Positions 1-64,000 of a stretch of DNA of 64,000 nucleotides are shown here, one piece after another. A program made the translations under genes and the position numbers. A model generated the notes under the pieces. It worked only from the letters and a program-made list of their open reading frames with translations, searched no databases and was not told where the DNA came from. Positions within the stretch are counted from its first letter, which is position 1; the number at the start of each line of letters is the position of its first letter. Location: the IMG/VR virus record IMGVR_UViG_3300050821_002507. One strand, 5' to 3'. This DNA is from a virus. Lineage: Duplodnaviria > Heunggongvirae > Uroviricota > Caudoviricetes.

Positions 1-909
1 GAGAAAAAGAGAGTTATCGCTCGCGAGCGCGTCCTCGAATGGGTGGAACCGATTGAAGCCGGAATGGACGCAGTTGGGGGGCTGGAAAACCTCAAACAAT
101 GGCTATTGGTGCGCGGCACAGCATACAGCGCCAAAGCACGCGCCTACGGACTTCCGTCCCCGCGCGGGATTCTCTTGGGTGGCATTTCTGGCTGTGGCAA
201 ATCATTGACTCCGAAGGCGCTTGCAAAGGCCTGGAAATGCCCGCTATTGCGCCTCGATATGGGCGCTCTAAAATCCAAATTTGTTGGCGAATCGGAAACC
301 AATTTAAGGAAGGCGCTAAAGGTTGCCGAGGCCACGGGGAAATGTATATTGTGGATAGATGAAATTGAAAAAGCCTTGCAGGGAGCCACTTCCGGCGCAT
401 CTGATGGTGGCGTTTCGTCGGATGCTTTGGGCGCCTTGCTCTCGTGGATGCAAGAGCGCACAAGCGAGACATTTATCGTTGCTACGGCTAATGATGTCTC
501 AATTTTGCCCCCCGAGCTTTTACGCCGCTTCGATAAAACTTGGTGGATCGACTTGCCAACTCTTGTCGAGCGGACTGACATTCTCGCGGCTGCGTTGCGC
601 GTCCACAAGCGCGGCGATGTCCTCGAATACAGCGATTGGTCAAAGGTCGCCGCCGCTTGCCCAGGCTTCACGGGCGTAGAGGTTGCCGATCTTGTGCCGG
701 CCGCACTATTCGCGGCATTCTCAGAGGATGGCAGGGAAATCGAGACTGCGGACCTTTTGGAAGCAATAAAGTTCGTTTCGCCTTTGAGTGTGACTGCCAA
801 GGAGAAAATCGAGTCCCTCCGTCAATGGGGACGGACACGCGCTCAACCGGCCAGTGCCGTGGCTCAGGTCGAAACCGTCTCAATCGGTGGGCGGGCGCTA
901 GATTTCTAG
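1..909 (+). CDS. Classical AAA-family ATPase, C-terminal part; the reading frame is open from nt 1, so the gene is 5'-truncated by the window edge
   Basis: Walker A GGISGCGKS, Walker B ILWIDEIEKA and an SRH-like region ATANDVSILPPELLRRFD. The frame 1-42 has no stop codon. Confidence 0.75.
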   Translation, partial: EKKRVIARERVLEWVEPIEAGMDAVGGLENLKQWLLVRGTAYSAKARAYGLPSPRGILLGGISGCGKSLTPKALAKAWKCPLLRLDMGALKSKFVGESETNLRKALKVAEATGKCILWIDEIEKALQGATSGASDGGVSSDALGALLSWMQERTSETFIVATANDVSILPPELLRRFDKTWWIDLPTLVERTDILAAALRVHKRGDVLEYSDWSKVAAACPGFTGVEVADLVPAALFAAFSEDGREIETADLLEAIKFVSPLSVTAKEKIESLRQWGRTRAQPASAVAQVETVSIGGRALDF

Positions 910-1015
910 CCCAAAGTGTCACGGAGTGTAACTTTCCGCTTGTGCGCTCCGTGACAATATGCTCTATGTTACAGACTGCGAGTTGAACCCACAACGAATC
1001 AAATAGGAGAATGTC

Positions 1016-1909
1016 ATGGTACTCGAAACGGCTACCCTGCGCCCAGGTTTGCTGGTGAGCCTTAAGACTTCGGTCACTGGCAATGTCTCGTACATCAAGC
1101 GCGACATCGAGACAGACCACGTTACCGAGGACGGCCACCTTGCCGCCAAATGGGAAACGGAACGGACTATCGTTGATCCGGGCGAGCATGAGGCGGCGAT
1201 TAAGGTCCGGTCGAAGGCTCGGGCTCTCGTGACCGGATCGTGCGTCGCCTCTGCTTTCGGTCTCTTGTGTCCCGAGTCGGGTGCCGGCAATCTCGAATTG
1301 GCGATTGCCGAGGCACGCAGGCTTACGGATGCGTTCAATGCCGAGGCACGGCTAACCCGCGTGTCGGTCTATGTCATTGCCGGCAGGGTCGCGGCGAACG
1401 ATGGCGAGGCCACCAAGGCGATCAACTCCGAGGTCCGCGATCTCTTGGAGGACATGAAGCAAGGTATCGCGAATCTTGACGTTGGTGTGATTCGCGCCGC
1501 AGCGAACAAGGCCCGCGCAATCGGTGCCATGCTTGCGCCGGATGCCTCTGAGCGCGTTAAGGTGGCGATTGAAGCTGCCCGGTCGGTAGCTCGCAAGATT
1601 GTCCAGGCCGGCGAGACTGCGGCGCAAGAGGTTGACCACCAAGCGATCCGGGTCATCGCAGAATCGAGGACGGCCTTTCTCGATTTGGATGAGCCGACGA
1701 TCAGCGCGGACGCGGCGGAAGTCCTGGCCGATGAGGCGCGGGCCGTTGACTTTGCGCCGGCAGATGACGACGCGGTTACGCAGGCCAAGTCCGATGAGGG
1801 CGGCGTTGACCTTGTGTTCGATGAATCGGAGGCAAGGACGCAGGCGGAAGCGGCTGCGAAAGCGGCTGATGCGGCGATGTCCACCGTCCCGCAATTCGAG
1901 ATGGAATAG
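1016..1909 (+). CDS. hypothetical protein (Ala-rich, acidic C-terminus)
   Basis: 297-aa ORF with an AGGAG RBS 8 nt upstream. No recognisable motif. Confidence 0.55.
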   Translation: MVLETATLRPGLLVSLKTSVTGNVSYIKRDIETDHVTEDGHLAAKWETERTIVDPGEHEAAIKVRSKARALVTGSCVASAFGLLCPESGAGNLELAIAEARRLTDAFNAEARLTRVSVYVIAGRVAANDGEATKAINSEVRDLLEDMKQGIANLDVGVIRAAANKARAIGAMLAPDASERVKVAIEAARSVARKIVQAGETAAQEVDHQAIRVIAESRTAFLDLDEPTISADAAEVLADEARAVDFAPADDDAVTQAKSDEGGVDLVFDESEARTQAEAAAKAADAAMSTVPQFEME

Positions 1910-1913
1910 TGCC

Positions 1914-2252
1914 ATGCCCTGCGATTCCGCAACGCTGCAAGGCCAAACGCTCACAGAGCGCAAAATCGAGGTACGCGAGGCGGTAGAACGTCTCGCGAAG
2001 GCCCTCGCCAGCGGACGCGCTAGGGCCGTTGTGGGACCGCAAGGTGCCATCACGTTCACGGGCGCGGAGTTCTTGGGAGAATATCGCGTCACAGATAATT
2101 GTGCGTTCCGCCGCGTGATGGCAACGGGGTCGGCGTTGGCGCGGAATGCTATCGCCAAGGCCGAAATGATGGCCGGCCGGTCGGTGGATCGGAAGGTCGT
2201 CGCGGCTGGTGTCCATAGCCACGATGGCGTTACGTGGCACGGGAAGGGGTGA
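1914..2252 (+). CDS. hypothetical protein
   Basis: ATG at 1914 lies 5 nt after the stop of the upstream gene (coupled). It is the C-terminal, protein-like part of the 1599..2252 frame. Confidence 0.45.
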   Translation: MPCDSATLQGQTLTERKIEVREAVERLAKALASGRARAVVGPQGAITFTGAEFLGEYRVTDNCAFRRVMATGSALARNAIAKAEMMAGRSVDRKVVAAGVHSHDGVTWHGKG

Positions 2253-2257
2253 CGGAC

Positions 2258-2449
2258 ATGAGAATAAGCCATCGCGAATATCAATCGCTTTCGCCGCGCG
2301 AGCAGCAAGATTACATTAACTCGATAATCCGTCCCTTCAAGCGGCGTGAAATGATGATCGACCATATCGACGGCGATCCGCGCAACAATGACCCGGCCAA
2401 TCTGCGTTTGGTTACGCTGACTGAATCATTTGGCACGAAGACTCGTTAG
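2258..2449 (+). CDS. small HNH endonuclease
   Basis: HNH motif IDHIDGDPRNNDPANLRLVT. GGAAGGGG RBS before the ATG at 2258. An alternative start is at 2234. Confidence 0.6.
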   Translation: MRISHREYQSLSPREQQDYINSIIRPFKRREMMIDHIDGDPRNNDPANLRLVTLTESFGTKTR

Positions 2450-2499
2450 TGACTAACTCAGCCGGCCGCGCAAATGCGGCCACAACATGCGAGGACAAC

Positions 2500-2790
2500 A
2501 TGACTGCGCATACAGATCCGCTCAAGCTCGAAAACCTGATTTCATGGCTAGAGACAATGCCGCCAGATGAGGAATACAGTTTTTCCAGCCGGGATAACTG
2601 TCTCCTGGCACAATTCCTCAAGTCATGCGGATGTGAAGAGATATGGGTCGGCGGGTTCACCTTTGATTACGATGACAACAAAGGCGTGCGGATACCCGCC
2701 ACCCATAGCGACATCGCAAGCGAAGGTGAGTACACATTCGGGGCCGCTACGCTGCGGGCTCGTGAGGCTTTCGCTGGCGCCGCGCCCTAA
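2500..2790 (+). CDS. hypothetical protein
   Basis: ORF with a GAGGA RBS before the ATG at 2500. The longer version starts at 2449. Confidence 0.45.
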   Translation: MTAHTDPLKLENLISWLETMPPDEEYSFSSRDNCLLAQFLKSCGCEEIWVGGFTFDYDDNKGVRIPATHSDIASEGEYTFGAATLRAREAFAGAAP

Positions 2791-3074
2791 GCAGCGAGCT
2801 TCACCGCACAAGTACCGCACGCCTGAGAGATAGCCAGCCGGCCGATCTCAGGCGTGCGCGTTCCTGCTTCCACCATAGCGGCGACACGCGGGTCAAACGC
2901 ACCATACCGACGCACAATGGATACAAACTCCGTGACATCGTGGCCTTTCAGGGCGTATTGTGGCGATCCGTCTTTGAGATATTTCGGCTCGCCGTCGCTG
3001 TCCAGTGCCACGGAACAATGCAAAAGCTCGACTGCCACATTTAACCTGCGAGGACACCATGAACCGGAAAGCAA
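2787..3074 (-). CDS. hypothetical protein (uncertain, opposite strand to its neighbours)
   Basis: 95-aa ORF filling an otherwise non-coding 270-bp gap. No motif. Confidence 0.25.
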   Translation of the reverse strand: MLSGSWCPRRLNVAVELLHCSVALDSDGEPKYLKDGSPQYALKGHDVTEFVSIVRRYGAFDPRVAAMVEAGTRTPEIGRLAISQACGTCAVKLAA

Positions 3075-3298
3075 CCTACGCCGACGACCGCAAGAAGCGC
3101 GTGATCTCCGTCCACAATGGCCGGTGGGTGGCGCAGAAATTCACCGCCGGCCCGCGCGACGGGAAGGGCTCTAACCGCGTCAGAGGCAACAAGAACGCCC
3201 AGGATCACGTTGATCCGTGGGAGAACATCGCGCCCGTGACCGACGACCGTGCTCGGGCGCTGGCGTCCATCAGTGACAACACGCAGGCGAGGGTGTGA
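3059..3298 (+). CDS. hypothetical protein
   Basis: ATG at 3059 preceded by GAGGA. Basic 79-aa product. Confidence 0.45.
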   Translation: MNRKATYADDRKKRVISVHNGRWVAQKFTAGPRDGKGSNRVRGNKNAQDHVDPWENIAPVTDDRARALASISDNTQARV

Positions 3299-3588
3299 TG
3301 ATAGACTTCACAAGACCCGGACGGATGATTTCGGGATCCAAGACGTGCCCAAAAGGACATGTATGCGTATTCAACGCGAACATCTGTTCAAAATCGCGTG
3401 GCAAGTTTTGGTTTGGCGACATTGACATTACGGCCGATGCCGCCGATCTAAGGGCACTTGCAGCCAAGGAAGGTGAGGAAATCTATATCCTTCGCGAGAT
3501 GGACGGGCGCTTCACAAACGAAGAAAAACCTCTACTCCACAAGTCGGTGGCTCGCGTTCACCCTGACGGAACGATAACGATTGGTTAG
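3295..3588 (+). CDS. hypothetical protein
   Basis: Start overlaps the previous stop (GTGTGATG). 97-aa product. Confidence 0.45.
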   Translation: MMIDFTRPGRMISGSKTCPKGHVCVFNANICSKSRGKFWFGDIDITADAADLRALAAKEGEEIYILREMDGRFTNEEKPLLHKSVARVHPDGTITIG

Positions 3589-3632
3589 CATCTGGTGCTC
3601 CGTGTCCTCGCAGGCGTAGAGCACCGATGGTC

Positions 3633-3678
3633 GGGCCGGGCAAACGTGGGGAAAGCGTAGCCCGGCCCTTTCCGTTTG
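3633..3678 (+). terminator. rho-independent terminator
   Basis: GGGCCGGGC...GCCCGGCCC stem followed by TTTCCGTTT, directly after the 3295..3588 gene. Confidence 0.6.
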
Positions 3679-3779
3679 ATTCGCCATAAAGTGCTTGACG
3701 GCAGACAATAAATAGCGCAATACCTCCCAAACGGGAGGCTATCGTGATTCCTGTGGATAACTACTCGGTCGTGGCCTAA

Positions 3780-5288
3780 GTGCCGGCCCTCTCCATCGAC
3801 CATGAAATGGCCCTATACGAGGCTGCGGCGGTCGAAAACGCCCTCTTTGACGGGTATCCGCCCCCCGGCGATCTGGTCATAGGAACCCATGACAAGGGCG
3901 CTATGCGGGTCGCCGCTGTCCGTGTGGGTGTGAATGAACAGTCCCTCAGACGCAGAATCGGCACTCCAGAGGCTCCGGGTGCGATAGAGAAGCGATTCGG
4001 TATCTCCGTCGATTGGAGCATGTACCGGCCGAAACTCCCTGTAGATGAGACTGAGGAGCTAGAGGCCACGGTCGAGCTATACAAGCGCGAGGGGAGTATT
4101 TTTAAGGCTGCGCTCGCCGCCGGCACCAGCAAAGACACCATACGGATGCGGATCCACAAGGCCGCCGAACGCGGCATGTTGGGGACTGAGCCTGTACTGC
4201 CTGGGTTTCGAATCAAAGAGGCATCCCGGCAGATCGGACCTGACGGCGAGCTACAAAAGGAATGGATACGGCAGGCCAAGGAGCATGGTGAACCATTCAC
4301 GTTGCCGGATGGTCATATCATAAAAGGCATCTCCGCGCTCACAGACGAAGACGGCCGACTCATTCAGCAGTGGGTGAAGACGAAGACTGATACGGTAACG
4401 GCTGATTTGGTCGCGGCGCTCAAGGAGACATTCAAGGAGTACAGCGGCAAGGCTCCGTTGATTCGCGCGCCAAGGAATAGCGACGAATCACTTCTCAGCG
4501 TTTATCCCATAGCAGACCAACATATCGGACTCTTGGCCTGGGGCAAGGAGACCGGGGACGGCGATTACGACCTGAAGATTGGTGTCGAGCGACTCCGCTC
4601 ATGTGCGACTCGTCTTGTCAGTCAAAGCCCTCCAAGCAAGCACGCAATCATATTGAACCTTGGGGATTTCCAGCATACAGACGATTCGAAGAATATGACA
4701 CCCGGTCATGGAAACATTCTGGACGTGGATAGTCGGTATTTCAAGCTACTCCAAGCCGGCGTTCAGCTAATGATGGACGTAATAGAACTCGCGTTGCAAA
4801 AACACGACACAGTGCTTGTTAGGAACATTCCAGGCAACCACGATCCACACGCTTCAATCGCTTTAACCGTAGCTCTTGGTGCATTCTATTCGAGACACCT
4901 CCGAGTCGTCATTGACGACGACCCCGGAGATTTCTTTTTCCATCGTTTCGGTGCAACTTTGATTGGAGCTACACACGGACACAAGTGCAAACCTGATAAG
5001 ATGGCTATGGCTATGGCCGTTCGGTGTCGAGAGGACTGGGGCGCGACTAAGTACCATTATTTTATGCACGGCCACTTTCACCACGAGGCGACTAAAGAGG
5101 TTGGAGACGTGCGCGTGGAGGGATTCCAGACACTCGCAGCCAATGACGCCTATTCAGCCTCACATGGGTACAGTTCCGGCAAGTCTCTAAACAGCATTAC
5201 GATCCACTTCGATGACGGAGAGATAGGACGGCACCGAATCAACTTTCCTCCCTCTCTGCGTAAAGCTACAAAATTTGAGGGCGCATAA
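3780..5288 (+). CDS. N-terminal HTH-like region fused to a calcineurin-like metallophosphoesterase
   Basis: Phosphoesterase motifs in order: ADQHIG (D-x-H), GDFQH, GNHDPH, GATHGH, HGHFHH. N-terminal 200 aa carry two HTH-like segments. GTG start at 3780; alternative ATG at 3807. Confidence 0.65.
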   Translation: MPALSIDHEMALYEAAAVENALFDGYPPPGDLVIGTHDKGAMRVAAVRVGVNEQSLRRRIGTPEAPGAIEKRFGISVDWSMYRPKLPVDETEELEATVELYKREGSIFKAALAAGTSKDTIRMRIHKAAERGMLGTEPVLPGFRIKEASRQIGPDGELQKEWIRQAKEHGEPFTLPDGHIIKGISALTDEDGRLIQQWVKTKTDTVTADLVAALKETFKEYSGKAPLIRAPRNSDESLLSVYPIADQHIGLLAWGKETGDGDYDLKIGVERLRSCATRLVSQSPPSKHAIILNLGDFQHTDDSKNMTPGHGNILDVDSRYFKLLQAGVQLMMDVIELALQKHDTVLVRNIPGNHDPHASIALTVALGAFYSRHLRVVIDDDPGDFFFHRFGATLIGATHGHKCKPDKMAMAMAVRCREDWGATKYHYFMHGHFHHEATKEVGDVRVEGFQTLAANDAYSASHGYSSGKSLNSITIHFDDGEIGRHRINFPPSLRKATKFEGA

Positions 5289-5636
5289 ATGAAATTACTA
5301 TTCGTTGGCGAATCGCGGTCACCAACCGCAAAAAGAATGGGCGTCACATGGAAAGATGGCCGCCTTGCTGCTAAGCCATTATTCGAGGCATTAGAGTTTA
5401 TTGGCATAGACCCAGCGCAACATAAGTTTGTGAACTGGTTTGAAGGTGGAAAGCAGGCGGTACGAAGTTTTCGCGATGGTTCGATTGTGGCGATGGGAAA
5501 GAAAGTACAGAGAGCGCTTGATGCCGAAGGTATCCAATACATTGGGATTGTCCATCCTGCTGCTCGTGGAAAAATTAGAAAGAGAGAGACCTATATCTCA
5601 CACGTTTACGCTGCTTTGAGCGAGTTGAAACTTTGA
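5289..5636 (+). CDS. hypothetical protein (weak family-4 UDG-like pattern FVGE...FVN...HPA, not asserted)
   Basis: ATG immediately after the upstream TAA stop. Lower GC than its surroundings. Confidence 0.45.
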   Translation: MKLLFVGESRSPTAKRMGVTWKDGRLAAKPLFEALEFIGIDPAQHKFVNWFEGGKQAVRSFRDGSIVAMGKKVQRALDAEGIQYIGIVHPAARGKIRKRETYISHVYAALSELKL

Positions 5637-6061
5637 CGACCGTTACATTCAGGGCCGGGGTGCTCGCGAGCGACTCCAACTGCTCGGCTGGCGGCTTGCG
5701 CGTCTATCGCGTACGGAAGATATTCCGCCTAGAGGATGGGTCGCTCGCGGGTTTCGCCGGGGATTTGGCCGAGGGCATGAAAATGATAGACTGGCTGGAT
5801 GACGGCGCCGAGCCTGAATCGCGCCCAGGAATTCAGAACGTTCACGGCCTTGTGGTGAGACCTAGCGGGAGAATCACGCTATACGAGGGCGGCGTGCCGA
5901 TTAACCCGAGAGCGCCGAAGTACATAGCGATCGGCACCGGCCAGGGCGTGGCGATGGGGGCGATGTTCAGCGGGGCGAGCGCGATTGAGGCAGTGCGGGC
6001 GGCGATAGAGCACGATGATTGCTCGCGAGGCCCGGTGATCTCGATGAGGTTGAAACGATGA
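5633..6061 (+). CDS. HslV-like / proteasome beta-type Ntn-hydrolase peptidase
   Basis: Begins MTT (Thr nucleophile after Met removal). LAGFAG and IAIGTGQGVAMGAMFSGASA align with HslV IAGFAG and AIGSGGPYALAAA. TTG start overlapping the previous TGA stop. Confidence 0.55.
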   Translation: MTTVTFRAGVLASDSNCSAGGLRVYRVRKIFRLEDGSLAGFAGDLAEGMKMIDWLDDGAEPESRPGIQNVHGLVVRPSGRITLYEGGVPINPRAPKYIAIGTGQGVAMGAMFSGASAIEAVRAAIEHDDCSRGPVISMRLKR

Positions 6062-6183
6062 CATGGGAAGAATTTAAGGATTCCGTTGAAAAATACCTAG
6101 CTGAAAAATGCATCAATGGTTCAATTAAGGTGGATTATATTAAAATTGAACCAAACCGTGATCTAAATTTCTATCAAGCGTGA
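6058..6183 (+). CDS. small ORF (41 aa) in an AT-rich island
   Basis: ATGA overlap with the HslV-like gene stop. Product MTWEEFKDSVEKYLAEKCINGSIKVDYIKIEPNRDLNFYQA. Local GC is much lower than the flanks. Confidence 0.3.
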   Translation: MTWEEFKDSVEKYLAEKCINGSIKVDYIKIEPNRDLNFYQA

Positions 6184-6282
6184 GATTGCAAAAGGAGGAC
6201 ACGGCGTCAACAGAGCGCTCGCTAAAAAACATGGCGTAACTGATGCATTGATTTCATCTATAAAGCATGGGAGGGCATGGAC

Positions 6283-6654
6283 ATGCGTATCTATCTAGCC
6301 GGTGCGATGAGAAATATCCCCTTTTTCAATTTTCCTGCCTTTCACGCGGCAGCAGCGAAGTTGCGCGCCGAGGGGCACGAAGTATTCAGCCCAGCCGAGC
6401 GCGATATAGAACGTCATGGCGGAGTTGATATATCTGCCGGAAACGTAACCGGCGACGAACGAGAGTCCGCTGAGAAACATGGTTTCGATCTTCGGGTGGC
6501 ATTGGGAGAAGATTTGGCGTGGATCTGCGCCCATGCAGAGGCCATAGCTCTCCTGCCGGGATGGACGAGAAGTCGAGGAGCTACTGCCGAACATGCGACG
6601 GCGCTAGCTCTTGGGTTGAAGGTAATTCAGTTGGAGTTTAGCGAGCATGACTGA
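6283..6654 (+). CDS. DUF4406 family protein (nucleoside 2-deoxyribosyltransferase-like fold)
   Basis: IYLAGAMRNIPFFNFPAFHAAAAKLRAEGHEVFSPAE...LLPGWTRSRGATAEH matches the DUF4406 consensus IYISGPMTG..YNFPAF..AA..LR..GH.V.NPAE...LLPGWE.SRGA..EH. GGGAGGG RBS upstream. Confidence 0.75.
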   Translation: MRIYLAGAMRNIPFFNFPAFHAAAAKLRAEGHEVFSPAERDIERHGGVDISAGNVTGDERESAEKHGFDLRVALGEDLAWICAHAEAIALLPGWTRSRGATAEHATALALGLKVIQLEFSEHD

Positions 6655-7159
6655 TACGAAGCCGTCGAATCCGAAAGACGCCTATGGGATCGCCAAGGTC
6701 TCTCTGTCTTATGTCCCCTCAGGTGTCCTTATGGAGGTCGCCCTTGGGATGATGGAGGGAGGCTATAAATACGGGCGGCACAACTACAGGGTTATCGGCG
6801 TGCGCGGCAGTGTCTATTACGACGCCACGATTCGCCACCTCATGGCATGGTGGGAGGGGGAGGATCTTGACCCAAACAGCGGGGCCGGTCTTCACCATAT
6901 CAGCAAGGCGATTGCGTCACTGACGGTTCTACGGGACGCCATGATGTCCGATAAATTTGTGGACGACCGCCCCCCAGTAACCCTAAAGGCTGGCTGGATC
7001 GAGGGGATGGCACACACCGTCAGGCAGTTGCAGGCGACGTTCCCCAATCCGATCGAGCCCTACTTACAGGTTAAGGACTCACCGGATAAGCCGACCCAAG
7101 CCGCATCTGAGGTCTCCGGGTCGCCATCGGTCGCGGCCAGTGGTCCGGTAGCCTCGTGA
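6647..7159 (+). CDS. DUF5664-like protein (dATP/dGTP diphosphohydrolase N-terminal-like domain)
   Basis: NPKDAYGIAKVSLSYVP...EGGYKYGRHNYR resembles the phage NPKDA.G..K.P..L.P...GA.KYG..NWR pattern. Low-complexity C-terminal tail. Confidence 0.45.
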   Translation: MTDTKPSNPKDAYGIAKVSLSYVPSGVLMEVALGMMEGGYKYGRHNYRVIGVRGSVYYDATIRHLMAWWEGEDLDPNSGAGLHHISKAIASLTVLRDAMMSDKFVDDRPPVTLKAGWIEGMAHTVRQLQATFPNPIEPYLQVKDSPDKPTQAASEVSGSPSVAASGPVAS

Positions 7160-7841
7160 GGGGCCTCGTAATCAGATCGCTAAGCACCCTCCGGGGCGCG
7201 TCGGTGCGGTTCCACGGCTCCGGGGCTACTTCGGGTGCCGTCGCGTCAAAGGCCTCCAGTGAGCCTCTAAGGGCCATACAGAGGCGTCCTAGACCGTCGT
7301 GCCAACCCACGTAGTTCGCACGCTGCCGGGCAAGCTCTATGACCGATGGGCACCACTTAATGGGGCAATATGCTCCCGTAGAGTATAAATCCCTGCCACG
7401 GCATTCACCGACGATGGCTGCGGCGCCGGATGGACCCCTCGCCGGCTGGACTCGTGAAGGGAAGGGTTCGTAGTCGCGACCCCAGGCAGGCCGTGTCTTC
7501 ATGATGCCATGGTACCGAATCAAAGCTGACGGTTTTATGGTCTCGGTCAGGAGGACATCATGCGCCATAAAGAGGGCGTCGAACGGCCCCATTATGGCGG
7601 TGTGGTGGGTCTCCCAATCAATCTGGCAGTCATCAAGGGCATCTACGGCGGCCTCGATGGTTTCCGCGTCCTTGTGGGGGATGCCAAAATCGTAGCGCTG
7701 GCCGCCGCCGCCCCTGCCAGTCTGGATGGGACCGAAGCCTAAATTATCCCAGCGCATACCCTCCGCAGATGAGGTGTATCTTTTCTGCAATTCCTCAAAT
7801 GCCCAGCACGATAATTTGTCAACGGGGACACTCTGCTTCAC
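7071..7841 (-). CDS. hypothetical protein
   Basis: 256-aa ORF convergent with and overlapping the 3' end of 6647..7159 by 89 nt. No motif recognised. Confidence 0.45.
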   Translation of the reverse strand: MKQSVPVDKLSCWAFEELQKRYTSSAEGMRWDNLGFGPIQTGRGGGGQRYDFGIPHKDAETIEAAVDALDDCQIDWETHHTAIMGPFDALFMAHDVLLTETIKPSALIRYHGIMKTRPAWGRDYEPFPSRVQPARGPSGAAAIVGECRGRDLYSTGAYCPIKWCPSVIELARQRANYVGWHDGLGRLCMALRGSLEAFDATAPEVAPEPWNRTDAPRRVLSDLITRPLTRLPDHWPRPMATRRPQMRLGSAYPVSP

Positions 7842-8215
7842 GGTGTAAGGGCCATACGAGGCTTATGGTGTTTGCCGTGTTCTGACGCCGTTAACACCTC
7901 AAGATTTTCTTCAGAATTATTAAATTTGTCTCCATCGACATGATGAGCGTGTTCCCACGACTCCAGCAAGCGGCCAATCTTGTTTTCGGCCACCACCCTA
8001 TGCAGGGGGTATAAGCCCTTGGAATTTCTTTTGGGGTGCGGTGGGTCGGTGCGGCAATATTGGTAGCCGCCACCCTTACATATGGAGAGTATCTTGAACA
8101 CTTTTTGGCTCCAATCTAAGGGATTGGTTGCGGAGGGCCGAAATTGCATCGGCCGTCTCGCGGTTATGAGCCGCGCCTGGGGCTTGGTTACCTTCTCCAG
8201 ACACTCCGCCAGCAC
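7838..8215 (-). CDS. HNH homing endonuclease
   Basis: HHVDGDKFNNSEENLEVLTASEH (H-N-H). ATGA overlap with the downstream gene. Confidence 0.7.
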   Translation of the reverse strand: MLAECLEKVTKPQARLITARRPMQFRPSATNPLDWSQKVFKILSICKGGGYQYCRTDPPHPKRNSKGLYPLHRVVAENKIGRLLESWEHAHHVDGDKFNNSEENLEVLTASEHGKHHKPRMALTP

Positions 8216-8324
8216 TAAATGCCACTAAATATGGTATACGTCAAGGCCTTGGCATGGAGGGTAGTGGTACAGTTTGAAAATCAAGCCACTCGCGCCCTAG
8301 GCCGATCGGTGGCATAATTCCACG

Positions 8325-8573
8325 ATGTCAGAAAAGCGCCTTCCCCGCCCGCGCGATCCCGTCCAACTCGGCAAACTGGTTGGTGATATTCTCACTGGCC
8401 AAATCGAAGACCGCGCGCCGGCACCACCAGCCGACCCCAACAAAGACCCAGCCGCTGTCTCCCTCGGTCGGCGGGGCGGCCTCAAGGGCGGCACCGCGCG
8501 GGCCGCCAAGATGACCCCGGAGCGGCGCGCCGAGATAGCCAAGAAGGCCGCCAAGGCCCGTTGGGGCAAATAG
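8325..8573 (+). CDS. small basic protein with a conserved-looking KGG/Lys-rich C-terminal tail
   Basis: 82 aa. C-terminus GRRGGLKGGTARAAKMTPERRAEIAKKAAKARWGK suggests nucleic-acid binding. Confidence 0.45.
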   Translation: MSEKRLPRPRDPVQLGKLVGDILTGQIEDRAPAPPADPNKDPAAVSLGRRGGLKGGTARAAKMTPERRAEIAKKAAKARWGK

Positions 8574-8645
8574 CCCCCGTCTTGGGTATTGGTTACGTCT
8601 TGTCACAAGAAGACCTTGCAATCCAAGATCGGTTAATTTACACCC

Positions 8646-9113
8646 ATGGCAGAGGTAATTGCCATGACCACAAAATCCGCCAAAGACGAGATGCTGTCGG
8701 CGCACGAAGCCATGGCCGCCGTGCTCGATGTCAAGCTCAAGAATGTGCCGGAATGGCAGGCTTTTCGCGCGATTGACCGGGCACTGGTGGCGCTGGGGAC
8801 CGAGCAGTCTGTTGCCCCTGCTTCGCCCGCGCCGCTCCAGCGAATCGAGCGAGTCCGACTCAACGGCGCGCCTGTACCGTACATGACCCTTGTCAGTCAG
8901 GCCCTTACCGAAGCTGGTAAGCCCGTCACCACCAGCAAGCTCATGGAATATATAACGCGGCATCGTCATTTCGACGACCTGGATAAGGGGAAAATCGTGG
9001 TCCAATCGTCCCTGAGCAAGGACAAGCGATTCAAAAGCGTGCCATGGGAAGATGGCCGGGCGTGGTGGTACGCCGACCGGCAGATCCCGAAAAAGGAAAC
9101 GGCGGGAGGCTAG
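8646..9113 (+). CDS. HARE-HTH (winged helix) domain protein
   Basis: YMTLVSQALTEAGKPVTTSKLMEYI...KIVVQSSLSKDKRFKSV matches the HARE-HTH pattern. Confidence 0.55.
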   Translation: MAEVIAMTTKSAKDEMLSAHEAMAAVLDVKLKNVPEWQAFRAIDRALVALGTEQSVAPASPAPLQRIERVRLNGAPVPYMTLVSQALTEAGKPVTTSKLMEYITRHRHFDDLDKGKIVVQSSLSKDKRFKSVPWEDGRAWWYADRQIPKKETAGG

Positions 9114-9286
9114 TCCCGCCGCCAAGACCCCGGCTGCACTCAGGCCGCGATTACTGGTGCAGTCGGCAGACCGAGCGAGTCGGTCACGGTAGTCCCGGAA
9201 GGGCTGCCATCTAGCATACCGGGGCGTCGCGGTCAATAGCAAAATAAGCAGAGGATTGGAATCCCTATCAAACTGTAAGATTATGC

Positions 9287-9315
9287 TTGACCGTTCGGGC
9301 ATGATAGTGCATTAT
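9287..9315 (+). promoter_or_regulatory. putative sigma70-like promoter for the transposase (leaderless mRNA)
   Basis: TTGACC (9287-9292), 17-nt spacer, CATTAT (9310-9315). ATG at 9323. Confidence 0.35.
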
Positions 9316-9322
9316 CGTGTCC

Positions 9323-10165
9323 ATGAACAAGCTCACCCCAGAAAAGCGCGCCCAAGCCCTCCAAATGATGGCAGAAGGCATATCCCTGCGGGCCACCACG
9401 CGGTTGACCGGCATTAGTCGGACCACGCTGCTGAAGCTCCTAGAGGATGCCGGGCAGGCGTTCTCCGAATATCAAGACCGCGCGCTTGTTAACCTGCCGT
9501 GCAAGCGCATTCAGGTCGATGAGGCATGGGCTTTTTGCTATGCAAAGCAAAAGAACGTCCCGACCGCGAAGGCTGCCCCTGACGGTGCCGGCGATATCTG
9601 GACATGGGTTGGCATCGATGCCGACACGAAGCTTGTCGCGTCTTGGTATGTCGGCAATCGCGATAGCGAAGCCGCCATGACGTTCATGGACGATCTGGCC
9701 CCAAGGCTTGCTTCCCGCGTTCAACTCACCAGCGACGGCCACAAGCCCTACCTAGAGGCCGTTGAGGGCGCCTTTGGCGGCGATATCGACTTTGCGGTTT
9801 TGGTGAAGATTTACGGTGCGGCCCCGGAAGGCCAGCGCCGCTACAGCCCGGCCATCTGCACCGGAGCGAAAAAGTATCGCGTCGAAGGAAACCCCGATCC
9901 GGCGCATGTCAGTACGTCCTACGTTGAGCGCCAAAACCTGAATATCAGGATGGGCAATCGTCGCATGACGCGACTCACGAATGCCTTTTCAAAGAAGGCC
10001 GAAAATCACGCGCACATGATGGCGATCTACTTCATGCACTACAATTTTGTGCGTATCCATCAGACCTTGAAGGTCACCCCGGCGATGGCCGCTGGCGTCA
10101 CGCCCAAGCTTTGGGAAATGGCCGACTTGGTGAAGGTGCTGGAGGATTGGGAAGCCATTCAATGA
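9323..10165 (+). CDS. IS1/IS1595-family DDE transposase with an N-terminal HTH
   Basis: DEAW...GIDADTKL...TSDGHKPY...NPDPAHVSTSYVERQNLNIRMGNRRMTRLTNAFSKK..NH...YFMHYNFVRIHQTL is typical of IS1595/IS1 DDE domains. GTG at 9317 is an alternative start. A TTGACC-N17-CATTAT promoter would give a leaderless mRNA. Confidence 0.65.
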   Translation: MNKLTPEKRAQALQMMAEGISLRATTRLTGISRTTLLKLLEDAGQAFSEYQDRALVNLPCKRIQVDEAWAFCYAKQKNVPTAKAAPDGAGDIWTWVGIDADTKLVASWYVGNRDSEAAMTFMDDLAPRLASRVQLTSDGHKPYLEAVEGAFGGDIDFAVLVKIYGAAPEGQRRYSPAICTGAKKYRVEGNPDPAHVSTSYVERQNLNIRMGNRRMTRLTNAFSKKAENHAHMMAIYFMHYNFVRIHQTLKVTPAMAAGVTPKLWEMADLVKVLEDWEAIQ

Positions 10166-10311
10166 GCACCAAGACCGAAATCGGATGCTGGGCATTCGCC
10201 GCCCCAATTGTGGTCGCTGGCTGGCTTCTTGGCGTGCTTTTACTCTACGGCATAGTTGTTATCATTTTCCGATATGCGTTCGGCGTCGAATTGTGGAACC
10301 CGTTCCATTGA
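10162..10311 (+). CDS. small single-TM membrane protein (49 aa)
   Basis: ATGA overlap with the transposase stop. Hydrophobic core IVVAGWLLGVLLLYGIVVIIF. Confidence 0.4.
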   Translation: MSTKTEIGCWAFAAPIVVAGWLLGVLLLYGIVVIIFRYAFGVELWNPFH

Positions 10312-10327
10312 GCGCCACAACGACATA

Positions 10328-10564
10328 ATGGAGTCCGTTATGGGCCGAAAAACTTCGCTAGTTGACCTAATCGCCACGCAAGAACCAGAAACAACTGCGA
10401 AAGGTGAAACCGTAGTGGTGACAGCGCCTGTAATCGTTGCCGGTAGGCCAGACGCTCCCGGTCAAGTTCGTCTAACACTGACGATTGAACAGGCCGAATA
10501 TCTGGCAGCTCAGATTCAACCCGTTCTTCGAATAGCTCGCGGAAATGCTCGGCAAAAGAGATAG
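10328..10564 (+). CDS. hypothetical protein (alternative: antisense ORF 10338..10568 on - strand)
   Basis: Two mutually exclusive small ORFs. Neither has a strong RBS. Both translations look protein-like. Confidence 0.25.
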   Translation: MESVMGRKTSLVDLIATQEPETTAKGETVVVTAPVIVAGRPDAPGQVRLTLTIEQAEYLAAQIQPVLRIARGNARQKR

Positions 10565-10596
10565 TCATGTGAGACTTCGCCTTTCAAACTGTACCA

Positions 10597-10935
10597 CTAC
10601 CGCATGGAGTTAGACCGGGAGGCTTGCAAGCGATCCCATTGTCTACTGAACCTCTCTGGCCCCGAGCGCGGACCATGGATTTTCGCTCGGTTTCTCCCAT
10701 TAGGAGCCGGTCTCCGTGACCGATAAAGCCTTTGAGGACTTCGACCGTCTAACCCCGTGTCAAGGTCTCCTTCAATGGCTTTAACCGCAAGTGCCACAGA
10801 ATGTGGGATAGGCGTCTGCCCGGTCACATATCGCCAGATCGTGACCGGGTCGAGGTGTAATGCGCGGGCGAGAGGCGCTTTCCACTTGCGACCGTAAAGC
10901 TTCCGCCCGATTCGCTCGAACTCAGTAGGCGTCAT
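10597..10935 (-). CDS. putative Cro/YdaS-like HTH regulator
   Basis: N-terminal FERIGRKLYGRKWKAPLARALHLDPVTIWRYVTGQTPIPHSVALAVKAIE is HTH-like. 4-nt overlap with rsr upstream. Confidence 0.45.
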   Translation of the reverse strand: MTPTEFERIGRKLYGRKWKAPLARALHLDPVTIWRYVTGQTPIPHSVALAVKAIEGDLDTGLDGRSPQRLYRSRRPAPNGRNRAKIHGPRSGPERFSRQWDRLQASRSNSMR

Positions 10936-12512
10936 CCACGTACGAAGTCCGCAATGACGGCCGGCGCCGAAGCGTCAAAGCCCACACAATCCAGCATCCC
11001 GGCATCGGTTGGATCCGCGATCGAGAATCCCGTGCTGGTGAATCCAATCACGACGAGCTTTGCATTGATACCCGTCTTGTTCCGATAGTCCTGCAATGCA
11101 ATGACCGGGTGAACTGCGCCCGCCCAACATTCGTTGTCAGTTTGCACGACAAAGGTGTCCACTTTCAGATCGTTACGAAGTGCATACAGCATCGGCAACG
11201 AGCAGTCTGTGCCGCCGCCGTTGATGTCGGACGTTTTCTCCGTGACGGTCGCAAGCGACATCTTGGCTGTGATGCCGAGGTCTCTCATCCCGTGGTCGAA
11301 GGCGAGGACATGCCAGTTATTTTCGGTTCGCATGGTGACCATCGCCATTGCGGCTGAGGCTTCAGCGACCGTCAGAGACGACCCCATGAACGGAGAGCAC
11401 ATGGAACCAGACACATCCAACCCAATTAGGGTACGCTTCCCGGTTGGCTCCACGTTCTGGAACGCCAGATAGAACGCATTGTCCAGCGCGTCGAGGATCG
11501 TCGGCACCGGCTCCCATTTGAGCGCACCTTTCACGCCGTGTCCGCTACGGTAGACTGCCAAAGCTTGGAGCACGTTGAACGGGTGAACACGCGACTTGCG
11601 GATTTCCTCCCCGAGAGACAGGCGGTTTACGACAAGAGCCGTATCGTCACTCAGCGGCTTCAGTGCACCGATGGAAGTCATCTTGCCCAGGTTGCGAATC
11701 AGTGCCGTGAGGCCAAGATTCGGCAGCATGGCGGACCATACCTTGGGATTCGTCGTGGCCTCAGTCGGGATCGCCTCCCATGGGAGGTTGTATTCGCGAA
11801 TCACGGCAAGAAGCTCAGACTCGTCATTGGTCTGCATGGCATAACGGTGGGCCTGAAGAATTCCCGGTACACCGAGAGGATCGAAATCCTTCCCGCAGAT
11901 CCAGTTGTAAAGCGCCGCCTTCTCCGGAGTTCCGTCAGACTTCGGGTGCGCGCTCTGAAGCATACGCTTATGGGTGTAGTTCTCCCGTGCACGGTATTTG
12001 ATGGCTTGATACGCCAGCTTGTCGGCGCTCTTTGATTCGTACCACCTTGCAACGGCCCGCTTGAGCGTGCGGCCCCATCCACGCTTGAGAGCGCGAACGG
12101 TATCAACGAACTGGAACAGGTGAGTCGAGGTGCGGCAGACCAGCGGGAGAGCGTTCAGCGCAAGTCTGCGAACGTTGACATCCGCATGAACGGCACCGAG
12201 AGCCAGCGCAAAGATGGCCGGATCATTCTTTGGTGCGCGGCCGGATTCGGAGATATTCACGATAACTGCCACGGTTCGCTCGGCATCCAAGCCGTAGCAG
12301 CGCTCGACGCACTTCGCGTTCTCGCGGGTGAGTGCCTTGGCGTTCTGATAAAAAGTGTTGGAGTCCGATCCTAGAATCAGGAATCGGTCTAAGCGCGTCC
12401 AGTCAGACACGGCAAAGACGAAGCCCTTCGCGTTGTTGAGGACTTGCCGCTCGTTCAGCGGCTCAGTCTGCGGGATCGGCGCGGTCGCAAGGCGTGCGTA
12501 TCTGGACATCAT
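10932..12512 (-). CDS. rsr: Ro60/Rsr orthologue (TROVE domain + C-terminal vWA/MIDAS)
   Basis: PLNERQVLNNAKGFVFAVSDWTRLDRFLILGSDSNTFY, LTALIRNLGKMT, RVHPFNVLQALAVYRSGHGVKGALKWEP...FQNVEPTGKRTLIGLDVSGSM and GGGTDCSLPMLYA are collinear with human Ro60 motifs. GAGGAGAG RBS before the ATG at 12512. The ORF track extends to a TTG at 12527. Confidence 0.93.
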   Translation of the reverse strand: MMSRYARLATAPIPQTEPLNERQVLNNAKGFVFAVSDWTRLDRFLILGSDSNTFYQNAKALTRENAKCVERCYGLDAERTVAVIVNISESGRAPKNDPAIFALALGAVHADVNVRRLALNALPLVCRTSTHLFQFVDTVRALKRGWGRTLKRAVARWYESKSADKLAYQAIKYRARENYTHKRMLQSAHPKSDGTPEKAALYNWICGKDFDPLGVPGILQAHRYAMQTNDESELLAVIREYNLPWEAIPTEATTNPKVWSAMLPNLGLTALIRNLGKMTSIGALKPLSDDTALVVNRLSLGEEIRKSRVHPFNVLQALAVYRSGHGVKGALKWEPVPTILDALDNAFYLAFQNVEPTGKRTLIGLDVSGSMCSPFMGSSLTVAEASAAMAMVTMRTENNWHVLAFDHGMRDLGITAKMSLATVTEKTSDINGGGTDCSLPMLYALRNDLKVDTFVVQTDNECWAGAVHPVIALQDYRNKTGINAKLVVIGFTSTGFSIADPTDAGMLDCVGFDASAPAVIADFVRG

Positions 12513-12523
12513 TCTCTCCTCTG

Positions 12524-12563
12524 CCAATATCGTTAGAGAACACAGGCTCTACAACGATATTGG
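12524..12563 (-). promoter_or_regulatory. stable imperfect hairpin between the Y-RNA-like element and the rsr RBS (possible processing site; no U-tract)
   Basis: CCAATATCG/CGATATTGG 9-bp stem plus TAGAG/CTCTA inner stem with an 8-nt loop, directly upstream of GAGGAGAG-ATG. Confidence 0.4.
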
Positions 12564-12720
12564 CAGATAGACGGAAACGAATGAGGATCGGTGTTTTGGC
12601 GGCTGCTCTAACCACTGAGCTATTCTAACTTGCGTCAGAAGTTGGATTCGAACCAACGACCCGCTGCTTATGATAACCGAATACCTCCGGGGCTCGCTTC
12701 CTCCTATCTGCCGTTTAACG
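12556..12720 (-). ncRNA. putative Y RNA (YrlA-like): circularly permuted tRNA-like module closed by a long terminal stem
   Basis: On the minus strand the order is terminal stem GGCAGATAG (12704-12712), T-arm CGTTGG-TTCGAAT-CCAACG, acceptor 3' TTCTGAC, loop, acceptor 5' GTTAGAA, D-arm TAGCTCAGTGGTTAGAGC, then GCCGCC and the partner CTATCTGCC (12562-12570). It sits adjacent to rsr on the same strand. Confidence 0.55.
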
Positions 12721-12754
12721 AGCCGAACATAAAGCGGACATGGGGTGTGGTGCC

Positions 12755-12782
12755 CAAGGGCACCTTCCGTTTCAAGTGGATA
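12755..12782 (+). terminator. possible plus-strand intrinsic terminator
   Basis: GGTGCCCAAGGGCACC hairpin followed by TTCCGTTTC, the same tail as the terminator at 3633..3678. There is no obvious plus-strand gene upstream. Confidence 0.3.
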
Positions 12783-12893
12783 ACCCACGATCCTGGGGCT
12801 CGGCCCCTATTCATACTGCCCGAACGTAGCGTGGCGAGGATAGCAGTTCTATTGCCAGATAAGCTAACCTCTAGGGCTCGGGCATTGACGAGG

Positions 12894-12922
12894 TGTATAA
12901 TATGTGCCATTACGTTTTGCAA
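12894..12922 (-). promoter_or_regulatory. putative sigma70-like promoter reading toward the Y RNA and rsr; the same spot carries a plus-strand TGTATAAT extended -10
   Basis: Minus strand: TTGCAA (12917-12922), 17-nt spacer, TATACA (12894-12899). Plus strand: TGTATAAT at 12894-12901. Confidence 0.35.
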
Positions 12923-12960
12923 GAGGAATATCGCGAGGGATAATCGGGCCGTATGGATGA

Positions 12961-13034
12961 TGGCGAAAGTGGAAGGTGTCGAACCCTCGTTTTCGGTTTT
13001 GGAGACCGACGTTCTACCGTTGAACTACACTCCC
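12961..13034 (-). tRNA. tRNA-Trp (anticodon CCA)
   Basis: Manual cloverleaf: GGGAGTG acceptor, D-arm GTTC/AACGGTA/GAAC, anticodon loop CTCCAAA, T-arm GAGGG-TTCGACA-CCTTC, CCA encoded. Confidence 0.7.
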
Positions 13035-13035
13035 G

Positions 13036-13107
13036 TACAGACGGGTGGAGTCGAGCCACAACTTGCGCGCGGTTCACAGCCGGCGCCCCAAGCCCTTGGT
13101 CGTCTGC
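13036..13107 (-). tRNA. tRNA-like element, degenerate (possible His GTG anticodon in an extended bulged stem; abnormal D region)
   Basis: 7-bp acceptor GCAGACG/CGTCTGT, T-arm GTGG-CTCGACT-CCAC, loop CTGTGAA with GTG. The D-arm collapses to the CCAAGGGCTTGG palindrome. It lies between tRNA-Met and tRNA-Trp. Confidence 0.3.
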
Positions 13108-13111
13108 GTAT

Positions 13112-13190
13112 TGGTAGCGGTGGCTGGCTACGATCCAGCGTTCTCCGGTTTATGGGACCGGCGCTTTAGTCCAAGCTAAGCTACACCGCC
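13112..13190 (-). tRNA. tRNA-Met (anticodon CAT) with an unusual T-loop ATCGTAG
   Basis: GGCGGTG acceptor, D-arm GCTT/AAGC, anticodon stem CCGGT/ACCGG with loop CCCATAA, T-arm GCTGG-ATCGTAG-CCAGC, CCA encoded. Confidence 0.6.
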
Positions 13191-13267
13191 ATATTGGCAA
13201 CGGGCGTTGAAAGTCGAATCAACATCCTAAGTTTCAAAGACTTAGTACCTGACCACAGGAACCCGCC

Positions 13268-13510
13268 ATGAGTCGAATTGTCGTATGGAACGAGCCGCTC
13301 TGTCTTGATGAGGGCCATGTGTTAAATTCTGTAGTACGAGCAACCGAGGAAGATATTGTTCACTTGATGCAGCATAATTTCCCAGAAAGAGCTTATTCTT
13401 ACGACGACGCGCTGGACGACTTTATGGTAGTCCATTGGGCGTGGTTTGAGGAAGTGGTGCCTCCTGACGGTACCGCCACGCTCACTACGGAACAGCGCCG
13501 TGAGAAGTGA
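13268..13510 (+). CDS. hypothetical protein
   Basis: 80-aa ORF, ACAGGAACC upstream. Acidic and Trp-rich. Confidence 0.45.
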   Translation: MSRIVVWNEPLCLDEGHVLNSVVRATEEDIVHLMQHNFPERAYSYDDALDDFMVVHWAWFEEVVPPDGTATLTTEQRREK

Positions 13511-13529
13511 ATTAAACCGCGAAACGGTA

Positions 13530-13607
13530 TGGAGCCGCCAGCGGGAATCCAACCCGCGATGTTCGGGAGTGAAGGTCCCGCACCCTTGGCACCCAGGCGA
13601 TGGCGGC
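13530..13607 (-). tRNA. tRNA-Glu-like (anticodon TTC) with C at position 33 and an extra nucleotide between the D and anticodon stems
   Basis: Perfect acceptor GCCGCCA/TGGCGGC, T-arm GCGGG-TTGGATT-CCCGC, anticodon stem CGGGA/TCCCG with loop CCTTCAC, CCA encoded. 78 nt. Confidence 0.45.
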
Positions 13608-13683
13608 AGATTTAGGCCCTTGACTTTCTTAACCGTATAGCATATTTCCCGTTTAGCCAATTCCGGCCATACAGGATTATGCT

Positions 13684-14436
13684 ATGACCAAAAAGACCAA
13701 AACCGCTGAAAATACGCTTGTTACCTTCTTGCTCGACCGCTCCGGATCAATGGGTTCGTGCCGCGAATCAACCATCGAGGCGTTCAACGGCTATATCGAA
13801 TCCCTCCGCACGGCGCCGGTCTCATTCACCTTCCTCCAGTTTGATTCGGAGTCGCTGGATAAGGTCCATTTCGAGAAGCCCATCAAAGATGTCCCGGACC
13901 TCAGCATGGCGACCTACCAGCCACGGGGCGGAACCCCCCTGATCGAGGCGGCAACCAAGACCATCCAGGCGCTCGAAACCGCCCTCAAGGCCAAGACCGA
14001 GAAGCCGAAGGTCGTCGTCTGCATTCAGACTGACGGCGAGGAGAACCAAAGCGGCCGAGAATATACGTGGCAGGCGCTTAAGGATCTCATCGCAGCCAAG
14101 ACCGCCGAAGGCTGGCAGTTCAACTTCATGGGCGCCGGCATCGACGCTTACGACCAAGGATCGAAGATGGGCATCTCGGCGGCGGCAACCATGAGCTACG
14201 ATAGCACCGACAAAGTTGCGACTCGTGCTGCTTTCGCCGCCAGCGGTCACAATACGATGTTGTACGCATCGGGATTTGCTGCATCAACGGATTATTCCGC
14301 ATTGCAGAAAATGGCTTCGGGCGACAAGTTCGATCCCAACCTCAAGATACCCACTCTCAAGCCGGTGAAGGTGTCTTCTTCGGTGAAGCTTGACCTTGGC
14401 GGCAAGAAGTCTAGCGGGCTCGACCTGACACAGTGA
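13684..14436 (+). CDS. von Willebrand factor type A (vWA) domain protein
   Basis: MIDAS residues DRSGSM, GGT and TDGEEN. ATG preceded by AGGATTATGCT. Confidence 0.7.
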   Translation: MTKKTKTAENTLVTFLLDRSGSMGSCRESTIEAFNGYIESLRTAPVSFTFLQFDSESLDKVHFEKPIKDVPDLSMATYQPRGGTPLIEAATKTIQALETALKAKTEKPKVVVCIQTDGEENQSGREYTWQALKDLIAAKTAEGWQFNFMGAGIDAYDQGSKMGISAAATMSYDSTDKVATRAAFAASGHNTMLYASGFAASTDYSALQKMASGDKFDPNLKIPTLKPVKVSSSVKLDLGGKKSSGLDLTQ

Positions 14437-14702
14437 CCAGACGCGACCGCTACGACTCTGAGTTCGGTGCCTCGGTGAGCCAAGCGCTTGCCGAGGCAAA
14501 GATCAATCAGGCCGAACTCGCCGTGCGATCCGGAATGTCGCCGTCATACCTCAATCAGACCATGACCGGGAGAAAGCATATCCCAACCAAGTGGATCGAC
14601 GTTGTTGCGGAATCTCTCGGTCTACAAGATGCACAGCGAAAGCGGCTGCACCTCGCCGCCGCAAAGGATGCCGGGTACGATATCGACTTGACGAAGGAAT
14701 GA
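14433..14702 (+). CDS. XRE-family HTH DNA-binding protein
   Basis: INQAELAVRSGMSPSYLNQTMTGRK is a classic HTH_XRE. GTG start overlapping the vWA gene stop. Confidence 0.6.
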   Translation: MTRRDRYDSEFGASVSQALAEAKINQAELAVRSGMSPSYLNQTMTGRKHIPTKWIDVVAESLGLQDAQRKRLHLAAAKDAGYDIDLTKE

Positions 14703-14776
14703 TGGAGCGGAGTGAGAGAATCAGACTCTCGTCTTTGGTTTGGAAGACCACTGCTCTGTCATTGAGCTAACCCCGC
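14703..14776 (-). tRNA. tRNA-Gly (anticodon TCC), non-canonical D-loop (AATGACA) and T-loop (TCTGATT)
   Basis: Acceptor GCGGGGT/ACTCCGC, anticodon loop CTTCCAA, T-arm GAGAG-TCTGATT-CTCTC, CCA encoded. Confidence 0.55.
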
Positions 14777-14777
14777 G

Positions 14778-14865
14778 TGGCGGAAGCAGGAGGATTTGAA
14801 CCTCCGGTACCGTTAGGTACTTCGGTTTAGCAAACCGATGCAATAGGCCACTCTGCCATGCTTCC
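14778..14865 (-). tRNA. tRNA-Ser (anticodon GCT), class II
   Basis: GGAAGCA/TGCTTCC acceptor, 3-bp D-stem, loop TTGCTAA, long variable hairpin GTACC..GGTAC, T-arm GGAGG-TTCAAAT-CCTCC, CCA encoded. Confidence 0.8.
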
Positions 14866-14870
14866 GTTAG

Positions 14871-14947
14871 TGGCGATCCCGGCAAGACTCTAACTTGCGA
14901 CAACCGGTTTAGGAAACCAGTGCTCTATACATCTGAGCTACGGGACC
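14871..14947 (-). tRNA. tRNA-Arg (anticodon CCT)
   Basis: Acceptor GGTCCCG/CGGGATC, anticodon loop TTCCTAA, T-arm GCAAG-TTAGAGT-CTTGC (A56), D-loop lacks GG. CCA encoded. Confidence 0.6.
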
Positions 14948-14952
14948 GTGAT

Positions 14953-15028
14953 TGGAGACCCAGGCGTGAATCGAACACGCGACCTCTTGCTTAGAAGGCA
15001 AAGACTCTTTCCACTGAGTTACTGGGCC
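14953..15028 (-). tRNA. tRNA-Arg (anticodon TCT)
   Basis: Canonical: GGCCCAG acceptor, D-arm ACTC/AGTGGAAA/GAGT, loop CTTCTAA, T-arm GCGTG-TTCGATT-CACGC, CCA encoded. Confidence 0.8.
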
Positions 15029-15029
15029 G

Positions 15030-15278
15030 TTACCAAAAGTAGTTATGCGGCTTCTTGCTAACCGGCCAAGTCGCGTTGTCCGCGTCGATCTTGCCCAGCA
15101 AAACCGCTCTAGTCGTCTCCATGGCGCGGCGACGATGCGGTCTACGGTGAAACACGATGTCCCACCACGCAGGCCAGTTGTTCAGCCAGCGATACTCGTT
15201 GCCAAACTCTTTTGCACGCCATTTGTCGAAGCGATTGCCGCGCACTCTCGTCCGCGACCGCTTGCGTTTGTGGTTCAT
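15030..15278 (-). CDS. hypothetical basic Trp-rich protein embedded in the tRNA array
   Basis: 82 aa, MNHKRKRSRTRVRGNRFDKWRAKEFGNEYRWLNNWPAWWD. Its stop abuts the tRNA-Arg 5' end. AAGGTG close to the ATG. Confidence 0.35.
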   Translation of the reverse strand: MNHKRKRSRTRVRGNRFDKWRAKEFGNEYRWLNNWPAWWDIVFHRRPHRRRAMETTRAVLLGKIDADNATWPVSKKPHNYFW

Positions 15279-15334
15279 GACACCTTAGCTCCATGTTGGT
15301 CACTAACGTGTCATGGTCGGATCCTTTCAAGGGT

Positions 15335-15410
15335 TGGAGTAGCAGGCCGGTGCCTACCCGGCTCAATAGCGGTTTTGCAGACCGCCGCGTTCACGTTTCG
15401 CCACTGCTAC
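15335..15410 (-). tRNA. tRNA-Cys-like (anticodon GCA) with a non-canonical T-loop (GTAGGCA) and a D-loop lacking GG
   Basis: Perfect 7-bp acceptor GTAGCAG/CTGCTAC, canonical anticodon arm GCGGT-CTGCAAA-ACCGC, T-stem GCCGG/CCGGC, CCA encoded. 76 nt. Confidence 0.45.
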
Positions 15411-15540
15411 GTTAAGGCTCGGCCAAGGGTCCCTTCGGTCTTTTCCCCGGCTGGGGTAAAGCACTAGGCGTTTCCGGTTTCCCTATGCGCGCCACGCCAC
15501 GGCGCCGGCTCTGCCTGGGTGGTTGATAGCATATCGTGAA
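15411..15540 (-). other. GC-rich structured non-coding segment of unknown function inside the tRNA array
   Basis: Multiple hairpins (CCCCAGCCGGGG, GGCGCCGTGGCGTGGCGCGC). No ORF and no tRNA fold found. Lies between tRNA-Gln and the tRNA-Cys-like gene. Confidence 0.3.
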
Positions 15541-15616
15541 TGGCAGGGGAAGAGAGGATCGAACTCCCGACATCGGCGTCCAGAGCGCCGCGCTACTACC
15601 GCTGAGCTATTCCCCA
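15541..15616 (-). tRNA. tRNA-Gln (anticodon CTG)
   Basis: Acceptor TGGGGAA/TTCCCCT (U1-U72 terminal mismatch), D-arm GCTC/AGCGGTAG, anticodon stem CGGCG/CGCCG with loop CTCTGGA, T-arm GGGAG-TTCGATC-CTCTC, CCA encoded. Confidence 0.65.
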
Positions 15617-15623
15617 TCAAAGA

Positions 15624-15698
15624 TGGTCGGGGCACGGCGATTCGAACGCCGGACCTCACGCTTCCAAAGCGCGAACTCTACCGCTGAGCTATACCCCG
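15624..15698 (-). tRNA. tRNA-Pro (anticodon TGG)
   Basis: Canonical: CGGGGTA acceptor, D-arm GCTC/AGCGGTA/GAGT, loop TTTGGAA, T-arm CGGCG-TTCGAAT-CGCCG, CCA encoded. Confidence 0.8.
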
Positions 15699-15834
15699 TT
15701 GATTCCGTCTAAATTATGTGAGACACTAACCGCGTCCAAATCTCTATCTCAAACGCAAGGAGTACACGCCCCAAAAACGCACCGCAAGTCCTAGTCAGGG
15801 CGGCCGGGCGCGAACCACGTCCGGCCGCAATAAT

Positions 15835-15852
15835 GTGGCGATCCCGGCAAGA
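15835..15852 (+). repeat. 18-nt direct repeat of the 3' end of tRNA-Arg(CCT) (gtggcgatcccggcaaga); first copy at 14869..14886
   Basis: Exact 18-mer present twice about 950 bp apart. The second copy is not part of a tRNA fold. Confidence 0.6.
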
Positions 15853-15863
15853 GGGCTACCGAA

Positions 15864-16055
15864 ATGAGCAACAAGATTACTACCGGACCAGAAATTGCGT
15901 TGGCGCTTGCGATGCGGGCTGGACTGGAAGGCGTTGCCTTCTCCCAGGTGTCTATGGGACACTGGACCCCAGAGTTTTATGCAGAGAGATGTCGCGTCAT
16001 TAAGGATAAATGGCGACCCACCGAGGAATCGAACCCCGAACCATCAGATTCGTAG
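15864..16055 (+). CDS. small ORF of doubtful validity (its 3' end overlaps tRNA-Arg(ACG) on the opposite strand)
   Basis: 63-aa ORF with an AAGAGGG RBS. 45-nt overlap with the tRNA at 16011..16087. Confidence 0.2.
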   Translation: MSNKITTGPEIALALAMRAGLEGVAFSQVSMGHWTPEFYAERCRVIKDKWRPTEESNPEPSDS

Positions 16056-16087
16056 TCTGGCGCTCTGTCCATTTGAGCTAGTGGGCC
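16011..16087 (-). tRNA. tRNA-Arg (anticodon ACG)
   Basis: Canonical: GGCCCAC acceptor, D-arm GCTC/AAATGGACA/GAGC, loop CTACGAA, T-arm CGGGG-TTCGATT-CCTCG, CCA encoded. Confidence 0.8.
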
Positions 16088-16091
16088 GTAA

Positions 16092-16169
16092 TGGTACGGT
16101 CGGCGGGCTACGATCCCGCGTTTCCCGGATGAGGGCCGGGGTTCCTTGTCCGATCTAGAAGACGACCGC
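16092..16169 (-). tRNA. tRNA-Glu-like (anticodon CTC) with C33 and the same architecture as 13530..13607
   Basis: Acceptor GCGGTCG/CGACCGT, anticodon stem CCCGG/CCGGG with loop CCCTCAT, T-arm GCGGG-ATCGTAG-CCCGC, CCA encoded. Confidence 0.45.
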
Positions 16170-16176
16170 GTAAATG

Positions 16177-16260
16177 CTGAAGGGGCAGGATTCGAACCTG
16201 CGACGGGCTTTCGCCAACTGATTAACAATCAGACCCCTGCTACCGCTCGGGTACCCTCCA
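16177..16260 (-). tRNA. class II-type tRNA (long variable arm with a GAAA tetraloop), anticodon ambiguous (GTT in the best register)
   Basis: Acceptor TGGAGGG/CCCTTCA, 3-bp D-stem, palindromic anticodon region CTGATTGTTAATCAG, T-arm GCAGG-TTCGAAT-CCTGC. CCA not encoded. Confidence 0.45.
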
Positions 16261-16269
16261 TCGCATTTG

Positions 16270-16341
16270 TGGTGGAGAAACGGAGAGTTGAACTCCGGAC
16301 GGCAGCCGTGCAAAGGGTGCCTGTGGCCCGCCACTTTCCCC
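16270..16341 (-). tRNA. tRNA-like element: good acceptor stem and T-arm but no D/anticodon cloverleaf (one long arm instead)
   Basis: Acceptor GGGGAAA/TTTCTCC, T-arm CGGAG-TTCAACT-CTCCG, CCA encoded. The body folds as GGCGG...CTGCC enclosing 22 nt. Confidence 0.3.
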
Positions 16342-16468
16342 GAATCAAACAGCCGACCGGTGCTGCGAGACACCGGCCGGCTTGGAAAGCCAATCGAGTT
16401 TACCTGCGCCGGCTTGTTCCGTAGCCGTGACCGTATTGGAACAGCAGGATTGCCCGAAAGGCTACTCT

Positions 16469-16792
16469 TTACGCCGGGTTGGCGGTAGTCGCCGTGGTGA
16501 GGTCGGACGTGGCCTTCTCGACCTTCGCCGCCAGGGCATCAACTGCCGGCTGGATGTCCGCTGGTGCCGCTGCCTTGAGGGCTGCGATGTCGGCGGAAAG
16601 TCCCGTCAGATCCGTTACAGCCGCAGCAACAGCGGCGGTGAGTGCATCAACGTCAGTGGTAAGCTTGCTGAGATCAGCCATGATGGTGTCAACCTTTCGA
16701 GTGAGAGCGTGCAATAGGGCATTGTTGCGGGTGGCGTAGAACTCGATACGCTCAAGCCTCGCGTCGTCTACGTCTGTACCGAACCATCCCAT
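16469..16792 (-). CDS. hypothetical Ala-rich coiled-coil protein
   Basis: 108 aa from the internal Met (MGWFGTDVDD...). The upstream 160 nt of the longer ORF look non-coding. TATATAAC immediately upstream. Confidence 0.45.
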   Translation of the reverse strand: MGWFGTDVDDARLERIEFYATRNNALLHALTRKVDTIMADLSKLTTDVDALTAAVAAAVTDLTGLSADIAALKAAAPADIQPAVDALAAKVEKATSDLTTATTANPA

Positions 16793-16989
16793 GGGGTTAT
16801 ATACTCGCTTTTTGTGACGGTTGCAAGACGCGAAATGGTGCCTCGGCGCCGTTTCGAGCGGCGATCTTCCGTGCTTCAAACGGACGTGTGGAACCACCAT
16901 CACCACCGAGGCGAGCAGCATCCCGGTAACGATCCGGGTCCTACACGTTGGCAACGTGTCGTGCTACCTTTAGCACCAATGCTGCATAT

Positions 16990-17073
16990 TGGTCGGCAAC
17001 CCGCGAATCGAACGCGGCATGTCAAAGACGCAGGTTTTACAGACCCGCTCAGTCACCAGACTTGGCGTTGCCG
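16990..17073 (-). tRNA. tRNA-Tyr (anticodon GTA), class II, compact shifted D-arm
   Basis: Perfect acceptor CGGCAAC/GTTGCCG, anticodon stem GCGGGT/ACCTGC with loop CTGTAAA, variable hairpin GTC-TTTG-GAC, T-arm CCGCG-TTCGATT-CGCGG, CCA encoded. Confidence 0.55.
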
Positions 17074-17273
17074 TAAGTATGCACGGGGCCGTAGTGTCCT
17101 CACCACCGTACCGTGCCGCCATCGTTATCCCTGATGGCTCGGGAAAAGTGCGTCGGCTTGTACTCCGTCGCGTGCGCCGATTTACATCCGATCTGGCGCA
17201 GAATTTAGCGGCCGGTCTGAGGTCTAGCCTCAGTCCCTCGCCCCGGCCGGCGAGGTACGACGCGCGTCGTAGG

Positions 17274-17546
17274 TCATTCTGGCCACACTCCTAATCCCAT
17301 GTCCTGAAGCCCTTGAAGTAACTCGGCCTCGGTCATGTAAGATGGCGGTGAAGTGTGGGCCTGATCCACATGCCTTTGCGGGGCACCAGCGGGTTTCGAA
17401 TCCGTGTCAGGGGCCTCCCTGATTACTTCACCAATCTCTCCTTGGCAGCAATAATCAAATCTATGGCCGCCGCAGGTAAGGCAGGGAAGGACCGCGCCGT
17501 TTAGGCGCAGCATAGTCCCCATGCCATGGCATGTTTCGCAAATCAT
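17274..17546 (-). CDS. Cys-rich small protein (zinc-ribbon-like)
   Basis: CETCHGMG...CLTCGG...CC pairs of CxxC. Overlaps the upstream HNH gene by 4 nt. Confidence 0.45.
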   Translation of the reverse strand: MICETCHGMGTMLRLNGAVLPCLTCGGHRFDYCCQGEIGEVIREAPDTDSKPAGAPQRHVDQAHTSPPSYMTEAELLQGLQDMGLGVWPE

Positions 17547-18034
17547 GGGTTAACCCATCCCCAAATATTCCCACGCCGAATCAACGACACTGTAGCGTGA
17601 TGCACGCCAAATAATTCTGCTATTTCTGTATTCATCTTGCCGTCTTTAATTAGTGATTTGATGACAACAACTTGAGACTGGAGCAATTTGCTGCGTGGAT
17701 TTTTTTCTCCGTTCTGAAAACTATTATTCAAGCTTGCCCGACCCTTAGCATATGCTTCAAGTATATTGTCGCTACAGGTTCCCTCGCGCAGGTGCTCTGG
17801 ATTGATGCAAGGCGGATTATCGCATGAATGAAGAACCATAAGGCTAACATCATCGACAGAAATGCCGCGATTGACGGCGTAAGAAACTCTATGGGTCAAG
17901 TAGTCTTTCCCACCAAACTTTATCTTTCCGTAGCCGCTTTTGTTTCTACCTCCCGACCATTCCCAGCAGCCATTGGGAGCAATAGCGATCTTGGAGGCGA
18001 GATAGGTTCTGAGGTCTTTAATCTTTCTTGGCAT
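17543..18034 (-). CDS. HNH homing endonuclease (HNH_3/AP2-like) with a C-terminal HTH
   Basis: CWEWSGGRNKSGYGKI...HRVSY...HSCDNPPCINPEHL, and IAELFGVHHATVSLIRRG as the HTH. Confidence 0.7.
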   Translation of the reverse strand: MPRKIKDLRTYLASKIAIAPNGCWEWSGGRNKSGYGKIKFGGKDYLTHRVSYAVNRGISVDDVSLMVLHSCDNPPCINPEHLREGTCSDNILEAYAKGRASLNNSFQNGEKNPRSKLLQSQVVVIKSLIKDGKMNTEIAELFGVHHATVSLIRRGNIWGWVNP

Positions 18035-18050
18035 GAAACCTCATATTATC

Positions 18051-18138
18051 TGGCGGAACCGAGGTGATTCGAACACCTGATACCTTGCGGTATGCCGCCT
18101 TTCCAGGGCGGTGCCTTCAGCCTCTCGGCCACGGTTCC
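18051..18138 (-). tRNA. tRNA-Ser (anticodon GGA), class II
   Basis: GGAACCG/CGGTTCC acceptor, D-arm GCC/GAGAGGCTGAA/GGC, anticodon stem CCGCC/GGCGG with loop CTGGAAA, variable hairpin CATACCGCAAGGTATC, T-arm AGGTG-TTCGAAT-CACCT, CCA encoded. Confidence 0.8.
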
Positions 18139-18177
18139 TTTGATTCGCAGAGTATCAGTTTGTGCCTCGCAGTCAAG

Positions 18178-18261
18178 TGGCGGAGAGCGATGGAGTCGAG
18201 CCATCAACCTTGCGGTTGGCCTGGGTTTCAGGTCCAGTTCGCGCCCCGCGCGCCGCTCTCC
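18178..18261 (-). tRNA. tRNA-Ser-like paralogue with a GC-rich aberrant D region and an ambiguous anticodon loop (TGA in one register); T-loop CTCGACT
   Basis: Perfect acceptor GGAGAGC/GCTCTCC, variable arm AACCGCAAGGTT (as in the Ser(GGA) gene), T-arm GATGG-CTCGACT-CCATC, CCA encoded. Confidence 0.35.
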
Positions 18262-18265
18262 CTAT

Positions 18266-18340
18266 TGGCGACCTCCGCAGGATTCGAACCTGCATCCTCA
18301 AGATTCGGAATCTTGTGCTCATCCATTGAGCTAGGAGGCC
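18266..18340 (-). tRNA. tRNA-Arg (anticodon CCG)
   Basis: Canonical: GGCCTCC acceptor, D-arm GCTC/AATGGAT/GAGC, anticodon stem CAAGA/TCTTG with loop TTCCGAA, T-arm GCAGG-TTCGAAT-CCTGC, CCA encoded. Confidence 0.8.
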
Positions 18341-18582
18341 TTTGACTGAGAGCGACCCAGCGGCGCTTTTTGTGGTACGCCGCATTCCGTGTTGACGGTA
18401 ACCAACACCCAGCGCAATGCTGTCCCCCTGATCCAGCCACGAACCTCTACTTCTAATCTCTTCTCAGCTTCGCATCTCGTCTCTGGCAACGGTGGCTCAA
18501 AATCAGTGCGGACCCATTCAGAGTCGGTGTGTGAATTGCGATATTCGTACTCGAAATGTCTTCCGGCGATCTCGCGCATATG

Positions 18583-18960
18583 CTATGCTCCGTGCTGCTC
18601 GAAAAATCGTGATCTGAACGGCTGGTCCGCCCTAGTAGCCCGATTCGGATAGTATGCACCCATTCCCGATGTCCAGGCAATCAAACTGTCGTCAGCCAGG
18701 ATGACTTTGTCCATTGCCCGCGTCATAGCCAACGCAAGGTTGTAAGTGTCAGGACTGCACGGATTGATGTATAACACCCAGATGTCGATGGGGACCGTGA
18801 TCGGGATTTTGATCGCTGCCGCCTTAAAGGCCTCCACAAGCGCCTCCCGGTACTTCTGGATGACCTTATAATGCTGCCGGTAGTGCGGAGCCCCATGGAT
18901 GTATAACCGAAGCCTGGGCAACGGCTCGTCGGATGGATGGTATTCTGCGATGATGCGCAT
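18583..18960 (-). CDS. RusA-like Holliday junction resolvase
   Basis: PDTYNLALAMTRAMDKVILADDSLI parallels the RusA segment DLDNLQKAAFDAL...WLDDAQV. Size 125 aa. Confidence 0.55.
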   Translation of the reverse strand: MRIIAEYHPSDEPLPRLRLYIHGAPHYRQHYKVIQKYREALVEAFKAAAIKIPITVPIDIWVLYINPCSPDTYNLALAMTRAMDKVILADDSLIAWTSGMGAYYPNRATRADQPFRSRFFEQHGA

Positions 18961-18980
18961 GGTCGTATCCTATCATGGGG

Positions 18981-19070
18981 TGGTCGGCGCTACGTGGATC
19001 GAACACGTCCGTCTACGGTAATCAGCCGCTCCGGGTTTATAAGGCCCAGCCGCACCCAGTGCTAGCGCCG
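18981..19070 (-). tRNA. 90-nt tRNA-like element with a 22-nt variable region, 3-nt D-loop and a 9-nt or mismatched anticodon loop (CCTTATAAA)
   Basis: Perfect acceptor CGGCGCT/AGCGCCG, T-arm ACGTG-TTCGATC-CACGT, CCA encoded. The body is not a standard cloverleaf. Confidence 0.3.
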
Positions 19071-19097
19071 CTCTGAAAAACGTGATACCAATATTAG

Positions 19098-19493
19098 ATG
19101 CACAACCAAGAAAATGACGACTGGTTTTTGGCCGCAGTCTCTAGCGGTCACATTTCAGTATCCGAAGATGGGAAAGTTTTTAACCACAAGACCAATAGAT
19201 ACATTGGCGCAGTTGGCAGCGGTAGATATCCAAAAATTTCTCTCTCTGTTGGGCGAAAAGAAATTCGCCATATGCAAATACACCGTCTAGTGTGGTTGGT
19301 TTATCGTGGTAAAATTTCACAAGAAGTTGAAATTAACCATAAGGATACCAACACCAACAATCCATCTCTGCTAAACCTTGAATTAATTACCCCTAGCGGC
19401 AATAGATTGCACGCTATTGCAAACGGCCGTCCCGGATATCTTTTCCAAAAAGGAAACAAATCATCACGCAAAACGAAAGTCATTGACAAATAA
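19098..19493 (+). CDS. HNH homing endonuclease in an AT-rich island
   Basis: YPKISL...IHRLVWLVYRG...EINHKDTNTNNPSLLNLELIT (HNH_3). Confidence 0.65.
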   Translation: MHNQENDDWFLAAVSSGHISVSEDGKVFNHKTNRYIGAVGSGRYPKISLSVGRKEIRHMQIHRLVWLVYRGKISQEVEINHKDTNTNNPSLLNLELITPSGNRLHAIANGRPGYLFQKGNKSSRKTKVIDK

Positions 19494-19497
19494 AAAG

Positions 19498-19574
19498 TGG
19501 TCGGCGCGGCAGGCTTCGATCCTGCGACAACCCGGCTCCGGACCGGGGACTCTACCAGACTGAGCTACGCGCCG
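19498..19574 (-). tRNA. tRNA-Pro (anticodon CGG) with C33 and T-loop ATCGAAG
   Basis: Perfect acceptor CGGCGCG/CGCGCCG, D-arm GCTC/AGTCTGGTA/GAGT, anticodon stem CCCGG/CCGGG with loop TCCGGAG, CCA encoded. Confidence 0.55.
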
Positions 19575-19578
19575 TAAG

Positions 19579-19652
19579 TGGCGGTCCTAGGGGGTATCGA
19601 TCCCCCGTCGATCGGTTGACAACCGAGTACTCTACCTTTGAGCTATAGGACC
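19579..19652 (-). tRNA. tRNA-Asp (anticodon GTC)
   Basis: Acceptor GGTCCTA/TAGGACC, D-arm GCTC/AAAGGTA/GAGT, anticodon loop TTGTCAA, T-arm GGGGG-ATCGATA-CCCCC, CCA encoded. Confidence 0.65.
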
Positions 19653-19653
19653 G

Positions 19654-19732
19654 TATGGCCGGGGAGAATCGAACTCCCATGGTTTCCCACGGCGACCTCA
19701 ACGCCGCGCGTCTGCCGTTCCGCCACAGCCAC
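19654..19732 (-). tRNA. tRNA-Leu (anticodon GAG), class II; CCA not encoded
   Basis: Acceptor GTGGCTG/CGGCCAT (two G-U pairs), D-arm GCG/GAACGGCAGA/CGC, anticodon stem CGGCG/CGCCG with loop TTGAGGT, variable TGG-GAAA-CCA, T-arm GGGAG-TTCGATT-CTCCC. Confidence 0.6.
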
Positions 19733-19740
19733 GTAAAACT

Positions 19741-19815
19741 TGGAGGGTGCTAGGTGAATCGAACACCTGACAAGAGGGTTAAGAAGCCTCTGTTCTTCCA
19801 CTGAACTAAGCACCC
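19741..19815 (-). tRNA. tRNA-Lys (anticodon CTT)
   Basis: Acceptor GGGTGCT/AGCACCC, D-arm GTTC/AGTGGAA/GAAC, anticodon loop TTCTTAA, T-arm AGGTG-TTCGATT-CACCT, CCA encoded. Confidence 0.75.
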
Positions 19816-19948
19816 GAGGATTCCGGAAGTTCTGCCCTTCTTGCGACGCGGGTTAAAAAGCCGGCCCAGAGACTACTCTGATTTACGCTCGGAATCCGAA
19901 TGGACCCCGAACCGTTTAAGTGGATCGCTCATGTTGTTTACTCCATAT

Positions 19949-20023
19949 TGGTGCAAGCGGGAGGTACTGCCCCTCCTATCAGACGCTCATCAGGCGCCGT
20001 CTTCGCTTCTCAGACTCGCTTGC
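19949..20023 (-). tRNA. tRNA-Ile-like (anticodon GAT) with a non-canonical T-loop (GGCAGTA) and a D-loop lacking GG
   Basis: Perfect acceptor GCAAGCG/CGCTTGC, anticodon stem GGCGC/GCGTC with loop CTGATGA, T-stem GGAGG/CCTCC, CCA encoded. Confidence 0.4.
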
Positions 20024-20076
20024 GGTGAAATGGTGCTTCCGATACCTTGGAGAGGCATGACCTTCGCCATGTCGCG

Positions 20077-20149
20077 GCGACGGTGAGGGTCACGATCCCC
20101 CGACATCCTGCGTGTAAAACAGGCGCTCTCCCAACTGAGCTAACCGCCC
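20077..20149 (-). tRNA. tRNA-Val (anticodon TAC); G1-G72 terminal mismatch, CCA not encoded
   Basis: 5' half GGGCGGT-TA-GCTC-AGTTGGGA-GAGC is canonical. Anticodon loop TTTACAC, T-arm GGGGG-ATCGTGA-CCCTC. Confidence 0.55.
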
Positions 20150-20155
20150 ATGAAG

Positions 20156-20233
20156 TGGTGCCGCAGGCGGGTGACGATCACGCGCGGAACCGTTTTTAGG
20201 ACGGATCCCTCTGCCAACCTGGGGTACTGCGGC
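20156..20233 (-). tRNA. class I-sized tRNA with anticodon loop CCTAAAA (anticodon TAA, Leu UUA/UUG) and C33
   Basis: Perfect acceptor GCCGCAG/CTGCGGC, D-arm CCCC/AGGTTGGCAGA/GGG, T-arm GCGTG-ATCGTCA-CCCGC (one mismatch), CCA encoded. Confidence 0.45.
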
Positions 20234-20237
20234 GTAT

Positions 20238-20315
20238 TGGTGCCCAACCGGGAGATCGAATCCCGACACACCGGATTTTGAATCCAGTCGCTTTGCCTGT
20301 TTTGCGTAGTTGGGC
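20238..20315 (-). tRNA. tRNA-Leu (anticodon CAA) with a short variable loop (class I-like)
   Basis: Perfect acceptor GCCCAAC/GTTGGGC, anticodon stem CTGGA/TCCGG with loop TTCAAAA, variable TGTGT, T-arm CGGGA-TTCGATC-TCCCG, CCA encoded. Confidence 0.6.
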
Positions 20316-20320
20316 GTGAG

Positions 20321-20398
20321 TGGTAGCCGACCCCGGTCTCGAACCGGGACTGGACGGAGTCTGGATCCGTTCCCTCTTCCAAATTGGGGTAGTCGGCC
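20321..20398 (-). tRNA. tRNA-Leu (anticodon CAG), class I-like, with C33
   Basis: Acceptor GGCCGAC/GTCGGCT, D-arm CCCC/AATTTGGAAGA/GGG, anticodon stem ACGGA/TCCGT with loop TCCAGAC, T-arm CCCGG-TTCGAGA-CCGGG, CCA encoded. Confidence 0.5.
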
Positions 20399-20404
20399 GT
20401 TGAA

Positions 20405-20477
20405 TGGTGCCACCAGCAGGTTCGAATCTGCATCCCCCTCATTACCAGTGAAGGACTCTACTTTGAGCTATGGCGGC
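20405..20477 (-). tRNA. tRNA-Thr (anticodon GGT)
   Basis: Acceptor GCCGCCA/TGGTGGC, D-arm GCTC/GAGT, anticodon stem CTTCA/TGAGG with loop CTGGTAA, T-arm GCAG-ATTCGAAC-CTGC, CCA encoded. Confidence 0.65.
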
Positions 20478-20482
20478 AAACT

Positions 20483-20557
20483 TGGTTCCGAGTAGACGAA
20501 TCGAACGCCTGCACCCAGTTTACAAAACTGGACCTCTGCCACTGAGGATAACCCGGA
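20483..20557 (-). tRNA. tRNA-Thr (anticodon TGT)
   Basis: Acceptor TCCGGGT/ACTCGGA, anticodon stem CCAGT/ACTGG with loop TTTGTAA, T-arm AGGCG-TTCGATT-CGTCT, CCA encoded. Confidence 0.65.
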
Positions 20558-20648
20558 TCAAAGAGTCTTCGCGGGGCGGGGCACGACTGCCGCTGTTTTT
20601 CTCGCTGGGCGAAACGTGGCTTGGGGCGCGTGGCGACCCACCGCGAAT

Positions 20649-20722
20649 TGGAGCCATCAGGTTGATTTGAACAACCATTGCCACCGTACGAAGGGGGTCT
20701 CCTACCATTGGAGGATGACGGC
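20649..20722 (-). tRNA. tRNA-Thr (anticodon CGT)
   Basis: Acceptor GCCGTCA/TGATGGC, D-arm CTCC/AATGGTA/GGAG, anticodon loop TTCGTAC, T-arm GGTTG-TTCAAAT-CAACC, CCA encoded. Confidence 0.7.
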
Positions 20723-21121
20723 GTTAAAATGAACAAACCGGGCGGACCATTACGATCCGCCCGAATTTCATGATGTCCCCAGCGCGCACAGTTAAGCCGC
20801 TTCTCCGACGCGGAGGAGATAGTGGTCGTCCCGCCTGAGGGGGCCACTATATCTCAATCACCGACTTCCCCTGATTGGTAGCAGGGGCGACTAAATATGC
20901 ACTCAACAGCACAAAAAACGCCATAATGCGCTCTTGAGTGTATATCTGCTTGGGTCTTTGGTGGTGGTTTTGGGCCTCCTCTTCCGCTTTTCGCGGGGGT
21001 CAGCCGCCGAATCAACTTGGTAGTTTTTGCCTGAATTCGGGCTGCATATGCACGCTATACGACCGCCAGGAGCTATTCGGCCCGGCGGCGATGGTCGTAT
21101 CTGTGGCACGCACTATCGAGT

Positions 21122-21349
21122 TCATGCTGACCTTCTGCCATATCCCAATGGGTTTTGCAAGCCCCATTCACGAATAATTCTTGCTGCGTCGGCGGCCTCC
21201 GTTTTTGGATCCCAACTGAGGTATGTGAGGCCCCATGACTGGCAGTTGTCGCACCTGTTCACTCTGGCGTGTGCCGGTTCTGGATCGGTCGTGTGACCAC
21301 AATAACGGCAGTGGTAGACCATCATGTATTTTGTCGTGGGGAGCGTCAC
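21122..21349 (-). CDS. small zinc-ribbon protein
   Basis: YHCRYCGH...CDNCQS, two CxxC pairs. 75 aa. Confidence 0.45.
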   Translation of the reverse strand: MTLPTTKYMMVYHCRYCGHTTDPEPAHARVNRCDNCQSWGLTYLSWDPKTEAADAARIIREWGLQNPLGYGRRSA

Positions 21350-21558
21350 TGCACCGTAGCCCCGATCGGCGCCCCGTCCTCCTCGCCGTCGTCGGCAATC
21401 TCCAGTATGTCGAGGCCAATGTCTAGAGCATAGTCCATATCAAGGACAGCCTCCGCGAAGACGTTTCCCTTGCCATCGAGAAATTCTACATGGCAGTGAC
21501 CTTCGTCGCACTCTACCACGTTGACGGAATCGGCTAGGCGGATTTTTGGTGCTGCCAT
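21346..21558 (-). CDS. hypothetical acidic protein
   Basis: 70-aa ORF, coupled to the downstream gene by a 4-nt overlap. Confidence 0.4.
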   Translation of the reverse strand: MAAPKIRLADSVNVVECDEGHCHVEFLDGKGNVFAEAVLDMDYALDIGLDILEIADDGEEDGAPIGATVQ

Positions 21559-22466
21559 TGTTCGCTCCCAAGAACGTCATTGAAATCTTGCCCAGGCGGC
21601 GGAGACTGTACCTCAACCTGAACCATATCGCAAATCCGATGTGCGAGGGTATATCCGGCGGCGAATCCGGCGAAGTTCAGATCATTGTCCATGAAAATAA
21701 CCACCTTCTTGACGCTCTCCGGAGGTCGCCATTTCATCATTAAGCCGGCCGATCCTGTGGCCCAGCAGGATACCCCGAACATCTTAGTCACTGACAGGGC
21801 ATTCTCGACCCCTTCTGTGACACCAAGTGTATCACAAACCGGCCCCAGCCGTACAGCAGACCCCTCCATAATGTTCCCCGGCATGAACATCTTCTGCTTC
21901 TCAAGCGCCGCCTTCTGCCCATCCTCCGTCAGGTACGTCCGGTGTATCATGGACGCCTTCCCGTCAGGCGCGGTGAGCATCGCCAGCATACATGGGTACA
22001 CTCCGCCTTCCCGGTGCTTCACGCCCAGCGCCGTCCGTATCGCCTCCGGGAAGGTCGTTATGCCGATCCGGTTTATGAGGTAGCGCCCGACCGGATCCCT
22101 CGGGTGGACGGCCTTGGAGCCCCGCCAGAGCCGGTCCATGGCCTTCTGCTTCATGGCTGGCGTCCAATCCGCCTTGGCCTCGGATGGATTGATTCGCCCG
22201 ACCACGGCGTCAACCTGTCGGGCGGCCTCCTTGAACTCCCAGCCATGGAATTTCATCAGGAGGTCGAAACTGGACCCTCCCCCGCATACGCTGCAAATGT
22301 AACCGCCGTTTCCGTCCTTATTGATGAACCGGAACCGGTCCTTGCCCGCCTTGCACATCGGGCACGGGTGGTGCTTCTGGTCGAGCACTATAGACGGGAT
22401 GCCCAACTCGGCAAGGATACCCGGCCAGCGCCCTGCGGCTCGCTCGGCAGTGGTTTCAGGCATGTT
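21534..22466 (-). CDS. DNA primase (primase zinc-ribbon + TOPRIM)
   Basis: CPMCKAGKDRFRF...GGYICSVCGG zinc-binding domain. TOPRIM-like IFMDNDLNFAGFAAG...DFND. AAAGGTGA RBS before the ATG at 22466; the longer ORF runs to 22511. Confidence 0.7.
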   Translation of the reverse strand, partial: NMPETTAERAAGRWPGILAELGIPSIVLDQKHHPCPMCKAGKDRFRFINKDGNGGYICSVCGGGSSFDLLMKFHGWEFKEAARQVDAVVGRINPSEAKADWTPAMKQKAMDRLWRGSKAVHPRDPVGRYLINRIGITTFPEAIRTALGVKHREGGVYPCMLAMLTAPDGKASMIHRTYLTEDGQKAALEKQKMFMPGNIMEGSAVRLGPVCDTLGVTEGVENALSVTKMFGVSCWATGSAGLMMKWRPPESVKKVVIFMDNDLNFAGFAAGYTLAHRICDMVQVEVQSPPPGQDFNDVLGSEQWQHQKSA

Positions 22467-22483
22467 CACCTTTTTAGGGGAGG

Positions 22484-22687
22484 CTACTTTGGACCCGATA
22501 AAATGACGCAAGCCCTAAGAGATGCACCGGGTATTCTATCTGCGTGATCTACCGCCCACGTAACTCTGCGAACAAGCCAAGTGTAGCCACGGATATTGAT
22601 AAATTCCCCAGGGCGCGGCACCGCTCCGTCATCGAGGACGGCCATATGCTTCTCATCATCTCCGTGGTAAAATTCAATTGTTGCCAT
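22484..22687 (-). CDS. hypothetical protein
   Basis: 68-aa product from the internal ATG (MATIEFYHGDDEK...) overlapping the helicase stop. Confidence 0.35.
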   Translation of the reverse strand: MATIEFYHGDDEKHMAVLDDGAVPRPGEFINIRGYTWLVRRVTWAVDHADRIPGASLRACVILSGPK

Positions 22688-24195
22688 TATTTTGATGCCT
22701 GCTGCTCGGCGTACTTCTTGCTCTTGACGAAGGCGATCTGACGGGAACGCAGCCATGACCGAGTCACGATTGATGGAGCGCGTGACGCAACATACTTAAC
22801 GGAAGGATGGTTTGGCCACACACCGAATCGCTCCTTATATTTCATGGCCGCGAAGCCCTCTTTATAATTTTTCTCCGCTGCGTATCCCTTCAGTTCAGCA
22901 TAAAACTGCGCCTTCTCCTCCATTGTGTATTCTCGTTTCTCGCCGCGCTTCTTCTTCGGCAGGAGGCCGGGCTTGATCTCTTGGAGTTCACCGTCGTCTT
23001 CAATGATACCAGAGATTGCTGGCTTTCTCTCATAGCCACACGATGGACAAATTTTCACACCGGGCGCAAGTAAAGCCGAACACTGTTTGCATTCTTCCGG
23101 CAATGGTGCCTTACGTTCAGCCTTCGGCTTTGGTTTGCCATCGTCAAGAGAATCATACGAAATATCCGTTATAAAGCCCATTCTTGTATGATTGTCGCTG
23201 AAATCAAGTATCAACGCCGATTCTTTTCCGGGCGCAGTTCTAAGCGATCTACCCAGAATCTGGACGAACAACATTTCACTTCGTGTCGGTCTGCAAAGCA
23301 GCAAACAACGGCAATCCCAGTCCACGCCTTTGGTGAGCGTGGCCACGTTAGATACAACCTGATATTCTCCGTTGTGAAACTTGCGCTTGATCTCTCGCCG
23401 CTCGTCTGCCGGTGTATGGGCGTCCTGATATCCGCACGTTACGCCTGCCTCAATAAATCGCTGCATGATCGCCTGACTGTGCGCCCTATCGACTCCGTAC
23501 GCCAAAGTTTTATTGAGACCCCATTTTTCCTTCCATGTTTTGACGATATCGGCCGTCAGCGTTCCAGACTGCATCGCTTTTGATAGGTCGTCTTTCTGAT
23601 AGTCCCCAGCCACTATTTTTACATCTCTCAAATCAGGGTGACCGGATGCAAACACTCGAAACGGAGAGAGGTAGCCGCGATCAATCAACTCCTGTGTTGT
23701 CGAGGAGATCAAAAGCGTGTTGTATAGAAGGCCCATTCCGCGCGTCCAAGGACTCGCCGACAATCCTATGAACGGGATTTTTTGCCAATCAGGATGCCCT
23801 AGCCATTTACGGTGGGCTGCGTGGATGACGTGGCACTCATCGAAGATAACTGTCTTTGCTTCTGGGAATGCCGTTCGGTTCTTAATCGTCTGTATGGAGC
23901 ATAGTTGGACGGGCCTCGACCAGTCCGTGCGCTCATTATTGCCCTGAATAATTCCTACGTCACGCACACCCTCGTCATACAGACTCATCAATGTTTGATC
24001 TATTAAGTCAATCGAATCCACCACAAACGCAACACGGTTTCCCTTGCTGAGAGCGCTGTCAATGATTGCGGCTGCGATCTTTGTCTTCCCAGATCCGCAT
24101 GGGCTCTGAACCACGATTCGGTAGATTCCCTGGCCAATGGTTTGACGGAGAGCCTGGATCGTGTCTTTCTGGTAATCTCTCAATTCGGTAATCAT
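22687..24195 (-). CDS. SF2 DEAD/DEAH-box DNA helicase with a C-terminal zinc ribbon
   Basis: Walker A SPCGSGKT, DECH box FDECH, SASP, QILGRSLR. C-terminal CKQC...CPSCG. Confidence 0.8.
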   Translation of the reverse strand: MITELRDYQKDTIQALRQTIGQGIYRIVVQSPCGSGKTKIAAAIIDSALSKGNRVAFVVDSIDLIDQTLMSLYDEGVRDVGIIQGNNERTDWSRPVQLCSIQTIKNRTAFPEAKTVIFDECHVIHAAHRKWLGHPDWQKIPFIGLSASPWTRGMGLLYNTLLISSTTQELIDRGYLSPFRVFASGHPDLRDVKIVAGDYQKDDLSKAMQSGTLTADIVKTWKEKWGLNKTLAYGVDRAHSQAIMQRFIEAGVTCGYQDAHTPADERREIKRKFHNGEYQVVSNVATLTKGVDWDCRCLLLCRPTRSEMLFVQILGRSLRTAPGKESALILDFSDNHTRMGFITDISYDSLDDGKPKPKAERKAPLPEECKQCSALLAPGVKICPSCGYERKPAISGIIEDDGELQEIKPGLLPKKKRGEKREYTMEEKAQFYAELKGYAAEKNYKEGFAAMKYKERFGVWPNHPSVKYVASRAPSIVTRSWLRSRQIAFVKSKKYAEQQASK

Positions 24196-24866
24196 CGAGG
24201 TTCCCTCTGGCCGGGAGGGCTGTTGATGACGTTGTAATAGGCGGTGAAAGCACCCTCCAGGATTTCAATCAAGTCTTCCTGTGAAAGGGGATTATTTGGC
24301 CATGGCTGGGACTCTTCGGGTTGGCATAACTCCGTCGCTGCATTGATAGATAAGGATATAGAGCGACATACTTGTGCCACATCATCAGGTAACGGCTTAC
24401 CTTTGCGGTACCACGTTCTGCGACTCATCCCCATGATAGCCCATGGCTTGGTCTGGCTTACCGCATTTGCCTCATATTTAGACCGTTTGAGAGCCCCGCT
24501 GGCGCGTCTTTTCTTCCGAGCCCGTGCTTGGTCGGCCCACCTCTTTTCCTCGCGCTGGCGAGCCTTGAGTTCGGTTTGGGATATATCGTAAGGGGCGATG
24601 GTCTTGATATTCGCCATCTGCCGTTCTTCGTAGGTAAGTCTAAGCCTACGGCCGGCTGTGAGAGCCTTCAGCTTTCTTGGATTCTCTATCATATCGAACA
24701 GAGGGCCAAGACCAAGCGGATATTCCATCATACGGCGATATTCGAGGAGCCTATATAACTCAGCCATGCGCAGATCGGCTATGGTCGGCCGGTATCCGGA
24801 TCGAGCGTAGCGGATCGCAACCTCGCGCTTCTTCGCCCGTATCTCTTGCTCTGATGGTCGTTGCAT
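24192..24866 (-). CDS. hypothetical protein (Arg/Lys-rich)
   Basis: 224 aa from the internal ATG (MQRPSEQ...) overlapping the upstream stop. The ORF track gives 24192..24923. Confidence 0.45.
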   Translation of the reverse strand: MQRPSEQEIRAKKREVAIRYARSGYRPTIADLRMAELYRLLEYRRMMEYPLGLGPLFDMIENPRKLKALTAGRRLRLTYEERQMANIKTIAPYDISQTELKARQREEKRWADQARARKKRRASGALKRSKYEANAVSQTKPWAIMGMSRRTWYRKGKPLPDDVAQVCRSISLSINAATELCQPEESQPWPNNPLSQEDLIEILEGAFTAYYNVINSPPGQREPR

Positions 24867-25228
24867 TACACACTCAGGTTCGCAATATTCAACTTCACCT
24901 TGGCCTCGTGTCGGCGCGTCCATTCCTCTTGCGGGATGCTCTGGACGCGGGCGAACTCCTTCTGCGTTTCGGCATCGGCGGAAATACCGATGTTCTCTGC
25001 CAGCATTTCAAGGCACGCCATGGCTTGGCCGATCTCTCGTGGTGTATAGCCACGTTGCCTGGAGTACACACGGGCTGCAATTCGATTGATGGTGAGATAG
25101 TCTAACCCCTCCGCGTGGGCAAGCTCCAGTGCTTCCTCGATGAACCGGGCGGCGCGCTCGTCACGGTTTGCGGCGACGGGGCCGAATGTCCGGATGGCCC
25201 ATGCTAGGAATGCTTTGGGGCGAGTCAT
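24866..25228 (-). CDS. MazG-like (all-alpha NTP pyrophosphohydrolase) protein, tentative
   Basis: ERAARFIEEALELAHAEGLD resembles the MazG EExxE metal-binding helix. 120 aa. Confidence 0.4.
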   Translation of the reverse strand: MTRPKAFLAWAIRTFGPVAANRDERAARFIEEALELAHAEGLDYLTINRIAARVYSRQRGYTPREIGQAMACLEMLAENIGISADAETQKEFARVQSIPQEEWTRRHEAKVKLNIANLSV

Positions 25229-25608
25229 GCTACGTCTCTATCTTCTTCCATTGCCTGACATGATAGCGGCGGATTTGCCAACTCAAGAAGAATATCCGCG
25301 TGGCACGGCTGGTCCGGCTTGCAAAAACAGGCAAGATTTTTACCATGCAGCGGCGCTATATACGCCTCATAGTCCGCCGGTCGATGCTTCATCATATCGT
25401 CCATGTGCCATTTGAAAAACATGACCTGAACACGCGGGTCACCAATATCCCACGATACCGGCTTTCCATCGTCGTTGATTCGCCCGTAGCCTAAACCGCA
25501 TCCGGGATGATACGGATTACCGTACTTCCCTGGCCGCGTTACGCTCACCGTATTTAACGGCATTCGCCAGCCCTTGACACGGCGACGTTGAATGCGGACT
25601 GGCATCAA
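25225..25608 (-). CDS. DUF4326 domain protein
   Basis: VTRPGKYGNPYHPG matches the DUF4326 R.s.wGNP motif. Confidence 0.5.
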   Translation of the reverse strand: MMPVRIQRRRVKGWRMPLNTVSVTRPGKYGNPYHPGCGLGYGRINDDGKPVSWDIGDPRVQVMFFKWHMDDMMKHRPADYEAYIAPLHGKNLACFCKPDQPCHADILLELANPPLSCQAMEEDRDVA

Positions 25609-26048
25609 AAGTCGCCCTCGGCAATTTGTGCCACAGGAATGCCGGCCGCGCGTATGGCTTGAACCACTCTCGCCCTGTCATCGAACCAAAGCACAGGCTC
25701 GTACCCATCCGCACGCAGATCGGCCAGAAGCTCAATCTTCAACTCATGGTCTGGCTTGTGGTCTCCAGCCTTGCGCATGTAGAGCCGACCAAACGGCGCC
25801 CCGTGAGAATTGAGCCACATTTCCGTTTCGCGCCTAACTTCATCGCTGCGGCCAGAGACATAAATGACAGTCTTTCCGGCGCCCATCTTGAGGTTCCACG
25901 CCAGATCAAGCATATAGCCGATTGGCTTGTCATCGACGCAATCCGCGAAGAACGCGCGCCAATCCTTTTTGTCGCCCTGAATATGATGCAGCCGGTGCGT
26001 GATGTCGGCTAGAGTCCCGTCCAGATCAAATACATATACGAGTTGCAT
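25605..26048 (-). CDS. HAD-superfamily phosphatase
   Basis: Motif I VFDLDGTLAD, later SGRSD and LWFDDR. Start taken at the internal ATG 26048 (MQLVYVFDLDGTL), just after the upstream gene stop. Confidence 0.6.
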   Translation of the reverse strand: MQLVYVFDLDGTLADITHRLHHIQGDKKDWRAFFADCVDDKPIGYMLDLAWNLKMGAGKTVIYVSGRSDEVRRETEMWLNSHGAPFGRLYMRKAGDHKPDHELKIELLADLRADGYEPVLWFDDRARVVQAIRAAGIPVAQIAEGDF

Positions 26049-26050
26049 GG

Positions 26051-26905
26051 TCACACCAACGTTAGTTGCGGGTCGTTCGATATCCTCGACATTACTTGCG
26101 GACTGAACATCCATGATGGCACCTTTGGGAACTCGCGAATCATCAAATCTTTTGGAATGGCCTTCTTTCCAGTCATCTGCTTCGTGAAGTAGCTTACGTC
26201 CGCAATCAAACATTGGTCACGGATTGCGCGGAACCAATCGGCGTTTGTCTCTCTCCGGTCTGGCCCACTCTCTCCACCGCAGATGACCCAAGCCCTACGG
26301 CCGCATTCGAGGAAATCGACCGGCAGAGTGATAGGCCCTAGCATGGGTTCTATGGATACAAAGACAATCCATCCGAGCGTCGTAAGCGGTCGCATGTGCT
26401 CCCATCGCTCGTCAAATTCCCGCTGGCGCTCGGCGGAGAATCCAAGCCATATCTTCTCTCTCTCGACTCTGTAGCATGTGCCGACGTTCTTGACCATCAC
26501 CTCTGGGCGTTTGGTCAGTAGCTGCGTGACGTGCTTGGTCTCCTCGCATAGATCGAGCACCTTACGGATATCCCGGCGCGGGCGGTCCTCGTGGAATAAG
26601 TCAGACATATCTGCAACAAAGATAGCGGATGGCATATCCTTGCCCATGACAGGGTTCTTTGCGCCTCTCCATCGAAGCGGCCATTTCCATACATCATGGT
26701 CATCGGCGGCGACCGTGAGGTAACCGTTAAAGACTGACTTTCCTTTTACGATGTCAGTGGTACCGGCGTAGAGTGGATGAGTGGCTAGGCGCGTTCCAAT
26801 GATTCGCTGACTGTAGCAGTTTTGGCATCCCGCCGACTTTATGGAGCATCCTCCAACGGGGTTAACCGTGGCATCCGTCCAGGAAATCTCCGTTGGATAT
26901 CCCAT
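26051..26905 (-). CDS. phage Gp37/Gp68 family (DUF5131) protein
   Basis: TEISWTDATVNPVGGCSIKSAGCQNCYS is the family N-terminal signature. Confidence 0.65.
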   Translation of the reverse strand: MGYPTEISWTDATVNPVGGCSIKSAGCQNCYSQRIIGTRLATHPLYAGTTDIVKGKSVFNGYLTVAADDHDVWKWPLRWRGAKNPVMGKDMPSAIFVADMSDLFHEDRPRRDIRKVLDLCEETKHVTQLLTKRPEVMVKNVGTCYRVEREKIWLGFSAERQREFDERWEHMRPLTTLGWIVFVSIEPMLGPITLPVDFLECGRRAWVICGGESGPDRRETNADWFRAIRDQCLIADVSYFTKQMTGKKAIPKDLMIREFPKVPSWMFSPQVMSRISNDPQLTLV

Positions 26906-26909
26906 ATCG

Positions 26910-27383
26910 TCACCATGGCCACTCGAACCCGAGTAGCGCCTTTATCGCACTGAGTTTCCGCTGCGACCACGCCGCTTGGTGGATTCTCTCGACAGATCGA
27001 GTATAGTTCCTCTGCCGCTGTTCGGCAATCTTTACGTTCATGCTCCACGACCGTTTACTGGCTATGTCCGGGTCAAGTTGGAACACCTGTCTTGAGTTGT
27101 CTCGAATTTGATTCTCGACAACCTCTGGCAGTCCAGTTAATCTGATAAAATCGGATGCCCTAATTAGGCGTTTCTCGTATGGGACAAATGGACCTTCTGA
27201 TGCTATAGGAGCGCCAGAACCACCCGGCAGGCTTAGCGACCCACCGTTGCCAAAACCAAGCGCCCCACCTGGGATCATGCCAGTCAGAGACCCAAGCGAG
27301 GCATCGGCCGCTGCCTTCGCCGCAAGAGGTGCGGAGACAGACCCGACTCCAATGAGGGCGAGGACTTTGCGGCGGGTGGTCAT
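26910..27383 (-). CDS. Tat-signal secreted protein of unknown function
   Basis: MTTRRKVLALIGVGSVSAPLAAKA twin-arginine leader. Confidence 0.5.
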   Translation of the reverse strand: MTTRRKVLALIGVGSVSAPLAAKAAADASLGSLTGMIPGGALGFGNGGSLSLPGGSGAPIASEGPFVPYEKRLIRASDFIRLTGLPEVVENQIRDNSRQVFQLDPDIASKRSWSMNVKIAEQRQRNYTRSVERIHQAAWSQRKLSAIKALLGFEWPW

Positions 27384-27820
27384 GGGATTAGAGCCCCGTT
27401 GGCTCGCTTGGCAATTCCCTTAATAATCGGGCTGTTTTCTCCTGTGCGGCCACGACAATACTCTAGGAATCCTGGTGCATTGAGATTTTCTTTTTGTGTC
27501 CCCCACGAAAGATTATATTCTACGTTGTTGCGTGAGTTCTCATCGCCGTGCATACAGACAGCATCATCAAACGGCGGCGCACCATGAAAGGCTTCGCAAA
27601 CTAAGCGCGCAACTTTGTACGTAGTGTCTCTCCAGAAAAAAACGTAGCGTTGGTCAATTTTTGACCATGAGCCAATTCGAGGCTTGCCGCCGTATTGGCG
27701 GCGTCCACGACCTCTTGGCATTTCACCCCAAAATGGAACAACCATTATGCGCCCTAAAGATGACGCAAGAATCCCAGGTAAACTAGGGATAGGTTTCCAT
27801 ATTTCGTTGTATTTGTCCAC
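27380..27820 (-). CDS. HNH homing endonuclease (NUMOD4 + HNH_3)
   Basis: IWKPIP...GRIM N-terminal motif and HGDENSRNNVEYNLSWGTQKEN. Confidence 0.65.
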   Translation of the reverse strand: MDKYNEIWKPIPSLPGILASSLGRIMVVPFWGEMPRGRGRRQYGGKPRIGSWSKIDQRYVFFWRDTTYKVARLVCEAFHGAPPFDDAVCMHGDENSRNNVEYNLSWGTQKENLNAPGFLEYCRGRTGENSPIIKGIAKRANGALIP

Positions 27821-27828
27821 ATTACAAC

Positions 27829-28287
27829 CTAAAAGGGAATTTCGTCTTCCATATCCATTGCATTCGTCGTCGCCGGCCGCCTCGGCTCAGTCTTCCCCGC
27901 CGGCTCCGCGAAGTCGTTCGGTCCCTCGCTCCGCTGTGCAGGCTTGTCCAGCATAAGGAGTTTCGCGTCGTACCCCTGTAGCACAATCTCGGTCGAGTAG
28001 CGATCTGCGCCGGTCTGATCCTGCCACTTGCGGGTGGTCAGCGAGCCCTCGATGTAGACCTTGGCACCTTTTTTGAGGTACTGTTCGCAGACGCGCGTGA
28101 GGCCTTCATTAAAGCATACAACGCGGTGGAATTCCGATTTCTCCTTGCGCTCGCCCTCCTTGGTCTTCCACGTCTCGGAGGTAGCGACGGTCATGTTTGC
28201 GATCTGCTTTCCGGCCTGCGTTGACCGGATTTCAGGATCCTTGACCAAATTCCCGATAATCGTGACCTTATTAAGTGAACCTGCCAT
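27829..28287 (-). CDS. ssb: single-stranded DNA-binding protein
   Basis: LNKVTIIGNLVKDPEIRSTQAGKQIANMTVATSETWK...GSLTTRKWQDQTG OB-fold pattern and acidic tail DEIPF. Confidence 0.85.
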   Translation of the reverse strand: MAGSLNKVTIIGNLVKDPEIRSTQAGKQIANMTVATSETWKTKEGERKEKSEFHRVVCFNEGLTRVCEQYLKKGAKVYIEGSLTTRKWQDQTGADRYSTEIVLQGYDAKLLMLDKPAQRSEGPNDFAEPAGKTEPRRPATTNAMDMEDEIPF

Positions 28288-28300
28288 TATATGCTACTCC

Positions 28301-28873
28301 TTATTTGAATCGGTCTGTCTGATTTCCCCAGCATGACCAGCCAGGACGCTCTGTTCTCGCAAACAATTCGACAAATGGACCGGCCACTAGACGCTCGATC
28401 CTGTCGTACATACAAGATGGTTTCCTGCTATGCTCGCGTCTTGGCTCGACTATTGCCTGTAGGACATCGGCGTTTAGCCTTTTTGGCGCTCCTCGCGTTG
28501 CCAATAAACAACATTCGCTATTAGCTCGTGACCAATAGCCCATGCCCATGTATGGGTCAATGTCATCTCGAAACATCTCCACCTGAGAGGCATCAGCCTT
28601 AACCCACGCAAAAGCACACGTCTTATAGGCGAATGACCATGAGGAGATAAGGTCGAGAGCTTCTTGAAGCATCGGCCATACAACCCACATGAAAAGCACG
28701 CAATCTGGTGCCGCAAGGTCAACCACCGGCATGGCCTTCATTTCGTCAAGCGTCATGGTATCGTAGTGATTGTCGGCTGACCTTGCCTTACCCTTTCCTG
28801 ACCATACCTCGAATCTCCAGGGCGGGTCACAGTACACAACGCCGAAATGATTCCTCGGCAACCCTTCAAACAT
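28301..28873 (-). CDS. MT-A70 family DNA N6-adenine methyltransferase
   Basis: VYCDPPW catalytic motif and EHSRKP. Confidence 0.75.
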   Translation of the reverse strand: MFEGLPRNHFGVVYCDPPWRFEVWSGKGKARSADNHYDTMTLDEMKAMPVVDLAAPDCVLFMWVVWPMLQEALDLISSWSFAYKTCAFAWVKADASQVEMFRDDIDPYMGMGYWSRANSECCLLATRGAPKRLNADVLQAIVEPRREHSRKPSCMYDRIERLVAGPFVELFARTERPGWSCWGNQTDRFK

Positions 28874-29975
28874 CGTCTATGCGCTTCCGCAGGCGATGAT
28901 TCCTCTTCCCCTTGTTCATGTGCTCCACGAGGTAGTTTTCGAGGATCGGTATCGCCATGGATCCAGCCGAGCACAGCCGCGAGATTTCCGGATCCAGCAC
29001 CGGGAACGCCTTGAGCTTGCGCTTCAGGTCGGCATCCACGAACAGATTGTCGCCCTTCCAGAAGTTCTCATGTGAGCAGAACATCTTCGCCAGCGTGACG
29101 AGGAAATTACCACGGAGATGCGCGGCCGACTGGTTGTACTCGATTGTCCGGACACCGAAGCAGGTGTCCATGACCTCGAAAAACTCTGCGACATTCGTGC
29201 GGAACGTGTTGAGACCGACTTTCTTGGCCAAGATATCGAGTCCGGGAGCGAGGACGGAGGCGCGGTCGCCAGTTCGCTTCCTGACCTCATGGAGGCTCCC
29301 CGCCGTGCGCCCGAGCATCGTCGCCGTGATGAGTTCCAGCCGCGTCATGCGCTGGTTCCAACAGACGCGCTCGTACAGGGCGAAATCCTTGTCAGTGTGA
29401 CTGAGCCCGTACAGCGTGAGAATGCTGGGGTGCTTGTCCCGCATATTCCGGAGAATCACGTTCGGAGATACCGGAGTCCGGTGGGTATTGAGCTTGTTGA
29501 ACAGATCCTTCTCGATTTCCTTGTCGGTGGCGAATCGCACCTCGGCACCGATCCGAAGGTTCTTGGCTTCCTCCGGGTGCCGTTCTGCATAGGTCTTGAG
29601 CGCGAACACTCGCTGGAGACCGTCCACGATATAGACCTTGTCCAAGAGACGACAGATTGAGGTTCCATTCGGAAAGTCAATCCTCTGCCCTCGCATCCCC
29701 AGCATGATATCCGGGAGGCGAACGCCATCCTCCACGGCTTCCCGCAGGGAGCCCTTCTTGCCTCCAGTGATGGACAGAACCTCCCGCTGGTAGTCATCCA
29801 CCCGCAGGAGGTTCATGGACTCCAGATCCAACCATCCGTGGGCGATGATCTCGCCGTCGCGCTCGTCCAGGCCGGCGTTGAGAAGCCTAACCGTGCCGTG
29901 CTGGCTCGTGTCAACGGCGACACCGCTCCAACGGCGAGTTTCCAACTGCGTCTCTTCGTGCGTGATTGCCAACAT
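28866..29975 (-). CDS. ParB-like nuclease domain protein (DGQHR/DUF262-like)
   Basis: YIVDGLQRVFALK resembles the (I/V)DGQ(H/Q)R motif of ParB/DUF262/DndB-like domains. Directly upstream of the MT-A70 gene. Confidence 0.4.
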   Translation of the reverse strand: MLAITHEETQLETRRWSGVAVDTSQHGTVRLLNAGLDERDGEIIAHGWLDLESMNLLRVDDYQREVLSITGGKKGSLREAVEDGVRLPDIMLGMRGQRIDFPNGTSICRLLDKVYIVDGLQRVFALKTYAERHPEEAKNLRIGAEVRFATDKEIEKDLFNKLNTHRTPVSPNVILRNMRDKHPSILTLYGLSHTDKDFALYERVCWNQRMTRLELITATMLGRTAGSLHEVRKRTGDRASVLAPGLDILAKKVGLNTFRTNVAEFFEVMDTCFGVRTIEYNQSAAHLRGNFLVTLAKMFCSHENFWKGDNLFVDADLKRKLKAFPVLDPEISRLCSAGSMAIPILENYLVEHMNKGKRNHRLRKRIDDV

Positions 29976-29976
29976 G

Positions 29977-30282
29977 CTATCCTCCGTTCAATCCATTCCT
30001 TGTTGCGTGGGTACGCGCTCCTGCCAACACCGTTGAGTGATGGTGGTTAGTCAACCTTCCGATGGTGCGCAGACTTTTGTTGGTCTCAGTCACGCACCGA
30101 TAGAACAACTCGTGACGCGCTCGCACTATCTGCGGATTTCTGTTGCCAGTCAATAGCTCTTTGGCAAAATGTGCGATGACAACCTCAGTCATGATCTGGT
30201 GTATGGAACCCCGCAGCCGGCGTCCCTGAGGTGACACTTGCCATCGGCTTGCTGAAACCATCGCCGGCTGCGGGGTATTCAT
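29977..30282 (-). CDS. DnaA domain IV-like DNA-binding protein
   Basis: IVRARHELFYRCVTETNKSLRTIGRLTNHHHSTVLAG parallels the DnaA C-terminus R.IAMYL.R..T..S...IG..FG.RDHTTV.HA. Confidence 0.5.
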   Translation of the reverse strand: MNTPQPAMVSASRWQVSPQGRRLRGSIHQIMTEVVIAHFAKELLTGNRNPQIVRARHELFYRCVTETNKSLRTIGRLTNHHHSTVLAGARTHATRNGLNGG

Positions 30283-30285
30283 ATT

Positions 30286-30648
30286 CTATGTTTCCTTTAT
30301 CTTGATGCCGTAGACATGTTCAATGATTTTTTTCTTTATCTTGTACACGTCCGTTTTGTAGCCTTTTGTGTCCTCGACAACCTTCGTCCCATCTTTCTCA
30401 GTATACCCGAAGTCAGAAAAATAGGTAAACATTTTTTTGCCATCTAGCACAAATGCAAACTCTGGCTGGAGGACAAGGTCAGAGATTTCGCCGGCTCGTG
30501 AGAGAAGGAGAAGCTCCCTATATCGAGCCCCCTCCTTGAGGCTGGGAAATCGGTGCCCATCTATAGTGATCGGACGCGCCCTGTATTTAGTCACGCTATT
30601 ATGCCAGCCTCGCAGATCGCCTGGGTCGGAACAAACGCCCTTTCGCAA
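30286..30648 (-). CDS. DUF1064 family protein
   Basis: ITIDGHRFPSLKEGARYRELLLLSRAGEISDLVLQPEF...KGYKTDVYKIKKK matches the DUF1064 pattern. Confidence 0.55.
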   Translation of the reverse strand: MRKGVCSDPGDLRGWHNSVTKYRARPITIDGHRFPSLKEGARYRELLLLSRAGEISDLVLQPEFAFVLDGKKMFTYFSDFGYTEKDGTKVVEDTKGYKTDVYKIKKKIIEHVYGIKIKET

Positions 30649-31061
30649 TGATTCCTACAGTAGACATAGCCATCCAATGTCTTGCCCCCGCAGTGCCCGA
30701 AATCCCTATGACCGGGAATCCCAATAGGCCATCTGCAGGTCTTGGACGTAAGTTCCCATGTCTGCCGGCGCTGTTTCTTCGGTATCGCTGCGTCGAACGG
30801 ATGTAGCCGATCTGGGTTCGCAGCGAGCGATTCGTCCTCGGGCGCCGTGGTGAACTTGGCCTTGAAAGTCTTTGGCTTCGGTCTGAACACTGGTTTCTTT
30901 CGTACTCTGGATTTACTCAATCCCATGCGGTGCAATTTGCCAATCACAGCGTTGCGGGTGACCTTCAATTCGTCCGCGATGAAACTTGCGGATAGGCCAG
31001 ATTTCCACAGTGCGGCGGCTTTTTCTGCGGCTTCCGGCGCCCAATTTTGCTGCGTGCCCAT
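30591..31061 (-). CDS. gcrA: GcrA-like cell-cycle regulator
   Basis: N-terminus WAPEAAEKAAALWKSGLSASFIADELKVTRNAVIGKLHRMGLS and C-terminus CRWPIGIPGHRDFGHCGG...YVYCRNHC are diagnostic of GcrA. Confidence 0.8.
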   Translation of the reverse strand: MGTQQNWAPEAAEKAAALWKSGLSASFIADELKVTRNAVIGKLHRMGLSKSRVRKKPVFRPKPKTFKAKFTTAPEDESLAANPDRLHPFDAAIPKKQRRQTWELTSKTCRWPIGIPGHRDFGHCGGKTLDGYVYCRNHCERAFVPTQAICEAGIIA

Positions 31062-31071
31062 CTGCCGTCCC

Positions 31072-31206
31072 CTATATTGTATTCAAGAGATGCCCAAACA
31101 TGGCGCCCCCGAACGGTATTGCGAGTTCCAAAGGATAAAAACCCACCACGCCAGCGACTAGGAACGTCACGATTCCGGCCGAAAGGCAGCCGATGAACGG
31201 CAACAT
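31072..31206 (-). CDS. small membrane protein
   Basis: 45 aa from the internal Met (MLPFIGCLSAGIVTFLVAGVVGFYPL...). The longer ORF would overlap the HTH gene. Confidence 0.3.
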   Translation of the reverse strand: MLPFIGCLSAGIVTFLVAGVVGFYPLELAIPFGGAMFGHLLNTI

Positions 31207-31228
31207 GATATGGTCAAGCGGACCCGGC

Positions 31229-31432
31229 TTAGACATAGCGTTTCCTCTCGGTGAGTAGGTCCCTTGGGTGAACGACGCCATTTGTCCACTCCTCGATCCC
31301 TACGGCAGTCTCTAGCCCTACCAGTCTCTCCCCGTTCAGTAGTCTTGTTATACAGGAGACGGCGACACCGACGCCATTTGCGCAATCGGTGGCCGTGTAA
31401 CCGTGAGATTCGAGGAACTTGCTCAGCTTCAT
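31229..31432 (-). CDS. Cro/YdaS-like HTH regulator
   Basis: MKLSKFLESHGYTATDCANGVGVAVSCITRLLNGER is HTH-like. Confidence 0.5.
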   Translation of the reverse strand: MKLSKFLESHGYTATDCANGVGVAVSCITRLLNGERLVGLETAVGIEEWTNGVVHPRDLLTERKRYV

Positions 31433-31537
31433 GGCTTTAAGTTCTGGTTAAACCACGAAGCAAAGTATATTACGAATGCACTGATTCCAGCAAACGAAAC
31501 CAGCCCTATGAAAACCGCTACGGAGGGGCTTACCATG

Positions 31538-32461
31538 TCACTTTATCCCAATGAATGGAACGGCCGACCCAGGCACCATTGTTGTTGGTAGTTTCCCGTC
31601 CCATTTTTCAGCCTGCGTCAGTGCAATCAGGTTTGAATTGCTGCTCAGGGCCTCTGCCTTGGCTCTAATTGCGGTTGCTTCGGCATTACCAGCAAGAATC
31701 GTCGCATCGGCCTTGGCTTTGGCTTCTGCGATTACCGAGTTTGCGCGACCAGTGGCCTGAGTTACCGCGATGTCGGCCTTGATCTTCTCCTGGGCAAGCT
31801 CCTGCTGGCGCTGCTGAACAGCAACCTCCGCCATCATCCGGGCCTCAACGGATTTGATGTAATCGGCGGAAAAGCTGATATCCTCGATCTGGACACCCTC
31901 GATAACGAAGATTGGGTCGTAGGCAATCGCTTGGGTTAATGCGGCAGCCGCGTCCGTATTCAACTGTCCGCGCGCCGAAATGGCCTTGGCAGCCGTGTAT
32001 TGCCCGAACACGACCTTAACCTCTTGATTCATGTGAGGTGTGATGAGCCGAGAAATCGCCGCTGCCTGATCTCCGCCGAATCGAGAATACATCTCAGGGA
32101 CTTTATCCGGAGACACATGCAGGGTAACTGATATTTTCAGATCCGCAGGCTGCTGGTCGGCGGAGTACGAATTCACCTTCTCAAAAGTAAAATTGTGCGT
32201 CTGCATATCAATTTTGTAGACGCTCTCGATCCATGGCGTTTTGAAATGCAGTCCAGGGCCGACAACATCGACCAAGGCTCCGTTACGCAGAAGAACGCCG
32301 CGCTCGGTTTGGTTTATAGTGTACCAACTTCCGAATACAATGGTTAGACAGAAGATGACGGCAAATCCGGTTCCTCCGAGGAAGGCGATTTTTCCGGCTT
32401 CTGATCTTTCGGGCTCGGGGGCACTATATCCACTGAGGCCTTGGCTGCGTACTGGAGGCAT
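31538..32461 (-). CDS. SPFH/band-7 (prohibitin/HflC-like) membrane protein
   Basis: N-terminal TM, then GVLLRNGALVDVVGPGLHFKTPWIESVYKIDMQ and an Ala/Gln-rich coiled coil. Confidence 0.7.
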   Translation of the reverse strand: MPPVRSQGLSGYSAPEPERSEAGKIAFLGGTGFAVIFCLTIVFGSWYTINQTERGVLLRNGALVDVVGPGLHFKTPWIESVYKIDMQTHNFTFEKVNSYSADQQPADLKISVTLHVSPDKVPEMYSRFGGDQAAAISRLITPHMNQEVKVVFGQYTAAKAISARGQLNTDAAAALTQAIAYDPIFVIEGVQIEDISFSADYIKSVEARMMAEVAVQQRQQELAQEKIKADIAVTQATGRANSVIAEAKAKADATILAGNAEATAIRAKAEALSSNSNLIALTQAEKWDGKLPTTMVPGSAVPFIGIK

Positions 32462-32529
32462 TTATTCACTCCCATAAGGAAAATGCCGATGAGAACAATC
32501 CCGCCGATGATTTCTGCGACAATCTGCAT
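32344..32529 (-). CDS. small membrane protein upstream of the SPFH gene (possible NfeD-like partner; overlaps the annotated SPFH start)
   Basis: 61 aa, IVAEIIGGIVLIGIFLMGV TM segment. Confidence 0.3.
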   Translation of the reverse strand: MQIVAEIIGGIVLIGIFLMGVNKCLQYAAKASVDIVPPSPKDQKPEKSPSSEEPDLPSSSV

Positions 32530-32585
32530 GGGGCTGCCTCTCGGACCACGTTTCGATTTTTCCTATATGCCACGCCGAAAAATAA

Positions 32586-33149
32586 ATGTCAAGTGGCTAT
32601 TGCCTTGTGGCGCAGAATGTGCGACATACAGGCCGCGCCGACATTCGGCATTCCAATGGAGAGAAACACATTCTTCTTGCTTCGGTTCTTGCGCTTGGGA
32701 TCGCAACAGGCGTTCAAACGGCCGCTCAAGCGCAACTCAATCTCGGGGCGGTGCAGAGCACCAAGGATCCGCTCACCGGCCTTTCAGCGGTCGATTGGAT
32801 CAAGCTCGCCACGAATCTTGTCGATGGCAGCGCCGTCATCGGACAGCCGATGATCTTCATGCTCAACGGTACGGGCAAGGAGTTGTCGGCAGTGACGTGC
32901 GACGGCACATACCAACTCGTTGGGCCGAAGCCATACATCAAGGGCGCCCCGAGTAGGCTAAAGCCATGGCGGGCGACTCTCGTCCCGACCAAGGGGTTCG
33001 ACGGGTACTGCAAGAAAAGCATCACGGCCCAGTCCGATGACGGCGTGACCTATGAATCCAAGTTGGTCTCGTCGGAAACTGCGCCCCACTCAAGAGGCCT
33101 CTACGGTTTGGCGGTTTTGGCAGAGGGTGGCCGCTCAACGCGGTTGTGA
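32586..33149 (+). CDS. probable secreted protein (start codon uncertain)
   Basis: Signal-like ILLASVLALGIATGVQTAAQA follows a long n-region, so an internal GTG start (32607 or 32619) is likely. Confidence 0.45.
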   Translation: MSSGYCLVAQNVRHTGRADIRHSNGEKHILLASVLALGIATGVQTAAQAQLNLGAVQSTKDPLTGLSAVDWIKLATNLVDGSAVIGQPMIFMLNGTGKELSAVTCDGTYQLVGPKPYIKGAPSRLKPWRATLVPTKGFDGYCKKSITAQSDDGVTYESKLVSSETAPHSRGLYGLAVLAEGGRSTRL

Positions 33150-33270
33150 TTATCGCTCAATCATGGTCGATAACGGAGCGATCTCTGCTCTGCCAGACGG
33201 CCACGGTCTGCCGTGGTGCTACCCACTGCCATTGAAATGCAAGCGCAAGGCATCAGGCATCGAGCACTAA

Positions 33271-33699
33271 ATGGCCGTTCGCATCGCAAATCAGGCCGCT
33301 CCTGGGACGCTTCTGGACAAGCGCCGCCGCTCCAATCGTGTGCGGTCGGATGCGCCGGGGCAGCGGAAGCCGCGTGAGCGGGATGACCAGTTCCTTGCAC
33401 TCATACGCCAATTATCTTGTATCCGCTGCGGTCAGGTTCCGAGCGAGGCCGCACATATCAGGCTCACGGTTCCAGGTAAGAAAATCACAGGCAAAGGCAT
33501 GAAGCCGGATGACAGATTTTCGTGTCCGCTATGCTCTGAATGCCACACTATCGCTCCCGATTCACAACATAGGTCCGGTGAGAAAAAATTCTGGGCGCGA
33601 CTGAAGATCGACCCGCTACAGGTTGCGGCTGAGCTTTACGCCGCCGCACCAGATTTAGCGGCTATGCAAATGATTATTTTTCGGTATAGGAGAGTATAA
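33271..33699 (+). CDS. zinc-binding phage protein (DUF968/NinG-like, putative nuclease)
   Basis: CIRCGQ...AHIR...KGMKPDDRFSCPLCSECH spacing resembles NinG/DUF968 Cys-His clusters. Confidence 0.35.
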   Translation: MAVRIANQAAPGTLLDKRRRSNRVRSDAPGQRKPRERDDQFLALIRQLSCIRCGQVPSEAAHIRLTVPGKKITGKGMKPDDRFSCPLCSECHTIAPDSQHRSGEKKFWARLKIDPLQVAAELYAAAPDLAAMQMIIFRYRRV

Positions 33700-33923
33700 T
33701 GCGGACAAATTCACTAGCCAAGTTTCGCAAGGAACACGCAGAGCAACACATCGAATTAATCAAGGCAAAAAATGAGCTTCGCGATAGCCATTTTGAACTT
33801 AAGCAATCAACTGAAAAACTGAATAAGATGTGCCAGTTATGCGATAGGCAGCGACACGAGATTACACGGCTCCGCTCTCTCTTGATGGCCGTGAAGGTTC
33901 TTGTTAGGGCGATGGGAGAATAG
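33699..33923 (+). CDS. small coiled-coil protein
   Basis: GGAGAG RBS. ATG overlaps the upstream TAA stop. Confidence 0.45.
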   Translation: MRTNSLAKFRKEHAEQHIELIKAKNELRDSHFELKQSTEKLNKMCQLCDRQRHEITRLRSLLMAVKVLVRAMGE

Positions 33924-33924
33924 C

Positions 33925-34896
33925 ATGACCGAATCAAACGAATACGCCTTGTGGGAATCGCTCCTAGCCGCCAAGGTTGCAGGGCAGATCCCGCCGCCGA
34001 TCAATCCGAACGAGCCCGCTTGTGGCTTCTACCGGTCACGCCGGAAGGGTGGCCCATATCTCCCGGTGGCTATTTGGATTGATGGCGATCTGTGCTGCCA
34101 GATCGACGGCGAGGACGTGCCGGCGCAAAAGGTGATTGACAGTTGGCCGTTTATCTCAAGGAATCCAGTATCATGGGAGGCCTACGAATTCTACAAGCAA
34201 AACGGTCGTTGGGAAGATGCCGACGAAACCGTACACGAGCAGATGACCGAGCGAGGGATTGGGGACAACAACCCTCCCGATGAACTCGCGCTGATGAAGG
34301 GCGAGATCGAGGCTGCCTCCGCCGGCATTGCGGCCTACAAGGAAATCACGGACGACCAACAACAGGCGCGGGCGCAGTCGCTGCGGTCGAGATTATTGGA
34401 ACTTTCGACCGGCGCAGACAAAAAAAGAGAGGCTGAAAAGAAGCCACACTGGGATGCCGGGAAGGCAGTCGATGCCAAGTGGCAGCCTTTGGTTGCCGCC
34501 GCAAAAGCCGCCGCCGACACGATCCGCGCTGCAATGGCAAAGTTTGAGACTGCCAAGGCCCAGAAGGCGCGAGCGGAGCAGGAAGAGATTGCTAGGAAGG
34601 CCCGCGAAGCTGCTGCGGAGGCCGCCAAGGCTGGGAAGCCGGCACCGCCTCCTCCCCCCGCTCCAACGCCTCCAGTTGCACCACAACCGATTCGTGGGGG
34701 CTACGGCAGGGCTGCAAGCACAAGGCCGGTCAAGGTCTTCAAGAAAATAACAGATCTTGACGCCGCCTTGAAATTCTTTCACAACTGCCCAGAGATCGCG
34801 GAAGCAGTTACAGCGGTCGCCAAAAGCTACTGCAAAAACTACCCGGAAACCGAATTGCCCGGAATCGAAACGGCAATGGAAATGAGCATAAAATGA
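33925..34896 (+). CDS. hypothetical protein with a Pro/Ala-rich linker
   Basis: ATG preceded by GGGAGAATAGC. The ORF track alternative starts at 33901. Confidence 0.5.
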   Translation: MTESNEYALWESLLAAKVAGQIPPPINPNEPACGFYRSRRKGGPYLPVAIWIDGDLCCQIDGEDVPAQKVIDSWPFISRNPVSWEAYEFYKQNGRWEDADETVHEQMTERGIGDNNPPDELALMKGEIEAASAGIAAYKEITDDQQQARAQSLRSRLLELSTGADKKREAEKKPHWDAGKAVDAKWQPLVAAAKAAADTIRAAMAKFETAKAQKARAEQEEIARKAREAAAEAAKAGKPAPPPPPAPTPPVAPQPIRGGYGRAASTRPVKVFKKITDLDAALKFFHNCPEIAEAVTAVAKSYCKNYPETELPGIETAMEMSIK

Positions 34897-35987
34897 GCGA
34901 ACGATTCGATTTGGAAACTGGCGAAATCACAGAATCTCGCGTCCCGGCGATAGTCGATAAGAGAGAGGTCGATTCTCCGCTACAGCCACCGTCCTCCGGA
35001 ACATTCCCGCACATCGCCAAGGCCATTGCCGAGGTCATGGCGGCGCTTGCCCCGGTCGAGCGGGACGGCAAGCACAAGCATTTCGGCTATAAGTACCCGA
35101 CCATGGGCGCGATCCTGACTGAGTTGACGCCTCGCATGGGAACGGCTGGCCTCGCAATCATTCCGGCGGAGTTCGGTGATCCTGCCTTCGTGGAGGGAAA
35201 ATACGTCAAACAACGGTACGTCTTCACGATTCTCCACAGTTCTGGCGAAGTCTGGGCCTATCCCACCAAGTGGACGGGATTGTCTCTGGCCATGTCAGAG
35301 AACGGAAAATTCGATGACAAGTGCCTCGGAAAGACCGCAGTGTCAGCGCGAAAGGCGTTCTTGCAGGCACTGTTCAATATTCCGGTCGAGGACGTGAACG
35401 CAGCGGATCCGGATCGCGGCGATAACGACGCACAGAGGTCTCCTCCCCCGCCACCGAAGCCAGTTGCCGGGGCCAAGCCACACACCATCCAAATAACGGA
35501 TGGAATGGACATGCCGCATTGGATCCAACTGTATCTCTCATATCTCGCCACGTCCGCGACAAACGATGAGTTGCAGCAGTGGGACAAACTTAACGACGCG
35601 ATCTTGACGAAAGTCTCGAATAAGGACAAGGACGCCTACGCGAAGATCATCGAGGCAACGCAGAAGCGCGGGAAGGAGTTGACCGTCAAGAAGCCGGGAC
35701 CGCCCCCTCCTCCGAAGGCCACGACGCAAGCGGAGAAGGATGTCGCACTCGTGACCGAAGGCGTTACGCCTCCAGGAGAGACCGTGTGGGAGGACCCAGC
35801 CATGGACGGCCAAGCGTGGCTGCGCGACTTCGACGGTGCTCTAAGCGCCTGCACCACGAAGGAGGCGCTGGAGGAGGTCCGCAAGATGGTTGGACTTCCG
35901 GCCAAGGGGAAGGTATCGACTGAGGAGTGGGACCAAGGCGGCGTGCTGTTGCAGGCAGCAAAGAACAGGATTGCGCTTGATGCATAG
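34893..35987 (+). CDS. ERF-family single-strand annealing protein
   Basis: FPHIAKAIAEVMAALAPVERDGKHKHFGYKYPTMGAILTELTPRMGTAGLAI matches the ERF core. Pro-rich C-terminal half. Confidence 0.6.
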   Translation: MSERFDLETGEITESRVPAIVDKREVDSPLQPPSSGTFPHIAKAIAEVMAALAPVERDGKHKHFGYKYPTMGAILTELTPRMGTAGLAIIPAEFGDPAFVEGKYVKQRYVFTILHSSGEVWAYPTKWTGLSLAMSENGKFDDKCLGKTAVSARKAFLQALFNIPVEDVNAADPDRGDNDAQRSPPPPPKPVAGAKPHTIQITDGMDMPHWIQLYLSYLATSATNDELQQWDKLNDAILTKVSNKDKDAYAKIIEATQKRGKELTVKKPGPPPPPKATTQAEKDVALVTEGVTPPGETVWEDPAMDGQAWLRDFDGALSACTTKEALEEVRKMVGLPAKGKVSTEEWDQGGVLLQAAKNRIALDA

Positions 35988-36204
35988 GGCGATCTCCAAG
36001 TTCTACCGGATATCCGGACAGGCCATCTACGGTATTGGCTCCGTATTTGCGTTCGCTGGACTTGCCATAGCCATGCCGGGTGCTGTCATAGCCTCGTGGG
36101 GCATGTGGCTGGAGGTGCGCGGGTATCGGTTGCTGATGAAACAGGATTTCAGCGGGTCGATGCCCGTGCCGAAAAGTTCATTGGCGCCTAAAAATGGAGA
36201 ATAG
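35980..36204 (+). CDS. small two-TM membrane protein
   Basis: Internal ATG overlapping the ERF stop. GIGSVFAFAGLAIAMPGAVIASWGMWL. Confidence 0.4.
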   Translation: MHRAISKFYRISGQAIYGIGSVFAFAGLAIAMPGAVIASWGMWLEVRGYRLLMKQDFSGSMPVPKSSLAPKNGE

Positions 36205-36205
36205 C

Positions 36206-36412
36206 ATGGGCACATACAGTCAGATCATCGAAGGGCTGCAACTTCTCGCCACTTGTGAGCCTAATGGATTAGCCACCCACGGCGTTCAAGCCGAGCATGA
36301 CGAGATTTATGCCGGACCATCCATTGAGAAGGTTAGTAAGGAGGTTAGCCTGCGGCTTGAGGCTCTTGGTTGGCACCATAGCGAAGCCGATTGTTGGGCT
36401 ATCTATACCTAA
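36206..36412 (+). CDS. hypothetical protein
   Basis: ATG preceded by GGAGAATAGC, the same 13-mer context as the start at 33925. Confidence 0.4.
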   Translation: MGTYSQIIEGLQLLATCEPNGLATHGVQAEHDEIYAGPSIEKVSKEVSLRLEALGWHHSEADCWAIYT

Positions 36413-36846
36413 TGAGAGGCATCTGGCGCCGCGTCGGTGATACGGCCGTACCGATCTCGCCGCGTGCAAAAAAGTTCTTGGTTGGCATAAAAGAAAACGG
36501 AGTTTTCACGGATGCTCGGAACCCCAAGCAACATGCGCTATTCTTCGTTTTGTGCAAGATTGTCGCAGATAACACAGACGAGACAGTTGAAGTCGTCCGT
36601 AAACGCGCGTTATACAAGGCTGGTTATGTGACAACATGGGTGGAGAAGTCAGGTAGAGTACACATCGAGCCGAAATCGATCCGCGACATGAAGCAGAAGG
36701 AGTTCGACCAATGCTTTAAGGACTGTATCCCGATCATGGCAGAGTGGCTTGGAAACGCACCAGACGAACTACGCGACGAGGCAATGGCGCGGTTTAATGA
36801 TTCGGTAGACGGGGACTTGGCAGAGCGGATGGAGAGTTACAGGTGA
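36412..36846 (+). CDS. hypothetical protein
   Basis: ATG overlapping the upstream TAA stop. 144 aa. Confidence 0.45.
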   Translation: MRGIWRRVGDTAVPISPRAKKFLVGIKENGVFTDARNPKQHALFFVLCKIVADNTDETVEVVRKRALYKAGYVTTWVEKSGRVHIEPKSIRDMKQKEFDQCFKDCIPIMAEWLGNAPDELRDEAMARFNDSVDGDLAERMESYR

Positions 36847-37052
36847 CGACAAAACGAAAGCTCAAGTTGGAAGGCGAGAGGCTGAAACGCTGCCTGCGCA
36901 GACAGTCGTATCCGCCGCAAATCCGAAATATGGCGGATGGCATCATTGCGGGCATAGATGCGGCGCAACTTGCTGCTCGTGTCCATCAAGCCATCAAGGC
37001 ACAGATTGTCAATGGTGTTACAGAGTTGGAGAAGATGTTAGGCGCGGCATAG
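36843..37052 (+). CDS. hypothetical protein
   Basis: GTG start overlapping the upstream TGA stop. Confidence 0.35.
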   Translation: MTTKRKLKLEGERLKRCLRRQSYPPQIRNMADGIIAGIDAAQLAARVHQAIKAQIVNGVTELEKMLGAA

Positions 37053-37342
37053 TGACCGGAGATCGGTCGTGACCGAGCAGGACAATGGGACGATCAAGTG
37101 ACTTGCTGAGCGGTGAAGTGCTCAGCGCCAAAATGCAACAAATAGTAAATGCGCTAGGAGGCGAACATGACCTTGTTTTGGCACCCAACGGGACCGAAGG
37201 TAACATACAGAAACGGCATGTTTCGCGTCTCCGATCTCAATCCACAAGTGGAGACGGGATGGCGGATGAGCCGAAGTGAGATGATCCGCTTCGGATGGAA
37301 CTGCATACGGGCAGCATTTCAGTAGACACCGGGTAGGAAAAC

Positions 37343-38014
37343 ATGACGCTTACCGATTACCTCGATGGAATGCGCGGCGCCGCGACGGCGACCGATCTTG
37401 AAGCCGCAATTCAAGCGCCGTTCAAGCATTCGTTCCGAGGCCCGACTTGGAGCCGAATTTGCAATACACGCATCGAAGCCGGTAATCGCATTTGCTTAGC
37501 CAGCCCCAACGGGAAGTTTGTTCCGATGTTTGGACCGCGTCGGAAGCTCACACTTTGCGGCCACACTTATGGGGTCGGGTACGGGCAAAACTCGAGCGGG
37601 GAACGCTACGTCTGGACGTATGCGGAGGAATGGGCGGTGAAGGTTCTGCGAGAGCACGGCTTCGGCGTTCGCGCCTCGCATCTTATCTGGGATAACGCCG
37701 GGAGCTATCCGCATCGCGCCCTGCAGTGCATCGAGGAAGCCCTGGCGGGACAGCACCCTGATCCGCCGATGAATCGGCTGATCTACGTCCGCGACACATG
37801 CGATGGAATGCCCGTGCGAGTGGACCGCCGATACGAGAGCAAGCATCGTGCTCACCGCCCGTGCCGATGCGGCGGCACTCGCTGGGATTGGGGTTCTGGG
37901 TACAGCCTGGGTATCACATTCGTCCATTGGTATTGCGACGGATGCCCGAGAGTTTACGAGGAACACGTGACCGAGGATCGGTTCGCAAAAATCAGGTCGC
38001 AGAAAGCCGCGTGA
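37343..38014 (+). CDS. hypothetical protein (Cys/His-rich C-terminus)
   Basis: AGGAAA RBS. 223 aa. Confidence 0.5.
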   Translation: MTLTDYLDGMRGAATATDLEAAIQAPFKHSFRGPTWSRICNTRIEAGNRICLASPNGKFVPMFGPRRKLTLCGHTYGVGYGQNSSGERYVWTYAEEWAVKVLREHGFGVRASHLIWDNAGSYPHRALQCIEEALAGQHPDPPMNRLIYVRDTCDGMPVRVDRRYESKHRAHRPCRCGGTRWDWGSGYSLGITFVHWYCDGCPRVYEEHVTEDRFAKIRSQKAA

Positions 38015-38048
38015 GTTACCCGGTAACATCACAGGACGGAGCAGGACG

Positions 38049-38393
38049 ATGGTATCGATGGCTCAGATGGAGACTTGCCGGGCGCTTGCCGCAGAACGCT
38101 TGCGGCCCGTCGATATGCCGGACGGCATCGATAGCCCCATTCCAGGCGTGATCCTGTTCGCCGATGACGGACATAGAAGTCTGGAGATGGTCATGGGAGA
38201 CGGCCGCACGGTCGATCTTCTAAAGGTCTGGAGACTTGCGGAGGACTGCATTCGGAATTGGCACAAGGGAACGCCAGAGCACATCCCGAGCTTTGTCGGA
38301 GACTTCGGCCGACTCGCTCGGCTCGCAGAGGCATTGAACGGGCGCGATCCGCGCGTTCTACCCGGAGTTATCAAACCTCGGGGCGAGACATGA
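38049..38393 (+). CDS. hypothetical protein
   Basis: 114-aa ORF. Confidence 0.45.
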   Translation: MVSMAQMETCRALAAERLRPVDMPDGIDSPIPGVILFADDGHRSLEMVMGDGRTVDLLKVWRLAEDCIRNWHKGTPEHIPSFVGDFGRLARLAEALNGRDPRVLPGVIKPRGET

Positions 38394-38485
38394 GCCAATT
38401 GGATTACATCGGTCTGTTTGTCACCGTCGATACGTCGCTTCTTGTGGTGATTGTCGTTCACTTGTTTTGGGGCAGCAGACGATGA
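38390..38485 (+). CDS. tiny membrane peptide (31 aa)
   Basis: ATGA overlap with the upstream stop. LFVTVDTSLLVVIVVHLFW. Confidence 0.25.
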   Translation: MSQLDYIGLFVTVDTSLLVVIVVHLFWGSRR

Positions 38486-38820
38486 CAGATCGAGCAGCAG
38501 ATTATCTTGAGCGGGTCAAAAGCAACATTGCTGACCAGCGGGGGCACGAAGACCCAGCGGCCTGCATCGCCTACTCGGACGCCGATGCCATGATTGCGGA
38601 GATCGAGGAACTTCGGGCAGCCATGATGGCCAACCGCGCGCTCTCGGAAGCAATAGCGGCCGATGAGAACTTATCTTCTCTTAGGGCGCGCTTGAACCAA
38701 GTTGACGGGAACGAAGCGCATCGGATTCTTCCGGAAATTTGGCCTAGCATAAAAGCGATTTGCGCTTTGTCGGACGTTGCAGAGATGCTCAGTCGCGGTG
38801 AGACAGAGGGTAAGTCATGA
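38482..38820 (+). CDS. hypothetical protein
   Basis: ATGA overlap. Ends ...GETEGKS before the next coupled start. Confidence 0.45.
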   Translation: MTDRAADYLERVKSNIADQRGHEDPAACIAYSDADAMIAEIEELRAAMMANRALSEAIAADENLSSLRARLNQVDGNEAHRILPEIWPSIKAICALSDVAEMLSRGETEGKS

Positions 38821-39005
38821 GCGATATCTACGCAGAGAACCATCAGAACGATCCTCACCCGCCTGTCGTCGAATGCCCCCGGTGCAATGAGACCGATGAG
38901 CGAGCTATTGGCATGAACAGATGCGGTTTATGCGAATGCGAGTTCTTTGTTGCCTGCAATGGCTCTGCCTATGCTCCAGCAAAACGACTACCCGCATGTA
39001 CCTGA
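38817..39005 (+). CDS. zinc-ribbon protein
   Basis: CPRCN...CGLCEC...C. ATGA overlap. Confidence 0.45.
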   Translation: MSDIYAENHQNDPHPPVVECPRCNETDERAIGMNRCGLCECEFFVACNGSAYAPAKRLPACT

Positions 39006-39014
39006 ATACGGAGC

Positions 39015-39500
39015 ATGACGATGGCCGATACCCCAACACAACTCCGCAACATCCGCGATAAAATTCGCAGCGGACGATTTGGGCAACGGTCGATATGGGA
39101 GAATCAACTTGAAGGCGCTGCGGCCGAGATCGAGAAGCTGCGGGCGGCGCTCAAGCCGTTCGCGGATGCAGCGGTCGGCCTAACGGATGATGACGAGGAC
39201 GACGAGGAAATATGGGAGCGTCCGGTCGGCATGGACATTCTCATTGGCGATCTGCGTCGGGCGGCGACGGCTCTTGAGCAGAAGGCGGGCGATCCCGATG
39301 AAGGGCTACCGACAGCCAACGATGTGCGCGGCATCTTGGCCACCGAGCAGAAGGCGGCCCCGAGCGCCGTTTCGACCGGCTATTGCCCCCGCTGGCCGGG
39401 ATGCGGTTGCGGGACGCAAAGCGGGCCACATACCTGTGAGTGGGAACACGAGCAGAGCAGTCCGATGCCCGGTCGTGGGCAAACTGAGGGTAAGCCATGA
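39015..39500 (+). CDS. hypothetical acidic protein
   Basis: 161 aa. Ends ...GQTEGKP with the same GAGGGTAAGYCATGA junction as the gene at 38482. Confidence 0.45.
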   Translation: MTMADTPTQLRNIRDKIRSGRFGQRSIWENQLEGAAAEIEKLRAALKPFADAAVGLTDDDEDDEEIWERPVGMDILIGDLRRAATALEQKAGDPDEGLPTANDVRGILATEQKAAPSAVSTGYCPRWPGCGCGTQSGPHTCEWEHEQSSPMPGRGQTEGKP

Positions 39501-39931
39501 CCACATATTTTTGCGACGGATGCGATGCAACGTGCGATCCGGAGAAAGACCCGCATTGTTTTCATCGGGCCGGGGATTGCGATGTTACCCTCTGCGAGAA
39601 CTGCCGCGAAGCGGCCTACGATCGCCAGCAGGGACGGCTCATGGAAAATGGACCTGGGCCGAGCCTGCGGGATCAGCAGATCTCGGCAATGAAGTTCAAA
39701 GTGACAAGGTCTCAAGAGACCTGCGAGCAAGTAATGTCCGACCAATTCGTTATCCACCGGCTGCGATCGAAGCCCGTCGAATATACGGTTCGCATCCGTC
39801 ACTTTGTGGTGGACGGAGAATGGACAATCGGCGTCCTGGTTCTGGACATCGTAGAGGACGACGAGCAAAAATTAAGGGTTGCTGCCGATCTTCGTCGGGC
39901 GGCCGATATTCTTGATGGGCAACAGACATGA
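39497..39931 (+). CDS. Cys-rich hypothetical protein
   Basis: CDGCDATCD...CENC N-terminal cluster. Confidence 0.45.
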   Translation: MTTYFCDGCDATCDPEKDPHCFHRAGDCDVTLCENCREAAYDRQQGRLMENGPGPSLRDQQISAMKFKVTRSQETCEQVMSDQFVIHRLRSKPVEYTVRIRHFVVDGEWTIGVLVLDIVEDDEQKLRVAADLRRAADILDGQQT

Positions 39932-40083
39932 GCAATACCGCAAGGACGAGATTGGCCGTTATGCTTCTCTACATCTCGGCATGGTGCGCCGCTATGGGGG
40001 TCGGGCATAACGAGGTCGCTCTCGGCATCGCGATCGGTCTCGGCATCAACTCATTGACCTATTTCATGCTCGCAGGTGCCTAA
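39928..40083 (+). CDS. small membrane protein (51 aa)
   Basis: ATGA overlap. LAVMLLYISAWCAAMGV...IAIGLGINSLTYFMLAG. Confidence 0.35.
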   Translation: MSNTARTRLAVMLLYISAWCAAMGVGHNEVALGIAIGLGINSLTYFMLAGA

Positions 40084-40085
40084 AC

Positions 40086-40125
40086 TCCGAGTAAAACGAA
40101 AAAGACCTCACGGTTTCCCGCAGGT
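40086..40125 (-). terminator. possible intrinsic terminator for the minus-strand membrane-gene cluster
   Basis: Imperfect hairpin ACCT..CGG/CCG..AGGT followed by TTTTTCGTTTT on the minus strand. Confidence 0.3.
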
Positions 40126-40133
40126 GCCATATG

Positions 40134-40601
40134 TCAACTTTTCTCTTGGGATGGTTCTATCTCAAAGTTTATTTCTGGCATCTGGACGCATATCGGCCAG
40201 AACTCTTGTAGTGGATTACATGCGTAGCAGGCAACGCTCGAATATTTCGCCGGCCCAGTAATATTCTCAGGCAAAGGAACTGTACGCTCTACCTTGTCGT
40301 TTCGTTGCTGATCCGGCGTACCGTAAATAGCGTTTACCGGATCATAGGCGTGTCGAACCCCTTTGGAATCGACAATCGTGCGCGTGACCTTTGCCCTCGA
40401 TGACGGCCGGCAGGATCTCTCAGTCTTTATATCCCACGTCACCATTATGGACCCATTGACCACTGGATTCGGCGGGTCTATATGGCCAGAAATAACGGCG
40501 AATGGAGGCTCGCGGTCAAGAAGCATCCATAGTGCCGGACCAAACAAAATAACCGATACAAATGCCGCAACCATAGATGTCCTTGGTTCAGATATCATTT
40601 T
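40134..40601 (-). CDS. membrane-anchored protein
   Basis: Start taken at the internal Met (MISEPRTSMVAAFVSVILFGPALW) to avoid a 115-nt overlap. The ORF track gives 40134..40709. Confidence 0.45.
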   Translation of the reverse strand, partial: KMISEPRTSMVAAFVSVILFGPALWMLLDREPPFAVISGHIDPPNPVVNGSIMVTWDIKTERSCRPSSRAKVTRTIVDSKGVRHAYDPVNAIYGTPDQQRNDKVERTVPLPENITGPAKYSSVACYACNPLQEFWPICVQMPEINFEIEPSQEKS

Positions 40602-40759
40602 ATGATATCCTTCAGGCCCCAGAGGTATTTTATACCGGCGACCGCCGCTGCGACCGATGCTAGCCACTTCGCCCAAATTCCCGTTTTCAGCCAAAATTTT
40701 GTTGCCCATTCATGGGCCTCCAACATATTGAGTAGTCGCCGTTCTTCGTCAGGAGTCAT
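40595..40759 (-). CDS. small membrane protein
   Basis: WAKWLASVAAAVAGIKYLWGL TM helix. Alternative starts at 40777 and 40813. Confidence 0.3.
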   Translation of the reverse strand: MTPDEERRLLNMLEAHEWATKFWLKTGIWAKWLASVAAAVAGIKYLWGLKDIIK

Positions 40760-41174
40760 GGGTAATACGACGCGCATGTGAAATAATAGCAACAGTATGT
40801 CCAATAGCTGCAAGTACGCTGTATATCTGGTCGGCAGCTATGAAGGCGTGAGGTCTTAACACGCCATCAGCGAACTGTCCGAGCCACATTGATTCTATGG
40901 CGCCGGCCCCAGACATCATCAGTAGAGCCTGCTGCGGCAGTAGAAAAAGCAACATCCACGGCAAAGCTGTGAAAAGGCCAATCCAAGCCATCACGGCAGC
41001 GCCAATAATGACTGCGATTAGTACCGGCAACAAATTAATGTATACATGCAGAGCATTGATCGCGTTCACATTTAGGGCGGAATCATCCGTCATTAGAATC
41101 AATGCCCACGACATATGCAGGGCAATTGCAAACAGAACCATTATTGAGATGGGGCGGTTGTGGAATGTTACCAT
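40749..41174 (-). CDS. polytopic membrane protein
   Basis: Four hydrophobic segments. 141 aa. Confidence 0.5.
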   Translation of the reverse strand: MVTFHNRPISIMVLFAIALHMSWALILMTDDSALNVNAINALHVYINLLPVLIAVIIGAAVMAWIGLFTALPWMLLFLLPQQALLMMSGAGAIESMWLGQFADGVLRPHAFIAADQIYSVLAAIGHTVAIISHARRITHDS

Positions 41175-41326
41175 TGTCTTTTCTTAGGGGTAAACACTCG
41201 ATGGCTGATCGCGCTCCCATGCTGGCTTTCGTTTCACTGTCATTTGCGACAACTCCACTCCAGCCGAGAACGCGGCAAGAAAACTCAGGAAGGCGATAAC
41301 ATAGGTCGGGTCTAGGTCTTCTGGTC

Positions 41327-41560
41327 TCACCTATGAGGCAGAAGCGATACGCCGCCGCCAAAACTCATGAGACATGAGATCAGCATGAAGCAGAAGATGA
41401 TTACCAGGATCGCCACTACCGCCCATAGGGCTATGTTTAGAGCACCGGTTACGACTGCAAATCCACCGCCGGTAGCTGGCCATCCGAGGGATGCAAAGAC
41501 ATACGGAATTAGGAGCCGAAGAATTCCGATTACGGCGAACACGATCACCGCGAGAATCAA
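41327..41560 (-). CDS. small membrane protein
   Basis: Two TM helices. 77 aa. Confidence 0.45.
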   Translation of the reverse strand: MILAVIVFAVIGILRLLIPYVFASLGWPATGGGFAVVTGALNIALWAVVAILVIIFCFMLISCLMSFGGGVSLLPHR

Positions 41561-41607
41561 AACATGCTCAATTCCAGTCTAATGGAAAGCACATTGGCGT
41601 TTCCCCT

Positions 41608-41856
41608 TTATTGGTTGTCGCACCGACGAACGATACGAACTGTGTCAGGCCCATTACGGTGATGTGTCACAATTTCAACGTCGCGGCAACGGTCGTCATC
41701 GCGGCGGTCATTGTAGTAATCACGCTCGTGTGCTCTGTTTTCCTGAGGGCCAACACGAAACTTCAGGCCATTCGGACCAGCACCAACGTCGATCTGAGCC
41801 ACAGCCGGTGCTGCGAGCAGCATGAGAGCAAAACAGGTCAAAGCGAAGTGTTTCAT
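41608..41856 (-). CDS. secreted small protein (charged, Arg/Asp-rich)
   Basis: Signal peptide MKHFALTCFALMLLAAPAVAQ. Confidence 0.45.
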   Translation of the reverse strand: MKHFALTCFALMLLAAPAVAQIDVGAGPNGLKFRVGPQENRAHERDYYNDRRDDDRCRDVEIVTHHRNGPDTVRIVRRCDNQ

Positions 41857-41882
41857 TGTGGTTTCCTTTAGAAACATGGTTA

Positions 41883-42086
41883 TTATTCCCTAGTTGAACC
41901 CTTGCTTGACTTCAGATCTGCCTCCGGAAACGGAAGTATTAGCCCGGTCGTCAAAAGATTAACTCGCCAAACTCCGTCTTCCTCGCCGGGGCCGATAATT
42001 GCCCCGAGTATCTGTTTCGGTCTTGCATCTGGACTGCGCAGGGTTACCTCGACAAGATCGTGTGCTCTGAATTTTCCTGACATCAA
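41883..42086 (-). CDS. hypothetical protein
   Basis: 67-aa ORF coupled to the downstream gene. Confidence 0.35.
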   Translation of the reverse strand: MMSGKFRAHDLVEVTLRSPDARPKQILGAIIGPGEEDGVWRVNLLTTGLILPFPEADLKSSKGSTRE

Positions 42087-42601
42087 TGCGTTGTCTTTCG
42101 ATCAGACAGGACAGCACGAAGCTCGGTTATCTTACCCTCAGTTGATTTTATCGCAGCTAGGGTATCTAATGAAGGTTCACGGCCCGCTGCCTTATTAAGT
42201 ATAACAACCTCCCGCATCATAGCAAGTTCCCGTACCACTGCATCGAACTCAGATTTCATGGCGGTAGTCATGTTGCTATTAACGAGAGTATGGATCAAAT
42301 CAAGTTTTGTATTGGTAACCTGTGCTGTCTCGACGGCAACCTTAGCAGCATCTGCTACGCGGTCATTGGCATCAAGGAGCTTTCTAGCGACGGTTGCTGC
42401 TTCGGAGGCAGTCACCTTCTGTCGCTCTAAAAGAAGCTTTGCGGCCTCCTCCGCTTTAGCGGCTACAGCATCCTGCCGGGCATAGTCCTCCAGTTTTTCC
42501 GCGCGCCGGCTGCGGTTATTTAGAATCGACAGGACCAGAGGAGATATCACACTGGAAACAGCAACTATTAGTGCGATCTCAACTCCGCTATCGATCGGCA
42601 T
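42083..42601 (-). CDS. membrane-anchored coiled-coil protein (i-spanin-like architecture)
   Basis: N-terminal TM VEIALIVAVSSVISPLVLSIL followed by Ala/Lys/Glu-rich helices. Confidence 0.4.
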   Translation of the reverse strand: MPIDSGVEIALIVAVSSVISPLVLSILNNRSRRAEKLEDYARQDAVAAKAEEAAKLLLERQKVTASEAATVARKLLDANDRVADAAKVAVETAQVTNTKLDLIHTLVNSNMTTAMKSEFDAVVRELAMMREVVILNKAAGREPSLDTLAAIKSTEGKITELRAVLSDRKTTH

Positions 42602-42603
42602 AT

Positions 42604-42846
42604 CTAGGTCGTAGTGGACCCGTCATCCGGCGGGAGAGGCTCTTGAATCTGAGCCGCCGCCGCGTCTACTGCTGCCTCCAATGCGTCAAGCTGAGCCTGC
42701 GTGATGGTTGCACCCTTGGTGAGGTTATTAACTATAGCGGTAGCGATCGGGGTCAGGCTGGTTACCCCAGCCTCAACGGACGGTGCGAGCTTAACGACGA
42801 CGCCAAGGATACCCTCAATGGCCTGGATGATTGCAAGTGGGTTCAT
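42604..42846 (-). CDS. hypothetical protein
   Basis: 81 aa from the internal Met overlapping the lipoprotein stop (ATGA). Confidence 0.35.
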   Translation of the reverse strand: MNPLAIIQAIEGILGVVVKLAPSVEAGVTSLTPIATAIVNNLTKGATITQAQLDALEAAVDAAAAQIQEPLPPDDGSTTT

Positions 42847-43220
42847 GGAGAAGTCCTCTGGGTTGCGCTTACGGCAAACTGGAAATCTGCGAGAGCTTGC
42901 TGCGCGGCTAAGAGTGCCGTCGCGTTGTTGAGCGTCGGGTTGTTCTTGGTGAAGTTCCGCAACGCGACCACAGCAGCCTGCGCCTTCGCACCTGTCTGCT
43001 GAATCTGAACGTCGATACTGCGCCGGCCACAAGGACTGGAGAGTGTTGACACCGTACCAGTCCTGCACAGCGGAAGCGCCATGTAGACTATGGCGATGTT
43101 CTCCGCAGCTAGGTAGCCGGCCTCAATATCGTATTGAGTGGTCAAACTGACCGGGTTGTTGAAGGTCGCGCAGCCAGCAAGGGCGAGCGCAAACAGGATA
43201 GAGACAAAGATTTTGTGCAT
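42843..43220 (-). CDS. lipoprotein (o-spanin-like?)
   Basis: Signal plus lipobox ILFALALAGC. Confidence 0.5.
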   Translation of the reverse strand: MHKIFVSILFALALAGCATFNNPVSLTTQYDIEAGYLAAENIAIVYMALPLCRTGTVSTLSSPCGRRSIDVQIQQTGAKAQAAVVALRNFTKNNPTLNNATALLAAQQALADFQFAVSATQRTSP

Positions 43221-43234
43221 AGCAGGTTCCTTTG

Positions 43235-43603
43235 TTATGATTTGGCGATGACAGAAGCTGAGGTCGTGCCGGCAGGTGCGACAACGGATAGGTCATTCAT
43301 GGAATGCGCTAGGTCGCGGCCCGCAACGCTGTCGGTCGTCACGATTCCGGCCACCGGAGATGTGGGATCCTTGGCGATCTCCTTAACCACGGCGATAGCG
43401 TTTGACTGCTTATGAACCACTAACCCAACGATTCCACTGACAACTGAAACCGCAATTGACATAAATGCTTGACTATTCAATATACCGAGTACCTGATCCG
43501 CCGTAATGAACCCGCTGTGGGCAAACCATCCGGCAGCAAGGGCGCCAAAAGTCGTTACAACCCATCGAATTGCAGACTTGATTTGTTCTGGATTCGGGTT
43601 CAT
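43235..43603 (-). CDS. multi-TM small membrane protein (holin candidate)
   Basis: Three hydrophobic segments. Lies within the lysis region. Confidence 0.4.
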   Translation of the reverse strand: MNPNPEQIKSAIRWVVTTFGALAAGWFAHSGFITADQVLGILNSQAFMSIAVSVVSGIVGLVVHKQSNAIAVVKEIAKDPTSPVAGIVTTDSVAGRDLAHSMNDLSVVAPAGTTSASVIAKS

Positions 43604-43848
43604 TTGATTCCTTTCGCCAATTCAAGGCACTCCGGACTGAATTTATGCGCCGCTACACAGGCGCGAATGGCAGACCCGACAAGCGGCACTGAGCCGCAGA
43701 CCGCAAGATAGGCCGCAATGCAGTCAAGCTGCGTTTGTGCCGGCGGAGGACGGTTTTTCTCCGCAGCATTAGCGCTGTATATCCACAAGAAAGCTAGTGG
43801 AATCAACCGTATATTTTGATAGAGTTGTGGCATATCTACCCCATGCAA
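43600..43848 (-). CDS. small membrane protein (holin/antiholin candidate)
   Basis: LIPLAFLWIYSANAA and CIAAYLAVCGSVPLVG hydrophobic stretches. Confidence 0.35.
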   Translation of the reverse strand: MHGVDMPQLYQNIRLIPLAFLWIYSANAAEKNRPPPAQTQLDCIAAYLAVCGSVPLVGSAIRACVAAHKFSPECLELAKGIK

Positions 43849-44025
43849 TCAATGGTGATGGTACGGTTGGTATACCTGCTCGGTGGTGAGCGTGGTCTCA
43901 GCGGCGGTGGCGCGGCCAAGCCAGAAGATGCCGACTAGGAACGCGACCACGAGCGCGACCGCTGCGATGAACAGCCCGAACACAATGTTCGCGATCCCAT
44001 CGCACTCTCCGGGGGCGGCACGCAT
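43849..44025 (-). CDS. small TM protein
   Basis: Internal Met start overlapping the endolysin stop. IANIVFGLFIAAVALVVAFLVGIFWL. Confidence 0.35.
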   Translation of the reverse strand: MRAAPGECDGIANIVFGLFIAAVALVVAFLVGIFWLGRATAAETTLTTEQVYQPYHHH

Positions 44026-44696
44026 CACGCAACCACCGGAACCGGAATGGCGGGGAGAGCCCACTGACTCCGCAATTCCTCGGCAGTCCCGTCGAATACG
44101 GAGAGGTCAGCATCTGGTTCAAGGCCGTCTAGCGTGTGTGGCTCTGGTCCAATGCCATCTCCCGTACATTGCCAGAGGAACGGTTTGGCCCACGGCAGCG
44201 TCTGATGGTTGGCGTCCACGTTGCGCCAGCGAGGCCCGTACTCGCAGCCCCAGAGGGGGTGCTTGGCAAGGAAATCACGCTGGATGGAGGTGGCACGAGT
44301 TATCAGCGTTTTGATGACATCGCCACTGTAGAGCCCACAGTACCGCCCCGTGGCCTGATCGGCCCTGTCCAGCCACTCGGCCGTCATGTTTAGGGTCATC
44401 TGTCCGGTTCCGGAGGGATTTCGCTCCAGATCGAGATAGCCTGCCTCATCTGATTCGAGGTTGGCCCAGTCAAGGAAACGCTTGACCTGGACAGCAGGGG
44501 GTTCTCCCGTATTGAAGGCATATGCTGCGGTCAATAGTCCATTATTCCGCGCAAGCTCCCTGCGGCTCGGATAGAGCGCGTCGTCCTTCTCATTGCTGCG
44601 AGTTGCCCGGAGGATGACGCCCACACACCCTGATTTGCCGAGCTTGACGAAATTTACGGGGTTCTGTGAACCGAAGTCTGCGACATAAACAGTCAT
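44025..44696 (-). CDS. GH25-family lysozyme (endolysin)
   Basis: YVADFGSQNPVNFVKLGKSGCVGVILRATRSNEKDDALYPSRRELARNNGLLTAAYAF resembles the GH25 N-terminal barrel. Confidence 0.55.
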   Translation of the reverse strand: MTVYVADFGSQNPVNFVKLGKSGCVGVILRATRSNEKDDALYPSRRELARNNGLLTAAYAFNTGEPPAVQVKRFLDWANLESDEAGYLDLERNPSGTGQMTLNMTAEWLDRADQATGRYCGLYSGDVIKTLITRATSIQRDFLAKHPLWGCEYGPRWRNVDANHQTLPWAKPFLWQCTGDGIGPEPHTLDGLEPDADLSVFDGTAEELRSQWALPAIPVPVVA

Positions 44697-44704
44697 TTTT
44701 TCTC

Positions 44705-45136
44705 CTAATACATTGGAATTGGTACAAGACAGAAAACAGTCCTATGATCTCCTACGGAGATAAACACTACAAGCCTTCCAGTGGGGTTGCCATAGTGCGT
44801 TTGTATCTTTTCACGAGGCGCTTTAACCTCAGTCCCGTCTGGAATTATAGTCTTTCCATCATCAATGACAACTGATATATTCCCAAGCACATCTTCGCCA
44901 ACAATTCGACCCTCAAAGGCATCTGTAGATCCACAACAACTATGACCTGAATCATGCATTTCCTCAAACCCAGGCTGCATGACGGTGGGGAACCATTTAT
45001 GGACTTCCGGCGGATAGTTTCCCCAGAATTGCGGATCGCCAGCGCGTGCACACGCGACCCACGCCACGACAAGGAAAAATATCCCCCACAAGAGAACGCC
45101 GAATGCTCCCTGCACTGCTTCTCGGAAGTCTATCAT
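44705..45136 (-). CDS. membrane protein
   Basis: The C-terminal 144 aa of the 320-aa ORF are protein-like (MIDFREAVQGAFGVLLWGIFFLVVAWVA...). The upstream part looks like a spurious extension. Confidence 0.4.
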   Translation of the reverse strand: MIDFREAVQGAFGVLLWGIFFLVVAWVACARAGDPQFWGNYPPEVHKWFPTVMQPGFEEMHDSGHSCCGSTDAFEGRIVGEDVLGNISVVIDDGKTIIPDGTEVKAPREKIQTHYGNPTGRLVVFISVGDHRTVFCLVPIPMY

Positions 45137-45531
45137 CCATGCCCTCCGCGCGGATTCCTGATCGAATACCCCGCCAGCGAAACCTCGTGAACGCGGGTCA
45201 TTCCGTGCCCACTGTTCGCGTCGTAGGCTATCACCCGACCATTCCCAAGAACTGCACGGATTACAAAAACGTGATGCGATCTGACAGCGACCATGCCGGG
45301 ACCAGCCGCCGCCCGAGGAAACCGAAACCACGCTGCCGCCGGCCACAGATCGCGGACGCTGTGCCCGAATACCTCGACACTCGCACCGCAACCGCAAAAG
45401 GCCGATCTCGGGCAACCGCTGGGATGAGGTAACTGTGTGGCCGATGAGGCTACGGAGTAATGGCGGTGTGGATGCGCTTGTGCCCCGGTCGATAAAAACA
45501 ATGCCATGATACAGAATACGAATGCCTTCAT
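45133..45531 (-). CDS. secreted CHAP-like Cys/His peptidase (tentative)
   Basis: Signal MKAFVFCIMALFLSTGAQA. Cys (SGCPRSAFCGCG) then His (GHSV / RSHHVFVI) spacing is reminiscent of CHAP/NlpC-P60 domains. Confidence 0.35.
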   Translation of the reverse strand: MKAFVFCIMALFLSTGAQAHPHRHYSVASSATQLPHPSGCPRSAFCGCGASVEVFGHSVRDLWPAAAWFRFPRAAAGPGMVAVRSHHVFVIRAVLGNGRVIAYDANSGHGMTRVHEVSLAGYSIRNPRGGHG

Positions 45532-46262
45532 CCCAACCCCTCCGATGTGTCTCCCAGCTTGCCGGCGGCGAACCGACGACAGTATGCTTCAGATTGTATC
45601 GGACTTTTGACCCCCGCGCAAGCCGGACCACCATACCTTGCCTCGATAAAATGACGGCAAAGCTCACATTTCTGCCCCTTATGTGTTGATTTTTCCTCGT
45701 ATTTCACCGATTCGTGAGTGCGTTTTTCCTTCTGAGCCGTCTCGTTTACGCGCTCGATTATCTTCGTGCTGCGGGGCGGCGCTAGTAGTGGACGCTGGTC
45801 GAGATCGGTCGGTGAACGAATGATTCGCTCTAAGGAATCTTTTTTTATGAACGGACGAAAGGCGGACTCCACCTCTTTCGGGTCAAAGCCCTTAGACTTG
45901 TATAGGCGCTCTTCCCAATGCTGCGCCGTGAAATGAGCCAGCGGCAGATACGGCCACCCGAACACATCTTCAAGGATAACTTCTAGACGTTCGTGTCGAA
46001 TAAGGCCCGGCTTCACATCAAGTCGTTTATACTTGACCGGGATAACGCCGTAAGGCCAATTCTTGAACCGTAAATGCCTGTCCAGGTAAACGGTCCATCC
46101 ACCGATAGAACTAGAGCCGAGGAGAGCAATATCGTAGTCGCAATTAAGCTTAAAGCTTCGCGCTAGGCGTTTTTTGACTCTCGGATCGGCAAGCGCATGA
46201 TCCAGAAGTGAATCTAACTCGGCCTGCGATAAGTCGCCGTTCGCTTGATGTCCCGCTGACAC
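45528..46262 (-). CDS. hypothetical protein
   Basis: 244-aa ORF. Confidence 0.45.
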   Translation of the reverse strand: MSAGHQANGDLSQAELDSLLDHALADPRVKKRLARSFKLNCDYDIALLGSSSIGGWTVYLDRHLRFKNWPYGVIPVKYKRLDVKPGLIRHERLEVILEDVFGWPYLPLAHFTAQHWEERLYKSKGFDPKEVESAFRPFIKKDSLERIIRSPTDLDQRPLLAPPRSTKIIERVNETAQKEKRTHESVKYEEKSTHKGQKCELCRHFIEARYGGPACAGVKSPIQSEAYCRRFAAGKLGDTSEGLG

Positions 46263-46263
46263 C

Positions 46264-49200
46264 TTATGCGGCTTCCTTGTATCTCACTGGCTTTTTAGTT
46301 TCATTACTCGCCAGCCATTCTTTGAATTTATCCATACTCATTTCCTGGACATGGCCGAATCTATCACCAGCTTTGCCGTCTGAGAACGCTTCGTGAAAGG
46401 CGTTGATGGCTGCGAACTTGGATGGAAAAAACAACATCGCCTTGTGTTCATCGAATTTATTTGTGCCGGCGTGCAACTGGTCAATCACGTATACGTGCGG
46501 CGATTTTACGTGCGGCCCGAGGTAGCAGTCTATGTGGTCCAGATCAGCGCCGGTGGTCCCGCGTATGTATCCGTAGTGAGCACTGAGCTTTGATTTCCAC
46601 GGCTTGCCATCTTTGTCAACGCCCCGCCTATAGGAGCCCTTGGCATTCTCAACCGAGATACGGAGCCCTTGGGCGCTGATATGATCCTTCGCATATGCCC
46701 CGCTTTCCTTCTGCGCCTCGCTCGGATTATGGTTGATATTCGCCGCCTCCACCCTGCCGCCGGCCGCAAATCCAGCGCGCTCCCGCATCTGCTTGCGCAC
46801 CTCCTTTAATGTAGCCTCCTTCATGACGGGGTCGTTCTTGAAGTTCTCGCTAACGGCAGCCTCTGCCATGCGAGAGCCGTAGCCTTGGTCCTTTCTGGAT
46901 GGGCGGTTCTTCATCTCGCCTTTATAGGCAGCATCGAACAAATCATCCGATGTTTTAAAGCCGAGTCCGTTGATAGCATTGCGTATGCGACGGAACACGT
47001 TCATCATGCGATCGAAGAATCTGCGAATACCGGCAGAAAGTCCGTCAGCACTTGCTCGGTCCTTGCCGTATGCCGCAAAGGCCTGCGCCCGAATCTCATA
47101 GTCTGCGATCTTCTCAACTCTCTCCGGACTGATATTCCAGTCCTTAGCGACTATATCTCTGAGTCTGGGCTCCTCCGCCTTCATCAGCGCCATTTCCATT
47201 GGCGTTGCGAAGTGGTCCTCGATTCCGTGCCATGCTTCGTGGAAGACCGATTGAAGCTTGTCCGGATAACTAGGGTCTGCCATCGCTATTTCGATGACAT
47301 CTCGCATGGGAGCGTAGACGCCACCTGAAGTGGATTTGAGTCCTTCTTCGCCTCCCCACCCTGCGGAGATTCCTGGGATTGTGTCCTTGAACACGACTTT
47401 TACAGCATTCCCGACAATATGTCTGACTATCTGCTCAAGTTGTCCATGGCTTACGATGCTGGACATTTCTTCGGTGGTTGGCTTGCTTCTGCCAAGGGCG
47501 ATATTCTCTATGGCCTGTGGAGGAAGCGGCTTGCCAACCAAATCCATAAGATCGGATTGTTTTGATTCGTCCCCGAACATGCCGATGTCGAGTGGCTTTT
47601 GGGCCACAGTCGGCTTTAGTGGCTGGTCGGCGGCGCGCTGGGCCTGTTCGCCCTGACCGATCTTCTCAGCGCCTGGAATTACGGCTTGTGTCCCAGCGGG
47701 AGTTGATTCTGTGGTTAGCGCTTTTTCCGCTGCCGGGCCACCTTCGCTAGGGCTCGGCCGGTTCGCGCTCCCGCCAAGAGGACTTTCTTGCGGTCTGGAT
47801 CCTTCTCCTTGTTCGCCCGCGCTAGCAATTTGTGCGCTAGTTTGGCGTGTGTCTCCGCGCTCAGTTTCATTGTGGTAGTCCTGTGCTAGATAGGCCTTTT
47901 CGAGAGCGTCTATGGGGTCCTTTTCTTCGCCGCTGGCGAGCAATTCTGCCGCGTCGTAGAGTGACTTTGTGTCAATTTGGTCTCGACCAACCCCCTCTTT
48001 CGCATGAGCGTCCAGAATTTCCTTAGCCGCCGACTCAATGCCAGAGGCCTGTCCATCTTCCGGCTTGACTGGAATACGATGGCGGTCGTTTTCACTATAG
48101 AATCTCTCTCCACCTAAGCCTTTTATCGCAGAAACGTCCTGATGTAGGGCGTCATCGAGTTCGGCGCGAATATCCCGACTTGAGTACCCGTCCGGATCAT
48201 ATGGGAGGTAGCCATTCTCAATAAGCTTATTACGCCAGTAGCCGTCGATCGAGAGGCCTGATTTCCTCGCGAGTGGACCGCCACCGGGCACGAAGACCTT
48301 ATCATAGTCGCGGCCTTTTGTCTCGCCTGTCAGTTCCAGACCGCCGTTACGGGCGATAAACTGGGAGATCGAGAGGGGGTTTTTGGCTTGCCACGGCTTT
48401 CTGGGGGCGGGGAGGCCGTCCGGGGTGGCCGTGGGTAGCTCTGGTGCCACCTCTGCCGGCAGTGAGGGGGACGGCTCCACAACGGCCTGGGGAGGCGCTA
48501 CAGCGGGTTCCTCGACCGGTGGCGCTCCGGTCAGGCCAAGCCGTTCGCGTAGCTGGTCGGCCAGCGGGACGCCGGAAACTGGCTTTGGGGCGGGAGTCGG
48601 GGCAGGAGGTGCGGCGGTTGGTGCTTCTGGTGGGGTCTCGGGGGCCGGCAGGAGCCTTTGCCGGTTAGCATCGTCAGCCGTTGCCTGGGCTTCTGCCGCC
48701 CTTTGGGCATCCTTGGAGCGGATAAACTCGTCTATCTCGGCCTTGGTCTTGGCCCCACTGATTCGGGCCTCCACTTCATCGGCCTGACGGAGGAAGTCGG
48801 AGACGCGCCCGGCAGTCGCCGGGGTTGCCCTTGGGGGCGCCCTGCCACCAAGAGTGACAAAACCGGCTAGTTCGTTGGCGCGCTGGGCTAGTTCATCGCC
48901 GGATTCGTCAGTAAGCGTACGGGGTCCGCCGCCGACCGGCGTCTGCACCTTTCCAGCAAAAACGTCTCCCGGAAGACTTGCCGCGCTTCTTATCATCTGC
49001 TCGGTTCCGGTCTGGACGCGCCCCTTTCCGGCCGATGGATATGTCACTCCCTGAGATGGATCAAATGGCAACCCAGACGTTAGCCTAGTCAAATCAGACG
49101 GCGCTTCTTCTGATTCGCCAGTCAGCGCCTGCCATGCTTTATGACGCAATGATGGTGTTGTGAGAACATGGGCAACGTCAGATGCTTCTTGGGGGAGATT

Positions 49201-49365
49201 GGAGACAAGTTCTCTTATGCTGCTCGCTGGACGGAGGTGGCCCTTAAGCCAGTCTTCGTCGGACTGAGACTCAAGCGGAGTGAGGCCGCTTACGTCCAGG
49301 CTTGGAGGTGTCGCCGCTACGGGAGGTGTGTCTAACGGCGTGAGACCAGAAGTGTCAAGTTCCAC
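46264..49365 (-). CDS. large (1033 aa) Pro/Ala-rich protein with an HExxH-like motif, likely virion-associated
   Basis: HEAWHGIEDHF metalloprotease-like motif in the middle. Pro-rich low-complexity linkers. Confidence 0.5.
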   Translation of the reverse strand: MELDTSGLTPLDTPPVAATPPSLDVSGLTPLESQSDEDWLKGHLRPASSIRELVSNLPQEASDVAHVLTTPSLRHKAWQALTGESEEAPSDLTRLTSGLPFDPSQGVTYPSAGKGRVQTGTEQMIRSAASLPGDVFAGKVQTPVGGGPRTLTDESGDELAQRANELAGFVTLGGRAPPRATPATAGRVSDFLRQADEVEARISGAKTKAEIDEFIRSKDAQRAAEAQATADDANRQRLLPAPETPPEAPTAAPPAPTPAPKPVSGVPLADQLRERLGLTGAPPVEEPAVAPPQAVVEPSPSLPAEVAPELPTATPDGLPAPRKPWQAKNPLSISQFIARNGGLELTGETKGRDYDKVFVPGGGPLARKSGLSIDGYWRNKLIENGYLPYDPDGYSSRDIRAELDDALHQDVSAIKGLGGERFYSENDRHRIPVKPEDGQASGIESAAKEILDAHAKEGVGRDQIDTKSLYDAAELLASGEEKDPIDALEKAYLAQDYHNETERGDTRQTSAQIASAGEQGEGSRPQESPLGGSANRPSPSEGGPAAEKALTTESTPAGTQAVIPGAEKIGQGEQAQRAADQPLKPTVAQKPLDIGMFGDESKQSDLMDLVGKPLPPQAIENIALGRSKPTTEEMSSIVSHGQLEQIVRHIVGNAVKVVFKDTIPGISAGWGGEEGLKSTSGGVYAPMRDVIEIAMADPSYPDKLQSVFHEAWHGIEDHFATPMEMALMKAEEPRLRDIVAKDWNISPERVEKIADYEIRAQAFAAYGKDRASADGLSAGIRRFFDRMMNVFRRIRNAINGLGFKTSDDLFDAAYKGEMKNRPSRKDQGYGSRMAEAAVSENFKNDPVMKEATLKEVRKQMRERAGFAAGGRVEAANINHNPSEAQKESGAYAKDHISAQGLRISVENAKGSYRRGVDKDGKPWKSKLSAHYGYIRGTTGADLDHIDCYLGPHVKSPHVYVIDQLHAGTNKFDEHKAMLFFPSKFAAINAFHEAFSDGKAGDRFGHVQEMSMDKFKEWLASNETKKPVRYKEAA

Positions 49366-49460
49366 TGTAACCCTTTGATCTCCTTACTTTACTCTAGGCA
49401 TCTGATTTGACTCCTATACCATATGTCTATGGTGGCACAAGTCGCACCGCACCGCAAGCC

Positions 49461-51182
49461 CTATTTCCGGTAAAGTTTCCCTTCATACATAACAACCGAG
49501 CCAGGAGGGGCGCTCTTTGTGAACCAGTCAGCCTGGGCCTGGGTCGTGAGTTGGAACGGCTTCTCGCGGGTACCGGCGCCGGATGGCAGTGCGTCATATT
49601 GCTCTTTGGTGGTTATGACTGGGGGCATCACAGGGGCGGCTGCGGTCTGGGGGGCTGGTGGTACATTAAGTCGGTTGTCTTTCGCATTACTAGCCCCCGC
49701 CACCATAGTATCGGCAGCAAGAACACGAGGAACGGTGGCTGTTATTGGTACGGGATTCTTAAGAGCAGACAGAGGAGATCGGGAACGAATCAACTCTCCC
49801 AACTTACCGGCCTGAGATTTTGTCACAGCATTGCTGAACAAACGCGCTGCAACGCCGGCCACTGGAGCCAGAGGACCACCCACAACACCAGCAGCCAATG
49901 CTCCCATGCCGCCGCCACCACCAAGGACGTTACCGGCCAGACGGCTAGTGTTTGACGTAATTGACCCATTAACTATCCCTTCCATCTGAGCTAGTTCGTC
50001 CGGGCTCATGCCTTTGGTCAGCTTCTCATTCGTTAGAACATCAGCAAGTCTCTGGCGAATTGTATTCCCAATATTCATTCCAGAATTAGCCGCAGATGCC
50101 CTAAGTTGTGCACGAACCACCTTCTTGTCTATTAGATCAGATCGCTCGGCCGCAGACCAGTTTCCAACCGCATCTTTCAGCACGTCAGAGGCAAGCTTAG
50201 CGTCTCCGCTTATCAAATCAGGTGGTTGAAGATTGGATAGAAAGTCGTCAACACCTCTCTTAGCTACGCCCGCAGCATAGCGTTCCTCGCCATCCGGACT
50301 CATGGTCAAACGACCAAGAGTCTTACGAAGATTCATTAAGTATGCCACATGATCCATGGGACGTGGCGGACCATCTTCAAGTTTCTGTAAGACCCCGAAT
50401 GTCTTCCCAGCTACGTTCTCATCCATCCCGTATTGGGCCAAATCATCTCGAATAGTGTTGGCGACATTTTCAAAAGATTTTGGCTGAATTTGAACGCCCA
50501 TGCCTCTCGCGGCATCAAACCCAGAACTCCCCGCATCGAACAATTCTTGTGTGGTCGGGACCGGTGCTTTTGTCGGTATTTTTGCGCCCGGAAGGGGTCC
50601 CTTCGGTCCAAAGCCAGTCGGCCGCATAGCCATAAGAGATTGAGCAACGTCACCCTTAGCTTGGTCATACATCGCCTGCGGATCATCATGGGCGGCAACC
50701 TCTGGATTTATTTTAGTTCCAATCCAGTGTTCCGCGTCTGCTAGAGGGTGTCCGACAAGAGATTGCACCGCACCCACAAGCGGAGCCATTGGAAGACCCG
50801 TCATGGTTGCTAGGCCCCTGTAAAACCTACCAGCCCTGCCTGGGACATCCATAACCTCATTGCCGACTCCTTCCCAGAACCCTTGGCCAGCATCACGCTT
50901 GATTCTATCGGCAATACTCGGAAAGGCCGAAGATATATCACTGGCACCGCTCTTTGCCGTATCAACGGTGGTTTCATGGGCTTGTCGTGGCACATCGCTA
51001 ATGGCCAGAGGAATCGACGACGCTGGTGGTTGATTGGTCGTAGCCCATGGAGCATCCGGCAAGTCCGTCGATGGCGTAGCCCATGGAGCATCCGGCAAGT
51101 CCGTCGATGGCGTAGCCCATGGAGCATCCGGCAAGTCCGTCGATGGCGTAGCCCATGGAGCATCCGGCAGTTCATCTGCCAT
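49461..51182 (-). CDS. repeat-containing structural protein
   Basis: N-terminal 4x DLPDAPWATPST tandem repeat, encoded by 36-bp repeats at about 51040-51180. Confidence 0.5.
   Translation of the reverse strand: MADELPDAPWATPSTDLPDAPWATPSTDLPDAPWATPSTDLPDAPWATTNQPPASSIPLAISDVPRQAHETTVDTAKSGASDISSAFPSIADRIKRDAGQGFWEGVGNEVMDVPGRAGRFYRGLATMTGLPMAPLVGAVQSLVGHPLADAEHWIGTKINPEVAAHDDPQAMYDQAKGDVAQSLMAMRPTGFGPKGPLPGAKIPTKAPVPTTQELFDAGSSGFDAARGMGVQIQPKSFENVANTIRDDLAQYGMDENVAGKTFGVLQKLEDGPPRPMDHVAYLMNLRKTLGRLTMSPDGEERYAAGVAKRGVDDFLSNLQPPDLISGDAKLASDVLKDAVGNWSAAERSDLIDKKVVRAQLRASAANSGMNIGNTIRQRLADVLTNEKLTKGMSPDELAQMEGIVNGSITSNTSRLAGNVLGGGGGMGALAAGVVGGPLAPVAGVAARLFSNAVTKSQAGKLGELIRSRSPLSALKNPVPITATVPRVLAADTMVAGASNAKDNRLNVPPAPQTAAAPVMPPVITTKEQYDALPSGAGTREKPFQLTTQAQADWFTKSAPPGSVVMYEGKLYRK
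51040..51180. repeat. about 4 tandem 36-bp repeats (ggagcatccggcaagtccgtcgatggcgtagcccat)
   Basis: Exact tandem copies visible in the sequence. They encode the DLPDAPWATPST repeats. Confidence 0.7.
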
Positions 51183-54031
51183 TACGGTTGCCCCTTAGGA
51201 ACCCATGTCGTTCCATTCCAAACGCCGATACCTTGTTTGAATTGCTTCTTTTCTCCGATTTTAGGCGCTGGCGCTCCCGTCGTTGCTGGCGTAGTAGCGG
51301 CGCCAGACGCAGGCCGTCCAGTTATCCTGCTTTCAATGTCTCTCCGCACCGCATCAGGCGCAAGTTGCGCGGCGTGCATTTCCTTGCCCATCTGGTCAAG
51401 AACAGCCTGATATGCTTCTGGACTAGTAGCGGTTGAAAGCAACCGTTCGGCACTAATCCGCGAATGGTCTGTAGTCACGTTAGCGCGGCTCATCGCCTGG
51501 GCGTATGCAGTTATAACAGCTTGGTTGGCCGTCACAAATCTAGCGAGGGCCGGTGAACTTGTCCCAGCCTGCACCATCTGCACGGCCTTGTTCCATGGCA
51601 CGAATTCTGTTCTCGGGAGCGCCGCAGAAGCATCAAGCGCAAGCGGGAAGGTGTTCTGCGCTTCTCGAACAGACATATCAACATTGGCGCCACGCACGGC
51701 GGCAGTGCGGGCACCTGCCGTTTGCGCCGTAAAGTTAACCCTCGCCGCCGCCAAATCTTCTCCAGTTGCACCACTATCCTTTAGCGTCCTCTCAATTTCA
51801 TTCCATAATCTGGCCCGGTTAACTCCTGCCGTCTTTCCAAACCCCAGATTCTGCATGACGGCTGTATTGCCGCTCTTGACGTAGCTAACCGCCATGTCAT
51901 GGATGGCCGCAGGATCGATTAGACCAGACATCGACCCAGAGTTTGGGTCGTTTGGATCCGGAGCCGCAGCAGGCGGAACCTCAACCGGCTTTAACGATCC
52001 GTCTGGCTGCCGGACGCCGTATGTCTGCATCGGCATAAGAGTTGTCGGATCAATATGCTGACCCATCGGTACGGGTTTTGCGGCCTCTTGCTGCTGATAC
52101 CAAGTGCCGCTCTTTTGTGCCTGCGTCTCAAGATTAAGTTTCTGTTGCGCCTGCTTCGCCGCCTGATCGAGCCGCGTGGACTCCAAATCAATGCGCTTGT
52201 TCTGCTGCGCGTACCCGGTCTTCTTCTCCGCTTCAGAGATGTTCTGTGCCTGCTCTGCGTTGTACTCCCTGAGGCCACCTAATCCACCTTCTCCGATCAT
52301 CGTTCCAAGAAACGGTGACCGACTTGCCATCATTCCCAAACCAGCCGCCATGAGAGCGCCACGAATGCCTGTATTTGGATGCTGGTAAGTCAGATCGTTT
52401 GTCTGCGGAGGTGGTGCAGCATTGCGGTCGCGGACATAATCCGGAGACTGGTCAGTGCCGTTAGCGGTAAACGACATTGCGTCGGGAGGAAGGGCCACGC
52501 CACGGGCGGTTGGAGCGGTATGAGTGGCGCTAGCAATGGCATTCAAACCGTTATCACCCAGCGCAATACCGCGAACAAGATCACGATTGTATGGGCTATC
52601 CGGGTCATCTACCGCAGAATTGTTTGACCGATCAGTTAATCCCGCTAGTGTCGCTTGCTGATGTTCGTCCCAATTTGGCGTCACACCGAGCGCAAGACCG
52701 CCACGGCCGCCGTTCACCACAAGATCGGAAGCATCAATATCGTCCGGGCTCCCGCCGTCCGCGTAGCCGTGGATACGTCCACCGGATGCCACGCCGCCGC
52801 CCACAAATCCAATGCCGGGGTCGGCAAAATTGCTAGACGAATCTATCGCCGCGTAAGGACCAAGCTCCTGACCAGCTTGGACCCATTGATTTCCAGAAGC
52901 GGTGCCGTTTGCGTTGTACCCATTATACATATTCTGAATGTCGCCGCCAAGATTAGAAAGATTAGAATATCCACCACCCCCGCCAAGACCGCCAGTGCCC
53001 TGGCTTCCGCCGCCTTGATTCCCTATCCCGGGAGGTGGCGGGGCGCCATGGCCATGCGTAATGCCAATGCTAGGAACCCAACCATGACCGCCTCCGTACG
53101 GAGTTGACCCAGCACCGTAGCCACCACCAAATTGCGGATATGAAACCCCACCACCTACGTCAAAATGAGCAATGCCTCTCGGCTCAATACGGCCGCCTCG
53201 GTTGGCGAATAGACTAGCGGCAGTTAGTCCGGCACCAGCAACCTGTCCCAACACATTAGGCCCAGGCGATGTCGTGGTGGATGTCCCACCAAGTTGGCTC
53301 CCCAAACCACTTGCAATTCCCGCATTCCACTGAAGCTGCTGATACGGAAACGCCTGTTGGTTTAAGAATTGCTGATAAGCCGCCTGATCTGCCGCACTCG
53401 CTACACCATACTGAAGATTCCCGGCGCCGACTTGGGCATTTGCCCCGGTCAGGGCAGCATTCTGCCCTGACACGCCAAGGTTGCCGAGCGAATATGCACC
53501 CTGCGCCTGCGCCTGTTGCTCCGCTAGAGCCGTGCCGACTCCCTGCTGATAGCCTTGGCTTCTCAGGCCGGCGAGAACTGGCGCCTGGGCAAGCTGCTGG
53601 TTGCGAACTGTTTCCGCCTCGGCAACGCCCTCACGGTTGCCGCCGAGAGCGTTCTGCGCAATCGCGTTGCCCTTGACACCCTGAAGCTGCTGGGCGTTCT
53701 GAGTGTTGAACAGGTCTTGGGTGGAATTGATAACGTCAGTTGTGAATGGATTCTGGTACTGCTGTATTTGTGCAGCGGTGAGAGGGGTGGATGCTTGGGT
53801 CGCAAGGCCAGCGGCTTGCTGAATATACGGCTGAGCGTAACTAGAGTTGGCGTTAATGTTTCCGATGCCAAGGTTCTGCTGCGCATTGACACCGGGGACA
53901 AGTTCGCCATCATACGGTGTATATGGAGTCTGCCCAACAGTATTTGCCCTGCCGAGCAAATCCATGTAGGCCCCTGACGCATACGGATTAGGAGCAGTCG
54001 TAGAAGTTGATGTTTGAGATTTGTTGCCCAA
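51182..54031 (-). CDS. Q/G/N-rich 949-aa virion protein (internal virion or tail-associated)
   Basis: Long low-complexity Gln/Gly/Asn tracts typical of podophage internal/ejection proteins. Confidence 0.5.
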   Translation of the reverse strand: MGNKSQTSTSTTAPNPYASGAYMDLLGRANTVGQTPYTPYDGELVPGVNAQQNLGIGNINANSSYAQPYIQQAAGLATQASTPLTAAQIQQYQNPFTTDVINSTQDLFNTQNAQQLQGVKGNAIAQNALGGNREGVAEAETVRNQQLAQAPVLAGLRSQGYQQGVGTALAEQQAQAQGAYSLGNLGVSGQNAALTGANAQVGAGNLQYGVASAADQAAYQQFLNQQAFPYQQLQWNAGIASGLGSQLGGTSTTTSPGPNVLGQVAGAGLTAASLFANRGGRIEPRGIAHFDVGGGVSYPQFGGGYGAGSTPYGGGHGWVPSIGITHGHGAPPPPGIGNQGGGSQGTGGLGGGGGYSNLSNLGGDIQNMYNGYNANGTASGNQWVQAGQELGPYAAIDSSSNFADPGIGFVGGGVASGGRIHGYADGGSPDDIDASDLVVNGGRGGLALGVTPNWDEHQQATLAGLTDRSNNSAVDDPDSPYNRDLVRGIALGDNGLNAIASATHTAPTARGVALPPDAMSFTANGTDQSPDYVRDRNAAPPPQTNDLTYQHPNTGIRGALMAAGLGMMASRSPFLGTMIGEGGLGGLREYNAEQAQNISEAEKKTGYAQQNKRIDLESTRLDQAAKQAQQKLNLETQAQKSGTWYQQQEAAKPVPMGQHIDPTTLMPMQTYGVRQPDGSLKPVEVPPAAAPDPNDPNSGSMSGLIDPAAIHDMAVSYVKSGNTAVMQNLGFGKTAGVNRARLWNEIERTLKDSGATGEDLAAARVNFTAQTAGARTAAVRGANVDMSVREAQNTFPLALDASAALPRTEFVPWNKAVQMVQAGTSSPALARFVTANQAVITAYAQAMSRANVTTDHSRISAERLLSTATSPEAYQAVLDQMGKEMHAAQLAPDAVRRDIESRITGRPASGAATTPATTGAPAPKIGEKKQFKQGIGVWNGTTWVPKGQP

Positions 54032-54811
54032 TTACGCCGCCCGTCCGTTCACTGTTTTGTCTTCTCCACTCCCTAACATCCAGAATTCGCGCTCTTTCTC
54101 GACACCACGTAGCACCTCGGCTGCCTCTCTCAGTAGAGGCAATAGTTGCTTCTGCACCACGTCTTTCGGTATCCGTTGGTTTGTATGCCCATCCGCAAAT
54201 GCACCGAGCCTCCGCCGCAAGTCGCCATGATCCTCTGGCGCTACGTCATCATCGAGGCGCGGCTTGAACTTCGCGTTGTGGACAAAGAACGCACCGGTTG
54301 GATTGCCGAGTCTACGGCGGTAGAGGCGAACCTTGCCTGCCAATGAAGACTCGGTTATGATCCCGGTAAAGAGAGGAATCTTCATCTTGTCGGAACACGC
54401 CTTGGCGAACTCGATCAGTGCCTCAGCATTCCGCGACTTGCGATATTCCGGGGCAACGAAGTTCCACAATTCCACAAGGTGCCAGTCGTCCGTGTAGTGC
54501 GTATCGCTTATCGAGAGACACGTTGACGCCTCAAGATGTCCCGGAGCACCAATAACGCCGACAATGTTGCCTTTAGCCTCGTAGCACTTGCGGATCGTGT
54601 CACGGACCTTGGATTCGTTGAGGCTAAACAGGCCGTTTTCAGCATGTAAGCGACGGCACATTTGTAGCACGTCGCCCTCGTCCTCTTTGGTCGCTATGCG
54701 AACCTCGGGTAGGTCTATCAATTCGGCTTCTCGGTTGATGGCGGGTTGAGCATTTGACCAATTTGTTCGTACAATTGTTGTAAGCATGGACCATCCATCC
54801 GGAGGCGGCAC
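54032..54811 (-). CDS. putative GNAT-like acetyltransferase-fold protein
   Basis: Weak resemblance only: IATKEDEGDVLQMCRRLHAENG...IVGVIG...WHLVELWNFVAPEYRKSRNAEALIEF. Confidence 0.3.
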   Translation of the reverse strand: MPPPDGWSMLTTIVRTNWSNAQPAINREAELIDLPEVRIATKEDEGDVLQMCRRLHAENGLFSLNESKVRDTIRKCYEAKGNIVGVIGAPGHLEASTCLSISDTHYTDDWHLVELWNFVAPEYRKSRNAEALIEFAKACSDKMKIPLFTGIITESSLAGKVRLYRRRLGNPTGAFFVHNAKFKPRLDDDVAPEDHGDLRRRLGAFADGHTNQRIPKDVVQKQLLPLLREAAEVLRGVEKEREFWMLGSGEDKTVNGRAA

Positions 54812-54966
54812 GATACGACAAGATCGGGATCGATGGCATCGCCTTTCACCGAGAACAGAGCCGTAGCGAACTGGATATTATGAACTCCGTTAAGGGTCCC
54901 GCTGCCGATTACAGCGTTGACGAAAACGGGAACGATTTTCATTGGATCGGTTATGCTATCAGACAT
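54718..54966 (-). CDS. hypothetical protein
   Basis: 82-aa ORF overlapping the N-terminus of the downstream ORF. Confidence 0.3.
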   Translation of the reverse strand: MSDSITDPMKIVPVFVNAVIGSGTLNGVHNIQFATALFSVKGDAIDPDLVVSCRLRMDGPCLQQLYEQIGQMLNPPSTEKPN

Positions 54967-54980
54967 TTGAGGCTCCGTGG

Positions 54981-55646
54981 TTATAGAAGGCGTCCGAGTA
55001 AGCGAGCGAAGTCGATTGGGTCTTGTGCCGCCTTATAAAGGTTGCATTTTTCACAGGTAAGTTGGATATTGCTCCGGTCATTAGTGCCACCTTTTGACAG
55101 GGCGATAATGTGATCTGCGTGATGATCTATTCCAAGTTTTTTACGACAATACGCACACCGACCTCCCTGAGCCTTGAAAATCTCCTTTATATCAGCGGCC
55201 GTAAACGATCCTGGGGCGGCAAGTTCGCGAGCGCGGCGCTTGTGTTTTGCAACCTTAGAATTACGCTTAACCCTTTCTGGATTATCTTTGGCCCACTGAA
55301 GAGTTCTGACTCTCGCTTTCGCATTTACCTCTTCGAGATTTTTAGCGCGATAATCTCGACTGCGTTGTTTTCCCGGCTCTGGATTTTTCGCATATTGTCT
55401 CTTAGTTTTGTTTCTGTATTTCTCTGGATTGGAGGCGTATCTATTGCGCTCACGCTCATTAACCCAATCTCTGTTGCGCTCCAGCCAAGCATCGCTTGAC
55501 GCTCTATGCTTAGATTCGTGGGTCTTAGACAAACGCCTGTGTGCGACGCAATATCCGTATAAATTCTCTGGCTTTATTTTTTTGCCGCACTCCTTACAGT
55601 GACTAGACCTTTCGGGCGCTTCTGTTGTAAGGTTCGAGTTAGCCAC
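54981..55646 (-). CDS. HNH endonuclease (basic N-terminal half)
   Basis: CAYCRKKLGIDHHADHIIALSKGGTNDRSNIQLTCEKCNLYK. Confidence 0.7.
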   Translation of the reverse strand: MANSNLTTEAPERSSHCKECGKKIKPENLYGYCVAHRRLSKTHESKHRASSDAWLERNRDWVNERERNRYASNPEKYRNKTKRQYAKNPEPGKQRSRDYRAKNLEEVNAKARVRTLQWAKDNPERVKRNSKVAKHKRRARELAAPGSFTAADIKEIFKAQGGRCAYCRKKLGIDHHADHIIALSKGGTNDRSNIQLTCEKCNLYKAAQDPIDFARLLGRLL

Positions 55647-55716
55647 TTGGGTACCCTCCTACTCACTTGGTTAGAGGCTTGCGAGCGCTGATACGCTCGT
55701 AAGCCTCGCTTTTGTA

Positions 55717-56634
55717 TCACCTTTTGGCCGGCGGAGGCAAGCCCTTAAGTGTAGAAATATGACGCTTGCGGGTGGCCAGAATCCATCGATCTATAGCGGC
55801 GTGCCCCAAATCAAGAAGCTTCTTTACTGGGACGTTCTTCATTCCCAGATCGGCCGCCATCTTTTGCCCCATCTTAAGCACCGATTCTGGGCCGACCAGG
55901 AACTCTCCCCCGGCCACATTGCAGGGCACTGGAGTTCCTATTTCGTGCCCCTCTCTGGCGCCACCTTCATCGGCACTGCCACCAAGACCGAATTTCGGCA
56001 AAGGAGGTGGCTTAGGAGCGCCGCCACTGCGTCCAATTCGCATGGTTGGGCCGCTACCATAAGGGCCTGAAGCCCCAAAGAGGCTATTTGCGACTGCAAA
56101 CCCGTGCAGAGTATTCCCCTGTCCAAGCGCTGAAATATGGTCAGCAGGGAGTACATGCGATGATGATGGCAGAGACGTACTGATATGATCTGTGCGACCG
56201 GCGACAGATGATAGAATCGGCCCCGGCCTCATCATATTGCGAACTTCCTGGCGCTGTTGCCAATTCGTATACGGCGACCCACCGAATGCATATCCGGCCA
56301 CACCACCGTCTGCTCTTGCCGGCCGTCCAGAAGTTACACCGATCTGCTTTTGCAATTTCATAATGTCAGACCCAGTCAATCCTTCAATTGGACGCCCAAC
56401 CTTGTCTGAATAGTCGTGAATGGCGTTCACTACAAAATCTTGCGTGCGCGGATCGGGAGTCGGCAGCGGCACATCAGCCACCCCACCATCCGCATGTCCA
56501 CGGCGCTGTGTTGCAAAAGCTATCGCGAGTGCCTGCTTCTGGCTCTGAACGTGCGGACTCTTCCCAACCTCTCCCATGAGCGTCGATACGTTTCGCTTAA
56601 AAGCGGCCGGACTCGAGGAATGTTCTAGTGGCAT
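55717..56634 (-). CDS. hypothetical Gly/Pro-rich structural protein
   Basis: 305-aa ORF. Confidence 0.45.
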   Translation of the reverse strand: MPLEHSSSPAAFKRNVSTLMGEVGKSPHVQSQKQALAIAFATQRRGHADGGVADVPLPTPDPRTQDFVVNAIHDYSDKVGRPIEGLTGSDIMKLQKQIGVTSGRPARADGGVAGYAFGGSPYTNWQQRQEVRNMMRPGPILSSVAGRTDHISTSLPSSSHVLPADHISALGQGNTLHGFAVANSLFGASGPYGSGPTMRIGRSGGAPKPPPLPKFGLGGSADEGGAREGHEIGTPVPCNVAGGEFLVGPESVLKMGQKMAADLGMKNVPVKKLLDLGHAAIDRWILATRKRHISTLKGLPPPAKR

Positions 56635-56641
56635 GTGTTGC

Positions 56642-57835
56642 TCATGTGATGTTGACGCATCCTGAAACTACCTTACCCGCACCAGAAACAACAATGGCAG
56701 TACTGGCCCAGCACCCAGTTACAGCCGTTGGGGAAGTTCCGGCCGAGAATGTAGTGCTTCCAACTTCGCAAGCGCTGAACATGCTGCCTTTTGCGCTGGT
56801 AATCACTATAGGATGGCTAAATACGCAACCTACAAACGTTGTGAAGGCGGTCAGAGTTCCGCCTCCATCATTAATGGTAACTGAATTTGGTGTTCCGGCC
56901 CCAGAATAAGACAAATCACACATGGTAAGATTATTTTCTTGCCCTTTACCGGCGACAACAGGAGTACTCTGAAAAAATAGAGCCACAGGGGATGCTAGTT
57001 CGTTATCTAGCTTGCATCGTAGATACCAATTAGCACCATGAGAAAATACGTTAAATGAGTTTCCAGTAGCTGTGACATTTTCAAATAAACAATCAGTGGC
57101 AAATATATTAATTGCTGCAACTCCGCCCAAAACAGAGCAATCTCTCATTGTCATTGCTACTGTGGTAGAGTCTATTTCTAGGACGTTAGAAGTTGGCGTT
57201 GCAAATGAATTATATAAAAATATATCTTGTGTTGTGCAGTTACCAGCCGTAACGCATGATAAAACTGTAGTGTCTATATTGCATTGTATCAAAGAACCTT
57301 GAGAAGCAACCCCCTGCAAGATAACTGTCCCGGTGAGATTAAGCGTTGTGTCTATTAAATATGTTTGACCTGGGAAAAATACTGTACCTCCGTTTATGCC
57401 TCCTATGTAATTAATTGCCCCCTGAATCGCCGCGTGGCACTCTCCAGAGCAATCTCCGAACATCTGCGGAGTAACTGTTGTTAGAGCGAGCCCCCACCAC
57501 TGACCGTCAGCGGACTGGAATCCACCAGCCGAAGCACCCCCAACTTTCTTGTAGAGTGCCGCGCCATAATCTCCGACTGCCGCACGTCCGGCGGTCATAA
57601 CAAAACTAACAGTCGAGGCTATCGTTGCCGCCGCCGCTGCTGTCTGTGTGGAGAATATCCCCTGTAGTGGTATGCCGCTATCTTTTAGAAGCTTTCCGGT
57701 ATTATCGGCAAATGTCGGTATATCTCCAGCCACAGAAGACCCTGGCCCGAAGACATCGCCCTTTACTGGAATCAATCCGAACTGGTTTATAACCTTGGCG
57801 ATCCAGTATGGATTCGGTCGTCCAGTCTGCATCAT
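56642..57835 (-). CDS. tailspike/tail fibre protein with a pectate-lyase (right-handed beta-helix) fold
   Basis: QWWGLA...QMFGDCSGECHAAIQGAINY matches the Pectate_lyase_3 N-terminal signature. Cys/Thr/Asn-rich repeats. Confidence 0.6.
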   Translation of the reverse strand: MMQTGRPNPYWIAKVINQFGLIPVKGDVFGPGSSVAGDIPTFADNTGKLLKDSGIPLQGIFSTQTAAAAATIASTVSFVMTAGRAAVGDYGAALYKKVGGASAGGFQSADGQWWGLALTTVTPQMFGDCSGECHAAIQGAINYIGGINGGTVFFPGQTYLIDTTLNLTGTVILQGVASQGSLIQCNIDTTVLSCVTAGNCTTQDIFLYNSFATPTSNVLEIDSTTVAMTMRDCSVLGGVAAINIFATDCLFENVTATGNSFNVFSHGANWYLRCKLDNELASPVALFFQSTPVVAGKGQENNLTMCDLSYSGAGTPNSVTINDGGGTLTAFTTFVGCVFSHPIVITSAKGSMFSACEVGSTTFSAGTSPTAVTGCWASTAIVVSGAGKVVSGCVNIT

Positions 57836-58272
57836 TGTGTGGACGTAATAATCGTGAGTGGATTATTCGCTCCAGACTGGGCTATGCCATTCCATGCCAC
57901 AGAAACTGCACCAGTCAACGTCAAGTAATCTCCAGGCAATATAAGAAAGGACCCGCCTCTAGTGGAGAATGATGCAACGGTCGGACTCTGGCAGATCAGA
58001 AGTTCGACCGTATTGCTTGGATTGTGGAAGACTATGTAAGTTCTTGCCGAGTCTGCGGCTATGACCTGTATCGATGATGTTGTGAGATTATTGACTGCCG
58101 TAACGGTTCCTATAGTAAACGACCCGTCACGCTGGCCAACGGCCACCCACGAACTAAGTTGTTGTACGACCCCCCTTAGCTGAGTAACAACGTCTTGAGC
58201 ACCAGCACCAGGAGGGTTGCTGTACTGGTTTGCTGGAGTGCTTCCAGGAATGGCGTTGGTTGAGTCGGTCAT
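57832..58272 (-). CDS. tail-associated hypothetical protein
   Basis: 146-aa Thr/Ser-rich ORF within the tail gene block. Confidence 0.4.
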   Translation of the reverse strand: MTDSTNAIPGSTPANQYSNPPGAGAQDVVTQLRGVVQQLSSWVAVGQRDGSFTIGTVTAVNNLTTSSIQVIAADSARTYIVFHNPSNTVELLICQSPTVASFSTRGGSFLILPGDYLTLTGAVSVAWNGIAQSGANNPLTIITSTQ

Positions 58273-60320
58273 CGCCTACCACACGGTGCAAACCGAAATT
58301 TGATAGAGCCGAGTCGGTAAAAACTTCCGATATCATTCGTTGAAATAGTCACGCTCATGAATCTTGCACGGAATCTCAGGGGTATAAATTCTGTCGCAGA
58401 ATTCACCGTGTATGGACCATATGTTATGACCGCGTCTCCTTGATAGTTTGTGACGTTGAAAGATATCTGAATTTGCGCATTTTGAGAGCCAGCAAAGGTT
58501 CCGTATTTGAAATCAGGTATAGCCTGATCTACAAATGAGAAGTCTTCGCCTTCTTGGAGATAGAAGAATCCAGTCGTAAAACTCGAAACCAGCGGCTGAC
58601 CATCCGCGTCAGGCGTCGTCTCCTGGAGGTAGATTACCCCCGCTGGAGACGCCGCAATCGGCATTCCCAGAGCGGACTGGTCGATCCAGGCGGACCTTGC
58701 GAGAGGTCCGTAGTCCCACGGAGCCCCAGGCTCGCTGATGTTGAGCTTCACGTATGAGTCGCATTCACCGCTCACGCTCGCCGCACTGGGATATTCCCAG
58801 CCGGCCTCGTTAAACGGCGTATTCGGCATTGCGCGGATATTCTGGAGGAAATTCGTGTTCAGATTCTGGAAAACTACATCCCAGACCGGACACGGAATGA
58901 CCGAAACTCCATTACCGTTGTAAACATAGAAATTTGTGGTCCCCATCCAAAACACACTGCCGCGAAGCTGCTGCGCCGCGTGTGCTGAAACAAGACCGGC
59001 GCCAGCACCGATTTTCGTAAACCCATACACATTTGGAAGACCAACGTAGTTCATCGCCCACAAATCTAAGTCTGTCCATATCAAATTCACATTCGAGACT
59101 GCCGTCCCTCCCATGATCTGTGATCCAATCGGGATCGTGAAGTTACCGGCTTGAGTCTCAGAGGTTGCGGCCCACTGGAAGAAATTTGATACATCAGACC
59201 ACTGCACAAGCATCGGCTGCTTCTGGTATCCAATGCCCTGATGAATAGACGACCCCCAAGCTATAAGTATTTGTTGCGACATTGAAACGAAAATGCCGTT
59301 ATTAAATATAGGACCAGTGCTTATAATAGTGGAGTTCTGGACTCCTCCTGTTGGGCCCCAATAATAAATACCACCTCCGCGTGGACAAGATAAGAGGATT
59401 TCACCCCAATTGTCCTGCGTCCAGTCTGTTGCAGTAATCGGTGTTCCGGTTTGGCTGGTTGGAGTAATTCCAGTTCCATAACCACCAGTACCGTATGTCC
59501 CGAGACCATATCCGGCCCCAACAGGAGGCGGAGCAAGACTAATGTAATACAGCAATTCAATTGTACCAAAATTCATTTGGTGCGTATTCGTAGCGGTCGC
59601 CTGGGTAGCCGCAGAAATAGTGAAGAAAGCAGACGGTATCGTTGGGTCTATGCTGACGACAGTATATGCCCCTAGAATCGTAATTCCGTTAAATGTAGTC
59701 GCAACGTCAAAAACAACGATGCTTCCAACGGATTGACCGTGGTTCTGGAATGCAACAGATACTACAGAACTTCCACTGGTAAATGTGAATATCGGCAGTG
59801 CAGATGTTGTAGTGGTAGATGTTGCGTTTTTAGGTGCCGTTATCTGATATGAATTAATACCTGTGACTGTTGTAATCTGATAGAGACCATCAAGGATTAA
59901 GCCACCAACAGATATTGGTGTATTAAAGAACACAGAGTCTGCGACGGTGACATTTGAAATATTATTATCAGTTATACTGACAACTGGACTGTTGATTGTG
60001 GTTGAGAAATTCGTCCCGCCTGATGCGAAATCAGAGGTAAATATCTGCGGAGTGATGCTGTGTATCAGATTGCTTGTTATGACAACAAGTGAGGTAGTAG
60101 TCCCAATCGAGAGATGACCTAGAGAATTCAAATCCTCCCAGGCATGAAGGTCTCTCGGGACGCCTCCCACTGGAAACTGGTAGTATTTTTTGTACCCCCC
60201 GTATTTCTGGACCAGACCGTCTCGAAACCGGATCAGAGAGCTACTTGAGTACCCCGCTCGCAAAAGTGTCGGAGTTCGCTCAGCGTTTACTCCCGGAGTA
60301 AGCGTAACGCTACCGAACAT
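58269..60320 (-). CDS. large tail protein
   Basis: 683 aa, Thr/Ser/Gly-rich beta-type composition typical of tail/host-recognition proteins. Confidence 0.5.
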   Translation of the reverse strand: MFGSVTLTPGVNAERTPTLLRAGYSSSSLIRFRDGLVQKYGGYKKYYQFPVGGVPRDLHAWEDLNSLGHLSIGTTTSLVVITSNLIHSITPQIFTSDFASGGTNFSTTINSPVVSITDNNISNVTVADSVFFNTPISVGGLILDGLYQITTVTGINSYQITAPKNATSTTTTSALPIFTFTSGSSVVSVAFQNHGQSVGSIVVFDVATTFNGITILGAYTVVSIDPTIPSAFFTISAATQATATNTHQMNFGTIELLYYISLAPPPVGAGYGLGTYGTGGYGTGITPTSQTGTPITATDWTQDNWGEILLSCPRGGGIYYWGPTGGVQNSTIISTGPIFNNGIFVSMSQQILIAWGSSIHQGIGYQKQPMLVQWSDVSNFFQWAATSETQAGNFTIPIGSQIMGGTAVSNVNLIWTDLDLWAMNYVGLPNVYGFTKIGAGAGLVSAHAAQQLRGSVFWMGTTNFYVYNGNGVSVIPCPVWDVVFQNLNTNFLQNIRAMPNTPFNEAGWEYPSAASVSGECDSYVKLNISEPGAPWDYGPLARSAWIDQSALGMPIAASPAGVIYLQETTPDADGQPLVSSFTTGFFYLQEGEDFSFVDQAIPDFKYGTFAGSQNAQIQISFNVTNYQGDAVITYGPYTVNSATEFIPLRFRARFMSVTISTNDIGSFYRLGSIKFRFAPCGRR

Positions 60321-61288
60321 TAGGCGGCCCTGATTAGCGTAAGACCACCAATATACCCAGGAGGAACAGTCGGGACTACAGATGGGGATGCATTGCCAAC
60401 TTGATGTGTATGCTGGGCACTTTCAGTTCCTGTTATAGATGTTAATCCAACCGGAAGTCCTGGCGATCCAAATTGGAGAGTCGTGCTTGTGCTCGTGGCA
60501 CTGTGCAAAAAACTGTCATTTGTACCAGGAACGTGCGTATGTGTTGCACTTTCTACGCCAGTAGATTGAAGTGGCATCTGACTGGCTGTAAGCGTTGTGG
60601 TTTCCGCCGATCCGGCAGAAAAAATAGTATTCCCGTTGATGATATTAACGAGACGAGCAGTTCCTTGATTCAATGTTGCCCTAAATCTACCCCTAGCATC
60701 CGGTAGAGTTGTTCCGCCAAGCAACGCAGCGAGAGCCGGATAGGTCACGCCTGAAAACGCAGACCCGTCACAATTCAGATATGGGGGGACCGACTGATTT
60801 GCGATCCACGATGGAACCGTAGATGTTGCAAGGTCCATATATGAGCCAACGTGATCCAGGTTGACGTATTTAATATCCGTACCGTCGCAATAAGCATGGA
60901 ATATTTCTCCAGGAGGCGCATTGACGTATTTACCAGCACTTATGGACTGTATTGCGATAAAGGCTGACCCAGAAGTCGTGCATTGGTTATCGAATATCCA
61001 AAAACCTGGACGCGGGAGGAATACCGTGCAGTTACCACTCAATGAGCCAGTGAGTTTGATGACGGCGCTCTGAGATGCGTATGGTCCGGCCCAAGATGAT
61101 CCTGAATTTGGTGGCGTGGTTAACGTAACAGACGATCCACCAAGGCCGGTGAGACTGATGGTAAATACATTCCCAGCAAGGCTGTCATTAGCTAGGAAAT
61201 TAGCATTTAGGACTACGCCCCACGTTCCAGAATTTGAACCAGTGGTTTGGTCGTAAAAACCGACTGTAGGTGACTGTGGATCGGCCAT
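60320..61288 (-). CDS. tail fibre protein
   Basis: 322 aa, Gly/Ser/Thr-rich. Confidence 0.45.
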   Translation of the reverse strand: MADPQSPTVGFYDQTTGSNSGTWGVVLNANFLANDSLAGNVFTISLTGLGGSSVTLTTPPNSGSSWAGPYASQSAVIKLTGSLSGNCTVFLPRPGFWIFDNQCTTSGSAFIAIQSISAGKYVNAPPGEIFHAYCDGTDIKYVNLDHVGSYMDLATSTVPSWIANQSVPPYLNCDGSAFSGVTYPALAALLGGTTLPDARGRFRATLNQGTARLVNIINGNTIFSAGSAETTTLTASQMPLQSTGVESATHTHVPGTNDSFLHSATSTSTTLQFGSPGLPVGLTSITGTESAQHTHQVGNASPSVVPTVPPGYIGGLTLIRAA

Positions 61289-61295
61289 TTACTTT

Positions 61296-61982
61296 TTACG
61301 TCCTTGGTGGTGTGCTTATTGACGATGGATTTTTGCTAGTCCAGCCTTGCGCTGCATACTTCTTTCTATTTTCTTCAGTATTTGCCGAGGTGAACTCTCT
61401 CTGATAATGCGACTCCCATGAGGCTGGCATTTGTGGATCGTCGGTGGCAGCGCCAAAGTTCTTCATAAAGCCGCTGGCGAATACCATTGATGCGCTAATG
61501 AAAAGATCGACAAGATATAGCGAAATATATGTAGTGGAATTACTAGCGCTTAGAGGTGCCGGTCTTATTGTCCCAGTCACCTCGACTTTATACGCAGCAT
61601 CTGGAAATGGAGCTACCAGTATTTGCTGATCGGTAAGCATTGCGTAGTATTGCGGCAGTGCTGGTGTTCCACCCCCCCAAACTGCATCCATCCATTCCTG
61701 CGAGACCGGCACAAGCTGATTTGCCGTCGTATTCGTTCCGGCCGGCGTATACACACTTATGCTTGAGGTTACGACAAAATGCTGCGGAAGAACAAACAGC
61801 CGACTATTCGGAGTTAGAACTCCTGTTTCATCTCTTGTAACTGTAGTCAGGAGGTCTAATTCTCTGTATATTCTCTGCTCCGCATCGTTGATGATGGACG
61901 GCAGAATCTGCACAAAGTTCACGTCTGTCGTTGTCGTCGGTATCAAGTTCGCTATCGTGGCAACATAATCTGTGTAGTTCAT
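61296..61982 (-). CDS. hypothetical structural protein
   Basis: 228-aa ORF. Confidence 0.45.
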   Translation of the reverse strand: MNYTDYVATIANLIPTTTTDVNFVQILPSIINDAEQRIYRELDLLTTVTRDETGVLTPNSRLFVLPQHFVVTSSISVYTPAGTNTTANQLVPVSQEWMDAVWGGGTPALPQYYAMLTDQQILVAPFPDAAYKVEVTGTIRPAPLSASNSTTYISLYLVDLFISASMVFASGFMKNFGAATDDPQMPASWESHYQREFTSANTEENRKKYAAQGWTSKNPSSISTPPRT

Positions 61983-64000
61983 TTACATTTCATATGCCGT
62001 ACAACTTACATTGGCGACTATTGCAGTCCCGGCAGTAACCGCCGCGAGCCGCAGATCGAACCAATATGCCGTGCCGGGAGAAAGCCCGGTCGCGACCCCG
62101 ATATTGGCAAAAGAGACCGTTTGATTTGCCGCTGCCGCCGTCATGTTGGTGCCACCCAAACCCGTTCCAGTCGAAGCCGCTTGGTTTACAGGTGCGGTAC
62201 CGGTTCCATAGAATAGGCTGTTGAGGGCACCATCTCCGCTCGTATCATTGGCCATGCCGCCCTGAATTTCCAGGTAGACACGTGAACTATAGAGTGGCGT
62301 AATAGCGCAGGAACTACCTAATCCCATCATCACGCCAGCACCGGTTGCTGTCGTGCCTGTTGGATTTGATGGCGCCCCTACCATCGTGGCACCGCCGGTC
62401 GAGAGCATCGTCACGGAGGCGTTCGGGAACGTGAAGGTGCGGCCAGTCGCCGGCAGCGCCATGGTTGATGCCCCCGCGCCTGTCGTTGTTAGATTTGCAC
62501 CCAGCGTGAGCGTGCTTGATCCGTTGTTAACTCCCGTTCCTCCTACGCTCGCCGTCACAATGCCGGAATTAATTTCCGATCCTGCAATTGATTTGTTGGT
62601 CAGTGTGTCCGTGGTAGCGCGCCCCACCAAGGTATCGGTTCCCGCCGGCAATGTGAGTATACCGGCCGCGGTCGCCCCCGGCGTAAGCGTTGTGGCGCCG
62701 CTCGTGGTATTAGCCAGGATGATCTGACCGATGGTCGAGGCCGCCTGCCCTAATGTAAGAGCGCCGGCTGAGATATTGGCATTTGTGTTGCCGCTTACCG
62801 TATTGGTGCTTGCGGCGTAGTAAGTCAATTGCCCCGCAGTACCAGAGTTTACCGTTCCTCCACCGGCCGCATTGGCCCAGGAGGCGACACCAGAACCGTC
62901 AGTTGTGAGGACTTGACCTCCAGACCCTCCGCTTGTCGGCAGCGTAAGCGTCCACGTCCCGGCGGCGGCGGCCGGCTGAACGGTCACAGCACCGCTTGTG
63001 TTTCCAGCAAACGCCAAAACTCCCTTAGTCGCGCCAGATACGCCCAAAGTGGGAGTGGCCGTGAAGGCCGGGCCAGACCCAGCCAAGACCTGACCAGCGG
63101 CTCCCGCAACCGTGATATTACCGGTAGCGGTCGTAATTGCCAGTGGAGCACTCGCTGTAACCACAGGAGTCCCGCTTGCTGTTCCGAAGGTAATCGTAGG
63201 AGTTCCAGCGGCAGCTTGTGGTGTAAGAGTTACCGACCCCGAAGTATTCCCCTCCAAGACCACTTGCCCGATTGTGGTGCTCGCCACGCCCAATGTGAGG
63301 GCTCCAGCGCTCATATTGGCGTTTGCGTTACCACCCACAACGTTCGTGGATCCAGGATAATACGCGATCTGCCCAGCGGTTCCAGTGTTAACCGTTCCAG
63401 AGCCACTGATGACATTGCACCCGAAGGCGTGCGTAGAGGTGTTATAGGTAAGGGCATTCGCCGCTGTAGAGCACGAAAGAAGTGGTACTGCACCTGGAGC
63501 GGCCGACCCACCAGTAGCGTTTGCGAGCACGTTATCGGCAGCGATAGAGGCAAGAGATAGGGTACCTGTCGTCGTGATAGGGCCACCAGTAAGCCCTGTT
63601 CCGCTTGCTACGCTCGTGACTGTGCCGGTAGATGTCAGAGTGTTACACCCAAATCCAGTGTTTGTCGTCCAGATCAGCGCATTTGACCCACCACTACAGG
63701 ACGGCATAGACATGGCCGTTGGGACAGATGACCCGGAAGTATTATTTCCAATCACAGTATTAGCGGCGATAGCCGGGAAATCACCGATTACGATCCCCCT
63801 GAAGGCTGGAGTAGTCGCCCCTCCTGAAGTAGGACCAGCCCAGAATGTATTGGCGCTCTCGTTTGCTGATGTAAAGGTAAGTGTCCCTCCAGATGTAACC
63901 GGCGACCCAGACACCGTGAATATCGGCGGGGCGGCGAGAGCCACAGACGTTACTGTCCCGGTGCCAGAAACGGTGAGCCACGCCGGAACCCCAGAGGAAT
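61983..64000 (-). CDS. tail fibre protein with Thr/Gly/Ala repeat units; N-terminus may extend beyond the window
   Basis: 653+ aa with repetitive GTxT/SGT motifs. The frame is still open at the window edge (listed Met at 63944). Confidence 0.5.
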   Translation of the reverse strand, partial: SSGVPAWLTVSGTGTVTSVALAAPPIFTVSGSPVTSGGTLTFTSANESANTFWAGPTSGGATTPAFRGIVIGDFPAIAANTVIGNNTSGSSVPTAMSMPSCSGGSNALIWTTNTGFGCNTLTSTGTVTSVASGTGLTGGPITTTGTLSLASIAADNVLANATGGSAAPGAVPLLSCSTAANALTYNTSTHAFGCNVISGSGTVNTGTAGQIAYYPGSTNVVGGNANANMSAGALTLGVASTTIGQVVLEGNTSGSVTLTPQAAAGTPTITFGTASGTPVVTASAPLAITTATGNITVAGAAGQVLAGSGPAFTATPTLGVSGATKGVLAFAGNTSGAVTVQPAAAAGTWTLTLPTSGGSGGQVLTTDGSGVASWANAAGGGTVNSGTAGQLTYYAASTNTVSGNTNANISAGALTLGQAASTIGQIILANTTSGATTLTPGATAAGILTLPAGTDTLVGRATTDTLTNKSIAGSEINSGIVTASVGGTGVNNGSSTLTLGANLTTTGAGASTMALPATGRTFTFPNASVTMLSTGGATMVGAPSNPTGTTATGAGVMMGLGSSCAITPLYSSRVYLEIQGGMANDTSGDGALNSLFYGTGTAPVNQAASTGTGLGGTNMTAAAANQTVSFANIGVATGLSPGTAYWFDLRLAAVTAGTAIVANVSCTAYEM

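What the first reader, a model, noticed from the sequence alone, without database searches (positions are those of the whole stretch)
10932..12720. Phage-borne Ro60 (Rsr) orthologue with an adjacent permuted tRNA-like module consistent with a YrlA-type Y RNA
The protein aligns motif-for-motif with Ro60 (TROVE plus vWA MIDAS DVSGSM, GGGTDCSLP). The tRNA-like module lies directly upstream on the same strand. Its order is T-arm, acceptor 3', loop, acceptor 5', D-arm. The anticodon-stem position opens into a 9-bp terminal helix (GGCAGATAG/CTATCTGCC). That is the architecture described for bacterial Y RNAs that mimic tRNA. A strong hairpin without a U-tract separates the RNA from the rsr RBS, so the two may be co-transcribed and processed.
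Basis: partly seen in the sequence, partly recalled or inferred. Interest (0 to 1): 0.75.

Follow-up and report, generated by a model that had tools for sequence, protein, structure and literature searches.

The report
Phage Ro60 gene with Y-RNA array
A bacteriophage carries the ring-shaped RNA-binding protein Ro60 preceded by a row of four small structured RNAs, one of them a tRNA look-alike; this protein-RNA partnership is already known from bacteria and other phages, so it is a well-supported but ordinary new example.

Summary
The minus-strand ORF 10932-12512 is a full-length Ro60/Rsr: Pfam TROVE plus vWA_Ro60, and E about 1e-122 to the solved Rsr and Xenopus Ro60 structures. The window is a phage with structural genes and 29 tRNAs. 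Directly upstream, 12712-12562 (-) is a YrlA-type Y RNA. It has a 20-bp terminal stem, an inner helix, and a permuted tRNA-like domain (T-arm, 7-bp acceptor-like hairpin, D-arm). Rfam YrlA matches only below threshold (30.7 bits against 69), and the same holds for every close relative. A covariance model built here finds 65 homologues beside Ro60 genes. In these, 92.6% of cells are paired and 33 of 36 pairs show compensatory change.

The locus is larger than reported. Four Y-type modules lie head to tail at 12884-12521. Two lack a tRNA domain. The "strong hairpin" is the bare stem of a fourth module; the 93%-identical relative keeps about 80 more bases there, including a T-arm.

Phage Ro60 with Y RNAs was described in 2014 (22 phages), and 369 phage records carry a Ro-like gene. 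Verdict: new member of a known kind. Expression and binding are untested.

The parts
10932..12512 (-). rsr: Ro60/Rsr orthologue, 526 aa (alternative start ATG at 12509); TROVE ring domain plus vWA domain with a MIDAS motif
   Evidence: Pfam vWA_Ro60 9e-66 and TROVE 9e-42. Full-length phmmer matches to 2NVO Rsr (9.8e-123) and 1YVP Xenopus Ro60 (7.8e-122). K172, R176 and H189 align with Xenopus K170, R174 and H187. The closest relative is 93% identical, and alphaproteobacterial Rsr proteins are 58-59% identical.
12516..12520 (-). Shine-Dalgarno AGGAG of rsr, starting one base after the 3' end of the Y4 stem
   Evidence: Read directly from the sequence. It lies 3 nt before ATG 12512 and 6 nt before ATG 12509.
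12521..12566 (-). It has 21 pairs with one U/C mismatch. [quoted passage not shown]
   Evidence: Fold -29.9 kcal/mol, z = -8.9. No U-tract. In L001 the same stem encloses about 80 more bases with UUCGAUUACC, a T-arm and UCGAUC...UAUGUUCUC. That L001 version scores 35.0 bits (E 9e-10) with model R1. The window version scores 9.5 bits, E 0.008 in a local search. Six substitutions between window and L001 all keep or improve pairing, two of them double compensatory (read). No other bare-stem copy was found in 162 loci.
12562..12712 (-). Y3: YrlA-type Y RNA. It comprises a 20-bp terminal stem, the GAGCC junction, an inner helix, a 4-bp connector and a permuted tRNA-like domain
   Evidence: Rfam YrlA 30.7 bits, E 1e-4. 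MFE -57.2 kcal/mol, z = -5.1. RNAalifold on 10 relatives: 36 pairs, 23 with compensatory change. Model R1 finds 65 homologues next to Ro60 genes. In that alignment 92.6% of cells are paired against 35-45% for slid controls.
12693..12712 (-). Y3 terminal stem, 5' strand (GGCAGAUAGGAGGAAGCGAG); it pairs with 12581-12562
   Evidence: covariation in helices 1-2.
12562..12581 (-). Y3 terminal stem, 3' strand (UUCGUUUCCGUCUAUCUGCC). Its last five bases, CUGCC, could instead pair with GGCAG at 12525-12521 and so extend Y4
   Evidence: plus direct reading of the sequence.
12691..12695 (-). GAGCC junction motif of Y3. It sits at the position that holds GNCGAAN0-1G in published YrlA RNAs, the presumed Ro60 contact
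   Evidence: Invariant in the 10-sequence alignment. Relatives carry GAGCCGAAUG or GAGCCGAAG at this position. The motif definition is from PMC4201824.
12672..12676 (-). UUAUC, the YUAY element that follows the inner helix
   Evidence: TTA and the final C are invariant; the fourth base is T or C (YUAY). YUAY is described in PMC4201824.
12641..12657 (-). T-arm mimic, GUUGG UUCGAAU CCAAC
   Evidence: Rfam YrlA alignment. The stem changes G-C to A-U in L001. Helix 5 is 99.1% paired.
12623..12640 (-). Acceptor-like (AS) hairpin, 7 bp with a GCAA loop
   Evidence: The sequence is entirely different in relatives, yet the hairpin is kept. All 6 modelled pairs covary.
12605..12620 (-). D-arm mimic, GCUC AGUGGUUA GAGC
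   Evidence: the stem is invariant among the 10 relatives.
12720..12806 (-). Y2: Y-type module without a tRNA domain. It has a 9-bp stem closing on GAGC/GUUC, then GAGCCCCAG, an inner helix, GGUUAUC and an apical hairpin GUGCCCUUGGGCAC
   Evidence: Model R2, built without any window or L001 sequence, scores it 40.5 bits, E 7.4e-10 over the whole window. R1 scores it 32.8 bits. Fold -37.1 kcal/mol, z = -2.8. It is conserved in L001.
12817..12884 (-). Y1: a weaker Y-type module without a tRNA domain (UGCCCGAGCCCUAG...GCUUAUC...ACGUUCGGGCA)
   Evidence: R1 22.1 bits, E 2.8e-6 in a local search. R2 14.1 bits, E 4e-4 in a local search. Fold -27.4 kcal/mol, z = -3.1. The L001 counterpart has the same architecture with a different inner-helix sequence.
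12961..13034 (-). tRNA-Trp, the last gene of the 29-tRNA minus-strand array (12961-20722), immediately upstream of the Y array (context)
   Evidence: ARAGORN and Rfam tRNA 63.5 bits.

Best explanation
The locus is a phage-encoded Ro60 ribonucleoprotein cassette.

Layout. On the minus strand, directly after a 29-gene tRNA array, lie four head-to-tail Y-RNA modules (Y1-Y4, 12884-12521) followed by rsr (12512-10932). All four modules share a terminal stem that closes on a conserved GAGC/GUUC helix. Y1-Y3 also have a GAGCC(CC)NG junction, an inner helix and a UUAUC element, whereas Y4 keeps only the stem and GAGCC. They differ in the apical insert.
- Y3 carries a permuted tRNA mimic (T-arm, 7-bp acceptor-like hairpin, D-arm), so it is YrlA-type.
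- Y1 and Y2 carry plain hairpins.
- Y4 is reduced to the stem alone.

Likely mechanism (inferred from the characterised bacterial and phage systems, not shown here).
1. The region is transcribed with or after the tRNA array and cut into individual RNAs by host tRNA and RNA processing enzymes.
2. Each Y RNA binds the outer surface of the Ro60 ring through the conserved stem and junction.
3. The variable apical module tethers the ring to other factors. For the tRNA mimic, these would be PNPase or tRNA-recognising enzymes.
4. This redirects host RNA decay or surveillance during infection.

Shown here: protein identity, RNA architecture, conservation and covariation, linkage to Ro60, and the phage context. 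Inferred: transcription, processing, binding, and the effect on the host.
For: Protein.
- Pfam TROVE plus vWA_Ro60.
- Full-length matches to solved Ro60/Rsr structures at about 1e-122, with conserved K172, R176, H189 and the MIDAS motif.

Phage context.
- Head, ejection-protein, helicase, primase, SSB and ERF genes.
- 28 tRNAs by ARAGORN plus one more by Rfam.

Y3.
- Rfam YrlA local match. All 8 close relatives have a sub-threshold YrlA match just upstream of Ro60.
- Stable fold.
- 23 of 36 pairs are compensatory in 10 sequences.
- 65 R1 matches, all on the Ro60 strand and almost all within about 1.5 kb upstream.
- 92.6% of cells paired, 33 of 36 pairs with double changes, and 0 of 500 shuffles reaching the observed values.

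Array.
- The independent model R2 finds Y2 at E 7.4e-10.
- R2 finds 80 matches in 100 Ro60 loci, all 80 on the Ro60 strand.
- R1 tiles the window and L001 each into four consecutive modules.
- Inner-helix covariation in 46 short modules: mean 8.0 of 9 paired against 6.9 in controls.

Precedent.
- YrlA was found near Ro60 in 254 bacteria and 22 phages. [quoted passage not shown] M. smegmatis YrlB lies between YrlA and rsr on one precursor. D. radiodurans Yrn2 is co-transcribed with a tRNA (PMC4201824).
- Thermus phage phiLo Ro60 binds two phage Y-like RNAs and host PNPase in vitro (PMC12135203).
Against: - There are no expression, end-mapping or binding data.
- The Rfam YrlA score is less than half the gathering threshold.
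- The literal GNCGAAN0-1G motif is absent in the window; it reads GCCCCGG.
- Y1 is weak: 14-22 bits, significant only in a local search.
- Y4 is a window-specific deletion derivative with no counterpart elsewhere, so it could be a relic or serve a different role.
- One A-U to A/C change weakens the Y2 inner helix in L001.
- The covariation counts were made on model-fitted alignments, which lean towards the model structure.
Confidence: 0.85

Rival explanations
1. The hairpin at 12566-12521 (Y4) is not a Ro60-bound RNA. Instead it is a processing and stability element: an RNase III-type cleavage site or a 5'-terminal stabiliser that frees and protects the rsr mRNA from the tRNA/Y precursor. Alternatively it is a translational operator next to the SD. 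This rival concerns Y4 only.
For: - The duplex is near-perfect, 21 bp, and ends one base before the SD.
- There is no U-tract, so it is not an intrinsic terminator.
- No other bare-stem copy exists in 162 loci.
- The R1 score is only 9.5 bits.
Against: - Its apex is the family's conserved GAGC/GUUC closing helix.
- Its L001 homologue is a complete T-arm-bearing Y-type module at 35 bits.
- The two roles are not mutually exclusive.
Confidence: 0.35
2. Y1, Y2 and Y4 are not separate RNAs. They are domains of one long structured leader that regulates rsr in cis. Only Y3, or none of them, accumulates as a free Y RNA.
For: - The modules are 1-10 nt apart, with no promoter or terminator matches between them.
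- CUGCC at 12566-12562 can pair with either the Y3 or the Y4 partner.
Against: - In relatives the same short modules also occur downstream of Ro60 or kilobases away. Examples are L011 4556-5013, L004 6807-6885 and L002 5770-5858. They also occur between tRNAs in phage Sixama. None of this fits a leader role.
- M. smegmatis YrlA and YrlB are cut from a single precursor (PMC4201824).
Confidence: 0.2
3. The tRNA-like module is an artefact of the tRNA array. On this view it is the T-arm of one decayed tRNA followed by the D-arm of the next (a 'dimeric tRNA' false positive), with no Y-RNA function.
For: - The locus abuts a 29-tRNA array.
- Model R1 gives weak hits of 17-33 bits at true tRNA-tRNA junctions in the window.
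- Chen et al. flagged this class of false positive (PMC4201824).
Against: - Neither ARAGORN nor Rfam calls a tRNA on either side.
- The two 'acceptor' strands pair with each other across a GCAA tetraloop.
- The flanks form a conserved, covarying stem and junction that no tRNA has.
- Y3 scores 107 bits against no more than 33 bits for real tRNA junctions.
- The same architecture recurs next to Ro60 in 65 places.
Confidence: 0.03
4. The cassette is a recently captured host locus that is decaying in the phage. On this view rsr is intact by chance and the Y modules are non-functional relics.
For: - Ro60 is closer to alphaproteobacterial Rsr (58-59%) than to cultured-phage Ro60 (47% at most).
- Y4 has lost about 80 nt.
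- An IS1-like transposase lies nearby.
Against: - The ORF is intact, with all conserved residues.
- The same cassette is kept in a 93% relative, where stem substitutions preserve pairing.
- Dozens of IMG/VR phage contigs carry Ro60 with Y modules.
Confidence: 0.05

Closest known systems
Bacterial Rsr with YrlA (Salmonella Typhimurium, Mycobacterium smegmatis; Rfam RF02553; Chen et al. 2014, PMC4201824)
   Same: - A Ro60 orthologue with the Y RNA encoded a few tens of bases upstream on the same strand.
- A long terminal stem.
- A permuted tRNA-like domain in the order T-arm, acceptor-like hairpin, D-arm.
- A YUAY element.
- A 7-bp acceptor-like stem, as in M. smegmatis.
   Different: - It scores only 30.7 bits against the Rfam model (gathering score 69).
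- The 5' junction reads GAGCCCCGG instead of GNCGAAN0-1G.
- There is no linked rtcBA/rtcR operon.
- It is carried by a phage, next to a tRNA array.
[quoted passage not shown]
   Same: - More than one Y RNA per locus.
[quoted passage not shown]
- M. smegmatis YrlB lies between YrlA and rsr and comes from a single precursor, the same position as Y4.
- Yrn2 is co-transcribed with a tRNA.
   Different: - There are four modules here.
- Y1 and Y2 share the YrlA framework (GAGCC, inner helix, UUAUC) but lack any tRNA element.
- Y4 is demonstrably a deletion derivative of a T-arm-bearing module.
Thermus phage phiLo Ro60 with Yrl1 and Yrl2 (PMC12135203; PDB 9KOP, 9L5Y)
   Same: - A phage-encoded Ro60 with two Y-like RNAs just upstream of the gene.
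- The proposed use is hijacking host PNPase.
   Different: - The phiLo Ro60 sequence was not among the PDB sequence matches at E up to 1e-5, so it is distant.
- The phiLo Yrls were defined by a CGAA motif and a stem-bulge-stem.
- No tRNA mimic is mentioned for them in the passages read.
Ro-like RNA-binding proteins of actinophages and E. coli phage Bas63 gp130 (e.g. Gordonia phage Sixama; PhageMaP preprint PMC11482910)
   Same: - The Ro60 gene lies at the edge of a phage tRNA array on the same strand.
- Model R1 finds YrlA-type RNAs in unannotated gaps between Sixama tRNAs.
- Bas63 gp130 also sits upstream of a tRNA stretch.
   Different: - Protein identity is 47% at most.
- In Sixama the Y RNAs lie downstream of Ro60, interspersed with tRNAs, not in a block upstream.
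- The reported anti-Ppl defence role of gp130 is untested for this phage.
Metazoan Ro60-Y RNA RNPs (Xenopus Ro60, PDB 1YVP)
   Same: - The same ring protein (E 7.8e-122 over the full length).
- The same logic: a conserved stem binds Ro60 and a variable loop module recruits partners.
   Different: Animal Y RNAs have no tRNA-like domain, and their binding motif is GGUCCGA in a bulged helix.

Membership tests
Ro60 / Rsr protein family | TROVE (HEAT-repeat ring) domain followed by the Ro60-type vWA domain, over the full length | tested here: met
   Pfam TROVE 9e-42 and vWA_Ro60 9e-66. Residues 13-526 align to 2NVO and 11-524 to 1YVP at about 1e-122.
Ro60 / Rsr protein family | MIDAS motif (DxSxS ... 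T ... D) in the vWA domain | tested here: met
   D366-V-S368-G-S370 and T435-D436 are invariant in a 29-sequence alignment.
Ro60 / Rsr protein family | Basic and His residues used for RNA binding in Xenopus Ro60 (K170, R174, H187; their roles are recalled from the Wolin-lab mutant literature, not re-read here) | tested here: met
   K172, R176 and H189 align with them. K172 and R176 are invariant and H189 is nearly invariant.
Ro60 / Rsr protein family | Binds Y RNA and forms a ring | not testable with these tools
   Needs biochemistry. No structure prediction was run because sequence identity to solved rings is already decisive.
YrlA (Rfam RF02553) | Score at or above Rfam's gathering threshold (69 bits) | tested here: not met
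   30.7 bits, E 1e-4 in a 601-nt search, covering model positions 24-84 only. There was no hit at gathering. All 8 closest relatives also score 32-42 bits, so the model under-represents this clade.
YrlA (Chen et al. 2014 definition) | Encoded within 4 kb of the Ro60 orthologue, on the same strand | tested here: met
   The 3' end at 12562 is 50 nt upstream of ATG 12512, on the same strand.
YrlA (Chen et al. 2014 definition) | Conserved T and D stem-loops with a non-conserved stem-loop (AS) between them, in the order T-AS-D | tested here: met
   In 65 sequences the T helix is 99.1% paired, the AS helix 96.3% paired with all 6 pairs covarying, and the D helix 99.6% paired.
YrlA (Chen et al. 2014 definition) | tRNA-type tertiary-interaction nucleotides: T-loop UUCRANY, GG in the D-loop, and a Levitt-pair candidate G15:C48 | tested here: met
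   Read from the sequence. The T-loop is UUCGAAU, the D-loop is AGUGGUUA, and a C (12658) immediately precedes the T-stem. Formation of these contacts is not testable here.
YrlA (Chen et al. 2014 definition) | GNCGAAN0-1G motif near the 5' end (presumed Rsr contact) | tested here: not met
   The window has GAGCCCCGG (Y3), GAGCCCCAG (Y2) and GAGCCCUAG (Y1). Relatives aligned at the same position have GAGCCGAAUG or GAGCCGAAG, which contain the motif. The position is therefore homologous but the literal motif is not kept, and the RNA is filed as YrlA-like, not as a canonical member.
YrlA (Chen et al. 2014 definition) | 5' and 3' ends pair into a long stem; YUAY precedes the V region | tested here: met
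   A 20-bp stem with covariation in 14 of 14 stem pairs. UUAUC lies at 12676-12672.
YrlA (Chen et al. 2014 definition) | Expressed, bound by Rsr, and modified or cleaved by tRNA enzymes | not testable with these tools
   Needs RNA-seq or Northern blots, RIP, and RNase P, TruB or DusA assays.
YrlB / Yrn2-type second Y RNA (for Y4) | [quoted passage not shown] | tested here: met
   21 pairs, loop CUGU, lying between Y3 and rsr. The description is from PMC4201824. This is a loose descriptive class, not a sequence family, and Rsr binding is untested.
tRNA (rival) | Cloverleaf with an anticodon arm, recognised by ARAGORN or Rfam RF00005 | tested here: not met
   No tRNA was called at 12519-12884.
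Intrinsic terminator (rival for the hairpin) | GC-rich stem followed by a U-tract | tested here: not met
   No minus-strand terminator-like site in 10400-13300. The stem is followed by AGGAGAGAAUG.

The most novel reading that the evidence does not exclude
The four modules may be a deliberately diversified, polycistronic set of Ro60 adaptors. One conserved Ro60-binding stem would be combined with different apical modules: a tRNA mimic, plain hairpins, or none. A single phage ring protein could then be tethered to several host factors at once.

The tRNA-less modules (model R2: 80 matches in 100 Ro60 loci, none in Rfam) would be an undescribed, widespread class of Y RNA. The bare stem abutting the rsr SD (Y4) would act as an autoregulatory Ro60 operator. 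The constant placement at tRNA arrays would reflect a role in protecting or policing phage tRNAs against host RNA-targeting defence.
Probability: 0.2. Interest if true: 0.6.

Novelty: new member of a known kind. Interest (0 to 1): 0.3.

Why it matters
The finding adds a well-documented example of a phage Ro60/Y-RNA cassette from an uncultured, probably alphaproteobacterial phage. No nucleotide match was found in 50,697 phage records.

It has practical consequences for annotation.
- Rfam's YrlA model misses this entire clade at its gathering score.
- Phage annotations label the protein but not the RNAs. In Gordonia phage Sixama, for example, YrlA-type RNAs sit unannotated between tRNA genes.

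The two covariance models built here recover 65 YrlA-type and about 80 tRNA-less Y-type modules, always on the Ro60 strand. They give a starting point for cataloguing Y-RNA arrays in phages.

The role of Ro60 in infection is still open. Proposals in the literature are PNPase hijack, RNA repair, and countering a defence system. A compact four-RNA cassette next to a tRNA array offers a tractable test case.

Tried and rejected
- Megablast of 10500-13200 against the phage collection found no match.
- A viral-contig scan with the single protein confirmed no relative. It worked only with an alignment as query.
- Rfam at gathering threshold found only tRNAs, plus one nominal non-YrlA sRNA hit, and no YrlA, in the window and in 20 related loci.
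- The sigma-70 promoter and intrinsic terminator scan of 10400-13300 found nothing on the minus strand. A TTGCAA...TATACA site that I noted by eye near 12920 did not pass the scan, so I dropped it.
- RNAalifold on the MAFFT alignment of short modules recovered only the 8-bp terminal stem, because the 3' strand of the inner helix is misaligned. I tested the inner helix with an anchored script and swap/shuffle controls instead.
- My first script for pairing 5' and 3' stems picked wrong partners for several modules. I replaced it, but that version still gives spurious long 'modules' (e.g. window +1109, +13002, -35442). I ignored these because neither covariance model supports them.
- R1 hits at 14887-15019, 15556-15696 and similar places are tRNA-tRNA junctions, so I rejected them as Y RNAs.
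- A search for other bare-stem GAGCC-loop-GUUC hairpins found none in 162 loci, so Y4 is not a conserved class.
- Two reviews (PMC10870794, PMC6047535) are not held in the library.
- No structure prediction, exhaustive representative search or plasmid / E. coli search was run, because none could change the verdict.


Full report
**What is there.**
On the minus strand, 10932-12512 is a 526-codon ORF. AGGAG lies at 12520-12516 and a second in-frame ATG at 12509. Its product matches Pfam vWA_Ro60 (9e-66) and TROVE (9e-42). It aligns over its full length with the solved Deinococcus Rsr (2NVO, 9.8e-123) and Xenopus Ro60 (1YVP, 7.8e-122). The MIDAS residues (DVSGS at 366-370, T435, D436) are invariant across 29 relatives. 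K172 and R176, which align with Xenopus K170 and R174, are also invariant. H189, which aligns with H187, is nearly invariant. The functional roles of those Xenopus residues are recalled from the literature, not re-read here.

The window is a phage. It encodes a major head protein, a virion structural or stabilisation protein, a DNA-ejection protein, helicase, primase, SSB and ERF. It also carries 28 ARAGORN tRNAs plus one more seen by Rfam, all on the minus strand at 12961-20722. There is no nucleotide match in 50,697 phage records. The best structural-protein matches are 40% identical or less, to uncultured phages and to phages of Caulobacter, Pelagibacter, Roseobacter and Ochrobactrum. The Ro60 protein is 93% identical to one metagenomic protein and 58-59% identical to Bradyrhizobium and Roseibium Rsr. 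It is at most 47% identical to the Ro-like proteins of cultured phages. An alphaproteobacterial host is therefore likely, though this is inference.

**The tRNA-like RNA (Y3, 12712-12562).**
The parts are:
- T-arm GUUGG-UUCGAAU-CCAAC (12657-12641);
- a 7-bp acceptor-like hairpin UUCUGAC-GCAA-GUUAGAA (12640-12623);
- UA, then the D-arm GCUC-AGUGGUUA-GAGC (12620-12605).

The 9-bp helix GGCAGAUAG/CUAUCUGCC exists, but it is only the outer half of a roughly 20-bp terminal stem with one A/G mismatch. Between that stem and the tRNA-like domain lie a conserved junction (GAGCC, 12695-12691), an inner helix (GAGG..UCGGU with ACCGA..CCUC), UUAUC (12676-12672) and a 4-bp connector (GCGG/CCGC). The MFE structure of the isolated 149-nt RNA shows all of these at -57.2 kcal/mol. 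Shuffles average -38.2, z = -5.1, and 0 of 200 fold as well. ARAGORN and the Rfam tRNA model call no tRNA here.

Rfam's YrlA model (RF02553) matches 12664-12602 at 30.7 bits, E 1e-4 in a 601-nt search. Only the tRNA-like core (model positions 24-84) is covered, and the score is far below the 69-bit gathering threshold. This does not argue against homology. Each of the eight closest Ro60 loci has a YrlA match of 32-42 bits at the equivalent place, some spanning the whole model. The curated model simply under-scores this clade.

**Comparative test.**
I collected 161 Ro60 loci from IMG/VR, GTDB genomes and one metagenome contig. Aligning the window with the 93% relative L001 already shows pair-preserving change:
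- G-C to A-U in the T-stem;
- an acceptor-like hairpin of entirely different sequence (UCGGGG-GAAA-CCCCGG);
- an inner helix CGGU/ACCG replaced by UCCC/GGGA.

Ten hand-picked relatives gave an RNAalifold consensus of 36 pairs, 23 of them with compensatory double changes. A covariance model of that alignment (R1) found 65 matches at E of 1e-9 or better in 100 sources. All are on the Ro60 strand, and nearly all lie within about 1.5 kb upstream of the gene. On that alignment:
- 92.6% of cells form standard pairs, against 35-45% when the 3' partners are slid by 1-3 columns;
- 33 of 36 pairs show changes on both sides;
- none of 500 shuffles reaches any observed measure.

The alignment is model-fitted, which inflates such numbers somewhat, but the margin is large. 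Y3 is therefore a real, conserved, structured RNA linked to Ro60.

**How it compares with the published definition of YrlA** (PMC4201824).
- Met: within 4 kb of Ro60 and on the same strand; T, AS and D stem-loops in the permuted order; tRNA-type T-loop and D-loop nucleotides and a G15:C48 candidate; YUAY; a long terminal stem.
- Not met literally: the GNCGAAN0-1G motif. The window has GAGCCCCGG, while aligned relatives have GAGCCGAAUG or GAGCCGAAG, which contain the motif.
- Not met: Rfam's gathering score.

I therefore call it YrlA-like, a divergent member, not a canonical one.

**The locus is bigger than reported.**
The same framework recurs three more times in the window. It consists of a stem closing on GAGC/GUUC, then GAGCC(CC)NG, an inner helix, GGUUAUC and a 3' (U)AUGUUC.
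- Y2 (12806-12720) has it in full but carries only plain hairpins at the apex.
- Y1 (12884-12817) is a weaker copy.
- Y4 is discussed in the next section.

A second model, R2, was built from 22 short tRNA-less modules of other loci, with no window or L001 sequence. It finds Y2 at 40.5 bits, E 7.4e-10 over the whole 64 kb, and Y1 at 14.1 bits, E 4e-4 in a local search. In 100 Ro60 loci R2 finds 80 matches at E of 1e-3 or better, all 80 on the Ro60 strand.

With filters off, R1 tiles the window into four consecutive minus-strand matches: 12884-12817, 12815-12712, 12709-12565 and 12563-12524. It tiles L001 into the same four. Each module folds on its own into the expected shape: Y1 -27.4 kcal/mol (z -3.1), Y2 -37.1 (z -2.8), Y4 -29.9 (z -8.9). 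The inner helix of the short modules covaries. In 46 modules with 40 distinct 5' strands, the best 9-nt partner pairs at 8.0 of 9 positions on average, against 6.9 for swapped or shuffled strands. It is perfect in 15 of 46 modules, against 2-4% in controls. Tandem arrays of three to six modules are typical of the close relatives, including a Bradyrhizobium sp. C9 locus (L083), whose 7.2 kb shared with IMG/VR contig L008 shows the same tRNA and module positions, suggesting a prophage.

**The "strong hairpin" (Y4, 12566-12521).**
It has 21 pairs and one U/C mismatch. Its apex is GAGC-CUGU-GUUC, which is the family's closing helix, and there is no U-tract. In L001 the same stem encloses about 80 extra bases holding UUCGAUUACC, a T-arm (CCAGGUUCGACUCCUGG), two hairpins and UCGAUC...UAUGUUCUC. 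That is a complete T-arm-bearing module, scoring 35.0 bits with R1. The window copy is thus a deletion derivative that kept only the stem.

The six stem substitutions between the two loci all keep or improve pairing: U-A to A-U, U-A to C-G, G.U to G-C, and U/C to G-C (read). No other such bare stem exists in 162 loci.

[quoted passage not shown] It also matches the position of M. smegmatis YrlB, between YrlA and rsr on one precursor. Its 3' end abuts the SD, however, and a 21-bp duplex is also what an RNase III site or a 5' mRNA stabiliser would look like. I give that rival 0.35 for Y4 alone, and the roles could coexist.

**Mechanism.**
- Shown: the protein family, the RNA architecture, conservation, covariation, strand and distance linkage to Ro60, and the phage context.
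- Inferred from characterised systems: the array and rsr are transcribed with or just after the tRNA array. No promoter or terminator match lies between them, and D. radiodurans Yrn2 is co-transcribed with a tRNA. The precursor is then cut into separate RNAs, each of which binds Ro60 through the conserved stem and junction. The apical modules recruit partners. In Deinococcus and Salmonella the partner is PNPase. Thermus phage phiLo Ro60 forms Ro60-Yrl-PNPase complexes in vitro (PMC12135203).
- The 7-bp acceptor-like stem of Y3 is the feature that made M. smegmatis YrlA an RNase P substrate. Cleavage in the GCAA loop is therefore plausible but untested.
- What the cassette does for the phage is unknown. 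Published ideas are PNPase hijack, RNA repair (PMC7824862) and countering the Ppl defence system (Bas63 gp130, PMC11482910).

**Novelty and score.**
Phage Ro60 with YrlA was reported in 22 phages in 2014. Today 369 deposited phage genomes carry a 'Ro-like RNA binding protein', often at a tRNA array. In Gordonia phage Sixama, R1 finds unannotated YrlA-type RNAs in the gaps between tRNA genes. Multiple Y RNAs per locus, long-hairpin Y RNAs and co-transcription with tRNAs are all published.

This is therefore a new member of a known kind. The modest additions are:
- a four-module array with a conserved tRNA-less module type that Rfam lacks;
- a documented bare-stem derivative;
- the observation that Rfam's YrlA threshold misses this clade.

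Interest is 0.3. The most novel reading not excluded is a set of diversified Ro60 adaptors with an autoregulatory stem and a tRNA-array-linked role. I put that at about 0.2.

Noticed in passing
L162 (Gordonia phage Sixama MN484601.1) 5634-5781 and 5846-5990: Model R1 scores 39.1 and 78.4 bits in the unannotated gaps between tRNA-Arg and tRNA-Gln and between tRNA-Gln and tRNA-Ile, downstream of the Ro-like gene. A cultured phage appears to carry unannotated YrlA-type RNAs interspersed in its tRNA array.
   Followed up: partly
L006 1566-1717 (IMGVR_UViG_3300032770_000011): A Y-stem module (GAGCCCCAGG...GGUUAUC...CGUUCG) whose insert holds a D-arm, a short hairpin and then a T-arm in normal, unpermuted tRNA order. 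The same contig also has a permuted YrlA-like RNA at 2806-2955.
   Followed up: no
L103, L108, L118, L130, L145, L147 and others (short modules listed): A variant of the closing helix: 5' GCGGGCCGAAG with 3' CUUGUCCGC instead of GAGCC with GUUC. This is an A-U to G-C covariation, and it also appears as GC:36 / AU:26 at pair 21-232. These copies keep the literal GNCGAAG motif.
   Followed up: partly
window 12562-12566 versus 12708-12712 and 12521-12525: CUGCC at the 3' end of Y3 can pair with GGCAG either at the 5' end of Y3 or at the 3' end of Y4, next to the SD. This is a possible 5-bp mutually exclusive pairing. Both partners are identical in L001, so no covariation is available.
   Followed up: no
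window 10597-10935 (-): A 112-codon ORF whose ATG overlaps the rsr stop codon (ATGA), which suggests translational coupling. It has no Pfam match and is not conserved beside Ro60 in L001.
   Followed up: partly
window 9317-10165 (+): A 282-codon ORF with weak IS1 transposase (27 bits) and HTH_7 matches. It may be an insertion sequence inside the phage genome, about 770 bp from rsr.
   Followed up: no
window 13684-14702 (+) and 17543-18034 (-): Protein genes are embedded in the tRNA array: a VWA-domain protein (PHROG 7371, function unknown) with an overlapping HTH_31 protein on the opposite strand, and an ORF with sub-threshold HNH/His-Me endonuclease matches (20-21 bits). Sixama also has an HNH gene inside its tRNA array.
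   Followed up: no
window 14706-14776 (-): A 29th tRNA found by Rfam (57.8 bits) but not listed by ARAGORN.
   Followed up: no
window 25605-26213 (-), 6647-7159 (+), 6277-6654 (+): A protein with a PNKP-type HAD phosphatase domain (6.5e-26), a possible nucleic-acid end-healing function. Also a MazZ-like dATP/dGTP diphosphohydrolase N-terminal domain (1.1e-21) next to a DUF4406 protein. No RNA ligase or RtcB was seen among the ORFs scanned.
   Followed up: no
window 12749-12764 (+): The only terminator-like call in 10400-13300 is on the plus strand. It is the reverse complement of the Y2 apical hairpin (GGTGCCCAAGGGCACC followed by TTCCGTTTCA) and is probably incidental.
   Followed up: no

What the first reader, a model, noticed from the sequence alone, without database searches (positions are those of the whole stretch)
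12961..20722. About 32 tRNA or tRNA-like genes on one strand, a near-complete decoding set interleaved with protein genes
Manual folding finds cloverleaves for Trp, Met, Glu x2, Gly, Ser x3, Arg x4, Cys, Gln, Pro x2, Tyr, Asp, Leu x4, Lys, Ile, Val and Thr x3, plus several degenerate elements. All are on the minus strand, in five blocks. Arrays of this size are characteristic of very large phages and imply heavy investment in translation autonomy.
Basis: seen in the sequence. Interest (0 to 1): 0.6.

Follow-up and report, generated by a model that had tools for sequence, protein, structure and literature searches.

The report
Phage array of 34 tRNA genes
This is a real, tightly packed block of 34 transfer-RNA genes (plus one decayed copy) in an uncultured phage that probably infects alphaproteobacteria, followed by Y-RNA genes and a Ro60 RNA-binding protein gene. 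Such cargo is well known in large phages, so it is a new example and not a new phenomenon.

Summary
ARAGORN finds 28 tRNAs at exactly 12961-20722, all on the minus strand. It finds none elsewhere in the window and none in shuffles. Rfam's tRNA model passes 23. A covariance model built only from related metagenomic arrays recovers all 33 ARAGORN candidates and adds a missed tRNA-Ile(GAU). That gives 34 genes plus a degenerate His-like relic, at 4.4 tRNAs per kb, covering 19 amino acids; 30 of 34 encode CCA.

The interleaved genes are two HNH homing endonucleases, a conserved RusA-like gene, a VWA gene and small ORFs. Directly downstream on the same strand lie three Y RNAs (one a tRNA-like YrlA), a mini Y hairpin and Ro60.

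The tRNA order is syntenic with arrays on five or more metagenomic contigs. One is a 100-kb contig with homologous helicase and primase. GcrA, Ro60 affinities and the alphaproteobacterial (no G-1) type of tRNA-His point to an alphaproteobacterial host.

The same tRNA array plus Ro60 plus HNH layout is already annotated in actinobacteriophages such as Gordonia phage Sixama. Verdict: a new member of a known kind. Unusual details are Leu tRNAs without the long variable arm, sporadic C33 and conserved odd T loops. "Translation autonomy" is overstated.

The parts
20649..20722 (-). tRNA-Thr(CGU), first gene of the array
   Evidence: ARAGORN 107.2; Rfam RF00005 47.2 bits; lineage model R1 55.0 bits; CCA encoded
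20483..20557 (-). tRNA-Thr(UGU)
   Evidence: ARAGORN 106.0; Rfam 47.2; R1 51.8
20405..20477 (-). tRNA-Thr(GGU)
   Evidence: ARAGORN 105.6; Rfam 52.2; R1 47.2
20321..20398 (-). tRNA-Leu(CAG), short (5-nt) variable loop, C33, A73
   Evidence: ARAGORN 110.7; no Rfam hit; R1 57.6; structure
20238..20315 (-). tRNA-Leu(CAA), short (4-nt) variable loop, A73
   Evidence: ARAGORN 109.5; Rfam 47.4; R1 52.4
20156..20233 (-). tRNA-Leu(UAA), short (4-nt) variable loop, C33, A73
   Evidence: ARAGORN 102.3; no Rfam hit; R1 48.4
20076..20149 (-). tRNA-Val(UAC), no encoded CCA
   Evidence: ARAGORN 109.5; Rfam 44.2; R1 46.5
19949..20023 (-). tRNA-Ile(GAU), missed by ARAGORN and Rfam; deviant D and T loops; CCA encoded
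   Evidence: R1 40.5 bits, anticodon loop CUGAUGA; same position as Ile-GAU in L008 and L009
19741..19815 (-). tRNA-Lys(CUU)
   Evidence: ARAGORN 114.9; Rfam 58.1; R1 70.7
19653..19732 (-). tRNA-Leu(GAG), 10-nt variable region, no CCA
   Evidence: ARAGORN 121.9; Rfam 46.0; R1 26.4; 80 nt as in L009
19579..19652 (-). tRNA-Asp(GUC)
   Evidence: ARAGORN 105.6; Rfam 62.2; R1 70.7; T loop AUCGAUA identical in L009
19498..19574 (-). tRNA-Pro(CGG), C33
   Evidence: ARAGORN 110.1; Rfam 48.1; R1 58.4
19098..19493 (+). HNH homing endonuclease gene (131 aa), opposite strand, inserted in the array
   Evidence: Pfam HNH_3 33.6 bits, above the 24.8 cut-off; phrog_59 E=6e-22; no counterpart at this site in L007, L008 or L009
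18981..19070 (-). Atypical 90-nt tRNA-like element with anticodon loop CUUAUAA (Ile-UAU), long variable arm, weak D arm, CCA; function uncertain
   Evidence: ARAGORN 102.1 in the relaxed run only (structure); no Rfam hit; R1 23.8. Sits where L007, L008 and L009 have a normal tRNA(CAU) just before the RusA-like gene, but does not align with it
18583..18960 (-). Conserved 125-aa gene embedded in the array, RusA-like by a source's name
   Evidence: 40-48% identical to genes at the same array position in L008 and L007. The 92% homologue P0121 is named 'Holliday junction resolvase RusA-like endonuclease' by JGI. No Pfam, PHROG or PDB sequence hit
18331..18579 (-). Small ORF (82 aa), unknown
   Evidence: ORF list; no family hit
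18266..18340 (-). tRNA-Arg(CCG)
   Evidence: ARAGORN 119.7; Rfam 66.0; R1 78.1
18178..18261 (-). tRNA-Ser(UGA), class II, C33, G73
   Evidence: ARAGORN 96.5 (relaxed); Rfam tRNA-Sec model 32.6 bits, below its cut-off; R1 23.8; syntenic with Ser-UGA of L008 and L009
18051..18138 (-). tRNA-Ser(GGA), class II
   Evidence: ARAGORN 119.1; Rfam 54.8; R1 36.8
17543..18034 (-). HNH homing endonuclease gene (163 aa) with C-terminal HTH
   Evidence: phrog_6254 E=1e-26; Pfam HNH_3 and zf-His_Me_endon below cut-off
17274..17546 (-). Small ORF (90 aa), unknown, overlaps the HNH stop by 4 nt
   Evidence: no family hit
16990..17073 (-). tRNA-Tyr(GUA), class II with 12-nt variable region
   Evidence: ARAGORN 107.7; Rfam tRNA-Sec model 34.5 bits, below cut-off; R1 22.4; 84 nt as in L007 and L008
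16913..16985 (-). tRNA-Gly(GCC), no CCA, abuts the next tRNA
   Evidence: ARAGORN 108.6; Rfam 49.4; R1 48.9
16836..16912 (-). tRNA-Phe(GAA), T loop CUCGAAA
   Evidence: ARAGORN 101.2; no Rfam hit; R1 49.1; the same odd T loop occurs in L007 and L009
16270..16342 (-). tRNA-Ala(UGC), G3:U70, A73, shortened D arm
   Evidence: ARAGORN 100.5 (structure); Rfam only mascRNA (a tRNA-like family) at 26.8 bits; R1 24.0
16176..16260 (-). tRNA-Asn(GUU), 85 nt, with an ~11-nt insertion forming an extra variable arm; no CCA
   Evidence: ARAGORN 115.0; Rfam 48.7; R1 26.3. Shares U1, A72, G73 and the lack of CCA with the 74-75-nt Asn tRNAs of L009 and L007
16092..16169 (-). tRNA-Glu(CUC), C33, T loop AUCGUAG
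   Evidence: ARAGORN 103.7; no Rfam hit; R1 46.1
16011..16087 (-). tRNA-Arg(ACG)
   Evidence: ARAGORN 119.7; Rfam 55.2; R1 67.9
15624..15698 (-). tRNA-Pro(UGG)
   Evidence: ARAGORN 124.1; Rfam 61.0; R1 67.4
15541..15616 (-). tRNA-Gln(CUG)
   Evidence: ARAGORN 112.5; Rfam 48.8; R1 55.9
15335..15410 (-). tRNA-Cys(GCA), T loop GUAGGCA
   Evidence: ARAGORN 97.7 (relaxed); R1 48.8; same acceptor stem as L003 Cys; similar odd T loop in L009 (GUCAGCA)
15030..15278 (-). Small ORF (82 aa), unknown
   Evidence: no family hit
14953..15028 (-). tRNA-Arg(UCU)
   Evidence: ARAGORN 114.7; Rfam 62.0; R1 65.1
14871..14947 (-). tRNA-Arg(CCU)
   Evidence: ARAGORN 112.5; Rfam 58.3; R1 60.1; T loop UUAGAGU identical in L009
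14778..14865 (-). tRNA-Ser(GCU), class II
   Evidence: ARAGORN 120.4; Rfam 59.6; R1 38.8
14703..14776 (-). tRNA-Gly(UCC)
   Evidence: Rfam 57.8 bits; ARAGORN 97.0 (relaxed only); R1 59.6
13684..14436 (+). VWA-domain protein gene (250 aa), opposite strand; specific to this window
   Evidence: Pfam VWA 25.1 bits, above the 23.8 cut-off; phrog_7371 E=6e-41; the 254-aa gene (15884-16648) beyond the array in L009 is not homologous to it
14433..14702 (+). Small ORF (89 aa) after the VWA gene, unknown, not scanned
   Evidence: ORF list
13530..13607 (-). tRNA-Glu(UUC), C33
   Evidence: ARAGORN 108.0; Rfam 38.2; R1 44.6
13268..13510 (+). Small ORF (80 aa), unknown, not scanned
   Evidence: ORF list
13195..13267 (-). 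tRNA-Gln(UUG), weakest candidate (8-nt T loop, short D arm)
   Evidence: ARAGORN 90.9, which is the score range of false positives elsewhere in the window. Support comes from R1 27.7 bits, encoded CCA, 4-nt spacing to the next tRNA, and the syntenic order Glu-UUC, Gln-UUG, His, Trp in L007 and L008
13112..13190 (-). tRNA-Met(CAU), elongator-like, C33, T loop AUCGUAG
   Evidence: ARAGORN 112.9; Rfam 52.2; R1 60.1
13035..13111 (-). Degenerate tRNA-His-like element: loop CUGUGAA, G1:U72, A73, T arm present, aberrant anticodon stem, no CCA
   Evidence: R1 only 11.2 bits; no ARAGORN or Rfam hit. Aligns with tRNA-His of L007, L008 and L003 at the syntenic position before Trp
12961..13034 (-). tRNA-Trp(CCA), last gene of the array
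   Evidence: ARAGORN 113.0; Rfam 63.5; R1 74.4
12894..12922 (-). Promoter-like TTGCAA-17 nt-TATACA, 10 nt upstream of the first Y RNA (inferred)
   Evidence: Read from the sequence; conserved as TTGCAT-17-TATGTC in L002, which has no array upstream. Not listed by the consensus scan
12818..12883 (-). Y RNA-like gene a (no tRNA-like domain)
   Evidence: Closing helix GCCCGAGC/GUUCGGGC; fold -25.8 kcal/mol, z=-2.6; conserved in L002
12720..12807 (-). Y RNA-like gene b
   Evidence: Closing helix GGGCCGAGC/GUUCGGCUC; fold -37.1 kcal/mol, z=-2.2; conserved in L002
12563..12716 (-). YrlA-type Y RNA with tRNA-like domain (T arm and D arm at 12602-12664)
   Evidence: Rfam RF02553 30.7 bits, E=2e-4, below the gathering score of 69. 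Fold shows the basal Ro-binding stem plus the tRNA-like domain. 9 of 32 pairs covary across the window, L002 and L003
12526..12560 (-). Mini hairpin: remnant of a fourth Y RNA that is full length in L002
   Evidence: Alignment shows an 80-nt deletion relative to L002; fold z=-3.1
10932..12512 (-). Ro60/Rsr gene (526 aa from the ATG at 12512, after an AGGAG ribosome-binding site)
   Evidence: Pfam TROVE 144 bits and vWA_Ro60 221 bits; phrog_850; 93% identical to P0001

Best explanation
What it is. The region is a phage-borne tRNA gene array: 34 tRNA genes and one decayed His copy in 7.8 kb, all on the minus strand. It lies between the replication genes (helicase, primase) and a Y-RNA/Ro60 module. 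The phage is uncultured and its host is most likely an alphaproteobacterium.

Shown here:
- The genes fold as cloverleaves.
- Most pass general tRNA models, and all pass a model built from relatives alone.
- Their order is inherited: it is syntenic with arrays on several metagenomic contigs.
- Isoacceptor-specific oddities are conserved between relatives.
- 30 of 34 encode their own CCA end.

Inferred mechanism:
- The array is transcribed as polycistronic precursors, cut by host RNase P and 3' nucleases, and charged by host synthetases. The tRNAs carry host-type identity marks: A73 on Leu, G73 on Ser, G3:U70 with A73 on Ala, and the G1:U72/A73 no-G-1 type of tRNA-His seen in relatives.
- The mature tRNAs give the phage a nearly complete private tRNA pool. 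This pool keeps late protein synthesis going when host tRNAs are limiting, either because the host rarely uses A/U-ending codons or because host tRNAs are depleted or cleaved during infection, for example by tRNA-targeting defence nucleases.
- The divergent anticodon loops, T loops and variable arms may make these tRNAs poor substrates for such nucleases.

Other elements:
- The two HNH genes are selfish homing-endonuclease insertions.
- The RusA-like gene is a conserved passenger.
- The Y RNAs and Ro60 downstream form a separate RNA-surveillance module, probably with its own promoter. It often travels with such arrays.
For: Reality of the genes:
- 28 ARAGORN default calls, against 0 elsewhere in the window and 0 in shuffles.
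- 23 pass the Rfam gathering score.
- An independent lineage model recovers 34 at 22-78 bits, against 13 bits for the best background hit.

Inheritance and selection:
- The tRNA order matches L007, L008 and L009 almost gene for gene.
- Acceptor stems differ between orthologues through compensatory changes.
- Unusual T loops of Cys, Phe, Arg-CCU and Asp are shared with L009, even though its proteins are only 51-64% identical.

Phage context:
- Virion, tail and ejection genes, primase, helicase, SSB and Erf.

Alphaproteobacterial host:
- GcrA.
- The nearest named Ro60 homologues are from Bradyrhizobium and Roseibium.
- Structural gene relatives are phages of Caulobacter, Roseobacter, Ochrobactrum and Sinorhizobium.
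- The His tRNAs of relatives, and the relic here, have G1:U72 and A73, the identity set of the alphaproteobacterial group lacking G-1 (PMC3064791).

Decoding set:
- The set covers rare and common phage codons alike, including UUA, AUA, AGA, AGG and GUA. This fits a general back-up pool.

Precedent:
- Gordonia phage Sixama has a Ro-like protein next to about 30 tRNAs with HNH genes.
- 369 phage records encode Ro60 homologues.
- The literature covers phage tRNAs as counter-defence (PMC10264068) and YrlA in phages (PMC4201824).
Against: - There are no expression, processing or charging data.
- 11 of 34 fail Rfam's general tRNA model. 7 have C33 in place of the near-universal U33, and this is not conserved by isoacceptor in L009, so some may be decaying.
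- Ile-GAU, Ile-UAU, Gln-UUG and Ala-UGC have weak D or T arms.
- His is represented only by a degenerate copy. AAA, CUA and some GUY, GCC and CCC codons are uncovered, so the set is not self-sufficient.
- The promoter and terminator scan shows nothing above chance in the region, so the transcription units are unknown.
- The host is unknown, so codon compensation and defence evasion cannot be told apart. No tRNA-targeting defence is known for this host.
- E. coli LeuRS does not charge a natural type I tRNA-Leu (PMC6614811), so charging of the three short Leu tRNAs is not assured.
Confidence: 0.78

Rival explanations
1. Pure codon compensation. The phage (GC 55%, GC3 0.58) infects a host with higher GC. 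It carries tRNAs only to boost decoding of the A/U-ending codons that it uses more than the host does. No link to host defences or tRNA depletion.
For: The array includes U34 tRNAs for nearly every A-ending codon (UUA, AUA, GUA, UCA, CCA, ACA, GCA, CAA, GAA, AGA, GGA). Window GC is 0.50-0.59, below that of many alphaproteobacteria (my own knowledge). This is the classical explanation (cited in PMC5966550).
Against: The set also holds C34 and G34 tRNAs for the G/C-ending codons that any GC-rich host decodes well: CUG, CCG, ACG, CGG, GAG, CAG, AAG, GGC. It lacks Lys-UUU, which would read AAA. A nearly full set is more than compensation needs. Host codon usage is not available, so this was not tested directly.
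Confidence: 0.3
2. Mostly decaying cargo. The array was acquired once and is now eroding. Many members are pseudogenes with no role, and the low covariance scores reflect decay.
For: 11 of 34 fail Rfam RF00005. C33 occurs in 7 tRNAs and is sporadic across relatives. There is one clear His relic and one truncated Y RNA. Ile-GAU has lost the canonical D-loop GG and the canonical T loop.
Against: The Rfam-negative Leu, Phe, Cys and Glu tRNAs score 46-58 bits with the model built from relatives. Their odd T loops are conserved by isoacceptor in L009. Stems keep pairing through compensatory changes. 30 of 34 retain CCA. Order and content persist across relatives whose Ro60 is only about 62% identical.
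Confidence: 0.07
3. Not a phage feature. The segment is a bacterial chromosomal or plasmid 'tRNA array unit', and the phage genes nearby belong to an adjacent prophage.
For: tRNA array units occur on chromosomes and plasmids (PMC5966550). The related array in L003 is flanked by bacterial-looking genes (DUF1501, DUF1800, amidohydrolase).
Against: In the window the array lies between phage replication genes (primase at 21534-22511, helicase) and further phage-type genes (exonuclease, HNH). Tail and virion genes lie 25 kb away on the same strand. L009 keeps the same order of replication genes then array on a 100-kb contig. No bacterial housekeeping gene was found in 64 kb.
Confidence: 0.03
4. Recoding or mistranslation device. 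Some atypical members (the 85-nt Asn-GUU with G3:U70 and a long arm, the 90-nt UAU element, the short Leu tRNAs) are charged with a non-cognate amino acid, or are used to poison host translation.
For: The class swaps are real. Synthetases for Ser, Leu and Ala ignore the anticodon (my own knowledge). Class II tRNAs with non-Leu/Ser anticodons that are charged with Leu are known in nematodes (PMC3333845, abstract listed).
Against: The long-arm Asn tRNA is an orthologue of ordinary 74-75-nt Asn tRNAs. It keeps their U1, A72 and G73, and it has the GUU anticodon that AsnRS reads. The Leu tRNAs keep A73 and the Leu-type D arm. G:U pairs at 3:70 also occur in Trp, so they look incidental. No stop-codon suppressor is present.
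Confidence: 0.03

Closest known systems
tRNA arrays next to a Ro-like protein gene in actinobacteriophages (Gordonia phage Sixama MN484601; also most of the 369 Ro60-encoding phage records, mainly Mycobacterium and Streptomyces phages)
   Same: About 30 co-oriented tRNA genes at high density, HNH endonuclease genes interspersed, a Ro60 homologue immediately adjacent, replication genes on the other side, and Leu tRNAs without the long variable arm.
   Different: Ro60 is only 47% identical. There is no nucleotide similarity. In Sixama Ro60 lies upstream of the array; here it lies downstream. The host phylum differs (Actinobacteria versus probably Alphaproteobacteria). Only 4 of 27 Sixama tRNAs encode CCA against 30 of 34 here, and no Sixama tRNA has C33.
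tRNA array units as defined by Tran et al. 2016 and surveyed by Morgado and Vicente 2018 (PMC5966550)
   Same: Meets the definition (at least 20 tRNA genes, at least 2 per kb): 34 genes at 4.4 per kb. Mycobacteriophage arrays have 21-29 genes at about 4-6 per kb.
   Different: Those surveys cover Firmicutes, Mycobacterium and their phages and plasmids. This array comes from an unrelated, uncultured lineage and has more genes than the mycobacteriophage arrays they list.
Bacterial and phage Rsr(Ro60)-YrlA modules (Chen et al. 2014, PMC4201824)
   Same: A TROVE plus vWA Ro60 gene with Y RNAs encoded directly upstream on the same strand. One of them carries a tRNA-like T arm and D arm on a long basal stem. 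That paper reports YrlA in 22 bacteriophages.
   Different: The YrlA here scores only 30.7 bits against Rfam's gathering score of 69. Three to four Y RNAs sit in tandem, and the related L003 has eight. No rtcBA repair genes accompany them, unlike in the Salmonella operon.
T4/T5-type phage tRNA clusters with homing endonucleases (e.g. SegB in the T4/T6 tRNA region; PMC13096335, abstract only)
   Same: Clustered phage tRNA genes interrupted by free-standing homing endonuclease genes. A counter-defence role has been proposed or shown for phage tRNAs.
   Different: The endonucleases here are HNH, not GIY-YIG. The array is far larger than T4's eight tRNAs (my own knowledge). No experimental link to any defence exists here.
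Type I tRNA-Leu of Streptomyces coelicolor (PMC6614811)
   Same: A tRNA-Leu with a short variable loop coexisting with a bacterial LeuRS. That paper states that almost all bacterial tRNA-Leu are type II.
   Different: Here every array-encoded Leu isoacceptor is short, and the tRNAs are phage-encoded for a probable alphaproteobacterial host. Charging is untested, and E. coli LeuRS could not charge the Streptomyces type I tRNA.

Membership tests
tRNA (Rfam RF00005 / cloverleaf tRNA genes) | Cloverleaf with 7-bp acceptor stem, D arm, 5-bp anticodon stem with 7-nt loop, and T arm, detected by a dedicated tRNA finder | tested here: met
   ARAGORN default finds 28; the relaxed run finds 33 on the minus strand, with 0 default false positives in 55.5 kb and in 20 shuffles.
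tRNA (Rfam RF00005 / cloverleaf tRNA genes) | Score at or above the curated gathering score (29 bits) of the general covariance model | tested here: inconclusive
   Met by 23 of 34 (38-66 bits). Not met by 11. Three of these hit only the related tRNA-Sec model below its cut-off, and one hits mascRNA. All 34 score 22-78 bits with a model built from relatives' tRNAs.
tRNA (Rfam RF00005 / cloverleaf tRNA genes) | Near-universal U33 and a T54-psi55-C56 type T loop | tested here: inconclusive
   U33 in 27 of 34 and C33 in 7. The T-loop 54/58 pair is T/A in 22 of the 33 ARAGORN candidates, swapped to A/T in 5, and other in 5. The swapped form also occurs in L007 and L008.
tRNA (Rfam RF00005 / cloverleaf tRNA genes) | Expressed, processed, modified and aminoacylated | not testable with these tools
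   Needs tRNA-seq or charging assays.
[quoted passage not shown] 2016 definition) | At least 20 tRNA genes at a density of at least 2 per kb | tested here: met
   34 genes in 7,762 bp is 4.4 per kb. Even the 28 default ARAGORN calls give 3.6 per kb. The definition is quoted in PMC5966550.
Phage-encoded tRNA cluster | Located in a phage genome | tested here: met
   Virion, tail, ejection and replication genes lie in the same 64 kb. The backbone relative L009 is on a 100-kb contig. Terminase, portal and capsid genes lie outside the window and were not seen.
Rsr(Ro60)-Y RNA module | Ro60 orthologue with TROVE and vWA domains | tested here: met
   Pfam TROVE 144 bits and vWA_Ro60 221 bits, both far above their cut-offs.
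Rsr(Ro60)-Y RNA module | YrlA-type RNA within 4 kb of Ro60 that reaches the family score | tested here: inconclusive
   RF02553 hit at 12602-12664, 50 nt upstream of Ro60. It scores only 30.7 bits against a gathering score of 69 and covers only the tRNA-like part, model positions 24-84. A second weak hit (14919-14987) spans two tandem tRNAs, the false-positive type described in PMC4201824.
Rsr(Ro60)-Y RNA module | Long basal stem formed by the 5' and 3' ends, with a conserved Ro-binding helix plus a tRNA-like T and D arm domain | tested here: met
   The fold shows this architecture. The CGAGC/GUUCG core is invariant. The flanking pairs and the middle hairpin covary across the window, L002 and L003: 9 of 32 pairs have double changes.
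Rsr(Ro60)-Y RNA module | Y RNA bound by Ro60 and tethering it to PNPase | not testable with these tools
   Needs immunoprecipitation.
HNH homing endonuclease | HNH catalytic motif, in a free-standing gene inserted between conserved genes | tested here: met
   19098-19493: Pfam HNH_3 33.6 bits, above 24.8. 17543-18034: PHROG HNH families with E down to 1e-26, Pfam below cut-off. Both are absent from the same sites in L007, L008 and L009. Cleavage and homing were not tested.
RusA Holliday junction resolvase | Match to the RusA family profile | tested here: not met
   No Pfam, PHROG or PDB sequence hit, for the protein or for a 3-sequence profile. The only support is JGI's name for a 92% identical protein, plus a DD..I-type motif noted by eye. 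It is therefore called 'RusA-like by source name' only.

The most novel reading that the evidence does not exclude
The array may be the hallmark of an undescribed lineage of roughly 100-kb alphaproteobacterial phages that has vertically maintained a private tRNA set of more than 30 genes. In this reading the tRNA architecture has been systematically remodelled:
- every Leu isoacceptor has lost the long variable arm;
- Asn (here) and Lys (in L003 and L009) have gained one;
- T loops carry swapped A54:U58 pairs;
- U33 is repeatedly replaced by C.

The tRNAs would stay chargeable by host synthetases, as suggested by the no-G-1 type tRNA-His, while becoming invisible to host nucleases that recognise canonical tRNA shape, anticodon loops or variable loops. 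The recurrent physical linkage with tandem tRNA-mimicking Y RNAs and Ro60 would then be functional. Possible roles are quality control of these aberrant tRNAs, or Y RNAs acting as decoys for tRNA-targeting enzymes.
Probability: 0.2. Interest if true: 0.65.

Novelty: new member of a known kind. Interest (0 to 1): 0.35.

Why it matters
Large phage tRNA arrays, their homing endonucleases and their frequent Ro60/Y-RNA neighbours are already documented. The basic finding therefore adds an example, not a concept.

Its value is as material:
- It extends the array-plus-Ro60 arrangement from actinobacteriophages to an uncultured lineage that probably infects alphaproteobacteria. No deposited phage genome is a close relative.
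- It provides a syntenic series of arrays (this window, L007, L008, L009 and L003). In such a series one can see which non-canonical tRNA features are kept by selection.
- The short-arm Leu tRNAs, the long-arm Asn and Lys tRNAs and the recurrent C33 are concrete, testable candidates for the idea that phage tRNAs are shaped to escape tRNA-cleaving defences while staying substrates of host synthetases.
- The host-type tRNA-His signature shows how identity elements in phage tRNAs can be used to predict hosts.

Tried and rejected
- **Nucleotide searches.** The array (9 kb megablast, then 581 nt blastn) found nothing in 50,697 phage records.
- **Pattern-based searches for close relatives.** Ro60 and primase in IMG/VR, and Ro60 in JGI metagenome contigs and GTDB genomes, gave nothing. 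An exact look-up of the helicase also failed. Relatives were reached only through the protein database.
- **Structural-gene relative.** The closest phage by structural genes (MW202675) has no tRNA in its first 50 kb, so the array does not come with the tail module.
- **Promoter and terminator scan.** No enrichment over shuffles. Transcription units remain unknown.
- **Intron-allowing and very relaxed ARAGORN runs.** These gave only implausible calls with kilobase-long introns, so they were discarded.
- **Second Rfam YrlA hit (14919-14987).** It spans the T arm of one tRNA and the D arm of the next. This is the artefact described by Chen et al., so it was rejected.
- **Orthology of window tRNAs to L003.** Pairwise identity was mostly ambiguous at 60-78%. 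Synteny with L007, L008 and L009 was far more informative.
- **Long-arm Asn tRNA as a Ser- or Ala-type mischarging tRNA.** Rejected as the main reading once it aligned as an orthologue of normal Asn tRNAs.
- **C33 as a conserved adaptive feature.** Not supported, because it affects different isoacceptors in L009.
- **The UAU element as a C34-to-U34 derivative of the neighbouring CAU tRNA of relatives.** The sequences do not align.
- **L008 helicase and the 254-aa gene beyond the array in L009.** These are not homologous to the window's helicase and VWA genes.
- **RusA-like gene.** No sequence-level family hit. Structure prediction was not run.

Full report
**Observation.**
- ARAGORN at default settings reports 28 tRNA genes in the 64-kb window.
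- The result is far beyond chance. The same program finds nothing in the remaining 55.5 kb on either strand and nothing in 20 dinucleotide-preserving shuffles of the region.
- Rfam's general tRNA model (RF00005, gathering score 29 bits) matches 23 loci at 38-66 bits. Only 18 appear when the whole window is searched with the standard filters. One match, Gly-UCC at 14703-14776 (57.8 bits), was missed by default ARAGORN.
- Lowering ARAGORN's threshold adds Gly-UCC, Cys-GCA, Ser-UGA, Gln-UUG and a 90-nt element with a UAU anticodon.
- At that threshold, false positives outside the array all score 91.5 or less. Only Gln-UUG (90.9) is at noise level by score alone.

**Independent test of the divergent members.**
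- Ten ARAGORN candidates get no RF00005 hit even in small-region searches.
- I therefore built a covariance model from 52 class I tRNAs of two related metagenomic arrays (L007 and L008), using no window sequence. The alignment gives a clean cloverleaf in which all 21 pairs show compensatory changes.
- Searched without filters over 12000-22000, the model recovers all 33 candidates on the minus strand at 22.4-78.1 bits. The best hit that is not one of these candidates or the newly found Ile-GAU gene scores 13.4 bits.
- The Rfam-negative Leu-CAG, Leu-UAA, Phe, Cys and Glu-CUC score 46-58 bits.
- The model also finds a gene that both other tools missed: tRNA-Ile(GAU) at 19949-20023 (40.5 bits, loop CUGAUGA, ending ACCA). 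Its position matches Ile-GAU in L008 and L009.
- The 77-nt spacer between Met and Trp (13035-13111) scores only 11.2 bits. Even so, it has a CUGUGAA loop, a T arm, G1:U72 and A73, and it aligns with the tRNA-His genes that occupy this position in relatives. I read it as a degenerate His gene.
- The tally is 34 tRNA genes plus one relic in 7,762 bp, or 4.4 per kb. This is well inside the published definition of a tRNA array unit (at least 20 genes, at least 2 per kb; PMC5966550).

**Anatomy.**
- 30 of 34 encode the 3' CCA. The exceptions are Asn, Gly-GCC, Leu-GAG and Val.
- The anticodons cover 19 amino acids. With standard wobble the uncovered codons are His CAY, Lys AAA and Leu CUA, plus (unless U34 reads all four codons of a box) Val GUY, Ala GCC and Pro CCC.
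- Codon usage in 41 long ORFs is flat (GC3 0.58). The array serves rare codons (UUA, AUA, AGA, AGG, GUA) and common ones alike.
- Several features are unusual:
  - Leu-CAG, Leu-CAA and Leu-UAA have 4-5-nt variable loops, and Leu-GAG has a 10-nt one. All keep A73 and a Leu-type D arm (3-bp stem, large loop).
  - Asn-GUU is 85 nt long with an extra variable arm.
  - Seven tRNAs have C33.
  - Five have an A54/U58 swapped T loop.
- The long-arm Asn is an orthologue of ordinary 74-75-nt Asn tRNAs in relatives, sharing their U1, A72 and G73, with L009 and L007 also lacking an encoded CCA. It is therefore an insertion variant and not a different tRNA.

**Interleaved protein genes.**
- Two are HNH homing endonucleases: 19098-19493 on the plus strand, and 17543-18034 on the minus strand. 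Neither is present at the same site in relatives. L007 has a weak LAGLIDADG match at a different site.
- A 125-aa gene (18583-18960) is conserved at the same place in the arrays of L007 and L008 at 48% and 39-40% identity respectively. A 92% identical homologue is named 'RusA-like' by JGI. Profile searches give no family match.
- A VWA-domain gene (13684-14436, plus strand) is specific to this window.
- The remaining small ORFs have no matches.
- None of the ORFs scanned in the window encodes a synthetase, a CCA-adding enzyme, an RNA ligase or a peptidyl-tRNA hydrolase.

**Downstream of the array.**
- Immediately after tRNA-Trp, on the same strand, there is a promoter-like TTGCAA-17-TATACA (12922-12894).
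- It is followed by three Y-RNA-like genes (12883-12818, 12807-12720 and 12716-12563), a 35-nt hairpin (12560-12526) and a Ro60/Rsr gene (12512-10932; TROVE plus vWA_Ro60).
- The third RNA is a YrlA. Rfam RF02553 matches its tRNA-like T and D arms (30.7 bits, E=2e-4, below the gathering score). Its fold shows the long basal stem with the tRNA-like domain on top.
- All three RNAs close with the same CGAGC/GUUCG helix.
- A 4.5-kb metagenomic contig whose Ro60 is 93% identical (L002) has the same promoter-like element and the same three RNAs, with compensatory changes. It also has a full-length fourth Y RNA, of which the window retains only the hairpin.
- Across the window, L002 and L003, 9 of 32 predicted pairs covary.
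- L002 has no tRNA array upstream of these Y RNAs and Ro60 (ARAGORN finds none on the contig; Rfam gives one tRNA hit downstream of Ro60), and L009 has the array without Ro60 in the following 10 kb. The two modules are therefore separable.
- Phage-encoded Ro60 with YrlA is known (PMC4201824: 22 bacteriophages).

**Relatives and host.**
- No deposited phage is close. There is no nucleotide match. The best protein identities are 47% for Ro60, 38% for primase and 40% for a tail protein.
- The protein database gave relatives. L007 and L008 (Ro60 62-63% identical) carry arrays in nearly the same tRNA order as the window. The shared order runs from Thr-CGU, Thr-UGU, Thr-GGU, Leu, Leu, Leu, Val through to Glu-UUC, Gln-UUG, His, Trp. 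In L007 the array runs straight into Ro60; in L008 Ro60 sits inside it, with the last six tRNAs (Cys to Trp) after it.
- L003 (Ro60 63% identical) has more than 21 tRNAs and eight Y-like modules before Ro60.
- L009 is a 100,492-bp contig. Its helicase is 51% and its primase 64% identical to the window's. It keeps the same order (GcrA, SSB, DUF4326, helicase, methyltransferase, primase, array) and has at least 30 tRNA hits.
- An alphaproteobacterial host is inferred from four lines of evidence:
  - a GcrA homologue in the window;
  - the nearest named Ro60 homologues, from Bradyrhizobium and Roseibium;
  - structural similarity to phages of Caulobacter, Roseobacter, Ochrobactrum and Sinorhizobium;
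  - His tRNAs in L007 and L008, and the relic here, with G1:U72 and A73 and no G-1. This is the identity set of the alphaproteobacterial group whose HisRS has co-evolved (PMC3064791).

**Are the odd tRNAs functional?**
- Isoacceptor-specific peculiarities are shared between the window and L009 despite about 50-60% protein identity. Examples are Cys T loops GUAGGCA and GUCAGCA, Phe CUCGAAA and CUCGACA, Arg-CCU UUAGAGU in both, and Asp AUCGAUA in both. This argues for constraint and against decay.
- In contrast, C33 affects different isoacceptors in the two phages. It is either tolerated drift or recurrent selection, and I cannot tell which.
- Every Leu tRNA ARAGORN called in the window, L003, L007, L008, L009 and Gordonia phage Sixama is 80 nt or shorter. 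A biochemical paper states that almost all bacterial tRNA-Leu are type II, and that E. coli LeuRS cannot charge the natural type I tRNA-Leu of Streptomyces (PMC6614811). Two full-text searches brought up no paper discussing this feature for phages. That is not proof that it has gone unnoticed.

**Mechanism.**
- Shown: a conserved, inherited set of cloverleaf genes with host-type identity elements and encoded CCA, in a phage replication-gene neighbourhood.
- Inferred: transcription as precursors, processing and charging by host enzymes, and use as a private tRNA pool that sustains phage translation when host tRNAs are limiting or are destroyed.
- The near-complete set includes tRNAs for codons that any host reads well. 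This fits a back-up or counter-defence role (PMC10264068) better than codon compensation alone. Without the host genome the two cannot be separated.
- The HNH genes are best read as selfish insertions. A recent abstract links a homing endonuclease in the T4/T6 tRNA region to amplification of anti-defence loci (PMC13096335), but nothing here tests that.
- Ro60 and the Y RNAs probably act in structured-RNA surveillance, as in bacteria. Their repeated linkage with arrays in several phyla suggests, but does not show, a functional connection.

**Verdict.**
'Very large' and 'translation autonomy' are not supported.
- This is a new member of a known kind. Interest is modest (0.35). It is raised somewhat by the syntenic series of uncultured relatives, the systematic loss of the Leu variable arm and the tandem Y RNAs.

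Noticed in passing
window 30591-31061 (-), 28301-28873 (-), 27829-28287 (-): A GcrA cell-cycle regulator homologue (Pfam E=1e-29), an MT-A70 DNA methyltransferase and an SSB lie in the replication module. GcrA is typical of alphaproteobacteria and their phages and is a useful host clue.
   Followed up: partly
L003 7950-9960: Eight tandem Y-RNA-like modules (5' GAGCCCC[AG]G...TTCGGTTATC, 3' GATC..CGC...GCGTTCG) are interleaved with the last tRNAs upstream of Ro60. The contig's other genes look bacterial. I am not aware of a published Ro60 locus with this many Y RNAs.
   Followed up: partly
L003 6910-7120; L009 9563-9744 (also L011-L013): tRNA-Lys(UUU) and tRNA-Lys(CUU) of 86-93 nt with a long variable arm (class II shape). 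The window, L007 and L008 have ordinary 75-76-nt Lys tRNAs. This is the mirror image of the Leu tRNAs losing their arm.
   Followed up: partly
window, L007, L008, L009 T loops: A recurrent T-loop variant GGAUCGU..CC, in which position 54 is A and position 58 is U. This swaps the usual T54:A58 reverse-Hoogsteen pair. It occurs in 5 window tRNAs and 2-5 in each relative, but in none in Sixama or L003.
   Followed up: partly
L003 8822-8898: A tRNA with an 8-nt anticodon loop (anticodon called CCAA) lies at about the position where Trp-CCA sits in other arrays. It may be a Trp tRNA with an expanded loop or a frameshift-suppressor-like tRNA.
   Followed up: no
L006 11876-12492: Beside another Ro60 homologue (65% identical): a tRNA with a CUA (amber-reading) anticodon called tRNA-Pyl, a second tRNA with an 8-nt loop, and a PTH2 peptidyl-tRNA hydrolase gene.
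   Followed up: no
L004 765-1021, 2653-2929, 3036-4012: Three group I intron matches (76, 38 and 36 bits; only the first passes the gathering score) on a phage-like contig that also has YrlA, Ro60 and flanking tRNAs.
   Followed up: no
window 9317-10165 (+): A 282-aa ORF with an N-terminal resolvase-type HTH and a short match to the IS1 transposase DDE domain. It is a possible insertion-sequence remnant two genes downstream of Ro60 on the opposite strand.
   Followed up: no
window 7838-8215 (-), 27380-27820 (-): Two further HNH endonuclease genes lie outside the array, making four in 64 kb. The genome is heavily colonised by homing endonucleases.
   Followed up: no
window 46264-49365 (-): A 1033-aa virion-associated protein whose C-terminal 135 residues match the Pfam InPase (inorganic pyrophosphatase) domain at E=2e-46. 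It sits among DNA-ejection and internal-virion-type genes.
   Followed up: no
window 20738-20764 (-) and 16351-16382 (-): Two strong GC-rich hairpins (12 and 13 bp) followed by T-rich tails lie on the tRNA strand. One is 15 nt upstream of the first tRNA and one is just upstream of tRNA-Ala. They could be terminators or processing signals that split the array into transcription units.
   Followed up: no
window 12961-13034 and 16176-16260: Trp-CCA and the long-arm Asn-GUU both have a G3:U70 wobble pair, the main alanine identity element. It is probably incidental, but it could permit some mischarging by AlaRS.
   Followed up: no
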